Shown here piece after piece: positions 1-64,000 of a stretch of DNA of 64,000 bases. The stretch is from Dipteris shenzhenensis (lineage: Eukaryota). The stretch lies in the NCBI GenBank assembly GCA_047967505.1, contig CM106538.1; one strand, given 5' to 3'. Each line of letters opens with the position of its first letter. The first letter of the stretch is position 1. The position numbers were made by a program, and so were the translations under genes. The notes under the pieces are model-generated. The model saw only the letters and a program-made list of their open reading frames with translations, was not told the DNA's origin and did no database searches.

Positions 1-227
1 CCCCCACCCCCACCGCCCAACATGTGGCTCATGCCACATGTGCCTCCCCCACCCCCCAACATATGGCTTGAGCTACATGTGCCCCGCCCAAAACATGTGC
101 CATGAGCCACATATGGCTTAAGCCACATGTGCCCCCCATGTAACGTGAGCCACATGTGCCCCCCCCCCCCCCCCCCAACATATGGCTTGAGCCAGATGTC
201 TCCCCCCCCCTGGCATGAGCCACATGT
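1..227. repeat. Array of palindromes ACAT(G/A)TGGC-(T/A/G)TGA-GCCACATGT separated by poly-C runs (array A, copy 1; continues beyond the window start)
   Basis: Repeated acatgtggctcatgccacatgt / acatatggcttgagccacatgt units; colinear with ~16814-17034. Confidence 0.9.
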
Positions 228-229
228 TT

Positions 230-3200
230 TTTATTGCTTGTTGTCCATGACACTAAGGCAAAAACGCTGATTTATGCTTAATCGACAATGCAACGCATAT
301 GCGATCATCAAAATACTTTGCACACATCTCAATCTAGGTATTATTGACTTACATGCAAAGTGGCGTGCCCATCCCATAAGTATTTAGTCGAATAACACAT
401 CTAGGACAGCGTTTTTTGACGGTTGTGCATGACACTAAGGCCAAAACAGTGTTTAATGCTTGTTCGACAATGCAAAGCATACCCGATGGGCACAATAATT
501 TTCACACACCTTCAACTAGATGGAATTGACTTACATGCAAAGTGGCACACCCATCCCATAAGTGCTTGATCGGATAACATACCTAGCAGCGTGTTTTTTT
601 ACGGATGTGCATGACACGAGCAAAATAGTATTTAATGCTCGATCGACCATGCAAAGGATATCCGATGGGCATCACACTTTTTGTACGCCTCAACCTAGGT
701 GGTATTGAAATGTTCTTAATGAGGCACACCCATCCAATAAGTCATTGGTCAGATAACACACCTAAGGGTGTGTTTTTTTGCGGATGTCCATATCACTAGG
801 AAAAAAATGGTGTATAATGCGTGATCGACCATGCAAAGCATATCCGATGGTGACAATACTTTGCACGCACTTCAACGTAGTTGAAACAGACTTGCATGCA
901 AAGTGGAGCCCCCATCCGATAAGTACTTATTTGAATAACACGCCTACGGTCGTGTTTTTATATGGTTGTGCATGACACAAAGGCAAAAACGGTGTTCTAT
1001 GCTTGATCGACAATGCAAAGCATATCCGATGGTCACAGTACTTTGCACACACCTTCAATTAGGTGGAATTGACTTACATGCAAAGTGGCATTCCCATCGT
1101 ATAAGTACTTGATCGGATAACATACCTAACAGCGTGTTTTTTTACGGATGTGCATGACACTAAGGCAAAAATGGTATTTAATGCTCGATCGACCATGCAA
1201 AGCATATCCGATGGGCACAATACTTTTCCTATACCTTAACCTAGGTGGTATTGGAATGTTCTCAAAGAGGCACACCCATCCGATAAGTATTTGGTTAGAT
1301 AACATACCTAAGGGCATGTTTTTTTGCAGATGTGCATATCCCTACGGGAAAAACGTTGTATAATTCATAATTGACCATGCAGAGCATATCCCATGGTGAC
1401 AATACTTTGCATGCATCTCAACCTAGTTGAAACGGACTTGCGTGCAAACTGGAGCCCCCATCCGATAAGTACTTGTTTCATTAACACACTTAGGACCGTG
1501 TTTTTTCATGGTTGTGCATGACACTAAGGCAAAAACGGTGTTTTATGCTTGATCGACAATGCAAAGCATATCCGATGGGCACAATACTTTGCACACACCT
1601 TCAACTAGGTGGAATTGACTTACATGCAAAGTGGCACTCCCATCCCATAAGTGCTTGATTGGATAACATACCTACTAGCGTGTTTTTTTATGGATGTGCA
1701 TGACACTAGAGCAAAAAAAGTATTTATTGCTCGATCGATCGTGCAAAGGATATCCGATGGGCACAACACTTTTCGTACACCTTAACCTATGTGGTATTGG
1801 AATGTTCTCAAAGAGGCACACCCATCCAATAAGTACTTGGTCAGATAACACACCTAAGGGCGTGTTTTTTTGCAGATGTGCATATCACTCGGGAAAAAAT
1901 GGTGTATAATGCATGATTGACCATGCAAAGCATATCCGATGGTGACAGTACTTTGCACGACCCTCAAAGTAGTTGAAACAGACTTGTGTGCAAAGTGGAG
2001 CCCCCATTCGATAAGTACTTGTTTAATTAACACACTTAGGACCGTGTTTTTTCATGGTTGTGCATGACACTAAGGCAAAAACGGTGTTTTATGCTTGATC
2101 GACAATGCAAAGCATATCCGATGGGCACAATAGTTTGCACACACCTTCAACTAGGTGGAATTGACTTACATGCAAAGTGGCACTCCCATCCCATAAGTGC
2201 TTGATCGGATAACATACCTAGCAGCGTGTTTTTTTACGGATGTGCATGACACTATAGCAAAAATAGTATTTATTGCTCGATCGATCATGCAAAGGATATC
2301 CGATGGGCACAACACTTTTCGTACGCCTCAAACTAGGTGGTATTGGAATGTTCTCAAAGAGACACACCCATCCGATAAGTACTTGGTTAGATAACACACC
2401 TAAGGGCATGTTTCTTGCGGATGTGCATATCACTCAGGAAAAAATGGTGTATAATGCGTGATCGACCATGCAAAGCGTATCCGATGGTGACAATACTTTG
2501 CATGCACCTCAAGGTAATTTAAACGGACTTGCGTGCAAGGTGGAGCCCCCATCCGATAAGTACTTGTTTGAATAACACACCTAAGACCATGTTTTTTCAT
2601 GGTTGTGCGTGACACTAAGGCAAAAACGGTGTTTTATGCTTGATCGACAATGCAAAGAATATCCGATCGGCACAATACTTTGCACACACCTTCAAATAGG
2701 TGGAATTGACTTACATGCAAAGTGGCACGCCCATCCCATAAGTGCTTGATCGGATAACATACCTAGCAGCATGTTTTTTTACGGATGTGCATGACACGAG
2801 CAAAAATAGTTTTTAATTGTCGATCGACCATGCAAAGGATATCCGACGATGGGCACAAAACTTTTCATACACCTCAACCTATGTGGTATTGAAATGTTCT
2901 CAATGAGGCACACCCATACGATAAGTACTTGGTCAGATAACACACCTAATGGCGTGTTTTTTTGCGGATGTCCATATCACTAGGAAAAAAATGATGTATA
3001 ATGCGTGATCGACCATGCAAAGCATATTCGATGGTGATAATACTTTGCACGCACCTCAAAGTAGTTAAAACGGACTTGCGTGCAAAATGGGGCCCCCATC
3101 CGATAAGTACTTATTTGAATAACACACCTACGACCGTGTTTTTATATGGTTGTGCATGACACAAAGGCAAAAACGGTGTTTTATGCTTGATCGACAATGC

Positions 3201-6200
3201 AAAGCATATCCGATGGGCACAATACTTTGCACACACCTTCAATTAGGTGGAATTGAGTTACATGCAAAGTGGCATTCCCATCGCATAAGTGCTTGATCGG
3301 ATAACACACCTAGTAGTGTGTTTTTTTACGGATGTGCATGACACTAAGGCAAAAATGGTATTTAATGCTCGATCGACCATGCAAAGCATATCCGCCGATG
3401 GGCACAATACTTTTCCTACACCTTAACCTCGGTGGTATTGAAATGTTCTCAAAGAGGCACACCCATCCGATAAGTACTTGGTCAGATAACATACCTAAGG
3501 GCATGTTTTTTTCTGGATGTGCATATCACTACGGGAAAAATGTTGTATAATGCGTAATCGACCATGCAGAGCATATCCGATGGTGACAATACTTTGCATG
3601 CATCTCAACCTAGTTGAAACGGACTTGCGTGCAAACTGGAGCCCCCATCCGATAAGTACTTGTTTGATTAACACACTTAGGGCCGTGTTTTTTCATGGTT
3701 GTGCATGACACTAAGGCAAAAACGGTGTTTTATGCTTGATCGACAATGCAAAGCATATCCGATGGGCACAATACTTTGCACACACCTTCAAATAGGTGGA
3801 ATTGACTTACATGCAAAGTGGCACTCCCATCCCATAAGTGCTTGATCGGATAGCATACCTAGCAGCGTGTTTTTTTACGAATGTGCATGACACTAGAGCA
3901 AAAATAGTACTTAATGCTCGATCGACCATGCAAAGGATATCCGATGGGCACAACACTTTTCGTAGTTGAAACAGACTTTTGTGCAAAGTGAAGCCCCCAT
4001 CCGATAAGCACTTGTTTGATTAACACACCTAGGACCATGTTTTTTCATGGTTGTGCATGACACTAAGGAAAAAACGTTGTTTTATGTTTGATCGACAATG
4101 CAAAGCATATCCGATGGGCACAATACTTTGCACACACCTTCAACTAGGTGGACTTGACTTACATGCAAAGTGGCACACCCATCACATAAGTGCTTGATCG
4201 GATAACATACCTAGCAGCGTGTTTTTTTACGGATGTGCATGACACGAGCAAAAATAGTATTTAATGCTCGATCGACCATGCAAAGGAAATCCGATGGGCA
4301 CAACACTTTTCGTACGCCTCAACCTAGGTGGTATTGAAATGTTCTCAAAGAGGCACACCTATCCGATAAGTACTTGGTCAGATAACACACTTTAGGGCGT
4401 GTTTTTTTGCAGATGTGCATATCACTAGAGAAAAAATGGTGTATAAGGCGTGATCGACCATGCAAAGCATATCCGATGGTGACAATACTTTGCACCCACC
4501 TCAATGTAGTTGAAACGGACTTGTGTGCAAAATGGAGCCCCCATCCGATAAGTACTTGTTTGAATAACACACCTAAGACCGTGTTTTTTCATGGTTGTGC
4601 ATGACACTAAGGCAAAAACGGTGTTTTATGCTTGATCGACAATGCAAAGCATATCCGATGGGCACAATACTTTGCACACACCTTCAACTAGGTGGAATTG
4701 ACTTACATGCAAAGTGGCACGCCCATGCCATAAGTGCTTGATCGGATAGCATACCTAGCAACGTGTTTTTTTACGGATGTGCATGACACTAGAGCAAAAA
4801 TAGTATTTAATGCTCGATCGACCATGCAAAGGATATCCGATGGGCACAACACTTTTCGTAGTTGAAACAGACTTGCGTGCAAAGTGGAGCCCCCATCTGA
4901 TAAGTACTTGTTTGATTAACACACCTAGGACCGTGTTTTTTCATGGTTGTGCATGACACTAAGGAAAAAACGTTGTATTATGCTTGATCGACAATGCAAA
5001 GCATATCCGATGGGCACAATACTTTGCACACACCTTCAACTAGGTGGAATTGACTTACATGCAAAGTGGCACTCCCATCCCATAAGTGCTTGATCGGATA
5101 ACATACCTAGCAGCTTGTTTTTTTACGGATGTGCATGACACTAGAGCAAAAATAGTATTTATTGCTCGATCGATCATGAAAAGGATATCCGATGGGCACA
5201 ACACTTTTCTTATGCCTCAACCTAGGTGGTATTGGAATGTTCTCAAAGAGGCACACCCATCCGATAAGTACTTGGTCAGATAACATTTCTAAGGGCATGT
5301 TTTTTTACGGATGTGCATATCACTCGGGAAAAAATGGTGTATAATGCATGATCGACCATGCAAAGCATATTCGATGGTGACAATACTTTGCATGCACCTC
5401 AACGTAGTTGAAACGGACTTGCGTGCAAAGTGAAGCCCCCATCTGATAAGTACTTGTTTGAATAACACACCTAGGGCTGTGTTTTTATATGGTTGTGCAT
5501 GACACTAAGGCAAAAACGGTGTTTTATGCTTGATCCACAATGCAAAGCATATCCGATGGGCACAATACTTTGCACACACCTTCAACCAGGTGGAATTGAC
5601 TTACATGCAAAGTGGCATTCCCATCGCATAAGTACTTGACCAGATAACACACCTAGTAGCGTGTTTTTTTTACGGATGTGCATGACACGAGCAAAAATAG
5701 TATTTAATGCTCGATCAACCATGCAAAGCATATCTGATGGGATCAATACTTTTCACACGCCTTAACCTAGGTGGTATTGAAATTTTGTCAAAGAGGCACA
5801 CCCATCCGATAAGTACAAGTGGTCAGATAACATACCTAAGGGCGTGTTTTTGTGTAGATGTGCATATCACTACGGGAAGAACGTTGTATAATGCATAATC
5901 GACCATGCAAAGCATATCCGATGGTGACAATACTTTGCACATATCTCAACCTAGTTGAAACGGACTTGCGTGAAAGGTGGAGCCCCCTCGGAGCCCCCAT
6001 CCAATAAGTACTTGTTTGATTAACACACTTAGGGCCGTGTTTTTTCATGGTTGTGCATGACACTAAGGCAAAAACGGTGTTTTATGCTTGATCGACAATA
6101 GAAAAGCATATCTGATGGGCACAATACTTTGCACACACCTTCAACTAGGTGGAATTGACTTACATGCAAAGTGGCACACCCATCCCATAAGTGCTTGATT

Positions 6201-6335
6201 GGATAACATACCTAGTAGGCTCGTGTTTTTTTACGGATGTGCATGACACTAGAGCAAAATTAGTATTTAATGCTCGATCGACCATGCAAAGGATAACTTG
6301 GCATGTCCATCCGATGAGTACTTGATCGGATAACT
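230..6335. repeat. ~182-bp tandem satellite (~33 monomers) with a 3-mer (~546-bp) higher-order repeat
   Basis: The cat(g/a)(a/t)cac motif recurs at ~182-bp spacing (e.g. 428, 610, 789, 971, 1153). Three monomer types cycle A-B-C. Each monomer has internal dyad symmetry (gatggg..actttgca..ctagg..tgcaaagt..cccatc). Confidence 0.97.
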
Positions 6336-6459
6336 TCTCCCACCATTAAATTAAGTACTAATTAAAAATTATAATAAATGAGTAGATTATTAAAAAGAGA
6401 CTAATATTTATGTAATTGTTGCTACTGCAGCTTGCTTGTGAAGGACTCTCACAAAGGAG

Positions 6460-9400
6460 ATGGCTATAGATTTTGTTCCAGGGATGAATGTGATTTTATG
6501 TAGCAAAAGAGAAGTAGTTGCATTTGCTACAATCCATAATAGTGATCCCAATTCAGTTTGCCACTTTCCAAGACTTGGCGAAGATAAGGTGGCAGTTACT
6601 GTATCAAAGATTCTTAGCGCACATGTTGAGCTAAAGTAAAAATGTGGAGATATGGAAACACTTGGAGATGTTATGCCCTACAATACATCCAACAAATCAG
6701 TTATGGCATGGGACAAAGATGAGACTTATGCAACAAACATTATCAAGAATACAAAGTGCACCACCTTGGATTTTACTATAGGGGACATTTTACAAATGAG
6801 ATCATTTGCAAATAAGACTGTAGCAGAAGTTGAAGTATTGGGATTTGAACAAGTGGAGCAATGGTCATTTGCACAGATGAGGATTCTAAAAGTCATTGAT
6901 GATGGTATGGTTGATAACATAACATCCTTATGTGATCCCTACTATGAGGTAGGCAAGAATATGAGATGGAGCATGCAATTTTAAAACATGAGAAAGAGGC
7001 ACGTGGTTTTCAATGATAAAGACAAGGTATACTACAATATCAAAGGACCTAAAAAGCGTGCCCATGTGCCAGGCTCTATCACTTCAAATGTGGATGATTT
7101 CAATATACTCAATTATAGAAGTGACATCTTATCTGGAGTGGATGAGTTCATTGGTTCCGAGAAACAAAATGATTTTAGAAGCGAAGCCTTATCTGGGGTG
7201 GATGGATTCTTGCACAATGAGAAGGGCAAAGGTTTCAATAGCGATGTCTTGTCAAGTGTGAATGAGTTCATGCATATTAACAAACCTGGTGTCAATCAAG
7301 CTTGTGGATTTGTGAAAGCCATGCAAGATGTCCCAATGAGTGATGTTCTCTCAGGAGTGGAAGAGTTTCAAGGTTCTCAATACTCTCGTAGAATATTGAA
7401 TTCATTGAATGGTCCTAAGAGTATGTTAAAAACGAGGATGAGATCAACAGAGGATTATTCAATATTTAACTTTGATTGCGATATGGACAAGGATTGAATG
7501 ACCAATCATGGATGCTTGGTTACAAACAAATGTGAGGAGAAGAAGTGCATAAATACAGATAACAACGTGCACGAGGAACGAAAACGGTCATACATAAGCA
7601 TGAAGAGAAAGCGAATCCAGGCAGATCCACAAAAGCAACCAAAGAGGAAGAGAGTAATGAAGGAGGAGAACATGTTAAATGCCTTGGGATATCTATGTTG
7701 CAAGCGAAGATGTATGCGCTTCATTGATCTTGCAGACATCAGGGAATGTAGAGGACACGTGTGGCAAAGAAGAGGAAGCGAAAGAAATGAATACCTTCTC
7801 ACAAGTCTCTCTTGCTTTCTTCAGAATGGCAATAAAAGACTAAGTTCAAGACAAAAGGTAAAACCTCTCGTAAATGTAAAAAGGATTTGCAATAAGGCAT
7901 ATCGCAATATTGATGGATTATCCCATGGTACATATTGGGATTTAGTCACCAAGGCAAAGGGCGGCAACAAATTTAGCATTCACGGTAATAGAGGAAGGTC
8001 CAAATCAAGAATCTCAACTGTCAGGGCAGCAGCAATTTTGCAAGACTTCATACATGAAAATGCTTTACCTCAACCCCATATATCCACCAAACTTCCTAAC
8101 GGTGACGCGATCACTGAAATGCACCTTCCAATGGGCTTGACAAAGCTCGAAGTATTTGACTCTATTGCAGAAAAGCAAAGGCAAAGAGGGGATGCCGTAG
8201 CTTCTTCTCATACTTTGTATACTCTTTGGAAGAAGAACTTTGGATATGTTAAAATCCCAAGGAGGCAAAAAATGTCAAAGTGCAATGTCTGTGATGATTT
8301 AAAGCGAGCGATTGAGAGTGCAACATGTCCAAATCAAAGGAAATTATACTAAAAAAACCGAAAATCTCATCATGACCTTATTTGACATTCCAGACAAAAA
8401 TATGCATTTTGGAAGGAGCAAGCTATTTCGCATCCCGATGACTACATGTGCCTTATTGTAGATGGCATGGATCAGAATACAACAACATTGCCTTGTTTTG
8501 TTGCCACTTCACCTAAATTACAAGGAAAGCACTTTCTAAAGACACATCTATGTGGAGTGTTAGTGCATGGAATTAAGTTCTTTACAGATATATGGATTGA
8601 TTCCTTGCATCTACATGATAGCAATCAAGTTGTAACATCTATTATGAAGGCAATTCACAATATACATGCAGAAAAAGGTCGCCTACCACCGACTTTGAGA
8701 ATACAAGCTGATAATTGCTGGCGAGAAAATAAGAATGTACTCATGTTTGCATTCTGCTCCATGCTAGTTTCTCATCGAATCTTCAATGAGGTCGAATGTG
8801 GATTTTTGTATGTTGGGCATATACATGAGGATATCGATCAGGTTTTTAGCACAGTCTCAAGGGAGCTTAAATGCAAGGATGTGGAGACAATAGATGACTT
8901 GGTAAGAAGATGTGGCAGGCAAGTTGATGGTCATAAGGAAAGTACAGTATGTGAGAGGCTCGAAAGAATGTACGATTGGAAGAGCTTCATTCTACCTTTC
9001 ATACAAACGGGTGGTGATGCATTGACAGGTCATACCAATCCACACTACTTTCATTTTTTTTTAAAAGATGAAAAACCTGTAATGCAATGGCAACAGTATT
9101 CTCATGATATAAAATGGGAACCTGAAGAACCTTACAGTCTCTTAACTTCAATTCCCAGCAAGGAAAGGTATCCAACATGGGCTCCTATATAAGAATTCAA
9201 TGAGAGGTCTAACTGTGAAATAGAAGGACTAAAAGCATTTATTACATACAAAGAGGAAATGCTCCAGAGATATCCTGATTCGAAGCCTACTTGGAGAGAA
9301 CACACTACCACTGTAATTAACAAGACATGAAATTTAATAAAGGACCTTGAGAGAATGCGAGGCTCAAAGGATGTCAAGGAAGAATGCAATATGTTTTGGC

Positions 9401-9931
9401 CAAATGTTCATAACGATTTGCGCCCAGCTCCAGTCTTTGAAAATGAATTTGTATCATTACTCCCACGTCCATATTGTGGACCGAAGAAGAGAGAGTTTAT
9501 GCCACAAGTAGATATAGAGGTCGATTGTTTTGTTGTGGTTCGGCCATCGGATGATGAGTATGAGAATGTGAAGTTTTGGGTTGCAAAAGTAGTTGATGTG
9601 CAAAGAGATGACCAAGGGAGAGCTACAACATTTACAGCGGTATGGTATGAGCCAAAGGGCAGGAAGGAGAATATGGATAACAACACATTGTATACTAATT
9701 GTATAACGAAGGAGTGGGTCCCAAATGATGAAGCGATCTCTCAAGTTTCGACAGAGACAATCATAGTGTCTTGGCATTCAAGGGCAAAGAAATCAAAGAA
9801 GCGCATGGGATATGAGGTAGAAGGAAAAATAAAAATACCACAGCAAACTATTTTTGCATATACACGAATATTTAAGGATGCTCGCCATGGAGGAAGTAGA
9901 AGGAGACAGCGCAAATGAAGAATGTCCATGA
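6460..9931 (+). pseudogene. Sola-like DDE transposase pseudogene (~1,150 codons) with an N-terminal Tnp1/En/Spm-like domain, Cys-rich motifs and a C-terminal beta-rich domain
   Basis: ORFs starting at 6652, 6988, 7498, 8446 and 9355 are all in one frame, broken by about 7 point stops and a probable frameshift near 9850. Motifs: VVAFATIHNSDP..HF..LG..ETLGD..W, CCKRRC, KMSKCNVC, IVDGMDQ, QADNCWRENKN, VGHIHEDIDQ, FWVAKV..WYEP. Acceptor-like ctactgcag ends at 6430. Confidence 0.85.
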
Positions 9932-10049
9932 TTAAATCTTTGTATTGAAGTCCATTGAAGGATTTTATTTGGGTACTAGGCAAGAAGCCAATCCAAGATA
10001 ATTATAATCAGAGTCATCACCTCCTATGTCAAATGAGAGTTAAAATATG

Positions 10050-10390
10050 CACTGGATGTCACCCAAGGGTCAAGGCTTGCCAAGACAATAGGGAGTTAAT
10101 GCAGATGGCACCTGGCAAGGGACTATCACATTGAGTAATAAGACAATGGGGAGTCAATGCACCCAAGGGGCAAGGCTTGGCAAGACAACTTGTGGGAGTT
10201 AATGCAGATGGCACCTGTATTTTACACTGGATGTCACCCAAGGGTCAAGGCTTGGCAAGACAATAGGGAGTTAATGCAGATGGCACCTGGCAAGGGACTA
10301 TCGCATTGAGCAATAAGACAATGGGGAGTCAATGCACCCAAGGGGCAAGGCTTGGCAAGACAAGTGGGAGTCAAATTATGCAGATGGCAT
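10050..10390. repeat. Two ~175-bp direct repeats with internal sub-repeats, downstream of transposase 1
   Basis: cactggatgtcacccaagggtcaaggcttg...gggagttaatgcagatggcacctg at 10050 and again at 10225. Confidence 0.9.
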
Positions 10391-11114
10391 GAATTGAGGC
10401 TCTTTAAGAGCAACAATTTAAATTGTAAACATATGTTCAATCTATATCATTTTGGATATAAAGACTCTAGCTGAGAGCAATGTCTCTCAATGTAATCATA
10501 TAATAATAGCTATAATTGCTATAATACCTCTTTGGTTCAATACAAAACTTGGGTCTTATGGCATCATGTCTTTTTTCTATTTATTAAAAGTTTTAAAAAT
10601 TTTGTGCATATTGCGAGTGACAATGTTATTTTCATGAAATATATTTAAGTCTCGTTTCATGGATTTATAAATTTATCACGTCCAGGAAAAACGTCAAGGA
10701 AAAATATTAAAAATAATTAAATTAACAAATAACTTAGATATAGCTAGAATTTCTAATATAGGATTATTTCAAATTCTTGCATGTTGGTGCAAACGTATAG
10801 ATTGAAAAAACAATATTTTTATGTGAATATGATAGTGCCACACAGTGAACTTTTGATTTGGGAATAATATTTTCAAAAAGTAAAATTTTGATTTGGGAAG
10901 GATATTTTCACAAAGTAAACTTTTCATTTGGGAAGGATTTTTGGGCTTCGTCCAAAAACAACAAAAAAAGTCCAAAATTAATGAAATAGGTGTTGTTTAT
11001 TGTTAAAAGCTTTGGGATTAATTCGTTTTAACATTCCACCGTAATGATTGAGGTCCCAAGGATGAATATCCGAATGGCTCACATGGAATAATACCCCATT
11101 GCCCTTCAGAGTTA

Positions 11115-12340
11115 TCAACTTGATGCTATGGACAGAAGGACATTTACGAGAGCCACAGGCTCAGAGAAGAAAGCCGAATGATCACTGTTCTTGATATCAA
11201 ACACGCCATGTGGGGGATTTTGCTCGACTATGCTGTCTTGGATGCTTCTAGGGAAAGCACGGTCCGATGTTGATGTCCTGATATAATAGCGTTTGATGCT
11301 TCCATAGTTTGTAGCTGTCAGGTTCACGATGGCTTGGAATATTGATACTGGGGTTGGGTTCAATACAGTTTCTGCAAGCTTTACATCCTGCACCCATGAA
11401 CGGATTGGTTAACTAAGCCCGATAAGCTCTGATGCATAGCTTTTGCAGGACAATCAAGGAGAATTTCTAGTTGCTTGTGAGCGTTTTTCCATACCTCAAG
11501 TGGGCTCTTGTTGTACAAATAATCCTTCGCCATGGTAACGTTAACGTACGCAGACGTAGGGGTCGCGGAAGATGCGTCGGCAAAATTTTCAACTATAGCA
11601 CCGATCTGCACTAGCCCAAGCAGAAACTGCCGGCAAAAGCCGCGTATGACGATGAGAATTTGTTGTTTACCGATTTTTCTCTGGGGCATTTAGAAAAGAG
11701 AATTGGTATACCTTCTGAAGCGCCGGAATTACAAACGGTTGACCGTTTGACGGCATAACGGCAGCAAGGAAAATGGCCTTATAAACCTTTTCCGGAAACA
11801 GCTCCATGGCATACGAGATGCTTCCTCCTCCCATGCTGTGGCCGACGAGAATAACCTACGCAGAGCAAGAGCAAACAAAAAGATCTGAAGAGGACGCGGG
11901 GAGAAGCGACTGAAACTCTGTCGAGTAAAGGGATGAGGGCACACTTTCTCCATACTAGTGACATTGTTGGCCAAGAAATCGGTTAATGGCTTTGCATATT
12001 CAGCGACGGAGGTGACGGAGTCAGCGACGACTTTGCTAATACCGTTGGAGGTGAGGTCTATAGCGGTAACGGAGGCACCAGCGGTGTCAAGGAGAGCGAT
12101 GACTCGATACCAGCACCAGGCTCCATGACCGAATCCATGGATAAGCACGAAATGGTGGTGGTGGTGATGATGATGATGAGCGGGTGGAGCCGCAACAATC
12201 TGCAGCTGCAAGGAAATGTATTTGATAGAGTAGGAATGCAATCAAGTGGAGCAAGCAAGGCAGAGGGTGAGAGCACTTACTGGATGCAAGGATAAAGCCA
12301 GGAGAAGCAAGAAGACGGTAGTGGTGAGGTAGGAAGCCAT
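11115..12340 (-). CDS. Methylesterase, alpha/beta-hydrolase of the MES/SABP2/hydroxynitrile-lyase family; 5 exons (12340-12281, 12205-11945, 11855-11712, 11605-11495, 11387-11115)
   Basis: HFVLIHGFGHGAWCWY, nucleophile elbow LVGHSMGG, catalytic Asp region STSDRAF and His region SDHSAFFS. All introns are GT-AG, phase 0, and the frame is open throughout. N-terminal hydrophobic leader MASYLTTTVFLLLLALSLHP and a poly-His run. Confidence 0.92.
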
Positions 12341-12361
12341 GTTCTATACAAGACGAAGTAA

Positions 12362-14880
12362 AGTAGAGGACTAAAATTTGAATTGGTGAGTATAGAGAAT
12401 TAGAATTCCTCATATTTTAAGGGCTACCGCTTCTTATATGCTAATTTATTAATGTGATGACCATTGGATCCACATTTTGAGTTCTTATTTTCTTGAAAGA
12501 CAAATGTCACATGTGGCATCACTCATGACTCATTAATCATACGTACTCGTTTAGCAAGATGTTGGGCGTTTCTATATTTTGAGCAAAACCATCCGAGCAT
12601 TTGAGCCATACATAGGGCCCCTTTTGTGAATAAAAAGAGGCCCAAAGACCCCTTTCTTCAACGAAAAGGGCTTTTTGGGGCTATTTTTTTCATGGACCAT
12701 GTGAAAAAAAAGCCCAAAAGCCCTCCGTGAAAAAAAAGCCCAAAAGCCCTTTTCGTTGACGAAAGGGGTCTTTGGGCCTCTTTTTTTTTACATGTGCCCA
12801 ATGACCCCTTTTTTCAACGAAAAGGTTTTTGGGCTACTCACCCCTTTTGTAGGGAGTTAATGAAACTCCCTACAAAAGGGATTTTGGGGTTGCTTTCATG
12901 TGAAAAAGAGTAGCCTAGAAACCCCTTTCTTCAACAAAAGTAGTTTTGGGGTTGGCAATTATCAAGTAGGAGATCATGTCTCATAAGTCATTCAAGCAAA
13001 ATGGGAGACAAGGAAAAGGTCATGTGCCATTGATATGCCCCCTAATATATTATGCTTCATAGTGAAGAGCGGCATGTTGAAAGTTTCAAAAAGACAAGAG
13101 ACATGTCAAACTCTCATTCATCCTTCCTTCTTTCACTTCAAAGATTGTTTGCGCCACATGGCAAAGAAAAGTAGAGTACATGACATTTCTAAGAGAGAGA
13201 TGTGATAAACACTCATTATATCTTTCTTTTTTAATGAGTGAAGTACATTTGAAAGTCTCAAAAAGGACAAAAGAGTTGGATGTAACATTATAAGTATACT
13301 TAATCCTGCTTCCAAAATGCCGTATTAGGAAAAAATAGGGCTCATTTTGGGAGCTTTTAGGCTAGACAAAAAATGGAGATCCTCCAATGAGAGAGAGGCC
13401 AATGTTACGTTGGAAATGCTTTTCTTTTTTCAAAAAAATTGACTTTATCTCGCTAGAGATGCTTGACACACTATCATTTTGAAGTTTCCGCTCTTGTTTT
13501 CTAGTGTGTCATAAATGCTATACCAAATCCCGAAACAGATAAACTGACATTTTGAAGTTCTCATTCGAGCATTTTTTAGTGTCAGAAATGTCTTTTCAGA
13601 GAGGTCAAAACGACCAAAACTGGTGCTTGACAAGAATGTGCATAAGGAAGCGATTTGCCCAAATCGCTTTCTTAAGCACACTCCTATCAGGCTCTTGTTT
13701 TGGTCATTCTGACCCTTTTGGGAGGCCAAATTTAGTGATTCAAAAGTCGTTATAGGGATTTTTGCTACCTCGGACACAATAGTGAGGCCAAAACCACTAA
13801 ATTCCACATCAAAATAGTAGAAAGCCATTTGGGTCCTTGGATAGGAGCATTCATGACACTAAAAATGCTCGAGTGAGAATTTCAAATTTTCATTTTATGT
13901 GTTTCGCAATTTATACCTGCAATTAAATGCTCAACCATATAAATGCGTGCTTCTACAAACGGACTTTCATGGTCAAGACATATCACCAAGCTCTTAAGTG
14001 GCTTCAGACAATGCCTAGCTCTTAAGTAGAGGACTAAAATTTGAATTGGTGAGTATAGAGAATTAGAATTAGAGAGTATAGAGCGTCATATTTTAAGGGC
14101 TACCGCTTCTTATATGCTAATTTATTAATGTGATGACCATTGGATCCACATTTGACTTCTTATTTTCTTGAAAGGCAAATGTCACATGTGGCATCACTCA
14201 TGACTCATTAATCATACATACTCGTTTAGCAAGATGTTGGGGGTTTCTATATTCTGAGCAAAACCATCCGAGCATCCGAGCGAATTGAATCGTAAATGTA
14301 TATTTTTGTCTCAAAGTTCATGAAATGAAGCCATACATAGGGGCTCCTTTTGTGAATAAAATGGTCTTTGGGCCTCTTTTGTTTACATTGCCCATATTGG
14401 GCAATTAAAAAAAAGAGGCCCAAAGACACCTTTCTTCAAAGAAAGGGCTTTTTGGGGCTATTTTTTTCATGGACCATGTGAAAAAAAAGCCCAAAAGCCC
14501 TTTTCATTGAAGAAAGGGGTATTAATTGGGCATCTATTTTTTTACATGTGCCCAATAACCCCTTTTTTCAATGAAAGGGTTTTTGGGCTACTCTTTGGGG
14601 TTGCTTTCATGTGAAAAACAGTATCCCAAAAACCCCTTTCGTTGTTTCCCTACAAAAGGGGTTTTGGGGTTGCTTTCATGTGAAAAAGAGTAGCCCAAAA
14701 ACCCCTTTCTTCAAGAAAAGGGGCTTTGGGGTTGGCAATTTCCAATTAGGAGATCATGTCTCATAAGTCATTCAAGCAAAATGGAAGACAAGGAAAAGGT
14801 AATGTGCCATTGATATGCCCCCTAATATATTATGCTCCATAGTGGAGAAGAATCTTTTGCACCAATAGAGCGGCATGTAG
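12362..14880. repeat. Direct duplication of the methylesterase upstream region (~12362-13080 and ~14026-14880), containing foldback-like aaaagcccaaaag/cttttggg arrays
   Basis: agtagaggactaaaatttgaattggtgagtatagagaattagaatt at 12362 and 14026; colinear through gatcatgtctcataagtcattcaagc...agagcggcatg. Confidence 0.9.
13515..13920. mobile_element. MITE-like foldback element
   Basis: Imperfect ~60-bp inverted repeats at 13532-13590 (gaaacagataaactgacattttgaagttctcattcgagc...) and 13848-13906. No TSD identified. Confidence 0.55.
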
Positions 14881-15439
14881 AGAGAATTTTGGCTATCCTC
14901 ATCCTTTAAGATTTATCATACCATCTTTCAGGCTCAAGATATTACAAGCGGAGCTTTGCCGCTACTCTACACACACAATGCTCTCATAGTTGTTGTCCTA
15001 GATTGCACTTCTGGCCCTTGTTGCCATAGGGTTAACAAATGTGGAACCAATCCTTTGAAGGAAAGAAGCAAGAAGGTCCCATATTCCAAGCGATTGGATG
15101 TAACTAAAAGACCCCAATCTATGAGATGTCTTTGTTCAATTTTTAATGAAGCCAATCTTAATTTTTGCCATAGGTCTTGAATGCTTGCAACCATTCAAAT
15201 AAAAGTTTCATTTTTACAAATGAGCTACTTTAGGATATTCCTTTATACAAACAAGTTGTTTTAGAATCACAACTAGTACGGTGGTAGTACAATATAAGTG
15301 GTCTCATAATTTTTCTTTATACAAGCTATTTTAGGATCGCAACCAACACGATGGTAGTATAGAATAAGCAGTCACTAGCACAATGGTTGATTGCTTTTCA
15401 TGGTTGGACATGGATATTTTTGTGTTTTCTTACCTAAAT

Positions 15440-15482
15440 CATAAACCCTAAACCCTAAACCCTAAATGCTAAATCCCAAATC
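15440..15482. repeat. Short interstitial telomere-like (CCCTAAA)n tract
   Basis: taaaccctaaaccctaaaccctaaatgctaaatcccaaa. Confidence 0.8.
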
Positions 15483-16011
15483 TTAACTCTCATCACTCAT
15501 CTACTCCCTTCTCATCTGCTCCACTGCTCACCCGCTCATCTTCACCATGCCTCCTAGCACCCCTCGATGCAACGTGATCCCAATGTTATTTACCTTCTCA
15601 TATACGATGATTGTGTTGCACTCACATGGAGTAGAAATGCTAGCTCTAGTGGACACCCTTTGTTCCCATGGCCAATTCCCCCCATATTTACATGTCACCA
15701 CCTTAGATGACATGCTCACCTTTGGCCTCTTTATGGTTGTCCTGTATGGGTTCCCCCTAGACGTCGATGAAGGCCTCAAGATTTTCACAGCAAAGTACTC
15801 TTGTCTTGTTGGGGAGGCCGTGATCTGAGTCCTAGCAATGTGTATGGTCTTCGGCCTCTCCATCATCTCCTCCATTGGCTCCCTAAAACTTTTCAATGCA
15901 ACAAGATGGGCTGGTGGCAATACTAAGTTGTACAAATTTCCTCTTACTCAACGAGGCTTATAACCACTCAGCAATGGCTTGATGTAATCTTTTCGCCTCT
16001 AAGGCTCTCAA

Positions 16012-17610
16012 ACATTGTATTTAAAAAAAAAAGGACTTGTATAAAGTCCAATTCCAAAACTGGACTAAATACAAGTCTAAAGTTGTTTGAATATCATAGA
16101 CCCATGGTTTTTTTTCCATATACTTCAAAACAAATATTGCAATAATGGTTGAAACTTTACACACCCACTTTATAGAGTAACCATTGGTAGTTTTCCTAGC
16201 AACCTTTGAAAACCCAAATTTTGTCAAATTACCAAATACTAGATAAGCTTACAGAAATACCTTCTATGATTAACCAAATAATTACACTTTGGTCGACACC
16301 ACATAGTTTTGAACCAAAGTCCAAAGTATATCAAGATGACTTGTTCTCTTGAGAGATGGTGTACATATACACCTTCTTTGTGTAAAAATACATTGTTTAA
16401 GTGTAGGCCTTTTGCAATTATAATTGGATGTGTGCTTGTTTCGACCAACTTTATGATGAAGGTTGAACCTTGTCCCCCTATATTGTCACTGGTGGGGAAT
16501 CCAAGTAGAAGCAAAAATTGCATGTAGAGGAGATGACTTTTTGTTATATATATATATGTATGTATGATTTGATATCAATTATAAAATTTTCCAAAAAATA
16601 ATTCAAAAAATGCAAAACTTTTTGAAGTTTTAAACATTTTTTCAAATATGTGGCTTGAGCCATATGTGCCCCGCAACTCCAAAACATGTGGCGTGAGCCA
16701 CATGTGCCCCCCCCCCCCCCCCCCCCCGCCCCGCCCAACATATGGCTTGAGCCACATGTGCCTCCCCCCCACCCCTCCCCAACATATGGCTTGAGCCACA
16801 TGTGGCCCCCTCGCCCCCACCCCCACCGCCCAACATGTGGCTCATGCCACATGTGCCTCCCCCACCCCCCAACATATGGCTTGAGCTACATGTGCCCCCC
16901 CCCCCCCAAAACATGTGGCATGAGCCACATGTGCCCCCCATGTAGTGTGAGCCTCATGTGCCCCCCCCCCCCCCCCCCCCAACATATGGCTTGAGCCACA
17001 TGTCTCCCCCCCCCCCCTGGCATGAGCCACATGTGCCCCCCCCCCTCCCCCCCCCCAACATATGGCTTGAGCCATATGTTCCCCGCCCCTCCCAAACATG
17101 TTGCTTGAGCCATATGTTCCCCCCAAACATGTGGCTTGAGTCATATGTGCCCCCACCCCCAAACATGTGGCGTGAGCCACATGTGTCCCCAATGCCTCCA
17201 AAAAAAAAAAGAAAAGATATAGAGTTAAAAAAAAACATGTGTGTTGATGGTATAGATTTAAAAAAAAAAAATCAAAAAATTTCCCGCCATTCCCCACTTT
17301 CCTAATTTGAAATTTGAAAAAATTTCCCACCATCCCTCTCTTTATCTATGGCGGGACAGAGGAGAGGGGAGGCGAGTGGAGGGGAAATTTCAAAAAAACT
17401 CCTGCCATTCCCCACTTCCCTAATTTGACTCTTTCCTATTTTGAAATCTATGGCGGGACATAGGAGAGGGGAAGCGAGTGAAGAGAAAATTTCAAAAAAA
17501 CTCCCGCCATCCCTCTCCTTGACATTTCAAAAAATTCCCCACCATCCCTCTCCTTGACTCACCTCCCCTCTCTCCTCTATCCCCCTACCATCCCTCTCCT
17601 TGACTCTTGG
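16012..17610. mobile_element. Non-coding remnant of the same DNA-transposon family (terminus-like segment plus palindrome array)
   Basis: 16012-16140 is an inverted, diverged homologue of the right end of the complete element (ggacttgtataaagtccaatt..ggacta..gtc..ttgaatat vs reverse complement of 35260-35392). It has the ggtgtacatatacacc subterminal motif (~16357) and array A. The other end was not found. Confidence 0.6.
16645..17185. repeat. Palindrome array A, copy 2 (ACATGTGGC-TTGA-GCCACATGT units with poly-C spacers)
   Basis: About a dozen units seen directly; G-run-rich on the minus strand. Confidence 0.92.
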
Positions 17611-18083
17611 GGGGTGCACTACTTAGAAACCCTATGTATCACGTGCGTTCAAGGGGTATTTAAAAAACCCCTCAACTAAAATTTTTAGTCCAATAAAAAC
17701 ACCCCTCTTTACTTATGAACTAAATGAGTTTTTTCTAAAGTTGAATTAAAAAACCCCTCTTGTTATTGTAAACCTGTTAAACTTTTCCAAAAAGTTAAAT
17801 TAAAATACCCCTCCTTTTGGGGGGCTTCCCTTTTTTGAGCCTAAACCCTCAAGCATCGAGCTTGCATTGCCAAGATAGCTTCAAAAAATAGCCACCCAAG
17901 CTACTCTTTCTTGGAAAAAGGGTGAAATATATGTCCTTTAAAGGAAGTACTCAACCATGTGCAATGTGAGTCTTGAAGTCTTGGAGTCTTACCCAAGTCC
18001 AAGAGTCACCCTTTCCTATTTTAATTATCATAGGATGTCTCTAGAACAAGATGAGTCCTAAGATCAAATCACGCACTCAAATT

Positions 18084-18264
18084 TGTGTGTGTGTGTGTGT
18101 GTGTGTGTGACGCACACATCCGCATGTGCACGCACACGCACGCACACGCATGTGCACACACACAAAATAGTTTTGCATACTGACTATATCTCTGGGTTAA
18201 AAGATACTATTTTACATTGCATTATACTTTTGTATAGTACCTATAACTTATGATAAAAGGAACA

Positions 18265-18325
<61 letters not shown>
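18084..18325. repeat. (GT)n, (CA/CG)n and (GA)n microsatellites
   Basis: Seen directly. Confidence 0.95.
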
Positions 18326-18326
<1 letters not shown>

Positions 18327-19339
18327 GACTTTAGATTGATACCCTTAGGTCATAAGGGATAAAAACATTGTCTTAATTTTCCATGGTTTCAGGAAGAGTC
18401 CTTGGAGACATGCAACCCTTAGCACCCCTTTTGCTAGGAATGGGGTCTATTAACCCTTGGAACCCCTTTTGTTCGGTTTCATCGCTCATCATGACTTGTA
18501 TTGGTTGGGTGGATGAAACCTTTGTCACCCCTTTTTCTAGTGAAAGGGATGTGGAACACTTCATTAATCTTCTAGTGGCAAGGGCACTTTATCAACCTAC
18601 TGAAATGTACTAATGGTAGGATATGTTTCACCATGAAATCCTTGGTAGCATAGCATCAAGGGAAATAATTGTAATGCACATGAGCCTCTTGAAATCCAAT
18701 GGTTGTAGGAAATGCATGTTCTCAGATGGATGCCACCACGACCCCTTTCACACTAACAAAAGGGCGCAATGCACCATGTATATACTATCTATCTTTTTCA
18801 TTATGTATATACTTAGCGCACCATGCATGTACTCATATTTGGAATATAACCCTCTCTAGCTGTGTTTTTGTGTTGGGAGGTAATTTTGTTTCCTCTAAGA
18901 TTATTTCAACATTTGTTTGGATAGATTTTAATAAATATATCTTTTTACATCTCATCAATCCAAGCTACGGTTTGAGAGTTATGATCATTTTTAATTCTCA
19001 ACACACTATTCAAAATTTTGGGACTTTCTCTCCTGGTTTGGATTTTTTTTTTGGAGCATATCCTCTCCACTCAACTTCACTTAGTGAGCTCAAAAATTGG
19101 GTTTTTTAGAGCACTAAATGGTTCACTTATATACAAATATGGCCTTATTAAGCTAAAAAGTCAAGTGGTGAACTCTAATTAAAAAAAAAAAGGCTCAATG
19201 AAGCTATAATTCCCAAACTTGTGCATGGTGCCCCCATCCAATAACTATAATAATAATAATAGTAGTCTCCTAACTCTAGTTCAATTTTAACACTATGAAG
19301 TGAAAATATGACACCATATGAAAAGAGTTTGTTGAATTC

Positions 19340-19490
19340 AACATATAAGTGGTGTATAGATATACCATTTTTTTGAAAAAAAAGAGTTTGTTGAATTCAC
19401 TATATAAGTGGTGTATAGATACACCCTTTTATTGAAAAACAAACCATACAAAACATTATCTTATTGGTGGTGTATAGATACACCATTTGT
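19340..19490. repeat. Left subterminal palindromic motifs GTGGTGTATAGATACACC (3 copies)
   Basis: Inverted counterparts (ggtgtatatgtacaccactt and variants) at ~34950-35220 near the right TIR. Confidence 0.75.
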
Positions 19491-19517
19491 ATGGAAAAAA
19501 GCATACAAAACATTATC

Positions 19518-22500
19518 TTATGCATCTGAATCTCGTTCAGAGTCATCAGATTCATGTAATGTATTTGCGCTTGATGGGTTAAGTCTTGCCAAATGATGTT
19601 TAATATGGACACGACTTGGATCACGGATTGTGATACATTTTTCAACATTGTATCCACGCTTCATTTTAAAACTTCGTGTCCTCGATTTCCAGCAATGAAT
19701 AATGCTAGTGACTTCCATCTCTGTTAATCCCTTATTATTTGGAAACCATTCATGTTTCTTTTGCAAGCATATCTCATAGAGTTGTTTTATTGTATATCTT
19801 CTCGGGAGATTTTTCAATGGCTTTGGTTCATACCATAAAGCTGTGAATGTTATAGGAGTTCCCTTGTCATCCCTTTCTATCTTAGCAACCTTTGCAACCC
19901 AAATTGGGCCACCTTGGTCATCCAACTCTGAACTTGGATTAGATGCCCAAACTACAACAAATAGACCCTCTTCAATCTCATTAGATGGTATAAACTCTGG
20001 TAAGGGTTGTCTCCCTTCCTACCACAATATTTTCGAGGTAAAAGGTATTCCTCTACTTCCTCCATATCTACTAACATATTTATATCCAAAGGAAAACTTG
20101 GTGACCTAGCTTGTTCCGGCCAAAAGGATTCATAGTATTCAATGCTCATTAAGTTTTCTTGTCTTTCTAAAGATTGGATAAGTGCTTCAATTGATTTAAT
20201 TGTCTCCAAATTCTTAGTTGATTGCTTGGGATATTTCTGCATCATACTTTGAAGATGTTTAATGAAGGCTTTCAAGCCTTTCATTTCATCTATGTCAAGT
20301 GATTTGTTTTTTGCAAGAACAAATCTAGTTTCCTCTAATGAATTATTTGTTGTAATAAAGCATATGACTCACTCCATAAATGATCTCCATCTACTAAGTA
20401 GTGCTTCCATTGCATCATTGGAATATTGTTATGCATGTGAAACCGAAAGTAGTGTGGATTTGTGTGTCTTATTAGGGCATCATCTCCTGTTTGTAAATGT
20501 GGCTCTATGAATGCTCTCCAATCTGCCATACTCTCTAAGATAGCCACTTCTGATTCTTCCTTGCGAGACCCTCCAATTTTTTTCCCAATTCAAAATAGCA
20601 TATCCTCCATTGTCAAAACATCCATTGACTTCAACTCATCCGAGATAACACTGAAGATTTGATCTGTCTTCATGTGTATGGCTGACAAGAAGAAAGCCAA
20701 CTTCCACTTCTTCAAATATTTTCAAACCAACCAGCATAGAGCATAAAACAAATATATATTTATTTTTGTTCTCTCTCCAACAATTATCAACTTGTATTCG
20801 CAATATGTTAGGTAAACATCCACGAGCATCTGTGACCTTTCTTATTGCTTTCATGATTGATGTAACAACCTGGTTACTATCATGGTCATGCAAACTATCA
20901 ATCCATACATCACAAAAGATTCGGTATCCATGTACTAATACTCCACAAAAGTGTGTTTTTAGTCCACGTTTGCCCTCCAATGCTAGTGGGACACATCTAT
21001 ATCGTGGCAAAGTTGTTTTATTCTGGTCCATGCCATCAATGGTGATGCACATGGACTTATCGACATATGAAATAGCTTCCTCTCTCCAAGAAGCATACAA
21101 CTTTCGAGCATCCTGCACATGACGTAAATGGATTGATCGCCATTTAATATATCTTCCTCGCTGCTGCTCACATTTACTATGTTTAATGGCATTTTTAAAT
21201 TCATCACATGTCTTACATTTTGACATCCTTTGCTTTGATGGTGTCTTGACATGGAAAAAATCTCTAGGCCAAATTTTGTACAAGGTTGATTGTGAAATCA
21301 TGCTCTCGTCTCTATCTTATAAAGTTTTATTGACAGTTTCTAGTAGGCCAAATTTTATACAAGGTTGACTGTGAAATCATGCTCTCGTCTCTGTCTTGTA
21401 AAGTTTTATTGACAGTTTCTAGGATGACCTTCTTTGTCATTCTCGAAGGAAGATGTTGTTGACATTTGACACGTCCATCTAGCATTGTTTGTTGAAGATG
21501 AGGCTGTGGTAATGCATGGTCTTCGAGAACTTGCTTTAATGTTGCAATTGCATTTATAGTGCTTCCATGGCATTTAAGCTTGTAGGTATTTCCATGAATT
21601 ATATGAACTACTTTTTCTTTCACCTCTGCTCAGATGGTCCAGTATGTGCCATGTGATAGTCCAGTTAAGCATTGATATCCTCGATTGCAAATGGGTCTCC
21701 CATTAACCATGGGTTTCAATCTAGGTTTACAGTGTCTTGTGCTCAAATCTTGATCAGTGCCTTGAAGAAGAAAGCATAAAAACTCTTGAAGAAGATAATT
21801 ATGTCTATTAGGGGCTGTCTTACTCCAAATACCAAGGCGTATGGCTGGACAATCATCTTTCCCAACTTTTCTAATGCAAAGTCTCTTACAACAAACTTGC
21901 ATAAGCATCCTTTCCATATTCTCCTCGGATAACATTACATGTCTCTTTGGTTTTGGAATTGATGCCATGATTCTTTGCCTCTTCACACTCACATACTTTC
22001 TTTTTGTAAACAGTGTCTTGCATTTTCCAGTTATAAGACCATTAAACCTCGAATCCATTTCCCTTGAATCTTCATCTCTTTAATCAAATGCTGTGTGGGC
22101 TTGAGAATTATTTGATGCCTTATAATATCTTGAAAATGGCAATCTGGTAGACATGTTCATTGATGTCAATTTGTTGCCAATGCCTCTTGAATTTTGTGGT
22201 TGAACTCTTTCTCCTTCGTAACTCAAGATTCTCCCATCTATATTCTCTGGCATGCTAGCAACAATATTACAAACAACATGACAAGTCTTAGATTCTCTGC
22301 CCCCTTTGCCTTGCATTCGAGTGGTAACATCATGATCATTGTCACTAATATCATCAATTCCTGTTATTGCATCACTTATCCCATCGATCTTTGCATGTAT
22401 TTTTCTTTGTGGTCCCATCTTATTATTCTCAACACAAGACAAGTCTTTTATATTAGTAAGCATGTTTGAGTCACTTGCAACACACGACAAGTCTTCTATA

Positions 22501-23394
22501 CCAGTGAGCCTATTCGAGTCACTTGCAACATAGGACAAGTCTTCTATACCAGTGAGCCTATTCGAGTCACTTGCAACACAGGACAAGTCTTCTATACCAG
22601 TGAGCTTGTTCGAGTCACTTGCAACACAAGACAGGTCTTCTATATTAGTGAGTATATTTGAGTCACTTGCAATACAAGAAACCTTTTCTGCATCAACATC
22701 TTTTATTCATAATATCCTCAATACCTATGAGGATGCCACTATGATACTCTTGATCACTACTATAGCTTCTTATCAATTTGGATCCCATTTGTGTTATAGT
22801 CCTTTTCTTCTAATAATATTCTGTTGTGTCTTCCGTGACATTGAAGGAAACTGTCTTGAGCAAACTTGATTTCAAGAAAGCTAACCCCCATTTACAAGTA
22901 CTATGAACTTGTAGATGATGGACGTCTAGATGTGAAGTACTATCCATTGCATTTTGAATGACACCTACACTAGTCAACTTAATTATCTCCACTATATAGA
23001 GAAAACTCTGAGCATAGCCCTTAAAGTTGCCAATTGCTAAAACTTCTATGGAGCAAGATAACATCTCTACTTTTTCCCCCTCAAAATAAGTTTTCTTTAT
23101 ATCTTGAAAGTATGTCTTTGGAACAATTTCGTCTTAGTCCCAGAGCGTTCTGTGTGCTTGCATATCAAATATGTCACATTGTAAGATATCTCCCAATGTT
23201 TCAAAGTCTCCATGTGGATATTTTAAATGTACTTCAGGATTTACAATGTTGGTGATTATCACTACACATCTTCTCTTACCACAACGTTGGAAATGACACA
23301 CATTCATAGGATCAAGACTATGAATTTGTCCAAAAGCCACCACTTTATTCTTCTTATATAACACCACATCCATACCCTCTGTTAGGGTGAATAC
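19518..23394 (-). pseudogene. Sola-like DDE transposase pseudogene, homologous over its full length to 6460-9931
   Basis: VVAFGQIHSLDP..CHF..G..HLKYPHGDFETLGD, CCKRLC, RMSKCKTC, TIDGMDQ, KTHFCGVLVHG, QVDNCWRENKN, SHTHED, HTNPHYFRF, IWVAKV..WYEP. Several stops and frameshifts, plus a ~79-bp internal duplication at 21266-21422. Splice acceptor ctaat..acag ends at 23395. Confidence 0.87.
22440..22680 (-). repeat. 48-bp coding minisatellite (16-aa repeat SCVASDSNRLTGIEDL, ~5 copies) inside transposase 2
   Basis: gagtcacttgcaacac...acaagtcttctataccagtgag repeated every 48 bp. Confidence 0.92.
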
Positions 23395-23504
23395 CTGTTT
23401 TATGTACAAAAATAGATTAGCAACTCAAAAAAAGACAATAAATAATCGTTGAGCTTATTATTACTTTAAACTTTAAACAATTAATACCAAAACATCTTAA
23501 CCAT

Positions 23505-23670
23505 CGTAAATCCTAAACTTTAAACATTTAATCCCTAAACCCTAAACCCAAAATCCTAAACTCTTAAACACTAAATCCTAAACCCTAAAACCTAAATCCA
23601 AAACTCTAAATCCAAAACCCTAAATCCTAAATCCTAAATCCTAAACCCTAAACCCTAAACCCTAACCCTA
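23505..23670. repeat. Degenerate (CCCTAAA)n telomere-like tract, left arm of the foldback cassette
   Basis: ccctaaaccctaaa/tcctaaa repeats. Confidence 0.92.
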
Positions 23671-23699
23671 AAATAAAACCAAAATTTAATGATTTTTTT

Positions 23700-24850
23700 A
23701 AATTTGTGCAACAAGTTGGCAGGTTGGGGGGTATATCCAACCTGTTGCACAAATCAAGAAACCTGTTGCTTGAGCAACAGGTTGGGGGGTATATCCAACC
23801 TGTTGCACAAATCAAGAATTTTCTTGATTTGTGCAACAGGTTGGATATACCCCCCAACTTGTTGCTCAAGCAATGGGTTGGGGTGACCCCAACCCATTGC
23901 TCAAGCAACGGGTTGGGGGTTATAGGTTGGGGTCAACCTAACAGGTTGGATATATCTCCCAACCTATTGCTCAAGCAACAGGTTGGTGTCCCCAGGTTGG
24001 TTATATGCAACAGGTTGGGGGATATATCCAACGTGTTGCACAAATCAAGAATTTTCTTGATTTGTGCAATAGGTTGGATATATCCCCCAACTTGTTGCTT
24101 AAGCAACATGTTGGGGTCCCGAGGTTGGATATATCCCCCAATGCAACAGGTTGGGGGGTATATCCAACCTGTTGCTCAAGCAACAAGTTGGGGTCAACCT
24201 AACAGGTTGGATATATCCCCCAACCTATTGCTCAAGCAATAGGTTGGGGTCCCCAGGTTGGATATATGCAACAGGTTGGGGGATATATCCAACGTGTTGC
24301 ACAAATCAAATTTGTGCAACACGTTGGATATATCCCCCAACCTGTTGCTCAAGCAACATGTTGGGGTCTCCAGGTTGGGATATATCCCCCAACCTGTTGC
24401 ACAAATCAAGAAATTTCTTGACTTGTGGAATAGGTTGGATATATCCTCCAACCTGTTGCTTAAGCAACAGGTTGGGTCCCCTATTGCTCAAGCAACAGGT
24501 TGGGTTCCCTGTTAATATATCCCCCAACCTGTTGCAAGTGGAACATGTTAATGGTGCACCTAATCTATTGCAAAAATCAAGGAATTTTCTTGATTTATGC
24601 AACAGGTTGGATATATTCCCCAACCTATTGCTCAAGCAATAGGCTGGGGGATATATTCAACCTATTCCACAAGTTAAGAAATTTCTTGATTTGTGCAGCA
24701 GGTTGGATATACCCCCCAGCAGTTGGGGGATATATCCAACCTGTTATATAAATCAAGAAAATTCATTGATTTTTGCAATAGGTTGGGTGCACCATTCACC
24801 TGTTCCACTTGCAATAGGTTGGGGGATATATCAAACCTATTGCACAAATT
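23700..24850. repeat. Palindrome array B built from the half-site AACCTGTTGC in alternating orientation
   Basis: Units acctgttgc-ttga/tcaa-gcaacaggt, caacaggttgggggatatatccaacctgttg and gcacaaatcaagaattttcttgatttgtgc. Confidence 0.93.
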
Positions 24851-24877
24851 GAAAAAAATCATTGGATTTTGGTTGTA

Positions 24878-25350
24878 TTTTAGGGTAAGGGTTTAGGGTT
24901 TAAGGTTTAGAATCTAGGATTAAGGATTTAGGGCTTAAGATTTAAGATTTAGTATTTAGGGTTTTGGGTTTATAATTATGGTTTTAGGGTTTAGGGTTTA
25001 GGGCTAAGGGTTTAGGATTTAGGGTTTAGGGTTTAAGATCTAGGGTTTAGGGTTTAGGGTTAGGGATTTAGGATTTAGCATTTAGGGTTTAGGGTTTATG
25101 ATTATTGTTTTAAGGTTTAGGATTTAGGGTTTAGGGTTTAAGGTTTAGTATATAAGGTCATGAGCTTAGAGTCTAGAATCTAGGGTTTAGGATCTGGAAA
25201 TTAGGTTTTAGAATTTAAGCTATAGGGGTTAAGGTTTAAGGTTTAGGGTTTAGGGTTCAGGGATTAGAATTGTTATATAAGTTTAAGAGCTTAGATTGTA
25301 TAACCTAAGATTTAGGGAACTTTAGGATTTAAGATTTAGGGTGTAAGATT
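24878..25350. repeat. Degenerate (TTTAGGG)n telomere-like tract, right arm of the foldback cassette
   Basis: tttagggtttagggtttaggg and variants. Confidence 0.93.
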
Positions 25351-26777
25351 TAAGGTATATAGACTATATAAAATATGCATTCCAAAGTATTTAGTTTAGA
25401 TATATAGACTATATATTATATGCTTTCCAAAGTGTTTTATTTATATCCAATATTACGTACCATCCTTTGCAAACGCTTTACTTTAAGTAATTATAAGTCT
25501 ACCTAGTCAAAGTATCCTATTGATTAGGGACAAGCACATAGGCTAAAAGCACACTGATTCATATTTTCTTACATTCATGTTGCATGGTGTATCAGAAGTA
25601 TGTGATAAGAAATATTCAAAAGAAAGATGTATTCAATATCATGGATATCTGGTGGTTGCTAAAGTAGAAAAATGATATGGATTCAATGATAGTGTAGTTT
25701 TGTGCAAAGCCTTAAACAAAGTTTAAGGCTTTTGCAAAGTATTACATATTGTAACAAAGATAAGCAAGTATGCTAAACCTCTTCAAGATTCTATGGTTTT
25801 AAATACCTACCTTACAAATGCATTATCTAATTCTTCATTCTTCGACTAACAAGTATTATACACATGGAAGAAAAGCATACATGCTAAAAGCACATGCGTA
25901 AAATTCAATATCTCCTCATTTTTTAAATTAATTCAATTCTTTGATTGACTACTTTTTAAAATTTAAAGGTTATTACTATATAATATACATAATTTTAAAT
26001 GTTATTAATGTATAATATTAATAATATATATATATTTATTTAAATTTATACAATAATTACATTATATTTATAATAGTTTTTAAGTTAATAATGTATATTT
26101 TTATTAAAACTAAAATTTAATATCTAGTTAATAGCAGGAAGAATATTATAGAGATTTTTCATATTAAGAACTATCTTACAATTGAAGAATAAGTATTATA
26201 TAAAGCACATATTTTCATTGTTATATTTTTTTAATTAATGTATTTATATAATAATTATATAATATTTATATTAATTTATAGATTAACAATATATATTTTT
26301 AGCAAAATTATATTTTAATATTAGTTAATAAAAAATTATTATATTATGGAGTAAAAATATTACAAATGGATTTCTCATATTAATTAAGTGTTGTAAGAAG
26401 AGTTTTTGGAGAGATTTATGGTTAAATTTTGTTTTGAAGTTGTTGCGTACGCAATAGGTAGGGAGGTTTGAGTGGTTTTGAGGTTGAGAGAGAAATTTGT
26501 AATAGATTGTTTTGTAATTTATTTTTTTTGAAGAATTATTGGGTGGCCAATAGGTTGGGAGAGTTTGAGTTTAAGAGAAATTTGTGACAATAGGTTGTGA
26601 GAGTTTGAGGTAAAGAGGGAAATTTGTGGGAAAAAAGATTTAATGCAAAAAATGATTTTTTGAAGTTGTTGCGTACGCAACAGGTTTTTGAGAAAAGAAT
26701 CGGATTTGAAAAAAAAATTCAAATTTACAAAAACTTGATTCTTAGAAGTTCTTGCGTATGCAATACGTTGGAAATGA

Positions 26778-27058
26778 ACTCACCTCTTGTAACATTTTGA
26801 AAATTTTGAGAATCATGCAATAGGTTGATGAGAGGAGAGAAGCGTGGAGTGTGAAATAATGAACTTTGAATGAAAGAGAGAGTGAAGAACGTTCTACTTA
26901 TAGTGAACCTAAAAGAACTAAAAACTAAAAAAAGCTAGCTTGACCTAAAAAAGCTGACTTGCCTGAAAAGCTACTCATTTCCTATAAAACTCTACTTCTC
27001 CTCATTCTCTCTTACAACTCTTCTTGAGCTCCTCCACCACCTCCCCACCCAGGTATTC
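26778..27058. promoter_or_regulatory. Putative bidirectional promoter with two short non-coding first exons
   Basis: Back-to-back TATA-like boxes: CTATAAG on minus at 26903-26897 and TATAAAA on plus at 26983-26989. Each is followed by a CT-rich leader and a splice donor (minus AG|GTGAGT at 26784/26783; plus CAG|GTATTC at 27052/27053). Confidence 0.55.
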
Positions 27059-27642
27059 TCTCTCTCCCTCCCTTCCCCTCTCCTCTCGCTTTCCATCCCC
27101 TCTCCTCCCACTCCCCTACTTCCCCTCTCCTCCCGCTTCCCCCTCCCCTCTCCTCCCTTCCCCTCCCCTCCCTTCCCTCTCCTCCCGCTTCCCCCTCCCC
27201 TCTCCTCCCACTTCCCCCTCCCCTCTTCTCCTGCATCCTCTCCCTCCCTCCTCTTCCCCTTCGGTCCTTTTTTTTTGTCTTTTCTTTTTGGAGTGGGGAG
27301 GCTGGGAGCAGAGAGACGAAAGGGCTTTTTTTTTTTGGGAGTGGGGAGGTAGGGACCGGTTTTGGGGAGGAGAGGTAGAGGCGGGGAGGTGGAGGAGAGG
27401 ATGGAGGTGGGAGTTGGGAGGGGGAGGTGATGGCGCGAGGGGGGAGGCAAAGGCGGGGAGAGGAAGGCGAAGGCGGGGAGGCAGGAGGGGGGACGGGGGA
27501 GGCGAAGGCGGGGAGGCAGGAGGGGGGACGGGGGAGGCGAAGGTGGGGAGGCAGGAGGGAGGCGGGGAGGGAGGTGGGGAAGCGGGGAGGGAGGCGGGGG
27601 ATGGGGAGGGGGACGGGGGAGCGGGCGGCGGGAGGGAGGAGG

Positions 27643-27748
27643 GGGGATTAACCCCTCCCCCTAACCTGTTGCGTGCACAACAGGTTAGGGGGGAGGGTTA
27701 ATCCCCTCCCCTAAGGCCCCTTAGGGCCCCTGTTGCGTGCGCAACAGG
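27643..27748. repeat. 64-bp near-perfect hairpin plus a second palindrome with the AACCTGTTGC core
   Basis: ggggattaacccctccccctaacctgttgcgtgcacaacaggttaggggggagggttaatcccc (27643-27706); cctgttgcgtgcgcaacagg (27729-27748). Confidence 0.9.
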
Positions 27749-28492
27749 AGGCTTGCAAGGGCCTTATTAAAAAAATTGAAAAAAAATTAAATTTTAAATA
27801 ATTTAAATAGATTAAAAAAATAAATTTAAAAAATTAGAAAAATAAATTATATTATATCAAATTTAAATAAAAAATTAAAATTAATTAAATAAAAAAAGTA
27901 AAAAAATAAAATTTAAATAAATAATTAAATTTAAATAATTTAAATAAATAAAATATTTTTAAAAAATAAAATAAATTAATTTAAAAATAAAATAAAATAT
28001 ATTAAATTTGAATAAAAAATTAAAATTTGAATAAATAAATAAAAATTAAAATTTTTTAAAGAAAAATTAAATTAAATTTAAAATATATAGATATATAAAT
28101 AAATAAATTTAAATAAATAAAATAAAATTAAAAAAAATCAAATAAAATTTTAGAAAATTTAAATTAAAAATTTTTATCTATGTTTATAAAATATTTTGAA
28201 TTAAATTATTTATGTAAAAAAATATTAGATACTATGTTTATAAAATATTTTGAATTAAATTATTTATGTAAAAAAATAGTATCTAGAAATATAAATATAT
28301 ATATTTTAAAATATATTTGAACGTTTAAAATTTCAATGAAATATATTTAAAAAAAAATATTTAAACTTTTGAAATTTCAATTAATTTTTGATTTTTGATA
28401 TTTAAATATTTAATTAGCAATTTTTTTATTATTTTGAGTTTGAAAATCATTGTAATTCTCATTTTTTGTTTTTGATTGCTTTGCAGAAAACT

Positions 28493-31400
28493 ATGGCTTC
28501 GAGTTTTGGTTCCAAGGTGTCTTTCAAATATCTTGAACATGCTTGGTATTTTATGGAGCACAAATCAAAGTATTTTTTAGTGATCACTGCCGAGAATGTG
28601 TCAAGCGTGAAATATTCTCCAGAGGCTACTAGTAAGAAATGGTGGCATGGTCTCAACCATCAACATTAAAGAAAAAATTTGATAGAACTTGTGTGCAAAG
28701 GGAAGAATGACGATGTGGTCTATAAGTTACGAGTTATGCCCAAGCACTTCTTGAAGCCCTTACCAGATTCAATTGAGGGATCCCAAGAATTACTTAGTGC
28801 CTTGGAAGCATTGAAGAAAATGTGGGATGTATTTCCAAGTGGTGGTGTTTTACCTTCAGTAGTAGTAGTAGTAAGTACACCATCTATAACATGTAGCCAT
28901 CAAGTTGTACCGCCAATATTTGTGGTGATACCTACGGTATCTCCAACAAGAGTAACTACAAAATCTACGGCAGTAACTACAATATCTCCAACTATACCTA
29001 CACCATCGACTGCTGCAACTACAGGAATAAGAAGGAGTGATCGTGGAGCAGATTCAAGTTCCACAGCTATTCCCAAAAAGGGAGCCAAAATAACTCCTAC
29101 TCCATGTGCAGATCGTTCAAGTGTAGGTTATTTAAAACCAGGTGAAAAATTGGATAGTGATGATCAGGAGGGTCCGCAAGAAGAAGATACAAGTCTTGCA
29201 GACTTTTCTATAAGTGTGGCAGACTTACATCCTCCAGAGGATGAGGGGTACATTTGGGGATTTTCACAATTGAGCGTGGCCACAATGCTTATTAATCGAG
29301 CTTCATTGTTCACAAATCAAAGAAAGCTAGATAAGACATTTGCATGCAAATTGTATGAAGATATGAGGAAAACAAGAACTCCAGTTGCCACTAATATCAC
29401 TCTTCATCCTATGGCATTTAAGAGACTTTAAGAAGATGATCCTACATTGCCTGATGTCACATTTCAAAAGCGCATGGACTTTCTTGATGCTTTTGAGAAC
29501 TTTAGAAGAAGTGACTTTGTTCGTGAAGAGGCTTTGTACCAAAGCCGATATGGGACTGATATTGAGAAGAGATACATGTTGGCAAAGAATAGATTCTTGG
29601 AAAGATGCAGGTTTGAGCCCATTGATGGGCAACACTTTTGTGAAGCTTGCAAGATCGCCCTTGATGAGGGAAGAAAAGGAAACTTGCCATAGGTTGAGTG
29701 GATGGAAAGGTTTCAATGGGTCATTTGTCATGTATACATATTTAACGATCACTCGAAGTACATTCTAGAATCAGAAAGGTTGAATTCTGTTCCATTTAGG
29801 TTGAAAAAAAGCTCTTCTCTTTCTGAGATCCTGATAAAGGCAAGGGAGTTATGGGTGGGCTGTGGAAAGCCACAAACAGTGATGGGCAAGAGACCTACAT
29901 CTGAGTATATGGCAAAGAGGACTCGGTTCTATAGATGCTTGAAAGGTGTTGTAAGCAATATGCAAGGCGTACCAAGTAATAAGGTTGAGGCAAAGGATTT
30001 GAACACCGCCGTTGCAAGATACATGGATGTTACTTGCATTGTCTTCCGCGAGGACTCAGTGTTTCAGAGCATGATGGATGTTTGCTAAGCATATGAAATA
30101 GGAAAGATACCCTTTGAGGCACCAGAGCACACTGCAACTCAGATGAAAGAAATGATGAAACCGATGTCTATTGTTTGGTGGAGAGCATTAAGGTTTGTCC
30201 CAGATGTAATAATAGAAATATTATGCAAGAAGATCCTAAGCAGTGACTGCTTCTTTGGAAAGAAGAGCAAGCATAGCAACTTGGATGAAGTGGTCACTCG
30301 AATGATTCAAAGTGAGGCTGCTCTCTCGGCACTATTTCTTTTATTGAAATCTGATGATGAGTTAGCTGGCAAGTCAATTGACGTGGATAAGAAGAAAGCA
30401 CTTAGCCTAGGTCAACTCCTTGATAAGACATGGGCTAGAAAGTGGTTGGCTTCAATGGATGCAAATGCCACACCAAAAAAGGATCTAAGAGCTAAAATGC
30501 CAAAGGTTGTTGAGACAGAATATATGGACATCAAGAAAAAGGCCTTGCAATCCACTACCCAAGGTAGAGCAATTGGTTGTTTACATGATGGTTCTCCATT
30601 CAACTTCTCCTATGATATCTTGCTATCAGAGAATGATACAAAATTTGACACATCAATGGCATTGATACAGAGCATTTCATAACAATGAGTGGTCATGCTT
30701 GGGAGAAGCCATGTGTATTTTTCATAGATGAATTGCAAGACCTTGCAGTGTCACAGATAGTTGAACTTGTGCGGTTTATCATAGAAGGTCCTATGGCAGA
30801 TAAGAAAAGATCAACGTTGGTCCTGTTCATGACAGAATCACAAAGGGATGCTTTGACATCTGCACTTGGGTATTTACTTTCAAAAGTATACCATTGTATA
30901 GTCCTATGCAATCATATGATTGTCTTGGAAGGCACTGCCATTCAAGTCTTGTAGCCTTTCTTGATGTGCTTCTTATCCAGGGGTGGTGGCAATCTAATCA
31001 AAATTCCTTTAAGGACTCTCAAGCTTCATTACTTTGAGGACAATAAGGTTAAGCTTGATGCAACAATGGTGGATTATAGAAAGCCTATGCATCCTGATGT
31101 GATACTAGAGATGACAAAGAATTTACTGAATCATGGGTGGGAAGTAGCATTGTATCGAATGGGTTTTGCTGCTGAGAAATTGCTATGCCAAGGTAGAAAT
31201 GTAAATGTCATTGATACCCCCAATCCAATTGAGTTTTTTGACACATATTACAGTTGCACTACCTTCTTTGAAGAGGAAAATGTCAAAGAAGAGGGTAGTG
31301 AGGAAAATGTTGAAGACGAGGGTAGTGAGTCTGAGGGTGATGATTCTAGCTCAGGTGATGATGAGGATGAAAGCTCTGAATCCAATGACTTATGCCAAGA

Positions 31401-34400
31401 AGAAATCCACACAAAGAATAAGGGTGATAAATTGTCAACTAGAGTCAAGGAGGTTCCACTCATCATACAAGAAGGCCTGCGACAGTAAGAAGTAGTAGTA
31501 CAGCACGTCATAGGAAAAGGTAAGTCTAAAGAGGTGGAAGCACTTCCCTTGAAATTAAAAGTGAGGAAGGCTATTGAGATATGGTGCCATGAGCACATAG
31601 ATTAAAGGGCAAAGGTATGTGATAAGGAATGTATTAAAGTAGCCACCCTAAGATGTGGACTACATGATGTGGAGATGTGGATTGAGGATATCCACAAGGA
31701 GAGATGTGGATGAGAGGATCACACATGTGTTGACTATTCAAAGGGCACTCTCTATATAAGAAGTCTATCATGTATTGTTGAGAACACACATTGCAAGAGA
31801 TATAGATTTTCTATCTCCCTCTCATGTCTTATTCAATGTGCTTTGAGCCTCCTTAGTTCTTCTGCTAATCTTGTGTGCACTAGGCTAGTACGATCTGCAC
31901 TTTGTCATGGTATCGGAGCTTAGGTCTAGTCTCCTAGATTAGTTGTAAGCTTGCCTTAGGAGAACATGTTTTCTCCTAGGTTAGTTTTAGTTTTAGATTG
32001 AGAGAATTCCATCCATTGAATGAAAATTCTATTCATTGCTTTGAGATATTTTTGTCATGCCTGATGAGAGAGAGAGAGAGAGAGAGTTCCTTTTAGAGAT
32101 CTATTTTGTGAGATAAATCTGTGAGGAGATTGTTGAGCCTCAGATGGTGTCCTAGCAAATAGACAGTCATGAAGGCAGCATGGTAGACAGAACGAACTGT
32201 GGGCTATGAAGAAGGGCAATTCGAGAAGCAGCACGAGTAGAAGCAATAGAAGAAGCCTCAAAGAACAATGGACAAGAAGATTTGAAGGACTGAAGTAGAA
32301 AGCTCTAAATGATAGCAGCGACCATCAACCTTCATCCGTGACCATTGTTTTCCTTTTTTGCAGCCCGCTAATGTAGAAGTCATTGATTTCCAAGACTATC
32401 CAAGTTTTGCAGTCCACAGCGCAACCCCTCAAGTGGATGGCTCATGAGCATCTACGCCACCAAATGCCCACATAGGTCTGTAGCTGATCGAGATCAAATG
32501 AGTGCTCTATTAGCAGCGATGCCAACATAAAAGACCGTCAGAGCTTTGAAAAGATGGCTGGATCTCAAGGCTTCCCAGACAACTCAGCTACATCGACCAG
32601 TGACACTCCAACGACCCTACCCAGCCAGCCCTGCTCCAATGTCGATCCTGATCTCTGCCTATACTACATAAGTGGCCGACTCCAACTCTTTATGCCATCT
32701 CCTCTACGAGTTGATGAAATGCAACGGATTGCTCCCTTCGTCACATGAGCTGCTAATGCTATCAACAGCCTTCCCTAGAGATACGGCTCATTTGTGACTC
32801 TAGCGTATGGACGCGAGGTCTACAGCACTAACAGATGAGCACTAACAGATGGTGCATCCTCAACTGACGCTCCGCTTGTAACCATGCGCACCCATTGAAG
32901 GCATCTGCTCTAGCGCCTCAGCATCTCCATAGATGGTTCTTGGTACCCACAGCCACGCTCCCTTGACACCACAATCAATGAGCCCTACACTGTAGTAGCC
33001 GCCTTTGTGAAGACCATGTTCATTTCGAGCTTCACCATCTCTGAGCTTAGCGCCTCAAGGATCCGCCTCGCAATATCTATAATTCGTCTATCTAAGAGTG
33101 AAGATCAAAAGAGTAATTGCACCATATCTACGCCCATTATGATAGCTTTGGTCGACTTGACACCGAGTAAATGATTTATTCAGTGCTATCTCTAAACGGC
33201 CTGCTCTGCCTCTTCTGGAATACATCATAGGAGTAGAATACGACGATCTCTTCCACTGTCAATCTGCAAAAGAAACCGCGTCACCATATGCAAGCTTCAA
33301 AGCTTCAGAGTTTCTCAAAGTTGTCCTAAGGTTCACCAAAAAATGACACATGGTAGATAGCTTTTGACCTGGGTTAGTTCAAAGTAACCCTGGGTTAGTT
33401 TGGTGTGGTCAGTAAGTAGATAGGGTTGGTCAAGCCAAACTGATCAAGTCAACCCACTATACCATGGTTTATGTTATGGGGTTAGTTAAAAGTGCCACAT
33501 CACCACAGTGCCACCCAAGCACAATCCCTTACTAAGCACAATTTGTAAGCAGCATATGAATGCTTGTGCCACATCATCAAGGCCCCCTCTTCTTCATAGA
33601 AACTTCGACAAGCCATAACTGCAATTAGATACTACCAATATTGAAAGAAATCAATTGGTAAGACCTTTGCAACAAATGACAAATCAAACATGAATGCACA
33701 CATCGGTGTCATAAGCATGCCAAAAGCGCAAGTGTATGAGATGACCATAGCCCGAAACATGGCATCCACACATAAAGTATTAAGGCACATGGAAGAACAA
33801 AGCATCATGAAGCGATGAAGATGACATCGACATCATGTATTGAGAAGCAACATCCTTTCCATCTTCAGTCCATATGTTTGTAAAACAAACCTGACCACCT
33901 GAGAGTAGCTATGAAAGCACCCAGGGGAGGATTTGATCTTGTAAAAACCACACTTGACCACCTTATGTAGCAAGGTATGCACTAAGGGGAGGTGATGGAT
34001 TTGTAACTCTCATCTGATGACCTTGCAGTAGCCAAAGGATCATGGCACCAAGGGGAGGTGTTGAGATATGGTGCCATGAGCACATAGATTAAAGGGAAAA
34101 GGTATGTGATAAGGAATGTATTAAAGTAGCCACCCTAAGATGTGGACTACATGATGTGGAGATGTGGATTGAGGATATCCACAAGGAGAGATGTGGATGA
34201 GAGGATCACACATGTGTTGACTATTCAAAGGGCACTCTCTATATAAGAGGCCTATCATGTATTGTTGAGAACACACATTGCAAGAGATATAGATTTGCTC
34301 TCTCCCTCTCATATCTTATTCAGTGTGCTTTGAGCCTCCTTAGTTCTTCCGCTAATCTTGTGTGCACTAGGCTAGTATGATCTGCACTTTGTCAAAGGCA

Positions 34401-34742
34401 CCCTTGATCTTGGGTGAAGGACATGCAAGTGGATCAAATAAGGAAGCCTTACCCAAAGAAGGTATGGACGAGGCAAAGCATGACCAGGAGGAGTTACTAG
34501 GAGGCATAGATGGTTCTTCAACCATGACCTTACAGATTCCAGAGCAGCCTACTAGTCAGGTGCTTGGAACTGAAGAGCAAAATACTGAGGACCTTGCTAC
34601 TATGACTCCAGTCTTAGAGCAGCCTATTAGTCAGGACCTTGGTAGTCAAGGGCACCTTGAGGACATTGGTACTGTCTTAGAGTAGTCTATTAGTCAAGAC
34701 CCTGGTAGTCAAGGGCCTGGCATTGAGGAACATGATGGCTGA
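28493..34742 (+). pseudogene. Transposon accessory gene (~1,130 codons) with ParB/DGQHR-like motifs, a possible degenerate N4/N6-MTase-like region and an acidic tail; interrupted by an LTR element at 31572-34394
   Basis: ORFs at 28466, 28679, 29447, 29702 and 30143 share one frame; 30685 and 30961 share the next. After removing the LTR element the frame continues (VRKA|PLILGEG). Motifs NQRKLD and FEPIDGQHFCEA (29621-29635). Acceptor tttgcag ends at 28486. Confidence 0.75.
31572..34394 (+). mobile_element. Non-autonomous LTR retrotransposon (336-bp LTRs at 31572-31907 and 34059-34394), TSD AAGGC
   Basis: Near-identical LTRs (T(A/G)TTGAGA...TTTGTCA), PBS TGGTATCGGAGC at 31908-31919, PPT AAGGGGAGG at 34050-34058, AAGGC at 31567-31571 and 34395-34399. 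No gag/pol ORF. Confidence 0.95.
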
Positions 34743-35825
34743 TGGCTTTGTTATCACAAGTTTTGAACTTCTCAAGTTTTAGACTTCTATGTAAAGCGAA
34801 TATCTAATAAAAAGTTAACTACTCTTTTAATTTCTTTACTCTCACTATTGTGTATAAAGATTGTTTATGAGGTCCATTTTATACTTAATGGTGCATTTTA
34901 AACTTTATGTCAATGTATTTTTATAGTTAAGGGTGTTTTTTAATACCAAGTGAGGTGTATATGTACACCACTTACACATAAAAGGATTTAATATGTACAC
35001 AACCTTTCTAAGGGGTTTTTGTCTACTATCTTTCTAAGGGGTTTATGTACACCACCTTTCTAAAAGAAATGGTCATAAAGGTGTGCACACCACTTATACA
35101 TAAAGGTGTTTATTTACACCACCTTTTTAAGAGAATTGGTCATCTATTGATGTTCTTAGGTGATAGTAGCTCAACTCATAAGAAGTTATGAAGATGTTAA
35201 TGTAGACCACCTTTGTAAGAGATTTGGTTATGCATTGATGTTCTTAGTATGTAATCACCAAATCTTTTGTTTTGAGTTGTCAAATCTAGTTCAAAAAACA
35301 ATATTACTAGTATATTCAAAAAATTTGGACTATTTTTTAGTCCATTTCTCAAATTGGACTTTACACAAGTCCAAAAATTTTGAATAGTGTGTTTCTCATC
35401 ACATCTCCACAAACCCTTGGCAATGGTGAAAAGATACTAATGGGGTGAAAGGATACGAGAAGGATGCAAAGACTTAATTTTGATTTCATGGCTAGATAGA
35501 AAAAAAAATAACATACTTTTTCTTTATTCAAAATCTTATTTTTGATTGCATGGCTAGATAGAGCAGAAAAATTCCATTAAAAAAAAAAAAAAAACAAGTC
35601 ATCAATTCGAGCTACGATTTGAGAGTTATGACCATTTTTTTACCATCATTACACCTCCATGGAGCCTTTCATTGGAGAAAGGGTCTTATAAGGATGAAAA
35701 ATATTATCTTGACTACTGATTAGATGGAGCACAAAAATTACATGACTTTTTCTTTGTATAGCTCAGTAATCTGAACTAAGGTTTGAGAGTTATGACCCAT
35801 TTTTTACATTCATCACATCTTTATG

Positions 35826-37061
35826 GACCCTTTCTCTCTTTTCCTCTCTTTCTAACTCTCTCTCTTTCCTCTTCCTTGCTCCCTCTTTTCCCTCTTTCCC
35901 TCCTCTGTTTTCCTCTCTTTTGTCTCCTCTCTTTCCTCTTCCTCGCTCTCTCTTTTCCCTATTTCCCTCCTCTCATTTCCTCTCTTTCCCTCCTCTTATT
36001 TCTCTTTCTCTCATACTCTTCTCTCTTTTCCTCCATTTCTCTCATATTCTGCTTTCTCTTCTCTCTTTTCCTCTCTATCTCACTCTCTCTCTTTCCTCTT
36101 CCTTGCTCTCTCTTTTCCCTCTTTCCCTCCTCTCTTGTCATGTCTTTCCCTTCTCTCTTATGTCACTGCTCTTATTTCTCTGTTTCTCTCCTACTCTTCT
36201 TTCTCTTCTCTCTTTTCCTCTCTTTCTCACTCTCTCTTTTCCATTCCTTGCTCTCTCTTTTTCCTCTTTCCCTCCTCTCTTTTCGTCTCTTTTCTGTCCT
36301 CTCTTATTTTTTCTTTTAAACTCTCTTTCTCTCCTCTCTTTCCCTCCTCTATTATTTCTCTCTTTATCTCCTACTCTTCTTTCTCTTCTCTCTTTTCCTC
36401 TCTTTCCTCTCCCTTGCTCTCTCCTTTCCCCCCTCTCTTTTCATGTCTTTTCTCTCCTCTCTTATTTCATCTTTTAAACTCTCTTTCTCTCCTCTCTTTT
36501 CCTCTGTTTCCCTCCTTAGTTATTTCCCTCCTCTTATTTGTCTCTTTCTCTCCTACTCTTCTTTCTCTTCTCTCTTTTCCTCTCTTTCTCACTTTCTCTT
36601 TCCTCTTCCTCGCTCTCTCTTTTCCCTCTTTCCCTCCTCTCTTTTTCTCTCTTTCTTTGCTCTCTTTTTCTCTCTTTCTCTCATCTCTTATCTCCCTCCT
36701 CTTATTTCTCTCTTTATTTCCTACTCTTCTTTCTCTTACTCTTTTCCTCTCTTTCTTTCTTCTCTTATTTCCCTGCTCTTCTTTCTCTCTTTCTCCTCTA
36801 CTCTTCTTTCTTTCCTCTCTTTTCATGTCTTTGTCGCTCTCTCTCTCCTCTTCCTCGCTCTTTAATTTTCCTCTTTCCCTCCTCTCTTTTTCTCTCCTCT
36901 CTTATTTTGTTTCTCTCCTCTCTTCTCCTTTCTTTCATGCTTTCTTTTCCTCTCTTCCTCTCTTTTTTCTCTCTTTGTCTCCTCTCTTTTCCTCTCTTTC
37001 TTTCTTTTATTTCCCTTCTCTTCTTTCTCTCTTTCTCTCCTACTCTTTTTTGTCTCCTCTC

Positions 37062-37113
<52 letters not shown>

Positions 37114-37700
37114 TCTCTTTCTCGCTCTCTTTCCTCTTCCTGACTCTGTCTTTTCCTTCTTTCCCTCCTCTCTTATTTTCTCTCTCTCCTCTCTTTCTTG
37201 CTCTCTCTTTCTTCTTCCTCGCTCTCTCTTTCTCTCTTTTTCCCTCTCTCTCTTTCTCTTCTCTCTTTTCCTCTCTTTCTCTCCTTTGTTCTCTCTTTTT
37301 CTCCTCTCTTTTCCTCTTTCTCGTTCTCTCTTTCCTCTTCCTCGCTATCTTTTTTCTCTCTTATTTTCTTTGTCTCCTCTCTTCCTACTCTTATTATCTC
37401 CTCTCTTTCTCTCTTTCTTTCCTCTTCCTCCCTCTTCTCTTCCTTTCATTCTTTCCTGTTTCTCCCTCTTTCTTTCCTTTCTTCCTCGCTCTCTCTTTTC
37501 CCTCTTTCCCTCCTCTCTTTTCCTCTATTTTCTCTCCTCATTTATTTTCTTTCTCTCCTCTCTTTTCCTCTCTTTCTCTCTTTTTTCATCTCTTTCTCTC
37601 CTCTCGTTTCCTCTCTTTCTTACTCTCTCTTTCCTCTTCCTCACTCTCTCTTTCCTCCCTCATGCTTTTCTTACTTTTTGCTTTTCTATCTTTTCGTGTT
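35826..37700. repeat. ~1.9-kb polypyrimidine (CT-rich) low-complexity tract with degenerate sub-repeats
   Basis: Almost entirely C/T on the plus strand; recurring ctcctactcttctttctcttctctcttttcctc. Confidence 0.95.
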
Positions 37701-37739
37701 TCCATCTTTCCTCATTTTTTGTCTTTATGTGAACTTTCC

Positions 37740-39663
37740 ATCTTTCCATCACGGACTTTCACAGCTAATAAAGTTATAAATCTTTCCTGGCACACTTTTG
37801 CCAGTAGTGGTCAATGGCATGAGACAATAATGAAATGAAGATTACAAGGGATGTGCCAGTGGAGCAGTGATGATATGGCAACTGGATATGCTTGCAGAGT
37901 GACTGTGTGCTTGTAGGAGATTGCCACGAGACAGGGCTGATGTGGACCTTTGACTTGGTCAAAGCTAAGGTGGCAGTGATGAGTCAGTTGCTATGATGAT
38001 GTGTCAGGGGTGATGTGGCATTGATAGCTGGTAGATGACATGGCATGCCACCATGGCAAATGATGTGGCAAGATAAGGTTGATGATAGGGATGTCCGTGA
38101 TGATGTGGTAGCAGCGGGATGTTGCTGACATGGTACTGGGGATAAGGCTGCCATGTGGCAAACATTTGACCACACCTTTGTGTGTGGTGACCCTAGTGAT
38201 AAGATGGAGGTGCTATGCCACATGTCAATAGGAGAACGGCCAGAATCTTTAGGATTCTGATATAATCTTAAAGATTCTATCATCTTCCACAGCAGATGTA
38301 TTCGGTTGTCTTTTGTGTCCTATTCGTTTGAAGCCCTGGAGCTTGGAGTCAAGGCATATGGCTATGGCGTTGCTTTGTGTATGGAGACGATTGCTTGAGG
38401 GTAGTCGTGAGATAGGGCTAGAGTGCAATCTATAGTTGGTTGAAGCATTGGAGGTAGCTAGTTTGAAGAAGCTTGGCGCTTGTCTTCAATTTGTGTTGGA
38501 GGCGCTGCCATTTGGAGGTCTAGAAGCTTTTCTGTGAAGCTGATGGCATCCTTTGTTGGAGCTCTAGAGCACTGCAAGCTTGATTTCTTAGTCAGCTAGC
38601 TCGTTTGATTACTTGAGATTTCGAGGTTATCTATGAGGCTTTCCTTAACTGCATTTGGAGATGCCGGCTCGTTGTGGATCAATGGCTAGAGATTGGATTG
38701 CAGGTGAAAGCTCATTGTAGGCATAGCTAGTCGCCTATGCTTGAATGGCATTGTAGATGCTTTAGACTCATTGTTGGCGAGTCACCCATGCATTTGGCTT
38801 CAGTCGTAGGAGACTGGACCACTAAAGCGCTAGCAGAGAGACGCGAATGTCTCCTACACATAGATGGAGGTCCCGTGTAGAAGGCACAACTGGTTGGAAA
38901 GAGACGGGCTATGTGAAAGAGATGGGCTACATGTGGATAACCTGAAAGAAGCAAGTGGAGCATGATTCAAGTCAATCAGTAGGCTCGTGATCTATGATAT
39001 CAAAATCAAAGGCTACCTGGAGAAGAACAAGATCAAGACACTCTGAAGGTCTCCGATTCGTGTCCGAGTGCTAGGACATGCTATGTAAAGGACGTTGGAG
39101 GATGCGAGGATGGCTCTTTGTGATCCAAAGGAGGTCTGTCACAAATCTCTCTTTGAAAGGCTCTCCCTATCTCTCTCAGAAAACAGATCTCGGGGTCTTC
39201 AAAAAACTCTCTCATAAGGTGGTGAATATGTCACAATCACTTAAAAGAAATGAACTCTCAACCCTCACAAGTGAAATCTTTCTCTCTTTCTCTTGAAGAA
39301 GAAGAACAGTAGATATCTCTCTCTCACAATATGAATAACCACTCAATCGCTCAAAGAACTCTCAAGAAAATGAATGGACAAAAATTCCTCTCAAATAGAT
39401 GGAATTTTTCTCTATCACTCAATAGAAACATTTCATCACCATAATGAAAGATCAATCACTCACTCTCAATCTCTCAATCAATCGATTGGTCTCTATCTCA
39501 CTCTCAAGGGTTGCAATGCCTCAGTGGAAGGCAAGGGAGCTTTGATACCATGCCAAAATATGAAGAGGGGAGAGGAGAAAAGTGGAGATGAGGAGAGAGG
39601 GCATAGCTAGAGAGCACACCACAAATGACTAACTGTACGCTAGATTTAGTTGAAAATGTAGAA
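37740..39663 (-). mobile_element. Remnant of a non-autonomous LTR element (partial LTR 39551-39663, PBS 39539-39550, degenerate internal region)
   Basis: The reverse complement reads ...cttcatattttggca-TGGTATCAAAGC. The LTR segment matches 42374-42486. The left limit is approximate. Confidence 0.7.
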
Positions 39664-39669
39664 CAGAGC

Positions 39670-42250
39670 ATTTTTTTTTACGGTTGCGTAAAACACTTAT
39701 TGAAAAATGGACTTTATGGCAACTTTGACCATCCAAGGAATATCCGATAGGCATGATAATTAACACATGCCCCAAAATAGGTGGTATTGATGTGGGTGTA
39801 AAGTATCTTTTTGATCAGGTATATGTGTGTTCAGATAACACATCTGAGAGCGTATTTTCTTATGGGTGTGCATAACACTTTGTGAAAAGTAGGATTTATG
39901 GTGACTTCGACCATACAAAGTGTATTCGATGGGAAAAATACTTTACACACACCTTACCATAGGTGGTATTCATGCACATATTAAATATAGCACCCATTGG
40001 GTATGTGCACATTCAAACAACACACCCGAAGCATCTTTTCTTACGATTGTGCATAAGACTTGGTGAAAAACAAGTTTATGGCAACATTGACCTTACAAAG
40101 AATATCCAATGGGCAATATAATTTATATGTGCCTCAAAATAGGTGGGATTGATGCACATAAAAAGTATCATGTCCATCGGATATGATTTGGATGGTTGAA
40201 GTCACCATTAAACTCCCTTTTTCACCAAGTGTTGTGGAAACCCATCAAAAAACATGCTCTAAGGTGTGTTATTTGAATACGCACATGATTCCCATATAAA
40301 TTTAGGTGCATGCAAATTATCATGTCCATTGAATACGCTTTGGATGGTTAAAGTCACCATAAACCCCGTTTTTCACCAATTGTTAAGCAAAATCATCTAA
40401 AAACAAGCTCTAAGGTGTCTTGTTCACACACGCACATACCCAATGAGCATGATACTTTGAGTTCATGTTATTACCACCTATTTTAAGCTGCATTTACATT
40501 ATTGTGTCCATGGGATATGCTTTGGATGGTTGAAGTCACCACAAACCCCGTTTTTCACCAAGTGTTATGCACACCTCTCAAAAAATACTTTGAGGTGTCT
40601 TACTCGAGGGTGCACATACCCGATGGGAATGATAATTTGCACATGCATGAATACCACCTATATTGAGATGCGTGCCAAGTATCACTCCCATCGGATATAC
40701 TTTGGATGGTCGAAGTCACCACAAACCCTATTTTTCACCAAGTGTTATGCACACCCGTCCAAAAACACACTCTGAGGTGTGTTATTAAAATGTCCACCTA
40801 GAAGATGGGAATGATAATTTTTACACAAATCAATCCAACCTATCTTGAGTCATGTGCCTATTATCATGCACATCGTATATGCTTTGGATGGTTGAAGTCA
40901 CCATAAATCGCATTTTTCACACAATGTTATGACACCCATAAAAAAACATGCTCCGAGGTGTGTTATTCAAATGCACACATACCCAATGGGAATGAAAATT
41001 TTCACATGCATTAATATCACTTATTTTGAGGTGCTTTCAAGTATCATGCCCATCGAATATGCTTTGGATGGTCGAAGTCACCATAAACCCTGTTTTTCAC
41101 TAAGTGTTTTGCACAATGGACAAAAAACACATTCTGAGGTGTGTTATTCAAACATGCACATACCCTATGGGCATGATTCTTTGCATACACATGAATCCCA
41201 AATATGTTGATGTGATTTCAAAGTATTGTATCCATCAAATATGCTTTGGATGGTTGAAATTTCATAAATACCATTTTTCAGCGTGTTATGCATACCTCTT
41301 AAAAAACATGCTCTGAGGTGTATTATTTGAATGCGCACATACCCAATGGAAAAGATACTTTGCATACACATGGTTCCCACATAATTTAAGTTACATGCAA
41401 AGTATCATTCCCATAAGATATGCTTTGGATGGATGAAGTCCCCACAAACCCTCCTTTTTACCAAGTCTTATGCACAACCGTCAAAAAACACGCTATAAGG
41501 TGTGTTATTCAAACACACACATGTTTGTGTGTCAATTTTTCTGATATTAAGGTGCATGCTAAGTATCATGCCCATTGGATATGCTTTGGACGATTGAAGT
41601 TGCCATAAATCCCTTTTTAACTAAGTGTTTTGCACAACCATAAAAAAACACGCTTTGAGGTGTGTTATTTGAATGCGCACATACTCTGTTGGAAGGATGG
41701 ATACTTTGCATGTGAATAAATCCTACCTATATTGAGGTGCATGCAAAGTATCATGTTGATTGGATATGTTTTGGATGGTCGAAGTCGCCACGAACCCTGC
41801 TTTTCACCAAGTGTTATGCACACACTTGAAAAAACACGCTCCGAGCTGTGTTATTTGAATGCACACATACCTGATGGGAAGAATACTTTGCACACACTTG
41901 AATCCCAAAAATGTTGAGGCAAGTGCAAAGTATCATGCCCATCAGATATGCTATGGATGGTCGAAGTCACCACAAACCCCGTTTTTCACCAAGTGTTTAT
42001 ACATATTCATCTCATAAAATAGTATCTGAGGTGTGTTATTCAAACGCATACATATGTATGGGCATGAAACTTTTCATGTGCATGATTACCACCTAATATG
42101 AGGTGTATACAAAGTATTGTGACCATTAGATATGCTTTGGATGGTCGAAGTCGCTATATAAACCCCATTTTTCACCAAGTGTTATGCACAATATCAAGCA
42201 AAAAACATGCTCTGAAGTGTGTTATTCAAATATGAGGTGTGTTATTCAAA
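39670..42250. repeat. Second, more diverged array of the ~182-bp satellite family; orientation flips at ~40140
   Basis: Shares gaccat..aaag.atatccgatgggc, ggtggtattga, ataacacac(c/t) and gtgcataacac with 230-6335. About 3 monomers forward, then about 11 reverse. Confidence 0.9.
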
Positions 42251-42264
42251 TATGAACATAATCA

Positions 42265-44040
42265 TGTTGAGAAACCATGCTCAACATAATGTGATCATAC
42301 CACTAACCCAATACAATGCTATAAAGGAAAGGGTTAGATGCCCTAACCCTAACCCTAAAAGGGTTTGTATATATTCTACATTTTCAATTAAATCTAGTGT
42401 ACAGTTAGTCATTTGTGGTGTGCTCTCTAGCTATGCCCTCTCTCCTAATCTCCACTCTTCTCCTCTTCCCTCTTCATATTTTGTCATGGTATTAAAGCAT
42501 GGTTCTACCTTCCATTAAGGTGCCATCCTTGTGTGAGAGATCGAGAGATCGAGTGATTGAGTTTCCATTATTTCATTTTGTTGATGAAAGATATCCATTC
42601 TTCTGAGAGATATTTCAGTCCACCCATGAGAGATTGAGAGGTTTCCATTGAAAGAGAGAGTTCTTTTGAGCATTTTTCGTTGAGAAAAAGAGAGTGAGAA
42701 CTTCCCTTCAGTCTTCAAGAGCTTTCATCAATCAAAATGAGTGCTGACAGTCTGAATAGTTATGCCTTAAGGACCTTTGCTCTATAGCAACAAAAGACCT
42801 TCGCCATCAACAACCTTCAGCAACTCCTATAGCTAGCTCAAAAAGCTACTCCAACGAGCCCATACTATGAAGCCCAGCTACTCTTCCTTCGACTAGAGAC
42901 TCTAGGAGCTTAGACTAAGTGGCTCCTTTGATAGTACTCGAGTAGGTGCCTCCTAAGCTTCACCAAAAGCTCAGCCTCACAATGACTCCAACTACATGGG
43001 GATAAGCAGCATCAACGACCATAGTGAGATGATCTACTAGCTTCCACTAGGGTGACTTCTACATCCCAACCACATGAGCTGGCCTCCAACTCCATGACAA
43101 AAGCCTCTTTTAGCTCTGCCACAACAACAACAGCCAGCAATGACATCTAGCCACAAAGCAATGATATCGTGCAAACCAACTCGACTTAAAAGCTCCCTCA
43201 TCCCGAGTCGAATTAGAAGCTCCCTCATCCTATAAATCAACTCGACTTAGAAGCTCCCTCATCCTGGCGGCTAGCAATGACATCCAGCCACATGACGAAG
43301 CAACGATCTCTTGCAAACGGACTCGACTTGGAAGCTCCCTCATCCTAGCGACTCCTACAATAGCCGGCTGACTAGCAACACTTCCATCTGGTGCTCGATT
43401 CAAGGGCAGCTCCAGCCTCACATCTTCAACCACCTATGTGCCTCTAAGGCTCAACCCTCCTTTCCAGCAAACATAGCTCATCTCCAGTTGCTAGCCATCG
43501 AGTCATGCAGCTGATGATGATTACTGGCTTCTCCAACCATAGTTCATTCTCTATTCCTTGTTATAAAGCCAGCACAAGAGACTCCATTCTCAAAAGCAAC
43601 ACCTTTGAGCCTCTAAACTGAGCTCCAACATCAACTTCCCTACAAACAACAACACTCCAAGCATCGTACCATGGCCAACTAGCATCAATGGGTCTCCTTT
43701 GAAATGCATCATTGACTATTGATTTGGGAGCGAGCTGCTCTCGAATCACCAGCAAATCCATTGACCTTCAAGCTCAATGAGATTTGCAGTGCCTCATACC
43801 ACCGGCAAGCTCCAGCTCACGGGTCTCCATCAACCACCTCTGACACAGAGCGAGCATCTCATCATGGCACTCCTCCAATTCCCCTACTCCAAGCAAGGCA
43901 TGCAATGCAGTGAAGCCCACGGATCCTGCAACATAGACTAGCAATGAGCTATTAGCCACCGATGACATGTCCTCGCAAACGGCCTCTCTAGCATTACGCT
44001 CCAATGCTCAGCTCCCACAAACAAAGCGTCGAACAAGATG
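42265..44040 (+). mobile_element. Remnant of a non-autonomous LTR element (LTR ~42265-42486, PBS 42487-42498); no 3' LTR found
   Basis: TGTTGAGA...TTTTGTCA followed by TGGTATTAAAGC. The internal start resembles that of the minus-strand remnant. The right limit is approximate. Confidence 0.7.
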
Positions 44041-44289
44041 GAATGGTATAGCAAGGCAATGTTTCTCTTAATGCAATATTATTATGATATAATGTATGAG
44101 TAATGCCCTTGTTCTTTTAATGCAATGGTCTCACACTTAGTACATGGCAATATTATATTCAAGCTATTCCAATATAATGATGTTGTTTAGCAACCTGCAA
44201 TGTTGTTATTATAATGTAATGTAAATATAATTAATACAATGTCCTTGGAATACACATAGCATGACAAGCTATCATCTTCTAATGCTATG

Positions 44290-44853
44290 TGTAGTAGCAC
44301 TAGTAGTAGCACCAACCACTAGCAAAACAGCACTAACTATTAGCGGCATCCCTAACCACTAGTAGCAGCACCGAGCAACAACACCAACCACTAGGAGTAG
44401 CACTAACAATAGCACTAGAAGCAGCACCAACCACTAAGAGCTGCACTAACAACATCAACAGAAGTAGCACCAATCACTAGCCGTTGCACTAGCAGAAGCA
44501 CTATAGCAACTACACCAATCACTAGCAGCACTACAGTAGCACTAGCAGCACCAACCACTAGCAACAACACTATAGCAACTCCACCAACCACTACCAATAG
44601 CATTAATCACCACTAGGAGCAACATCACTAACCACTAGCAGCAACCAATCACTATATATATGTCCTTAAAAGATGGTAGCCATTTAGAGTATGAGAAAAG
44701 AACCATTATAAGAGGGATGTAGGCCAAAATTATAGCAACTCACACTACTGTAGCAATAAGGGACAATATGTTTATCAAATCAACTACTATTATATGATGT
44801 CAAGGATTATGTATATGTATATGTATATGTATATATATACATATATGTATATG

Positions 44854-44919
<66 letters not shown>

Positions 44920-45107
44920 AATGTATATATTTATATATATATGTATATGTATATATATATATATGTATATGTATATGTATATATATATGTATATGTATGT
45001 ATATATATATGTATATGTATATATATGTATATATGTATATATATGTATATATATATAGTATATGTACATATGTATACAAGATATATGTATATATAGAGAT
45101 ATACATG

Positions 45108-45155
<48 letters not shown>

Positions 45156-45168
45156 ATATGTACATATA
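44290..45168. repeat. Low-complexity (ACTAGC/AGCACT/ACCACT) tract at 44290-44650 and (TA)n/(TATATG)n microsatellite at 44806-45168
   Basis: Seen directly. Confidence 0.93.
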
Positions 45169-45797
45169 TTCAATGTTATAAGGACATACATGAAAAGAAA
45201 GGAAAACATGTGTATACATGAAAAGCGTGGATGAAGCTTTCAATATTTATATCCATGGAATGGAAAGAAATATTTGAGATTGATTAACAAAGCCTTTTAA
45301 AAGACACATCAATACCCCTTTCAATTAGTCCTTACTATAAGGATCCAACATAATTTTATGCTTGACCCTACAATCACATATATGCATATATAATTCATAT
45401 GTAAAAATGTAAAAGTACATATGCAGATATACACATATCCATATATATATGTAATTGTAGGTTCAAGTATAACAACCTACCTCCACATCTCGGAGGTGGC
45501 ACAGTGTAAGATTTGGGTGGTATAGAAAGCACAAGAGGGTGCTTGTACTATCATATGAGTTCAAGTCATAGTACCCCCTATCTCTCTTGTATAATCTATG
45601 AGTTATTCACTCCTATAAAGCCAATAGAGTAGCGCAGTCAGAGATTCACCGCATTTATGTCTCTTTTCTATAGTCCACAAGGGGTATTCACTCTTACCAG
45701 GATAGTAGGATACTGTGGTCAGAGATTAATCCCATCCTTATCCGTTATAGTTAAATTTCATCTTCTTTTAAAATATCTTTTTCTTTGTCAATATTTC

Positions 45798-48700
45798 TGT
45801 TGAGATATCAAGCTCTACCCCCGATATATCTCCTGGATGACTATCATTTATGTCACCGCCTATGTTAGTTGTACTCATGGTGTAGTTAGACTACCATGTA
45901 TGTTTTTGGTTTGGGTTCACATATGAACCACGTATTCTAGGTTTTGACATATAGGGTATTTCCCTCTTCTATTGTATTGTTGTTGTGTGCAAAAGTGAAG
46001 AAAGTCTTCACCATCCAACCTTGTGTCCTCTCTCTTTTGTGTGTTGTGAAGAAAGCTGAACTTGAGTCTCCTATCTCTCTCCCTTATTCTTTACATGGTA
46101 TCAGAGCCTTGTTCGTGGTAAGGAGCTCAAGAAAGCAAGCCAAGTTTGTGGTGTCCTGGTAAGAGGACCAGTGTTGCTTCCCTATTTCGAGTTTGGGAGC
46201 AAATCTCTGCAGGTAGCACAGCCAGAAGTGCAGGAGTGCACTGTTTCAGATTGAGAGGCCCTTCGCGGTGTGGCGAGAGCGCAGTATATGCTGCGGGCGA
46301 GGGCGAAGCCCTTTGGTGACTTTATTTTTTTGATTTGAGGCCATTTCGGGGCCCGTTTTGCAGTCGCAAGTTCTTCGCAGGCACTCAAAAAAAGGCCCTG
46401 TTTTTCGCTGTGCGACCACTGCGCGGCTAGTCGGTGGAAAGGTGCCACAGAAATTGCATCGTATGCCTGTGTGCAGAGATATTGGGAGTTGCAGATTCAT
46501 GCCTGTTTCCTGTTGATGCAAAATCGTCACTAGGAAGTGACTGTGTGGTGAAATACCACTTTCGTCAGTGTTGCGGATCTGCCCCTGTGAGGCTGTTTGC
46601 AGAAGTTTTGCTATTTGCCCTTGTGAGGCATTTGCTGTGTTTACAGGTTGCTGTTGCAATTCGTGATTTGTAAAATGTCTGAGAATCTATCTACCATTGT
46701 CAGTGAGAAGCTTGACAAGAACAACTTCCAAGCATGGAAGTTCAGGATGACAAACTTCCTTATGGGAAAGGGAGTTTGGGATTACATCAGTGGTGAAACT
46801 GCAGAACCAGTTTTGGGTACTGCTCCCACTCCTGCTGAATTGAAGGCCTTTAAAGAATGGCATGAAAAAGCCAGAAAATGCCTGTATTGGCTGTCTGTTT
46901 GCATTTCAGATTCTATGATTGTGCATATACAGGATGTAGAGACGCCTAAGGAGGCATGGGATACATTGGTGAAGCTGTATAGCACAAATACCAAAGCACG
47001 AAAGAAGCAGCTAAAGCAGGAGTTGCACAATGTGCAAAGGAAAAATCTGAATATAAATGAGTATTCCCTAAAGGTGAAAGGCCTTGCAGATTCTCTTGCC
47101 TCCATTGGAGCACCTGTTGATGATGAGGACTTAGTGTCCGTGACCTTGAATGGTCTTGGGAAAGATTATGCACAGTTTCGGACATCCATTGGAGTCCGTG
47201 AAACATTTCCTGATTTTCAGGAACTTATTGCTCTCTTGCTGAGTGAAGAGCAAAGGAATGGTGGTTCAGCCACCTCAACTTCTCAAGAGACTGCTTTCTA
47301 CTCGAATACAAGTAGAGGCAGGGGTAGAGGAAGAGGCCGTTTTGGTGGCCGTGCAGGAAATCAGAACCAACAACAACAACAGGAAAACCAGTCCTATGGA
47401 GGAGGACGTGGTAGTTCTAGAGGCAGGGGGAGCCAAAGAGGCCGTGGTTCATGGCAAAGGAACCAGCAAGTAAATAGCAGCACAGAATGCTATTATTGTG
47501 GAAAGCCTGGACACAAGGAGAATACATGCTATAAAAAACAGAATGACATCAAAAGTGGGAAGTTGCAGCAAAGCAACTATGCATCATCAAGTGGGCATGG
47601 TGACGACAGAAATGAGCACCTTTTTGTGATGCAGCATATGGTTAACTCCATGTCAGGAGATGCTGCAGCTTGCAATGATGTTTGGTATGTTGATTCAGGT
47701 GCCTCTAACCACATGACCAGTCATGGTGAGTGGTTTCATGATGTTAGAAATTTGGATAAGCCAGGTTATGTTGAAACAGGTGATGATACTGCGCACCCAA
47801 TTACACAGGTTGGTAAAGTGCCATTGGCTATGCAGGATGGCAAAACGAAGTACTTGGCAGATGTACTTCATGTTCCAAAAATCACTAAGAGCAGATGGTT
47901 GAGCAAGGTCTGCAGGTTAGATTTAATCCTGATGGATGCTTTGTTGAGGACTTGAAAAATAAGTGCCGCTTGGTTGCGAAAGGCAACAAAAATGGCAGAA
48001 TGTTCACCTTGGATGTTGATATGCCTGAGGTGAAAGCTGCTATGTTTGCGCATGGGAGAGGTGTCATTGCAGATATTGAGATATGGCACAAGCGCATTGG
48101 GCAAATGAATATACAAAGGCTGAAATCTATGCAAACGAAAAACATTGTTGCAGGTTTGCCTACATTCAGAGTTGAGGGACATGCATTTCCCAAAATTGTT
48201 AAGGTGAGCAGAAGACCTTTGGAAGTGATCCATTCAGATGTTTGGACAACCAAAGCTGCTTCTATTGGTGGATGCCATTATTATGTGACGTTTATTGATG
48301 ACTACACTAGGAAGGTTTGGATTTATTTTATGAAGCACAAAAGTGAAGTGTTCAGCCATTTCAAGGCTTTTAAGGCCATGGTTGAAAAAGAGAAAGGTGT
48401 GCATATTAAAGTGCTAAGATCTGATGGAGGGGGAGAGTACTTTTCAGAAGAATTTTGTGAATATCTGAAAGAACAGGGAATTCAAAGGAAGTACTCATGC
48501 AGGTCTACCCCTCAGCAGAATGGGGTTGCAGAAAGAAAGAACAGGCATATTGCAGAAGTAGGACGGGCGATCCTAAATGAGAAAAACATGCCTGATTATT
48601 TTTGGGCTGAAGCAGTAGCAACTGCTGTTTATATTATGAACAGAACCCCCACTGCAGCTGTCCATGGCATGACACCTGAAGAAATGTATATAGGCCAAAA

Positions 48701-51224
48701 ACCAGATATTTCTCACTTGAAGGTATTTGGTTGCATAGCTTATGTTCATGTTCCTGATGAGAAGAGAACAAAGCTGGATCCAAAGGTAGAAAAATGCATC
48801 TTTATTGGATATGCTCTGCACCAGAAAGGGTATTGCTGTTATAACCCTTCCACCCGCAAAATGCAAGTGAGCAGAGATGTTGTTTTTGATGAAATGAGCA
48901 GCTGGTATGCACCAACTGTTATGGTAGGAGATGCAGATGCAGGAAATGGGAATGCTGCAATAAATGCAGAGCAGCAATCTCAAGCCTTGAGTGGACCCAG
49001 AGAGTCCTCTACTAGTGGATCTAATGCATGGACAGGGAGATTGAGATCTAGTGAATCGTCACATGGCAGCCCTGATAGTGTTGTGCAGGTATCACATAAG
49101 GGAAAAGAAAAAGTAGACCATGCTCCAGTGTTTGATGTGTCTGCTGGTAGCTCTCATGTTGATGGAGAGTCAAGCGGCTCTGAAATGAGCCTTGATGAGG
49201 AACTTGGGATTCCTTCTGTTGTTACACCTGGTGCAAGGAAAAGCAGGCATGATTTAAAGACGCCTGCAACTGATCCAGTTGTACGGAGGTCCACTCGTAT
49301 TAAGTATCCAGTTGACAGGCTGAGATATGATGGGTATATAGCACATCACTATGCTTATATGGTCAAGGTTCTAGAGGAGCCAGAGCCCACATGTTTTGAG
49401 GATGCAGCAGGGCATAAAAATTGGGAAGCAGCTATGGATGAAGAGATGGCTGCCTTGGATGCAAACCACACTTGGGATTTGATGCCTTTGCCTCATGATA
49501 AGAAGGCTATTGGCTGCAAGTGGGTTTACAAAGTAAAGCACAATGGTGATGGGTCTGTTAGCAGGTACAAGGCAAGATTGGTTGCCAAAGGTTTTGCACA
49601 GACATATGGAATTGACTATGAGGAAACTTTCAGCCCAGTTGCAAGGATGGCAACCGTGAGAGCAGTAATTGCTATGGCTGCTGCAAAGGGATGGTCTTTG
49701 CATCAGATGGATGTGAAAAATGCCTTCTTGCATGGTGATTTGCAGGAAGAGGTTTATATGATGCAGCCAGAAGGTTATGAGGATAATTTACACCCCGATT
49801 TTGTATGCAGGTTGCGCAAAGCCTTGTATGGCTTAAAACAGGCGCCGAGGGCATGGTCAGACAAGATAGGGCAATATCTTGTCACTATTGGATTTCAGAT
49901 TTCCAATTCAGATTTTTCACTTTATGTGAAAAGGACAAACAGAGGGATTGTGCTTATAGTCATCTATGTTGATGACTTGATTATTACAGGTGATAGTGAT
50001 GCAGACATTAATGAAGTGAAGCTGCTGTTGAAGCAGAAATTTGAGATGAAGGATTTGGGAGAGCTGCGTTACTTCTTGGGCATTGAGGTTATTAGATCCC
50101 CGAGTGGGATATGGCTGTTGCAAAGGCAATACGGTTTGGACATGCTGTCCAAATATGGGATGACAGGCTGTAAGCCTATTTCTGTTCCATTGGAGCAGAA
50201 TGTGAAGCTCAATGCAGAGACAGGTGAGCTTCTTGAAGATATTACTATGTACAGGCGCATAGTAGGTAGCTTGATTTACATGACTATAACCAGACCAGAT
50301 TTGAGCTATGCTGTGGGGCTGGTGAGTCAGTTTATGCAGGCACCGAGGAAGCCACATTTGGATGCGGCTAGGCGCATACTGCGGTATGTGAAGTCCACAT
50401 TGCATTATGGACTGTTTTATGAAGCTGGGTGTGCATTACAGGTACATGGATACACAGATGCTGATTGGGCTGGTAGCGTCTCAGACAGGAGATCTACTAG
50501 TGGTTTTATGTTTTCCCTTGGGAGTGGTGCCATCAGTTGGAGCAGCAAGAAGCAGCCAACAGTTGCCTTGTCGAGCACAGAGGCTGAGTATAGGGGTGCA
50601 GCAATGGCTGCATGTGAGGTAGCTTGGTTACGGAAGCTACTTGCAGATATGGGATAGTCAATTCATGCAGCAGTTGTCATTCATTGTGACAACATTAGCA
50701 GCATCATGCTTGCTAATAACCCAGTTTATCATGCTAGAATGAAGCACATTGAGGTGCATTATCACTTTGTGAGAGAGAAGGTTCTAGCTGGTGAGATTGA
50801 TCTTGTCTATGTCAGCACTGAGGAGCAGGTGGCTGATATTTTTACGAAGGCATTGGGTACCGAGAAGCTTCGCAGATTTAGGAGCTTGCTTGGTGTACGT
50901 GAGATGGATTTGAGCTTGAGGGGGAGTGTTGAGATATCAAGCTCTACCCCCGATATATCTCCTGGATGACTATCATTTATGTCACCACCTATGTTAGTTG
51001 TACTCATGGTGTAGTTAGACTACCATGTATGTTTTTGGTTTGGGTTCACATATGAACCACGTATTCTAGGTTTTGACATATAGGGTATTTCCCTCTTCTA
51101 TTGTATTGTTGTTGTGTGCAAAAGTGAAGAAAGGCTTCACCCTCCAACCTTGTGTCCTCTCTCTTTTGTGTGTTGTGAAGAAAGCTGAACTTGAGTCTCC
51201 TATCTCTCTCCCTTATTCTTTACA
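45798..51224 (+). mobile_element. Ty1/Copia LTR retrotransposon, full length (298-bp LTRs at 45798-46095 and 50927-51224), TSD ATTTC
   Basis: TG...CA LTRs differing at 3 positions by eye, PBS TGGTATCAGAGC at 46096-46107, PPT GAGGGGGAG, ATTTC at 45793-45797 and 51225-51229. Confidence 0.98.
46675..50969 (+). pseudogene. Copia gag-pol (Gag, zinc knuckle, protease, integrase, RT, RNase H), disrupted
   Basis: CYYCGKPGHKENTC, WYVDSGASNHMT, IHSDVW, LRSDGGGEY, QMDVKNAFLHG, YVDDL, YTDADWAG. Frameshifting deletion at ~47890, in-frame loss of the CEAC segment at ~48178, stop at 50655. Confidence 0.96.
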
Positions 51225-53499
51225 ATTTCCATCCAGGGTGTGACATTCCTCATAGAGCTCCTAAAGGGTATATCCCTCCAGTGAGGGTGTACACATCCAC
51301 AAGTCCATCTATCAAGCTTGGTAGGAAGAAAGTGTGTGTGTGTTACCTACTATTTCAATAAATGTATATCCCCACCATTCCACATGTTTAGTCAAAAATT
51401 TGAAAGTCTGTTGACAGCCATTGCTTCATCCAGACTACGTTCACAGTTGCATAAATGTTTAAAGGCACAAAATGGGGATCATTAAGACTAGTTCATGTCC
51501 ATCTTTTCTTTTTTCCTAGTTTGGAAATCTAAATTATTGCCCTCTCTACATTTCTAAGTTGAGAGTCCAAGGAAGCACTTAGTTGAAGATTTTTCAAACG
51601 GTAAACACCCAAAAGACAACTTCTACCTTAATCAAGTTGTCTAGGTTACCACTCTACAATTCTCATTTCAATCCAATATATTTATGTAAAGGTATACAAG
51701 AAAGGTCAAGAGTACTATATCCTTCATCACAAGGTATGCAAGTGTACTCCTCACCAGGTATGCAAGAGTACTATATCCTTCATCACAAGGTATGCAAGTG
51801 TACTCCTCCAAGTTGCCATCATCCTTTCCCACAAAGTCATGCCCAAGAGTCTACCTTGCAAATCTGATGGAGAGGCATGCCAAGTCACTTAGCACCATCA
51901 CAACCAAATGAAAGTTATAACAATTTGTTTTAGCTATGGAAGTCAGGCTTCAATGCCAGCAAATAGTTGTTATCCATGTCACTCTATCTATGATTGCAAT
52001 GAACAAATCTTGGCATTTTGATACTCCAAAGTAGTCAAAGGTTGGCTCCTTAAAAATAAATGAAATATATTTAGAAAATCTAGAAAATTTCCAAGGGAGT
52101 AAACAGAAACCTCAAAATTTGGGGGGACTTTAAGGTAAATACATTAATCATGAAATGGAACCCTCCCATTCCCATTTTAAATTAAGTCATGCACATAAAC
52201 TTGCAAGATAAAATCTTAAAAGGATCTCCAATTCTTGCATCATCAAGATCATTCCATTCATGGGTAGAAATGATTATCCTGCTAAGGGGTGTTATAATGG
52301 ATTCAAAACCAATGGAAATAATTCTTGACTAAGGGGTGTTACAATGGATTCAAGTAATGTTCTAGTAAATTTATACCTTTGATAGTAAGGGTAATCCAGA
52401 GAAGATGAAAGCGGGGAAAACAGAGGGATAGAAGAGACAACAATCCAAAGAGGCTAAGCATCTTCTTAGGCTCTAGCATCAGAGCATATACTTTTGAGAT
52501 TCAAGAGAAACATAAGGAAAAAAATTAGTAGGAGGCGATACCTTACGAGAGTATCCAATATGGCATGTATTTTTTTCATGAAACGATAGGGACTCTCATG
52601 ATGGTCTCATTGTAGAAGCAAAGGAACAATAATTCAAGGAGTATTGAGGTGCTCATGACTACATAGAGAGTACAAAATGGCTTTTCTACCCTTAGGTTTT
52701 GATTAGTAGAAGTAGGCAGCCCATTCTAGTGCCCAAGGAAGTGCAAATTTGTCCCAATATGCTCCTTGTCTTGTTGTGCCACACAAACCTGGCTCCATTG
52801 GGACAAAAAGTCTGAAGAGCCCAGTACATCCCCTTATCCCATCAAACAGCATCAGTCATGTTATTCATATAGAGGTGGCATTAGTCACGCAACGTTTGTG
52901 GCCATGTTAAAATATAACCTATGTAACAAAATAGAGGTAGGAATGTTGACAAAGATTTGGGAGATAAGCCCCTACTACTATCACATCTGTACTCTCTAAC
53001 AAGGAGAGCAAGTACTCTACATTCATGCTCGCAAGTAGAATTGTTGAAACACTTATTTTAATGACGAGTTAGAGCAAGAAAGTTTACACTTCATAAGGCT
53101 TCTAGTCCTAGCAATCTTCTAGTTCCAGATTATAGTTTAAAGAATGTTTCCAATCTCTAGGTAGTTGTCATGAGCTGAAACAAGCATGAACCACAAAAAT
53201 ATAGAGTCAACTACACAGTTGAGAGGTAGACATACATCAATCTTGAATTTAGTTCAGCATGGTGCCTTCCAAAGGCTTTGATAATCAGAGAATAGTACCA
53301 AACATTGTCCCTATGTTGCTCCTACAAGTTAGATCATGATAGGGCCAGTCGCTAAGACTCATCCACAAAGACCTAGTAAAACAATGTCAAGCACCACAAC
53401 CTCAGCTTTGAGGGTAGAGGATGTATTCTTTAGGTGCAGCATGTATTCCCCAGATGCAAAGTGGGCAATTTGTTTCTTAGTAGTATTGGAAATAATTAA

Positions 53500-54570
53500 C
53501 CCTAGTTGTGAAAACACCGAATAATGGTGATGAGATGCACTCCGGCCACTCAAAAAGCATGGGAGCTTGCCAACGCAAAAGCCCACTCTAATATAATTCT
53601 CCATTGTGGCAACTCCAAACTCTAGCTTGTGTATTCACTTGACATAGCAACAGAAGTCTAGGACAAAATTAAGGCCTCATATGATCATGTAGAAATTGCC
53701 ACACAAGTAAACGCTCATCGGAAGCTCCTATTCCTATAGATGGAAGAGTTTGATTTTGTCCCATAATTTCTAGATCATTGGCAAGGACTACTTGATGAAA
53801 TTGTTGAGGCCGGCTTGAAAATCCCTCCCAAGTGATAATGCTCCTTGTTGCAGCCTTGCCTTCCTCATGGTGGCACATTGTCAAAACACAAAGTATACTC
53901 ACACAACTCACACTCCCAACTCTTCTTGGCAAGATCCTTCAAGAAGATACTATGTGCAAACAGAAAGATGGCCCGACAAGTGCATCACAACCCATGGCCA
54001 TGTTGTTCATTCAATCAAACAATGATTGCTACTACAACAAGAAGCTAAGGCAATTAAATAATCGAGCCATCACTCAACACCGCCTGGGTCCACTCCTGCA
54101 ATTGCTGCCCACCCCCTTCTCAGGTTCCTACCAATCATAATCCCAAAGAGGCCCTCAAAGAAACAATCCCACAATCAAGAGAAATCAACAATGGCAACCA
54201 AGGTCATACACTCAACAATCCAATGTTGCCACAACCCAACCTTCAATGCACTTGTTCTGTGGCTCTACATCAAAATCCGAATCTGAGAATATCAAAAAAC
54301 CTGGTATCTCCACACTAGGAGAAAAAACACATGACATCTCATGCAAAATGGCTCAATGAATTCCAGACCTTCCCAAAACCAATTTTGCTCTATCTTGGGG
54401 ACGATCACCCAATCGAAGCTATTGGAAAAGGATCTGCACAAGTTCAACTCTCAACAAGTCCTGTGCTAATATTATAAGACGTGCTCCTCATCCCAAAGTT
54501 GCAGAAAAGTCTCATTTCAGTGGCCACATTGATTGATGAAGGATACAATCTCGACTTCGGAGTTCAGCTT
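53500..54570 (+). pseudogene. Old degenerate Copia gag-protease remnant
   Basis: LVAALPSSW..LTLPTLLGKILQED (Gag-like) and WYL..(HMT)..YLGDDHPIEAIGKGS..DVLLIPKLQKSLISV (Copia protease region). Limits are approximate. Confidence 0.75.
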
Positions 54571-55582
54571 TGCATGAGCACATGTTAACATCCATAGAGT
54601 ACAACTACCAAATGCAAGGTAATCAATGAGTAAATGTGACCAAGCCGAATGATCTACTGCAATAGGACAAACTCAAGGGAGTTTGATACCCAAATACACC
54701 AAGGTCAATGATTACAAGCAATGTGCACACGGGAGGAGTATAGCTCAAACTCAGGGAGTTTAATCTCAAATACCCAAAGCCTACTCCAAATTCCAAAGAT
54801 TCTAGGCAACGTGCACAAGCTGTATGTTCCAACTGCCCTTGCCCGGAACAAGGAGGTGTAGGAACAAGGAGATGCACACTTCTAGGCCACGAAGAGTGCA
54901 TGTGCCTTGCACTGTTCAGTGTTGGAATACTGAAAGGAAAGAGTAGAGTTGACACAAAATCAGAATACTTGCTTATAGAATGAAGAAGAAAGAGGTCCTT
55001 AAGTAGGCACCTCATACAAGGTCACTGACATCATTGATGACCTCAAAGCTCCACAATCATCTCCTCAATCTGCTCCTAGATTCACTCAATCATCCTATGT
55101 GGCTTTTCCACCACCTAATTGTGCTTGTGGGCACCTAACTGTGCCTCTAGCACTCACACATAGAAACATAAGGTGTGCCTGAGGCATACACCTTGAGATA
55201 TCCCAACAAACCCCCCCTCAAGGAAATGCCTCAGGCTATGTCAAGGATACATCTAGTCTCATAGTTTCTCATGCCATCTCATGGTGGTCAAGGATAAATC
55301 TATGGCTAGGTTCTCATGCTAGCAAGGGTTTCCTTGGGTGTAAGGTAAACAGAAAGGGATACAAACAGACCTTCCAATGGTTATCTCCCCTACATGTACA
55401 TGCACACAATGTCTGTAGGAGGTACCATGGAAAAAACATACACATGGCCTACATCATAAGGTGACCAGAGGTGTTTACAAAACACACAACACACAATAAT
55501 TTATTTTCATTCATTTTGGAGGACTATCCAGGCTGAGTACCTTGACATAAAAAGAGAGATCTAGAGCATACATAGAGATGAT

Positions 55583-55984
55583 TTAAAATGCATAATCTTC
55601 ATGGGATGCCTCATCTTGTGGAGGCAAAATATCCATGTCAAGGCAAGGTCTTACCACATGGGCAGTGTCTAGTGCCTTATAAGATGGTACTATGATAGAA
55701 CAAGTGGATCTGAAAGTCATATCCTTCATGAGAACAATTATCTTGTCATCTCCATAGTTGTGTAGAGAAGCATATCTTAGGTGTCTGACCTTCATCTTTT
55801 TCTTGTACTTGGAGTCAAATAAAAGTTCCATGAGAGTGTAGATCTCTGTATTTGCTTCCTTTTTGGCAACCATTGTTTTGGCAATCTTCAATAAGGAAGT
55901 CAGGTTGGCATTTTCATCCTTTGTAGCATAACAAGACATTGCTTTATGTTTTGGCTTTTCACATATTTGGCATAAGCAAGCCAT
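55583..55984 (-). pseudogene. Degenerate gag-like ORF with a CX2CX4HX4C zinc knuckle
   Basis: CQICEKPKHKAMSC inside the non-autonomous LTR element. Confidence 0.5.
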
Positions 55985-56524
55985 GAGAGGCTCTAACCCA
56001 AGTATTGGGTAGTGTCTTCTCTCTTACAAGGCAAAAATAACTGAAATGCTTCCAAAGTATAGGCACTTGATGTAGCAAATAGTAGTGAGACTAGTTTTCA
56101 AACAATGATGCTACTTTTTGCATGCTTCATAGAAGTGAATGAAATAAACACTTTCCAATCACAACCAGGTCTAGCAAGTCAAAACAAAACTGAAGCACCA
56201 CTTGTAGTGAAGTTATTGAAAACTTCAAAAGACCAGAAATGCTAGAGTAGCATTTTATGTAGCATCATTTTCAAAAGTATGTCAAAACTGTCAAAACTAG
56301 AGAGCTGAACTTGGAGGGCTCATATCACACTCTTCAAAGCAAAAGAAAGGGGGCTTTCTGAGGCAAAAGAAAGCTGGTATACCACAGTAGATCCTCTGGG
56401 AAGAAGAGGCGAAAATATGCGTCAGGTCGCCTTCACCTTCTTGAACAAAGTCGACTGGTTTTTCTCTGTTTTCTCCTTCAATATGCAGCCATTGCTGCTC
56501 AGATTTCAGCACAAGGTAGCTCTA

Positions 56525-59500
56525 TGTAAAGAATAAGGGAGAGAGATAGGAGACTCAAGTTCAGCTTTCTTCACAACACACAAAAGAGAGAGGACACAAG
56601 GTTGGAGGGTGAAGCCTTTCTTCACTTTTGCACACAACAACAATACAATAGAAGAGGGAAATACCCTATATGTCAAAACCTAGAATACGTGGTTCATATG
56701 TGAACCCAAACCAAAGACATACGTGGTAGTCTAACTACACCACGAGTACAACTAACATAGGCGGTGACATAAATGATAGTCATCCAGGAGATATATCGGG
56801 GGTAGAGCTTGATATCTCAACACTCCCCCTCAAGCTCAAATCCATCTCACGTACACCAAGCAAGCTCCTAAATCTGCGAAGCTTCTCGGTACCCAATGCC
56901 TTCGTAAAAATATCAGCCACCTGCTCCTCAGTGCTGACATAGACAAGATCAATCTCACTAGCTAGAACCTTCTCTCTCACAAAGTGATAATGCACCTCAA
57001 TGTGCTTTGTTCTAGCATGATAAACTGGGTTACTAGCAAGCATGATGCTGCTAATGTTGTCACAATGAATGACAACTGCTGCATGAATTGACTGTCCCAT
57101 ATCTGCAAGTAGCTTCCGTAACCAAGCTACCTCACATGCAGCCATTGCTGCACCCCTGTACTCAGCCTCTGTGCTTGACAAGGCAACTGTTGGCTGCTTC
57201 TTGCTGCTCCAACTGATGGCACCACTCCCAAGGGAAAACATAAAACCACTAGTAGATCTCCTGTCTGAGACACTACCAGCCCAATCAGCATCTGTGTATC
57301 CATGTACCTGTAATGCACACCCAGCTTCATAAAACAGTCCATAATGCAATGTGGACTTCACATACCGCAGTATGCGCCTAGCCGCATCCAAATGTGGCTT
57401 CCTCGGTGCCTGCATAAACTGACTCACCAGCCCCACAGCATAGCTCAAATCTGGTCTGGTTATAGTCATGTAAATCAAGCTACCTACTATGCGCCTGTAC
57501 ATAGTAATATCTTCAAGAAGCTCACCTGTCTCTGCATTGAGCTTCACATTCTGCTCCAATGGAACAGAAATAGGCTTACAGCCTGTCATCCCATATTTGG
57601 ACAGCATGTCCAAACCGTATTGCCTTTGCAACAGCCATATACCACTCGGGGATCTAATAACCTCAATGCCCAAGAAGTAACGCAGCTCTCCCAAATCCTT
57701 CATCTCAAATTTTTGCTTCAACAGCAGCTTCACTTCATTAATGTCTGCATCACTATCACCTGTAATAATCAAGTCATCAACATAGATGACTATAAGCACA
57801 ATCCCTCTGTTTGTCCTTTTCACATAAAGTGAAAAATCTGAATTGGAAATCTGAAATCCAATAGTGACAAGATATTGCCCTATCTTGTCTGACCATGCCC
57901 TCGGCGCCTGTTTTAAGCCATACAAGGCTTTGTGCAACCTGCATACAAAATCGGGGTGTGAATTATCCTCATAACCTTCTGGCTGCATCATATAAACCTC
58001 TTCCTGCAAATCACCATGCAAGAAGGCATTTTTCACATCCATCTGATGCAAAGACCATCCCTTTGCAGCAACCATAGCAATTACTACTCTCATGGTTGCC
58101 ATCCTTGCAACTGGGCTGAAAGTTTCCTCATAGTCAATTCCATATGTCTGTGCAAAACCTTTGGCAACCAATCTTGCCTTGTACCTGCTAACAGACCCAT
58201 CAGCATTGTGCTTTACTTTGTAAACCCACTTGCAGCCAATAGCCTTCTTATCATGAGGCAAAGGCATCAAATCCCAAGTGTGGTTTGCATCCAAGGCAGC
58301 CATCTCTTCATCCATAGCTGCTTCCCAATTTTTATGCCCTGCTGCATCCTCAAAACATGTGGGCTCTGGCTCCTCTAGAACCTTGACCATATAAGCATAG
58401 TGATGTGCTGTATACCCATCATATCTCAGCCTGTCAACTGGATACTTAATACGGGTGGACCTCCGTACAACTGGATCAGTTGCAGGAGTCTTTAAATCAT
58501 GCCTGCTTTTCCTTGCACCTGGTGTAACAATAGACAGAATCCCAAGTTCCTCATCAAGGCTCATTTCAGAGCCGCTTGACTCTCCATCAACATGAGAGCT
58601 ACCAGCAGACACATCAAACACTGGAGCATGGTCTACTTTTTCTTTTCCCTTATGTGATACCTGCACAACACTATCAGGGCTGCCATGTGACGATTCACTA
58701 GATCTCAATCTCCCTGTCCATGCATTAGATCCACTAGTAGAGGACTCTCTGGGTCCACTCAAGGCTTGAGATTGCTGCTCTGCATTTATTGCAGCATTCC
58801 CATTTCCTGCATCTGCATCTCCTACCATAACAGTTGGTGCATACCAGCTGCTCATTTCATCAAAAACAACATCTCTGCTCACTTGCATTTTACGGGTGGA
58901 AGGGTTATAACAGCAATACCCTTTTTGGTGCTGAGCATATCCAATAAAGATGCATTTTTCTACCTTTGGATCCAGCTTTGTTCTCTTCTCATTAGGAACA
59001 TGAACATAAGCTATGCAACCAAATACCTTCAAGTGAGAAATATCTGGTTTTTGGCCTGTATACATTTCTTCAGGCGTCATGCCATGGACAGCTGCAGTGG
59101 GGGTTCTGTTCATAATGTAGACAGCAGTTGCTATTGCTTCAGCCCAAAAATAATCAGGCATGTTTTTCTCATTTAGGATCGCCCGTCCTACTTCTGCAAT
59201 ATGCCTGTTCTTCCTTTCTGCAACCCCATTCTGCTGAGGGGTAGACCTGCATGAGTACTTCCTTTGAATTCCCTGTTCTTTCAGATATTCACAAAATTCT
59301 TCTGAAAAGTACTCTCCCCCTCCATCAGATCTTAGCACTTTAATATGCACACCTTTCTCTTTTTCAACCATGGCCTTAAAAGCCTTGAAATGGCTGAACA
59401 CTTCACTTTTGTGCTTCATAAAATAAATCCACACCTTTCTAGTGTAGTCATCAATAAACGTCACATAATAATGGCATCCACCAATAGAAGCAGCTTTGGT

Positions 59501-61539
59501 TGTCCAAACATCTGAATGGATCACTTCCAAAGGTCTTCTGCTCACCTTAGCATTTTTGGGAAATGCATGTCTGGCCTGCTTACCCATTTGGCATGCTTCA
59601 CATACCTTCTGCATTCCCTCAACTCTGAATTTAGGCAAACCTGCAACAATGTTTTTCGTTTGCATAGATTTTAGCCTTTGTATATTCACGTGCCCAATGC
59701 GCTTGTGCCATATCTCAATATCTGCAATGACACCTCTCCCATGCGCAAACATAGCAGCTTTCACCTCAGGCATATCAACATCCAAGGTGAACATTCTGCC
59801 ATTTTTGTTGCCTTTTGCAATCAAGCGGCACTTATTTTTCAAGTCCTCAACAAAGCATCCATCAGGATTAAATCTAACCTGCAGACCTTGCTCAACCATC
59901 TGGCCAACTGAAACCAGGTTCTTAGTGATTTTTGGAACATGAAGTACATCTGCCAAGTACTTCGTTTTGCCATCCTGCATAGCCAATGGCACTTTACCAA
60001 CCTGCGTAATTGGGTGCGCAGTATCATCACCTGTTTCAACATAACCTGGCTTATCCAAATTTCTAACATCATGAAACCACTCACCATGACTGGTCATGTG
60101 GTTAGAGGCACCTGAATCAACATACCAAACATCATTGCAAGCTGCAGCATCTCCTGACATGGAGTTAACCATATGCTGCATCACAAAAAGGTGCTCATTT
60201 CTGTCGTCACCATGCCCACTTGATGATGCATAGTTGCTTTGCTGCAACTTCCCACTTTTGATGTCATTCTGCTTTGTATAGCATGTATTCTCCTTGTGTC
60301 CAGGCTTTCCACAATAATAGCATTCTGTGCTGCTATTTACTTGCTGGTTCCTTTGCCATGAACCACGGCCTCTTTGGCTCCCCCTGCCTCTAGAACTACC
60401 ACGTCCTCCTCCATAGGACTGGTTTTCCTGTTGTTGCTGTTGGTTCTGATTTCCTGCACGGCCACCAAAACGGCCTCTTCCTCTACCCCTGCCTCTACCT
60501 GTATTCGAGTAGAAAGCAGTCTCTTGAGAAGTTGAGGTGGCTGAACCACCATTCCTTTGCTCTTCACTCAGCAAGAGAGCAATAAGTTCCTGAAAATCAG
60601 GAAATGTTTCACGGACTCCAACGGATGTCCGAAACTGTGCATAATCTTTCCCAAGACCATTCAAGGTCACGGACACTAAGTCCTCATCATCAACAGGTGC
60701 TCCAATGGAGGCAAGAGAATCTGCAAGGCCTTTCACCTTCAAGGAATACTCATTTATATTCAGATTTTTCCTTTGCACATTGTGCAACTCCTGCTTTAGC
60801 TGCATCTTTCGTGCTTTGGTATTTGTGCTATACAGCTTCACCAATGTATCCCATGCCTCCTTAGGCATCTCTACATCCTATATATGCACAATCATAGAAT
60901 CTGAAATGCTAACAGATAGCCAATACAAGCATTTTCTGGCTTTTTCATGCCATTCCTTAAAGGCCTTCAATTCAGCAGGAGTGGGAGCAGTACCCAAAAC
61001 TGGTTCTGCACTTTCACCACTGATGTAATCCCAAACTCCCTTTCCCATAAGGAAGTTTGTCATCCTGAATTTCCATGCTTGGAAGTTGTTCTTGTCAAGC
61101 TTCTCACTGACAATGGTAGACAGATTCTCAGACATTTTACAAATCACAAATTGCAACAGCAACCTGTAAACACAGCAAATGCCTCACAAGGGCAAATAGC
61201 AAAACTTCTGCGAAAAGCCTCACAGGGGCAGCTCTGCAACACTGACGAAAGTGGTATTTCACCACACAGTCACTTCCTCGTGACGATTTTGCATCAACAG
61301 GCAACAGGCATGAATCTGCAACTCCCAATATCTCTGCACATAGGCATACGATGCAATTTCTGCGGCACCTTTCCACCGAGTAGCCGCGCGGTGGTCGCAC
61401 AGCAAAAACAGGGCCTTTTTCTGAGTGCCTGCGAAGAACTTCCGCCTTCAAAACGGGCTCCGAAACAAAAAAATACTCCCGCAGCATATACTGCGCTCTT
61501 CACCACACCGCGAAGGGCCTCTCAATCTGAAACAGTGCA
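56525..61539 (-). mobile_element. Ty1/Copia element (same family as 45798-51224) lacking its 5' LTR and PBS; 3' LTR at 56525-56822; flanked by CTCTA
   Basis: Near-identical to copy 1. Homology stops in the 5' UTR at ...aacagtgca (61539). CTCTA at 56520-56524 and 61540-61544. Confidence 0.93.
56780..61135 (-). pseudogene. Copia gag-pol polyprotein, complete except for one in-frame stop (CAG>TAG at 60878-60880) in gag
   Basis: The 1362-aa ORF and the upstream in-frame MSENLSTIV segment contain all Copia domains in PR-IN-RT-RH order. Confidence 0.96.
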
Positions 61540-62335
61540 CTCTAGGTATGGAGAAGCTTGCCCTGGAAGGAATTAGACAAAGACAGATCAGGCGCAGAGA
61601 ACTTGCAGGAAGAAGGATCGACGATTTTCGTGCAATGTTGACCAGCAGCGCGTATTATTCTTCAATTGCTTGCAGCCGTAAACTCGCCCCAACAAGAGGG
61701 ATCTCCAGCAGAAAGGGCGTGGGAAATGGGTGAGAATCAGAGGAGAACAAGCTCAAGCAAATTTTTGGAAGAAGAGGGAGAGATGGTGAAGAAGAAGAAG
61801 AAGAAGAAGATGATGATGTGGCAAAAATGGGCTCAAGGGGGATCAAATGGCTCTGATACCATGTTGGAATACTGAAAGGAAAGAGTAGAGTTGACACAAA
61901 ATCAGAATACTTGCTTATAGAATGAAGAAGAAAGAGGTCCTTAAGTAGGCACCTCATACAAGGTCACTGACATCACTGATGACCTCAAAGCTCCACAATC
62001 ATCTCCTCAATCTGCTCCTAGATTCACTCAATCATCCTATGTGGCTTTTCCACCACCTAACTATGCTTGTGGGCACCTAACTGTGCCTCTAGCACTCACA
62101 CATAGAAACATAAGGTGTGCCTGAGGCATACACCTTGAGATATCCCAACATTCAGCTCCACTTCCACTAGAAATAGCGATACCAACAAAAATAGCCATGA
62201 AAGGAGTACAGCTCAAACTCAGGGAGTTTGTTTGCCAAATATCATCACGAGACAGGGTTACCATTGAGTGTCTCAATGAAGCTAAGCCTCACTACTTCAG
62301 GTTTAAGTTTCATGCATCATGCATGACCACAAACA

Positions 62336-62927
62336 TGTAAGAAAATAGTACGCAGCGGAAGATAACAACAAAACGCAAGTACACGATGGAAAGCTGGAGA
62401 GAATACAAAAATTCTGATATACCAAACTGCTGATACAACTGATGGTTGGCTGTCCACCCGTGCGCTCTACAGACAGAGCTTCGATGGTGATCTAGACAGA
62501 TGCTGGACGGAGGACTATGAGCGTGAAGAACTGGTGATCTGATGATAGGGGGTGGCCACTTATATAGTGTAAGTGGTTGACGGTCGGCCCTGTAATAGGC
62601 AGTCGGCCTAATAGACAGTCGGCCTGGAAGACCACCGACCCTTCAGAAAACATGCCGGCGGGTAGATGAAGGATCGCCCCCGGACCCTGCCGCTGGGGGC
62701 TTTGCCCCCAGACCCCCACCGGGGGCCTGCGCCCCCCGGACCCCCTGCTATCGGGGGGGCTATCGCCCCCCCGAACCCCCCCTTTGTGCAGACGGGTATC
62801 TACTCTTGGCTCCTAAGCCGTCTCATAACCATCTGGTCTACTCTAAGACCCCTTCCAGTGTCTAAACTGGGGATCCCTCCCAATATCTGATACCCATCAT
62901 GGCTTCTCCTCATATGGGGGCCTTACA
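62336..62927 (-). mobile_element. Probable solo LTR with GC-rich hairpin repeats
   Basis: TGTAAG...CTTACA inverted termini, TATA-like ctatataagtg on minus (~62560), gggggct..gccccc.gacccc repeats at 62680-62785. The TSD is ambiguous (AACAT overlaps the termini). Confidence 0.55.
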
Positions 62928-64000
62928 ACATTGGGTACACAGAATATTGGTGGGCTACATGAGAGGTGGACATTTGAGCTAACTCTAACAAAACAGGTGG
63001 GGGTGTGAGGGCTCTCAGGGAGTTTGAGCCCCAAATCACCCAAGCCTAGGAGTGGCGAGGCTAACACAAGTGCTATTTGGGAACCGGTTAGGACCACCTC
63101 CTAATACCATGTTTGTCCCAAGCTCTTTAATATGGTTAAAACAAGTGCTATTTTCGCTAGTAGGGAGAGTCGGTAAGAATAGCAATATGCCTTGGTGCCC
63201 TACGAGCCCAAGAACCCATGGTTGTAAAGTGAGGGAGAGTGCTAAAAAGGAAAAGGGTTGGCCCTCCCTTCAAAAGGTGACATGTATAAAAGGCCAAAGG
63301 GTCGACTTTGGTCTTCATTGTTGTTTGCACAAGTTTGAATACAAGCTCCCTCTTCTCTTCCAAGAGAGTGTTTTGGGTGTTATCTTGTTTCCATTGTAGT
63401 TCCTTTGTGGTTGTCACTCTATACCCCTTCACTCCCTTCTCCTTCTTCCCTTCCTCCTCGTCCCTTCTCCCTCCTTCTCCCTCTCCCCTTCCCTCTTTCC
63501 CTTCCCTCTTTCTCGCGTGAAACCACATTGCAACAATCCAGAGGCTGCTTGAGTGACACTTGCAGATGGATCGTGCTATGCATTTCTCCCACAAGGAGTA
63601 GCCAAGAGTGGTAGCTCTGTTGGCATATCTTCAACTACCCCAAGACACTTGAGTCACCATTGAGACCACACTACATTTTTGGCACCATTGCCGAGGAGAA
63701 AAGGCATGCTTTTGCATTTGCACTTGTCTCCCTTCGATATATTCCCATTGCACAAGTTTTCAAGCTTACCTTGGAGCTTGTTAGTGGAGTTGTAGGAGAG
63801 AAGAGAGGTGGAAAAAGAGAGAGAGAGAGAGAGAGAGAGAGGACAGAAATCTATTTTTTCATGTAGGAATGCCATTTTTTAGCTTGGGAAGCTCATTTTG
63901 GATGCTTTTTGGAGTTTCAAGTTGATAGGAACTTAGTAGGCTTGATTGCTATGCTGTGTGTAGTGTCTAATCACCTTTAAAAAAAACAAAACTAAGGATT

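What the first reader, a model, noticed from the sequence alone, without database searches (positions are those of the whole stretch)
1..27748. Palindromic site arrays upstream of both transposases show compensatory co-variation and a parS-like 16-bp geometry
Seen: array A (1-227, 16645-17185) is ACATGTGGC-TTGA-GCCACATGT. Array B (23700-24850) is ACCTGTTGC-TTGA-GCAACAGGT. The two differ at two positions per arm, each compensated in the other arm, with the same 4-nt centre and G/C-run spacers. Isolated sites TGTTGCGTACGCAACA (26667-26682; variants at 26441 and ~26750, 27667, 27731) surround the promoter. Known: bacterial parS is the 16-bp palindrome TGTTTCACGTGAAACA, which shares 10 of 16 positions with the 26667 site. 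Inference: these are family-specific operators for a dimeric element-encoded protein, possibly a ParB/parS-like pair. Transposase binding or hairpin gene conversion are alternative explanations.
Basis: partly seen in the sequence, partly recalled or inferred. Interest (0 to 1): 0.8.

Follow-up and report, generated by a model that had tools for sequence, protein, structure and literature searches.

The report
Palindrome arrays beside ParB-like transposon gene
Two decayed copies of a large plant-type DNA transposon carry arrays of short palindromes whose arms differ in a mirrored way, and one array lies beside a gene for a ParB-like DNA-binding protein, as recently described in seaweed transposons.

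Summary
The arrays are real. The A-type 22-mer has 27 matches with up to 3 mismatches and the B-type 18, against 0 expected. The A and B consensus units differ at two mirrored, complementary positions per arm around a fixed 4-nt centre.

The window is eukaryotic and plant-like. Both "transposases" are pseudogenes of the DUF7869 family, about 52% identical in the core. Array B and five isolated B-type palindromes fill the space between transposase 2 and a divergent, roughly 1000-aa pseudogene. A model of a homologue of that gene matches the ParB/sulfiredoxin fold: the top 8 fold matches, Z 5.6-7.0.

The 10/16 likeness to the parS sequence quoted in the finding is not meaningful, because 2.7% of all 16-bp palindromes reach it. 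Within arrays, changes are mostly uncompensated transitions, 30 one-arm against 4 compensated, so the arrays are decaying.

Published work on red and brown algal giant transposons already reports ParB-like accessory genes, with adjacent inverted-repeat arrays in the red alga.

Best reading: lineage-specific binding-site arrays for the element's ParB-like protein (about 0.4). This is a new member of a known kind. Binding is untested.

The parts
1..227 (+). Array A, copy 1, cut by the window start. It holds 6 palindromic units (9-nt arms, 4-nt centre) separated by C-runs, and is a direct duplicate of 16814-17037.
242..6295 (+). Satellite of 182-bp units, about 33 copies, lying between array A copy 1 and transposase 1. 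A diverged, mostly inverted block lies at 39473-42561. This is context; membership in the element is not shown.
6985..9915 (+). Transposase 1 pseudogene. It is a single frame with 5 internal stops of mixed type (TGA, TAA) and carries the DUF7869 domain. The DGMDQ, QADNC and HEDIDQ motifs are present.
16645..17185 (+). Array A, copy 2, with 12 units at 31-76-nt spacing and C-run spacers. The asymmetric centre reads NTGA on the + strand in 15 of the 18 A units overall.
19626..22706 (-). Transposase 2 pseudogene (DUF7869), frameshifted across three frames. It is 52% identical to transposase 1 in the core and 30% at the N-terminus.
23507..23673 (+). Degenerate CCCTAAA-type telomere-like repeats, forming the left arm of an inverted pair that brackets array B.
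23708..24843 (.). Array B, with about 49 alternately oriented half-sites (GCAACAGGTTGG type). They are joined by three junction types of 4 nt, 9 nt and 26 nt. The array includes perfect palindromes with 38-39-nt arms.
24879..25267 (+). Degenerate TTTAGGG-type repeats, forming the right arm of the inverted pair around array B (166 nt, 80% complementary to 23552-23717).
26437..26830 (+). Three isolated B-type palindromes (cores at 26441-26456, 26667-26682 and 26750-26765; the 4-nt centre is GTAC or GTAT) and three lone half-sites (26547, 26587, 26817). All six point the same way.
27657..27748 (.). Two B-type palindromes, 27657-27692 (15-nt arms inside a hairpin of about 70 nt) and 27729-27748. 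They lie about 0.75 kb upstream of the first ATG of the ParB-like gene.
28493..31485 (+). ParB-like accessory gene, a pseudogene with 5 internal in-frame stops and one frameshift, about 1000 aa. The N-terminal core has the ParB/sulfiredoxin-like fold. The C-terminal domain is unassigned, with a weak collinear likeness to a beta-class DNA methyltransferase.

Best explanation
The arrays are cis-acting, lineage-specific binding-site arrays of a large DUF7869-type (possibly Sola1-like) cut-and-paste DNA transposon. They are most likely recognised by the element's own ParB-like accessory protein acting as a dimer on inverted half-sites spaced by 4 nt. Two diverged lineages of the element sit side by side in the window as dead copies. 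Each has its own half-site version, and the two base differences are mirrored in both arms.

Shown: the arrays, their relatedness and mirrored differences, their place between the divergently oriented transposase 2 and the ParB-like gene, and the ParB/sulfiredoxin-like fold of a modelled homologue. Inferred: that the protein binds these sites, that it acts as a dimer, and what binding achieves. By analogy with published proposals, binding could target a DNA-modifying or anti-silencing activity to the element's own DNA, or organise its ends. The copies here are pseudogenes, so the system is no longer working at this locus.
For: (1) Site distribution. B-type half-sites are confined to 23708-27750, the space between transposase 2 and the ParB-like gene. 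Of 41 matches in the window, 40 lie there, against 4.8 expected by chance for the whole window.
(2) The array units and the five isolated upstream sites keep the same arms and the same 4-nt spacing, but the centres differ (TTGA, TTAA, GTAC, GTAT, GTGC). This is the pattern expected for a dimeric binder that does not read the centre.
(3) The A and B consensus units differ at two mirrored complementary pairs. The chance that two right-arm substitutions are exactly the complements is about 0.003. Shuffle and slide controls are exceeded.
(4) The asymmetric centre points the same way relative to the neighbouring transposase gene in both lineages: NTGA on the + strand in 15 of 18 A units, and TTGA on the - strand in 8 of 11 B units, with 1 opposite and 2 symmetric.
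(5) The gene 3 family has a conserved core. For a model of its homologue P0049 (mean pLDDT 68), the eight best of 48,161 chains are all ParB/sulfiredoxin-fold proteins. They include KorB Z 7.0, PadC 6.8, a serine kinase of this fold 6.8, pNOB8 ParB 6.7 over 202 residues, sulfiredoxins 6.4 and 5.6, Spo0J 5.6 and SbnI 5.6. The best Foldseek rows are also KorB, ParB and Noc.
(6) Mismatched arm positions show no strand bias, 7 G-T type against 7 A-C type at the most variable pair. Nothing therefore favours an RNA or single-strand hairpin under selection.
(7) Precedent. Passages of bioRxiv 10.1101/2025.02.11.637652 report tandem arrays of inverted repeats next to a ParB-like accessory gene across red-algal Plavaka families, and propose self-binding. 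Passages of PMC12477816 report an opposite-strand ParB-like plus methyltransferase gene in a 21.5-kb Sola1 element.
Against: There are no binding data. Neither copy of array A has a ParB-like gene nearby: a profile search of all six frames finds only the gene at 28670-30679. The window does start inside array A copy 1, so a partner gene could lie outside.

The fold evidence is modest. Z does not exceed 7.0, and the tool warns that Z below 8 can be a common arrangement. Foldseek E-values are 0.18 or worse. No Pfam, NCBIfam or PDB sequence match was found.

Within arrays, changes are mostly on one arm: 19 against 1 compensated in A, and 11 against 3 in B. In array A, 16 of the 19 one-arm changes are G>A or C>T. 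The compensated A-T pair at column 6/19 occurs as often as chance predicts, 3 observed against 3.3 expected.

Some palindromes are perfect over 38-39 nt including spacer sequence, which points to mechanical inverted duplication rather than selection on a short site. The covariation amounts to two events between two lineages. Element ends (terminal inverted repeats, TIRs; target-site duplications, TSDs) were not found, so it is not proven that arrays, transposases and gene 3 belong to one element.
Confidence: 0.4

Rival explanations
1. The arrays are a self-propagating palindromic satellite with no dedicated binding protein. They grew by hairpin or cruciform-driven slippage, template switching and inverted duplication. 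The mirrored A/B differences arise because each new palindrome is copied from one half-site, not because pairing is selected. Any effect, such as fold-back transcripts feeding small-RNA silencing, would be a by-product.
For: Array B is built from one half-site in alternating orientation with three junction types. It contains perfect palindromes with 38-39-nt arms that include spacer sequence and nested larger inverted repeats of 85-113 nt at 86-92%. The whole block is bracketed by inverted telomere-like repeats, like a fold-back structure. Within arrays there are 30 one-arm changes against 4 compensated, which gives no sign of purifying selection on pairing. Array A copy 1 is simply a duplicate of part of copy 2. 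Single units fold strongly as single strands on either strand, z from -3.8 to -8.3.
Against: This reading does not explain why B-type sites also occur singly, with other centres but the same 4-nt spacing, spread over 1.3 kb in front of the ParB-like gene. It also does not explain why both lineages keep the arrays next to a DUF7869 transposase with the same centre orientation. Mean arm-to-arm identity within the six long palindromes is 0.79, no higher than the 0.80 between units, so there is no general arm-to-arm homogenisation.
Confidence: 0.3
2. The palindromes are binding sites of the DUF7869 transposase itself, either subterminal or internal enhancer-type sites related to the element's termini. 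The ParB-like gene would then be an unrelated passenger.
For: Both array types lie next to a DUF7869 transposase gene, with the centre oriented the same way relative to it. Array B begins about 1 kb from the 5' end of transposase 2, at 22706. The half-site begins AACC, as do the termini (AACCG...CGGTT) listed for the Ectocarpus Sola1 element in a supplement table of PMC12477816. That table also lists a 4-bp target duplication, the same length as the palindrome centre. Many DDE transposons carry repeated transposase-binding motifs near their ends (general knowledge, recalled).
Against: No terminal inverted repeats or target duplications were found, so the arrays cannot be placed relative to the element ends. 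The AACC likeness is four bases. It is not established that DUF7869 is the Sola1 transposase. Array A copy 1 is 6.7 kb from transposase 1, and copy 2 is downstream of both genes.
Confidence: 0.2
3. This is a true bacterial-type ParABS partition system, with a parS centromere, a CTP-dependent ParB clamp and a ParA motor, working in a eukaryotic element.
For: The only support is the ParB/sulfiredoxin-like fold and the array geometry.
Against: The 10/16 likeness to the quoted parS is at chance level. The conserved core reads DGQH followed by hydrophobic residues, with none of the arginines that follow that glycine in CTP-binding ParB proteins. The alignment is; the bacterial motif is recalled. 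No ParA-type ATPase was seen among the 59 reading frames scanned with Pfam. The elements are chromosomal transposon remnants.
Confidence: 0.03

Closest known systems
PAG3 (ParB-like N-terminus plus putative 2OG oxygenase) and its adjacent inverted-repeat arrays in giant Plavaka transposons of red algae (bioRxiv 10.1101/2025.02.11.637652; passages read)
   Same: Both are large DDE transposons with an accessory gene whose N-terminal part resembles ParB only at the remote or fold level; the paper's best match is the 7BNR ParB, which is also among my Foldseek rows. In both, tandem arrays of inverted repeats lie next to that gene. The proposal that the protein binds its own element is the same.
   Different: The transposase family differs: DUF7869 here, with no Plavaka, KDZ or CACTA Pfam hit above threshold. 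The C-terminal domain here could not be assigned; the model has pLDDT 43.5 and there is only a weak methyltransferase-like likeness. Sequence homology to PAG3 was not tested because no PAG3 sequence was at hand. The paper's supplementary figures on the arrays could not be seen, since bioRxiv supplements are closed.
[quoted passage not shown]
   Same: The transposase and a ParB-like gene of about 1000-1100 aa are divergently oriented. The element is giant. A weak likeness of the C-terminal domain to a beta-class N6-adenine methylase would fit the same architecture (M.RsrI, E 1.8, collinear over the SAM-binding loop region).
   Different: That paper does not mention palindromic arrays in the passages I read. 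It is not shown here that DUF7869 is the Sola1 transposase. No significant methyltransferase match was found.
Bacterial ParB/parS and relatives (KorB with its operators, Noc with its binding sites, and the F-plasmid SopB/sopC array, which I recall as a tandem array of repeats of roughly 40 bp, each with a short inverted repeat)
   Same: The DNA-binding protein has a ParB/sulfiredoxin-like N-terminal fold. The targets are short palindromes, here repeated in tandem at about 31-54-nt spacing, much like a plasmid centromere array.
   Different: The sites are 22-24 bp with a 4-nt spacer, not a contiguous 16-mer. The likeness to the parS sequence quoted in the finding is at chance level. No arginine-rich CTP motif is present (the motif is recalled). 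No ParA was seen. The host is a eukaryotic chromosome and the context is a transposon.
VANC anti-silencing proteins and their tandem-repeated target motifs in Arabidopsis VANDAL transposons (PMC5735166; abstract read)
   Same: A transposon-encoded, sequence-specific DNA-binding accessory protein acts on the element's own DNA. Its target motifs form tandem repeats in non-coding parts of the element and differ between related elements.
   Different: The protein family is unrelated, the motifs are not palindromes, and the transposon belongs to the Mutator superfamily. The VANC function is demonstrated by experiment, whereas nothing is demonstrated here.
En/Spm (CACTA) TnpA and its subterminal 12-bp motifs in direct and inverted orientation (recalled, not looked up)
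   Same: An accessory, non-catalytic element protein binds many short repeats, some as inverted pairs, clustered in non-coding parts of the element.
   Different: The protein family is different and the repeats are subterminal. Here the position relative to the element ends is unknown.

Membership tests
Pfam DUF7869 (PF25273) transposase-like family | Match to the family profile above the curated cut-off of 26 bits | tested here: met
   Transposase 1 (ORF 8386-9192) scores 182.6 bits, E 8e-54. Transposase 2 (ORF 20636-21316) scores 118.8 bits, E 2.8e-34. Full-length relatives of about 1055-1070 aa carry the same single domain.
Sola1 superfamily of DDE transposons | Transposase homologous to Sola1 reference transposases | not testable with these tools
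   No Sola1 profile or sequence was available. The idea rests only on the analogy with the Ectocarpus element. No paper holds 'DUF7869' or 'PF25273'.
Sola1 superfamily of DDE transposons | Terminal inverted repeats and a 4-bp target-site duplication | tested here: inconclusive
   Repeat searches and a self-BLAST found no long-range inverted repeats that would bound either element.
ParB/sulfiredoxin-fold proteins | N-terminal ParB/Srx-like fold | tested here: met
   For the model of homologue P0049 (pLDDT 68), the top 8 of 48,161 chains are all of this fold, Z 5.6-7.0, over model residues of roughly 90-285. This is modest: Foldseek E is 0.18 or worse, and the window's own product was not modelled, only a homologue 21% identical to it.
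ParB/sulfiredoxin-fold proteins | Significant sequence match to a ParB-type family profile | tested here: not met
   Nothing was found at E up to 0.01 in Pfam for the window ORFs or 10 relatives. No ParB family appeared at E up to 10 across 21 relatives. NCBIfam gave nothing relevant. The PDB profile search had 0 hits at E up to 10.
Bacterial ParABS partition systems | Arginine-rich CTP-binding motif in the N-terminal domain | tested here: not met
   The conserved core of the family reads DGQH followed by hydrophobic residues and an A-C pair, with no arginines there (alignment A1). The bacterial motif itself is recalled, not looked up.
Bacterial ParABS partition systems | Target site matching the parS consensus | tested here: not met
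   The match to the sequence quoted in the finding is 10/16. That level is reached by 2.7% of all perfect 16-bp palindromes and 6.8% of half-site permutations.
Bacterial ParABS partition systems | Linked ParA-type ATPase | tested here: inconclusive
   No such Pfam hit appeared among the 59 reading frames scanned (16, 6 further, 37). Short or intron-split genes would be missed.
ParB-like accessory gene with inverted-repeat arrays in giant algal DNA transposons (PAG3 type) | [quoted passage not shown] | tested here: met
   Array B and five isolated palindromes lie 0.75-4.8 kb upstream of the gene, between it and the divergent transposase 2. The element boundaries themselves are not defined.
ParB-like accessory gene with inverted-repeat arrays in giant algal DNA transposons (PAG3 type) | C-terminal enzymatic domain (2OG oxygenase in PAG3; DNA methyltransferase in the Ectocarpus gene) | tested here: inconclusive
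   The C-terminal model is unusable, pLDDT 43.5 from 4 sequences. The profile search against PDB gives only a non-significant but collinear match to M.RsrI, E 1.8. There is no Pfam hit.
ParB-like accessory gene with inverted-repeat arrays in giant algal DNA transposons (PAG3 type) | Sequence homology to PAG3 or to the Ectocarpus protein | not testable with these tools

The most novel reading that the evidence does not exclude
Diverged lineages of a DUF7869 (Sola1-like) giant transposon each keep a private 'centromere-like' array of 22-24-bp palindromes. Each array would be read by that lineage's own ParB-like (possibly methyltransferase-linked) protein, with protein and site specificity co-evolving by mirrored base changes. 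This would be a eukaryotic, transposon-borne self-recognition system of ParB/parS type that lets each lineage mark or protect only its own copies. It may be related to the ParB-like accessory genes of algal giant transposons and perhaps to the DUF3723 cargo genes of fungal Starships.
Probability: 0.25. Interest if true: 0.8.

Novelty: new member of a known kind. Interest (0 to 1): 0.5.

Why it matters
If the ParB-like protein reads these arrays, this locus adds a land-plant-type genome and another transposase family to a pattern reported so far only in seaweeds. That pattern is a giant DNA transposon carrying a prokaryote-style DNA-binding module together with its own array of binding sites. 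The two side-by-side lineages with mirrored half-site changes give a ready-made specificity-swap experiment (A-type against B-type sites, and the proteins of each lineage). Such an experiment could show how transposons tell self from non-self, as VANC does in VANDAL elements. If the arrays are only fold-back satellites, the finding is an ordinary feature of decayed repeat-rich DNA.

Tried and rejected
- Whole-genome search: no genome is held for this window.
- Palindromes elsewhere: one metagenome scan with the degenerate 22-mer gave 23 loci, each with a single match and none with an array. Both variable pairs were complementary in only 2 of 23. The one AT-rich hit (L002) is ordinary bacterial-looking coding DNA. 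The scan therefore gave no information on other family members.
- Viral-contig scans found nothing with P0001. The ParB-like alignment was too variable to make search patterns.
- Sequencing runs: only small shares (0.10 or less) of the sampled words were held, all as contigs, and no RNA holder was listed.
- Homodimer prediction for the ParB-like core returned 'no answer'. It counts neither for nor against.
- C-terminal domain of gene 3: the word-based search found only the query, and the structure model was too poor to use.
With homologue P0049 the nearest clusters are fungal DUF3723 proteins, score 0.95 with 173 shared features. Pfam does not find DUF3723 in any of 21 relatives at E up to 10, and the last profile search returned only unnamed relatives. 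This remains a lead only.
- Rfam: 0 families at gathering threshold in the whole window.
- Homology between the flanks of array A copy 2 and the region next to array B: only low-complexity matches of 24-42 nt.
- I considered each unit as a mini-element or as abutted transposon ends (10-nt ends plus a 4-bp spacer equal to the Sola1 target duplication). I rejected this because the flanks are not direct repeats.
- Arm-to-arm homogenisation in the long palindromes is not supported: identity is 0.79 within palindromes against 0.80 between units.
- A sub-threshold Pfam hit to the TNP1/En/Spm domain in ORF 23137-23424 is not backed by similarity to transposase 1 or P0001.
- The superfamily of DUF7869 could not be settled from the literature. 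Searches for 'DUF7869' and 'PF25273' found 0 papers, and the Sola passages read gave no sequence features.

Full report
What the window is. The DNA is eukaryotic and plant-like. It holds TTTAGGG-type repeats, two copia retrotransposons, long satellites and depleted CpG (observed/expected 0.26-0.74). No whole genome is held for it. The finding's 'two transposases' are real but dead. Transposase 1 (6985-9915, + strand) is one reading frame with five internal stops of mixed type. Transposase 2 (about 19626-22706, - strand) is spread over three frames. Both match Pfam DUF7869 far above its cut-off (E 8e-54 and 2.8e-34) and show the acidic motifs of a DDE-type enzyme. They are 52% identical in the core and 30% at the N-terminus, so they represent two old lineages and not recent copies. 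Full-length relatives of about 1055-1070 aa exist in public data. The few named ones are 'uncharacterized' or 'hypothetical' proteins of bivalves and a coral.

The observation. The A-type 22-mer has 27 matches with up to 3 mismatches, 26 of them in 1-227 and 16645-17185. The B-type 22-mer has 18 matches, 17 in 23761-24644. None was expected in 100 shuffles. Array A consists of 18 units with 9-nt arms and a 4-nt centre, separated by C-runs. The arms pair fully in 6 of 18 units. Positions 1-227 are a near-identical direct duplicate of 16814-17037 and end exactly where a 6-kb satellite of 182-bp units begins. The two A arrays are therefore not independent, and the first is 6.7 kb from transposase 1.

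About 49 half-sites of the GCAACAGGTTGG type alternate in orientation and are joined by three kinds of junction: 4 nt, 9 nt, and a 26-nt stretch that is itself palindromic. The array includes perfect palindromes with 38-39-nt arms. The whole block is bracketed by inverted telomere-like repeats.

Covariation. I aligned 34 units: 18 A-type, 11 B-type with the 4-nt junction, and 5 isolated sites. The A and B consensus sequences differ at columns 4, 8, 17 and 21, which form two mirrored, complementary pairs. Against the ten-pair stem, 88% of cells pair compared with 77.7% in shuffles. The covariation score is 0.269 compared with 0.126, and 0 of 500 shuffles reach either value. Sliding the partner columns by 1-3 positions destroys the signal. 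The chance that two right-arm substitutions are exactly the complements of two left-arm ones is about 0.003.

Inside the arrays the picture is decay. There are 19 one-arm changes against 1 compensated in A, and 11 against 3 in B. Sixteen of the 19 in A are G>A or C>T, as expected for methylated, silenced DNA. The compensated A-T pair at column 6/19 occurs 3 times against 3.3 expected from independent changes. At that pair, G-T type and A-C type mismatches are equal, 7 and 7. No strand looks selected for hairpin formation.

The parS argument. The 10/16 identity with the parS quoted in the finding is correct. However, it is reached by 2.7% of all perfect 16-bp palindromes and by 6.8% of permutations of the half-site. 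The '16-bp geometry' is also a cut through a 22-24-bp site with a 4-nt spacer. This part of the finding carries no weight.

The ParB-like gene. Downstream of array B, on the opposite strand to transposase 2, lies a gene of about 1000 aa (28493-31485) with five internal in-frame stops and one frameshift. It has no Pfam family. An exhaustive search found 27 relatives, mostly fragments, and none of the 10 scanned has a Pfam family either. The family shares a core with a TNxR...TLRPI...WEPVDGQH...AC pattern. I modelled a homologue, P0049, with 22 sequences; the mean pLDDT was 68, and above 80 over most of the core. In a search of 48,161 representative chains, the eight best matches are all ParB/sulfiredoxin-fold proteins. 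They are KorB, PadC, a serine kinase of this fold, pNOB8 ParB (202 residues aligned), two sulfiredoxins, Spo0J and SbnI, with Z 5.6-7.0. Foldseek ranks KorB, ParB and Noc first, but at E 0.18-0.4. Sequence-profile searches against PDB, Pfam and NCBIfam find nothing. I accept 'ParB-like fold' as likely, not proven.

The core lacks the arginines of the bacterial CTP-binding motif (the motif is recalled). I therefore expect no CTP clamp. The C-terminal domain is collinear with two full-length relatives, but it could not be assigned. Its model has pLDDT 43.5. The only hint is a non-significant match (E 1.8) to the SAM-binding-loop region of the N6-adenine methylase M.RsrI. Only one such gene is present in the window.

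Where the sites sit. B-type half-sites are confined to 23708-27750, the space between transposase 2 and the ParB-like gene. Forty of the 41 matches in the window lie there, against 4.8 expected by chance for the whole window. Besides the array there are five isolated palindromes and three lone half-sites, 0.75-2 kb upstream of the gene's first ATG. They keep the same arms and the same 4-nt spacing but have other centres (GTAC, GTAT, GTGC). The asymmetric centre has the same sense relative to the neighbouring transposase in both lineages: 15 of 18 A units, and 8 of 11 B units with 1 opposite and 2 symmetric. These features suit a dimeric protein reading two arms at a fixed distance. They are harder to explain by slippage alone. 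A-type sites occur only in the two arrays, apart from 11 scattered one-mismatch 10-mers, where about 5 are expected.

What is known. Passages of the Bostrychia genome preprint (bioRxiv 10.1101/2025.02.11.637652) describe giant Plavaka transposons with an accessory gene, PAG3, that has a ParB-like N-terminus detected only by remote homology. [quoted passage not shown] Passages and a supplement row of the Ectocarpus transposon paper (PMC12477816) describe a 21.5-kb Sola1 element. It carries an opposite-strand 1104-aa gene with ParB-like and DNA methyltransferase domains, and has 4-bp target duplications and AACCG...CGGTT termini. Its best match is a moss Sola1 transposase. Iyer and colleagues note ParB-type domains fused to adenine methylases in algae and chytrids (PMC4738411; passages). 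The VANC/VANDAL system shows by experiment that a transposon protein can bind lineage-specific tandem motifs in its own element (PMC5735166; abstract). What this locus adds is a different transposase family, a plant-like genome, and base-level mirrored divergence between two lineages.

Explanations. I put about 0.4 on lineage-specific binding arrays for the ParB-like protein. I put 0.2 on transposase-binding sites, 0.3 on a self-propagating fold-back satellite whose symmetry comes from inverted duplication, and 0.03 on a true ParABS-type partition system.

The main weaknesses of the leading reading are these:
- There are no binding data.
- No ParB-like gene lies next to array A in the window, although the window starts inside that array.
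- The element ends are undefined.
- The long perfect palindromes include spacer sequence.
- Arm identity within the long palindromes (0.79) is no higher than between units (0.80).

What could not be done. Comparison across family members, the decisive test, was not possible:
- The one metagenome scan returned only 23 single chance matches.
- The viral scans returned nothing.
- A homodimer prediction gave no answer.
- An Atlas lead to fungal DUF3723 proteins, which are conserved cargo of Starship giant transposons (passages of bioRxiv 10.1101/2021.12.13.472469), scored 0.95. HMMER does not confirm it.
- Whether DUF7869 is the Sola1 transposase remains open. No paper holds 'DUF7869' or 'PF25273'.

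Verdict. The parS likeness is spurious. The ParB-like idea is plausible and has a precedent. The copies are dead. This is a new member of a recently described kind, of moderate interest.

Noticed in passing
window 242-6295 and 39473-42561: A satellite of 182-bp units runs for about 33 copies. Roughly every third unit is 90-97% alike, which suggests a higher-order repeat of about 546 bp. A diverged block (about 64-70% identical) lies 34-39 kb away, mostly in inverted orientation, and is itself partly palindromic. The two blocks could be the arms of a very large inverted structure enclosing both transposase remnants.
   Followed up: partly
window 19321-19521: Three copies of another palindrome (core GGTGTATAGATACACC) sit in 57-59-bp tandem repeats just downstream of the 3' end of transposase 2. 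This is a second, unrelated palindrome family in the same element remnant.
   Followed up: no
window 27060-27640 and 17290-17600: A polypyrimidine tract (27060-27231) is followed by a polypurine tract (27300-27640), giving a long mirror or inverted structure right next to the B-type palindromes at 27657-27748. A shorter block rich in pyrimidine/purine tracts lies beside array A copy 2. Only low-complexity similarity links the two.
   Followed up: partly
window 46234-51224 and 56525-61542: Two copia-type retrotransposon copies lie in inverted orientation and are 96.4% identical over 5 kb. The second has an uninterrupted 1365-aa gag-pol frame (56780-60877, - strand).
   Followed up: no
window 23137-23424 (- strand): An ORF between transposase 2 and array B gives a sub-threshold Pfam hit to the TNP1/En/Spm transposase domain (PF03017; 17.9 bits against a cut-off of 21; E 0.003). 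Similarity to transposase 1 or P0001 is not significant. It may hint at a link between DUF7869 elements and CACTA-type elements, or be chance.
   Followed up: partly
homologue P0049 of the gene at window 28493-31485: The protein language-model search places the ParB-like core next to fungal DUF3723 proteins (score 0.95, 173 shared features). DUF3723 is a conserved cargo gene of Starship giant transposons. HMMER does not confirm the link.
   Followed up: partly
window 22430-22679: A 48-bp tandem repeat (5.2 copies, 89% matches) lies inside the N-terminal coding part of transposase 2. It produces a spurious weak leucine-rich-repeat hit.
   Followed up: no
window 35834-37661: A 1.8-kb CT-rich low-complexity block with nested periods of 2 to 245 bp lies downstream of the ParB-like gene.
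   Followed up: no
window 11729-12241 (- strand): A fragment of an alpha/beta-hydrolase gene (Abhydrolase_6, E 1e-6) lies between transposase 1 and array A copy 2. It may be a captured or interrupted host gene.
   Followed up: no
window 17095-17118, 24089-24112 and 24339-24362: Half-sites of the intermediate form GCAACATGTT, one step from both the A and the B type, occur on one arm of single units in both arrays. They show the path between the two consensus forms.
   Followed up: partly

Follow-up and report, generated by a model that had tools for sequence, protein, structure and literature searches.

A coding-dead DUF7869 cut-and-paste transposon in a plant-type genome, most probably of the Sola superfamily

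Introduction

The Sola superfamily of DNA transposons (Sola1, Sola2, and Sola3) was reportedly described by Bao et al. in 2009, and the DUF7869 group is, we presume, linked to it. Sola elements are described as encoding a DDD transposase, having a 4-bp target site duplication (TSD), and carrying terminal inverted repeats (TIRs) of 11–1124 bp; their sizes are 2–9 kb with some exceeding 15 kb (PMC10741241). They are present in a moss and in many animals and are rare in flowering plants (PMC10741241, PMC9804982, PMC9033089). GingerRoot/IS3EU elements have TA..TA (rarely TG..CA) termini and 100–150-bp TIRs (PMC6839031, PMC10045372), and GingerRoot has been reported in bryophytes and lycophytes at 3.9–12.9 kb (PMC6839031).

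Here, we analyzed a window of 64,000 nucleotides from Dipteris shenzhenensis (contig CM106538.1), for which an initial annotation had proposed a complete two-gene transposon outside the standard plant superfamilies. With a probability of roughly 0.7, we interpret the element as a coding-dead copy of a DUF7869 cut-and-paste transposon whose family is most probably Sola (DDD, 4-bp TSD).

Results and Discussion

The element at 19001–35392 is a genuine 16.4-kb cut-and-paste DNA transposon insertion in a plant-type genome (Table 1). The structural features first described for it were recovered: the 26-bp TIRs are identical at 25 of 26 positions, with the TIR pattern matching twice in the window and never in 100 shuffles; TTCTCA is present on both sides; and, once joined, the flanks align over their junction with a pair of local repeat units, each holding one copy of the target. 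The inverted subterminal motifs are equally real, as six GGTGTAN4TACACC palindromes (≤1 mismatch) were observed against 0.09 expected, and all six lie approximately 290–470 bp from some terminus. The central repeat block begins with a degenerate (CCCTAAA)n array (23507–23685) and ends with an inverted (TTTAGGG)n array (24879–25360).

Table 1. Coordinates of the element, its genes, and associated features in the window
Feature	Position	Strand	Remarks
Diverged copy 1	1–10993	+	Cut by window start
Third-copy terminal remnant	16011–16373	+	16033–16113 78% identical to 35372–35293; palindrome at 16358
Left TSD	18995–19000	.	6-bp reading TTCTCA; 4-bp reading TCTC at 18996–18999, with A19000 as TIR base 1
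Left TIR	19001–19026	+	ACACACTATTCAAAATTTTGGGACTT; 27 bp with A19000 counted
Three left subterminal palindromes, GGTGTATAGATA(C/T)ACC	19351–19484	.	59-bp spacing; candidate transposase-binding sites
DUF7869 (DDD) transposase pseudogene	19521–23424	-	Pfam and reading-frame analysis
79-bp tandem duplication	21265–21422	.	2 copies, 94% alike; shifts transposase frame
Central repeat block	23507–25360	.	(CCCTAAA)n and inverted (TTTAGGG)n arrays around ~1.2 kb of palindromic repeats (58/133 bp)
Gene 2 pseudogene, 5' part	28493–31571	+	Conserved DGQH-motif domain at ~29000–30232
Nested non-autonomous LTR retrotransposon	31572–34394	+	2.8 kb; within gene 2
Gene 2, 3' part	34400–34685	+	In frame past nested insertion; stop at 34683
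Right subterminal palindromes	34954–35120	.	At 34954, variant at 35080, and 35105
Right TIR	35367–35392	-	1 mismatch vs left TIR; 27 bp with T35393 counted
Right TSD	35393–35398	.	6-bp reading TTCTCA; 4-bp reading TCTC at 35394–35397
Paralogous uninterrupted target repeats (empty-site controls)	35599–35659 and 35751–35820	.	200–400 bp downstream of element

The description of the element as complete is accurate for its structure and fails for its coding capacity, as stops and frameshifts interrupt both genes and an LTR element lies inside gene 2. This nested element has LTRs of approximately 336 bp (325/334 identical) with TG..CA ends, a tRNA-Met-type primer-binding site, a polypurine tract, and a 5-bp TSD, AAGGC, at 31567–31571 and 34395–34399; a Pfam search of it returned no domain. 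The locus is an old transposon copy, whole in structure and dead in coding.

Further copies show that a family is present in the window. The diverged copy at <1–10993 was confirmed by a transposase approximately 50% identical to that of the main element and by a related terminus, which reads (A)ACACCTATTTCATTAATTTTGGACTT on the reverse strand. A 182-bp satellite is repeated 33 times within this copy (242–6295), and its transposase occupies a single frame (6985–9918) with motifs intact, in-frame stops at 7495, 8350, 8383, 9190, and 9328, and a stop at 6982 bounding the frame upstream. The remnant previously placed at ~16.0–17.6 kb was retained only in its terminal part, where a DNA match and a palindrome were found; no DNA match was detected beyond these.

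Two divergent genes of more than 1,100 codons had been proposed, and two long divergent reading frames do exist, gene 2 totaling approximately 1,120 codons over its two parts; both, however, are pseudogenes. The encoded transposase comprises an N-terminal beta domain, a 48-bp coding repeat present five times, the catalytic core, and a C-terminal chromo/PWWP-like domain. In addition to the tandem duplication, its frame is disrupted by a 2-bp deletion within the HTHEDxDQ motif, such that the third catalytic motif of this copy is frame-shifted, by frameshifts near 20340 and 19955–20018, and by in-frame stops at 22080, 21630, and ~20590. The DUF7869 core suspected from its motifs was verified by a Pfam match to PF25273 (118.8 bits, E 2.8e-34; curated cut-off 26 bits) in ORF 20636–21316(-), and the same domain was present in 34/34 database relatives. 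Among metagenome contigs, 328 of 589 pattern matches encode relatives, and residue conservation was counted over the 80 relative loci kept. Three aspartates are invariant in these relatives (D505 in 77/79, D587 in 79/80, and D629 in 79/79), while the E/D at position 626, four residues before D629, is variable (D in 41 and E in 28 of 80).

This triad matches the "DDD transposase" of the published Sola description (PMC10741241), and the Sola-like character originally proposed remains the best fit. Size is variable in both, with some Sola elements exceeding 15 kb; both are TIR-bounded, Sola TIRs being highly variable; the ends of this element are compatible with a 4-bp TSD; and DUF7869 clusters are common in animals (22/30 Atlas matches), as reported for Sola. 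The longest flank repeat of 6 bp departs from Sola. Drawing on the triad and the published description, we consider DUF7869, likened to Sola by description, to be most probably the Sola superfamily.

The length of the TSD bears directly on this assignment. The longest direct repeat at the element ends is 6 bp, and the length rests on the sole complete copy in the window (n = 1). It is ambiguous because A19000 and T35393 are complementary and can extend the TIR to 27 bp; AACAC...GTGTT termini with a TCTC duplication are indistinguishable from the 6-bp reading both in sequence and in the empty site expected. The start AACAC is shared by the copy 1 terminus and by 4/4 ends of a distant DUF7869 family, in which it is preceded by four different flanking bases, and for this reason the 4-bp reading is favored. 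It does need two extra flank bases to match by chance, at odds of about 1 in 10 at local base composition. The only distant locus with AACAC at both ends yielded no TSD of any length, and among six inverted-repeat pairs of relatives with both flanks, a 4-bp flank repeat was found in one alone, where it was AAAA. Judged from these sequences, AACAC...GTGTT ends with a 4-bp TSD are at least as consistent with the data as 6 bp, and 4 bp appears more likely. The earlier argument that a 6-bp TSD places the element outside known superfamilies is not supported, since 4 bp fits at least equally. A complementary A/T pair at the boundary can make a 4-bp TSD look like one of 6 bp, which calls for caution in TSD-based transposon classification.

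The initial annotation favored an undescribed lineage standing apart at the superfamily level, with ACAC termini, a genuine 6-bp TSD, and a second gene that is obligatory. TTCTCA is indeed a perfect 6-bp direct repeat adjoining a 26-bp TIR, the 4-bp alternative carries the cost of the chance matches given above, the term "DUF7869" was not found in the literature searched, and gene 2 belongs to no Pfam or NCBIfam family. However, the extendable TIR, the shared AACAC ends, the single copy behind the TSD length, the DDD triad, and the abundance of DUF7869 clusters in animals all speak against such a lineage, and we regard it as improbable.

The superfamilies originally considered left out GingerRoot/IS3EU, for which 6-bp TSDs are described in bryophytes and lycophytes (PMC6839031, PMC10045372). 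An affiliation with this integrase-related group would agree with the 6-bp reading, if that holds, with occurrence in non-seed plants, with multi-kb size, and with an RNase-H-fold transposase resembling integrases, as superposition of the core on integrases of retroviruses gives Z 7.2–8.3. The ends found here, (A)ACAC...GTGT(T), are neither TA..TA nor TG..CA, the TIRs are 26–27 bp rather than 100–150 bp, and Pfam rve gave no match with the window ORF or five full-length relatives (E≤0.1 / E≤1). Moreover, Mos1 and Metnase score no lower than integrases, and membership in GingerRoot/IS3EU is therefore very improbable.

In the AF2 model (core pLDDT 80–95), the DUF7869 transposase core is predicted to adopt an RNase-H fold closest to Mos1 (4mdb_A, Z 8.8, rmsd 3.7, 166 aligned) and integrases; Metnase (3k9j_A, Z 8.8), PFV integrase (Z 8.3), and IstA (Z 8.0) also match. 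Tc1/mariner (Mos1, Metnase) and IS630-like DDE/D enzymes give the best core superposition (Z 8.8–9.1) and likewise place the second aspartate in a (Q)ADN context with a third acidic residue approximately 40 residues on. Unlike them, the element has no TA target, no sequence-level similarity, a far larger protein extended by additional domains at both its N- and C-termini, and a second gene. CACTA/EnSpm (CMC) was rejected: CACTA occupies TIR bases 4–8, there is no 3-bp TSD outside CACTA because the flanking ACA/TGT is inverted and not direct, and Transposase_21/24 gave no match.

Gene 2 is disrupted by in-frame stops at 28667, 29429, 29690, 30086, 30952, and 31486 and by a frameshift near 30649–30680. 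Pfam, NCBIfam, and PDB sequence searches gave no match. By sequence comparison, it is a member of an unannotated streptophyte family with a conserved EP(V/I)DGQH...AC motif: 27 relatives were found at E≤1e-3, including proteins of 1097–1488 aa and fragments 88–92% identical, and two Atlas clusters, with 62 and 55 members, are from Streptophyta. The modeled N-domain (pLDDT 70–95) has weak structural matches to PadC (6ryk_B, Z 4.5, rmsd 3.6, 80 aligned), SerK (5x0b_A, Z 4.2), KorB (8qa8_A, Z 3.8), sulfiredoxin (6ky4_A, Z 3.6), and SbnI (5ujd_A, Z 3.5). In ParB/Srx-fold proteins, the N-terminal fold has a (D/E/G)G.H motif. The protein is possibly ParB/Srx-like, at a signal (Z 3.5–4.5) that is under the tool's stated noise level and level with B12-binding-type helical proteins (Z 4.2–5.2).

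In two-gene TIR transposons, the second protein is presumed to help DNA binding or complex assembly. The element resembles PIF/Harbinger (ORF1 and transposase) and CACTA (TnpA and TnpD) in pairing a transposase with a second element-encoded protein, and CACTA also in its repeated subterminal motifs, but the proteins are unrelated; Pfam Tnp2, Transposase_21/24, and Myb-like gave no match. It is conceivable that gene 2 is instead a passenger outside the transposition machinery, whether a host gene picked up by the element or a nested element unrelated to it. No homologue was found in the 11 kb of copy 1 that are visible, in the remainder of the window, or among the 80 relative loci, and no sequence homology to the second ORFs of relatives was detected. 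However, in 9/14 long relative loci a second ORF occupies the divergent position that gene 2 has here, and one of these loci encodes a DNA methyltransferase domain of the beta class. Gene 2 also occurs in multiple copies in public data, is bounded by neither separate TIRs nor a separate TSD, and shows a degree of decay similar to that of the transposase; in copy 1, the window start falls at precisely the point where gene 2 would be expected. We consider the passenger role unlikely. The recurrence of divergent second ORFs also means that having a second gene does not set this element apart, contrary to the earlier use of this gene as a lineage mark.

On the Sola reading, a transposase with an RNase-H-fold core and three invariant aspartates in DGMDQ, (Q)ADN, and GHTHxxIDQ would bind the AACAC-type termini and the predicted sites in the subterminal palindromes. 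It would then excise the element and join it to target cuts staggered by 4 bp (6 bp being less likely), while tethering to chromatin may be provided by the chromo/PWWP-like domain at its C-terminus. The divergently transcribed gene 2 protein, with its DGQH motif and possibly ParB/Srx-like fold, would serve as an accessory factor.

Conclusions

The association of DUF7869 with a TIR-bounded, target-duplicating mobile element and three invariant aspartates gives this domain family a function. The analysis also documents, in a plant-type genome, a rarely annotated lineage of DNA transposons and a family of second genes that lacks annotation. We also put forward, as a speculative and rather doubtful extension, that DUF7869 elements form a two-gene system of a DDD transposase and a divergent, fast-evolving ParB/Srx-fold accessory protein, in which the streptophyte branch seen here would form a lineage not described before, with a separate family of accessory proteins and perhaps a TSD of 6 bp. 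If true, this would make the accessory protein a novel type of partner, encoded by the transposon, that clamps or modifies DNA. A lead on accessory functions in the superfamily comes from the second ORF, which recurs in divergent orientation among relatives and in one case includes a DNA methyltransferase domain.

Termini and insertion site

The element at 19001-35392 is a real, old and dead copy of a DDD (DUF7869) transposon that carries a second gene. On its left side the boundary falls between ...TTAATTCTCA and ACACACTATTCAAAATTTTGGGACTT, and on its right side between AAGTCCAAAAATTTTGAATAGTGTGT and TTCTCATCAC.... Two copies of the 26-base terminus, inverted and differing by one mismatch, are present in the window, against none in 100 shuffles. 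The flanks are part of a local repeat, and two neighbouring units of that repeat (35599-35659 and 35751-35820) continue without a break over the 16.4-kb insertion point and contain the target once each, which supports the insertion independently. The same empty-site paralogues rule out a pairing of unrelated TIRs by chance. Palindromes of the form GGTGTAN4TACACC (16 bp, at most one mismatch) were found six times in the window against 0.09 expected, and every one lies approximately 290-470 bp from a terminus, either of this element or of a third-copy remnant near 16 kb; three of them, spaced 59 bp apart, are on the element's left side. The ends, the empty site and the inverted subterminal motifs described in the initial annotation were thus all recovered. 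Directly downstream lie about 2 kb of C/T-rich tandem repeats with a strong strand bias (GC skew -0.71, AT skew -0.76), the units of which resemble the target region.

Length of the target site duplication

Bases 19000 (A) and 35393 (T) form a complementary pair, so the same sequence can be read in two ways: as a 26-bp TIR with the 6-bp TSD TTCTCA, or as a 27-bp TIR (AACAC...GTGTT) with the 4-bp TSD TCTC. Both readings predict the same empty site, and the paralogues therefore do not choose between them. The 4-bp reading requires a chance agreement of two flank bases, roughly 1 in 10. For the TSD to be truly 6 bp, it must start with T and end with A, the flank of the diverged second copy (copy 1) must end in A, and coincidence must account for the AACAC termini in a distant DUF7869 family (L002/L004/L006), where four of four ends start AACAC(C/T)G, preceded by c, g, t and a as flanking bases. 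On balance, we prefer the 4-bp TSD at odds of about 3:1. The earlier proposal of a 6-bp TSD that fits no plant superfamily overlooked GingerRoot, which makes 6-bp TSDs, and probably reflects a boundary artefact. Seven inverted-repeat pairs in metagenome loci were also inspected, and are uninformative on TSD length because the assembly flanks may be chimeric: the flank repeats are AAAA (4 bp, low complexity) at L039 and TTT at L047, no TSD was seen in the flanks at L002, L023, L076 and L027, and the L020 pair sits at a contig end.

Coding regions and decay

The association with DUF7869, which the initial annotation had made from motifs, is confirmed by a Pfam match within the transposase gene (Table). 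Aligned to full-length relatives, this gene is broken into pieces across three frames: a tandem duplication throws the gene out of frame, the HTHEDxDQ motif lacks two bases, additional frameshifts lie near 20340 and at 19955-20018, and in-frame stops occur at 22080, 21630 and ~20590. The N-terminal region also contains an in-frame 48-bp tandem repeat encoding SCVASDSN(R/K)LTGIEDL units.

Two long divergent genes had been proposed and both were located, but both are broken by stops and frameshifts. In gene 2, the plus-strand second gene, in-frame stops were found at 28667, 29429, 29690 and 30086 and later at 30952 and 31486, with a frameshift near 30649-30680. A non-autonomous LTR retrotransposon is nested within it, beyond which gene 2 resumes in frame to its stop. 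The nested element has LTRs of ~336 bp (TG..CA; 325/334 identical), a TGGTATCGGAGC primer-binding site of tRNA-Met type, a polypurine tract and the 5-bp TSD AAGGC, and no Pfam domain was found in any of its frames. Its LTR divergence of 2.7%, together with the decay of both genes, indicates that the host element is old; an age of ~1 Myr would be reached only by applying a general plant substitution rate.

Between the two genes, degenerate plant-type telomere arrays in inverted orientation bracket ~1.2 kb of palindromic repeats, and G/C-rich and A/T-rich low-complexity blocks follow these central repeats.

Coordinates of features in the window and in locus L079
Feature	Position	Strand	Description
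Copy 1 satellite	242-6295		182-bp unit, ~33 units, 73% matches
Copy 1 transposase	6985-9918		One frame; LIVDGMDQ, IQADNCWRENKN and GHIHEDIDQ intact
ORF fragment	11729-12241	-	Weak alpha/beta-hydrolase match (Abhydrolase_6, E 1e-6)
Short telomere-type block	15432-15495		(CCCTAAA)n
Transposase gene	~23424->19521	-	ORF 20636-21316 matches Pfam DUF7869, E 2.8e-34
79-bp tandem duplication	21265-21422		Copies 94% alike; shifts transposase frame
48-bp tandem repeat	22430-22679		5.2 copies, 89% alike
Telomere-type array	23507-23685		(CCCTAAA)n
Telomere-type array	24879-25360		(TTTAGGG)n
Gene 2	M 28493 to stop 34683	+	~1,120 codons in all
Nested LTR retrotransposon	31572-34394		2.8 kb, non-autonomous; inside gene 2
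C/T-rich tandem repeats	35800-37840		Directly downstream of element
Ty1/copia-type coding region	46627-50657	+	gag, integrase, RVT_2
Ty1/copia-type coding region	56780-60877	-	gag, integrase, RVT_2; 1365-aa open frame
L079 second ORF	L079:1095-5099	-	1335 aa; adjoins DUF7869 transposase L079:5499-8339 (+)

Other copies in the window

A second diverged copy had been noted, and copy 1 (<1-10993), which is cut by the window start, bears this out. Its transposase shares ~50% protein identity with that of the main element and contains in-frame stops at 7495, 8350, 8383, 9190 and 9328, with another at 6982 just upstream. On the reverse strand, the end of this copy reads ACACCTATTTCATTAATTTTGGACTT. 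A satellite, which has no sequence relationship to the main element's repeats, immediately precedes this transposase and takes up the room where a second gene could sit; as the window start truncates the copy, the failure to find gene 2 there applies to the visible part. The proposed remnant near 16 kb consists of a match to the element at 16033-16113 (78%) and one palindrome, with nothing found beyond these. A short telomere-type block lies near it, and the ORF fragment in the interval separating it from copy 1 may derive from a host gene. The window also holds two Ty1/copia-type coding regions (Table).

The transposase family

All 34 proteins retrieved with the transposase core carried PF25273 (DUF7869); several are ~1,050 aa long and intronless, and five full-length relatives contained no other Pfam domain. 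Transposase relatives are encoded by 328 of 589 pattern matches in metagenome contigs and by none of 80 in viral contigs. Three aspartates are near-invariant in the 80 loci kept (D505 in 77/79, D587 in 79/80, D629 in 79/79), whereas the 'HED' E at position 626 varies (D in 41 and E in 28 of 80 loci), so the triad is D-82-D-42-D. The best superpositions of an AF2 transposase model (P0019; mean pLDDT 70.5; core 80-95) were on Mos1 (4mdb_A; Z 8.8, rmsd 3.7, 166 aligned), on Metnase (Z 8.8), on retroviral integrases (Z 7.2-8.3) and on IstA (Z 8.0), and its C-terminal domain bears a weak resemblance to PWWP/chromo folds (Z 5.4-6.1). Searched against PDB sequences, the transposase profile gave no match below E 0.2, and Foldseek of the model against PDB gave nothing significant, with only RNase-H-fold rows at E>=1e-3. 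Neighbouring Atlas clusters belong to DUF7869 as well, with arthropods and tardigrades as the main sources (22/30 hits). The term 'DUF7869' was not found in a literature search. Very long TIRs also occur in this family: locus L030 has inverted repeats of ~515 bp (17-530 and 9306-9819; 90% alike) that reach the contig end.

We presume that the DUF7869 motifs are linked to Sola, and the element is most likely a DUF7869 transposon of Sola type. Sola elements are described as having DDD transposases, 4-bp TSDs, sizes of 2-9 kb (some >15 kb) and TIRs of 11-1124 bp (PMC10741241), and as occurring in the moss Physcomitrella while being rare in flowering plants (PMC10741241, PMC9804982, PMC9033089). 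At the level of this published description, Sola fits the main element. GingerRoot/IS3EU elements make 6-bp TSDs in bryophytes and lycophytes, but their TA..TA termini, 100-150-bp TIRs and integrase-related transposase (PMC6839031, PMC10045372) differ from what the main element has. CACTA was excluded, as there is neither a direct 3-bp repeat nor a Tnp2 domain.

The second gene

Pfam searches of all six frames of 25500-35392 returned nothing at E<=0.01, and no match was found for the gene-2 ORF 30089-30682 by word-index search, for gene 2 by tblastx against the truncated copy 1 or elsewhere in the window, or for its family against the 80 relative loci by tblastn. A HMMER search of 1.84 billion representatives yielded 27 relatives at E<=1e-3, of which 11 remained at E<=1e-10 and two at E<=1e-30. 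Among them are fragments that share 88-92% identity and proteins 1097-1488 aa long; none has a Pfam or NCBIfam family. All eight homologues tested match the window solely at 29003-30232, and in the Atlas the neighbouring clusters, with 62 and 55 members, are unnamed and from streptophytes. The conserved core carries the motifs TNQR..L, TLRPI and EP(V/I)DGQH..AC. The modelled N-domain is confident (pLDDT 70-95) and weakly matches five ParB/Srx-type proteins (Z 3.5-4.5), a fold to which we assume SerK and SbnI belong, in a tie with unrelated helical proteins. Foldseek of the gene-2 model gave nothing below E 0.4; rows for beta-class adenine methyltransferases at E ~3 are not evidence.

An opposite-strand second ORF of at least 250 aa lies upstream of the transposase in 9 of the 14 longest relative loci. 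These nine are not independent, as seven (L002, L003, L005, L009, L020, L021 and L022) share one family, 48-97% identical. Outside the nine, L025 has an ORF of this family on the same strand as its transposase; over the eight loci the family is ~560-590 aa long, divergent in 7/8, and has no Pfam family. The second ORFs of L030 and L079 differ from it. That of L079 contains a DNA methyltransferase domain of the beta class (PF01555, E 1.9e-18; DpnA 1.2e-5) and, upstream, a VIEGMHRVRAW motif reminiscent of ParB-type domains. Across families, the second ORFs show no significant homology to each other or to gene 2: hhalign probabilities were 0.3 for the gene-2 family against ERZ-type second ORFs and 0.8 against that of L079 (neither significant), and 1.6, at motif level only, between the latter two. 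As second ORFs recur divergently in relative loci, the two-gene layout appears to be a repeated feature of DUF7869 elements, and we hypothesize that a ParB-like accessory protein may be common to them. What makes this element interesting is mainly that it gives DUF7869 a function and that its relatives, too, carry a second gene recurrently.
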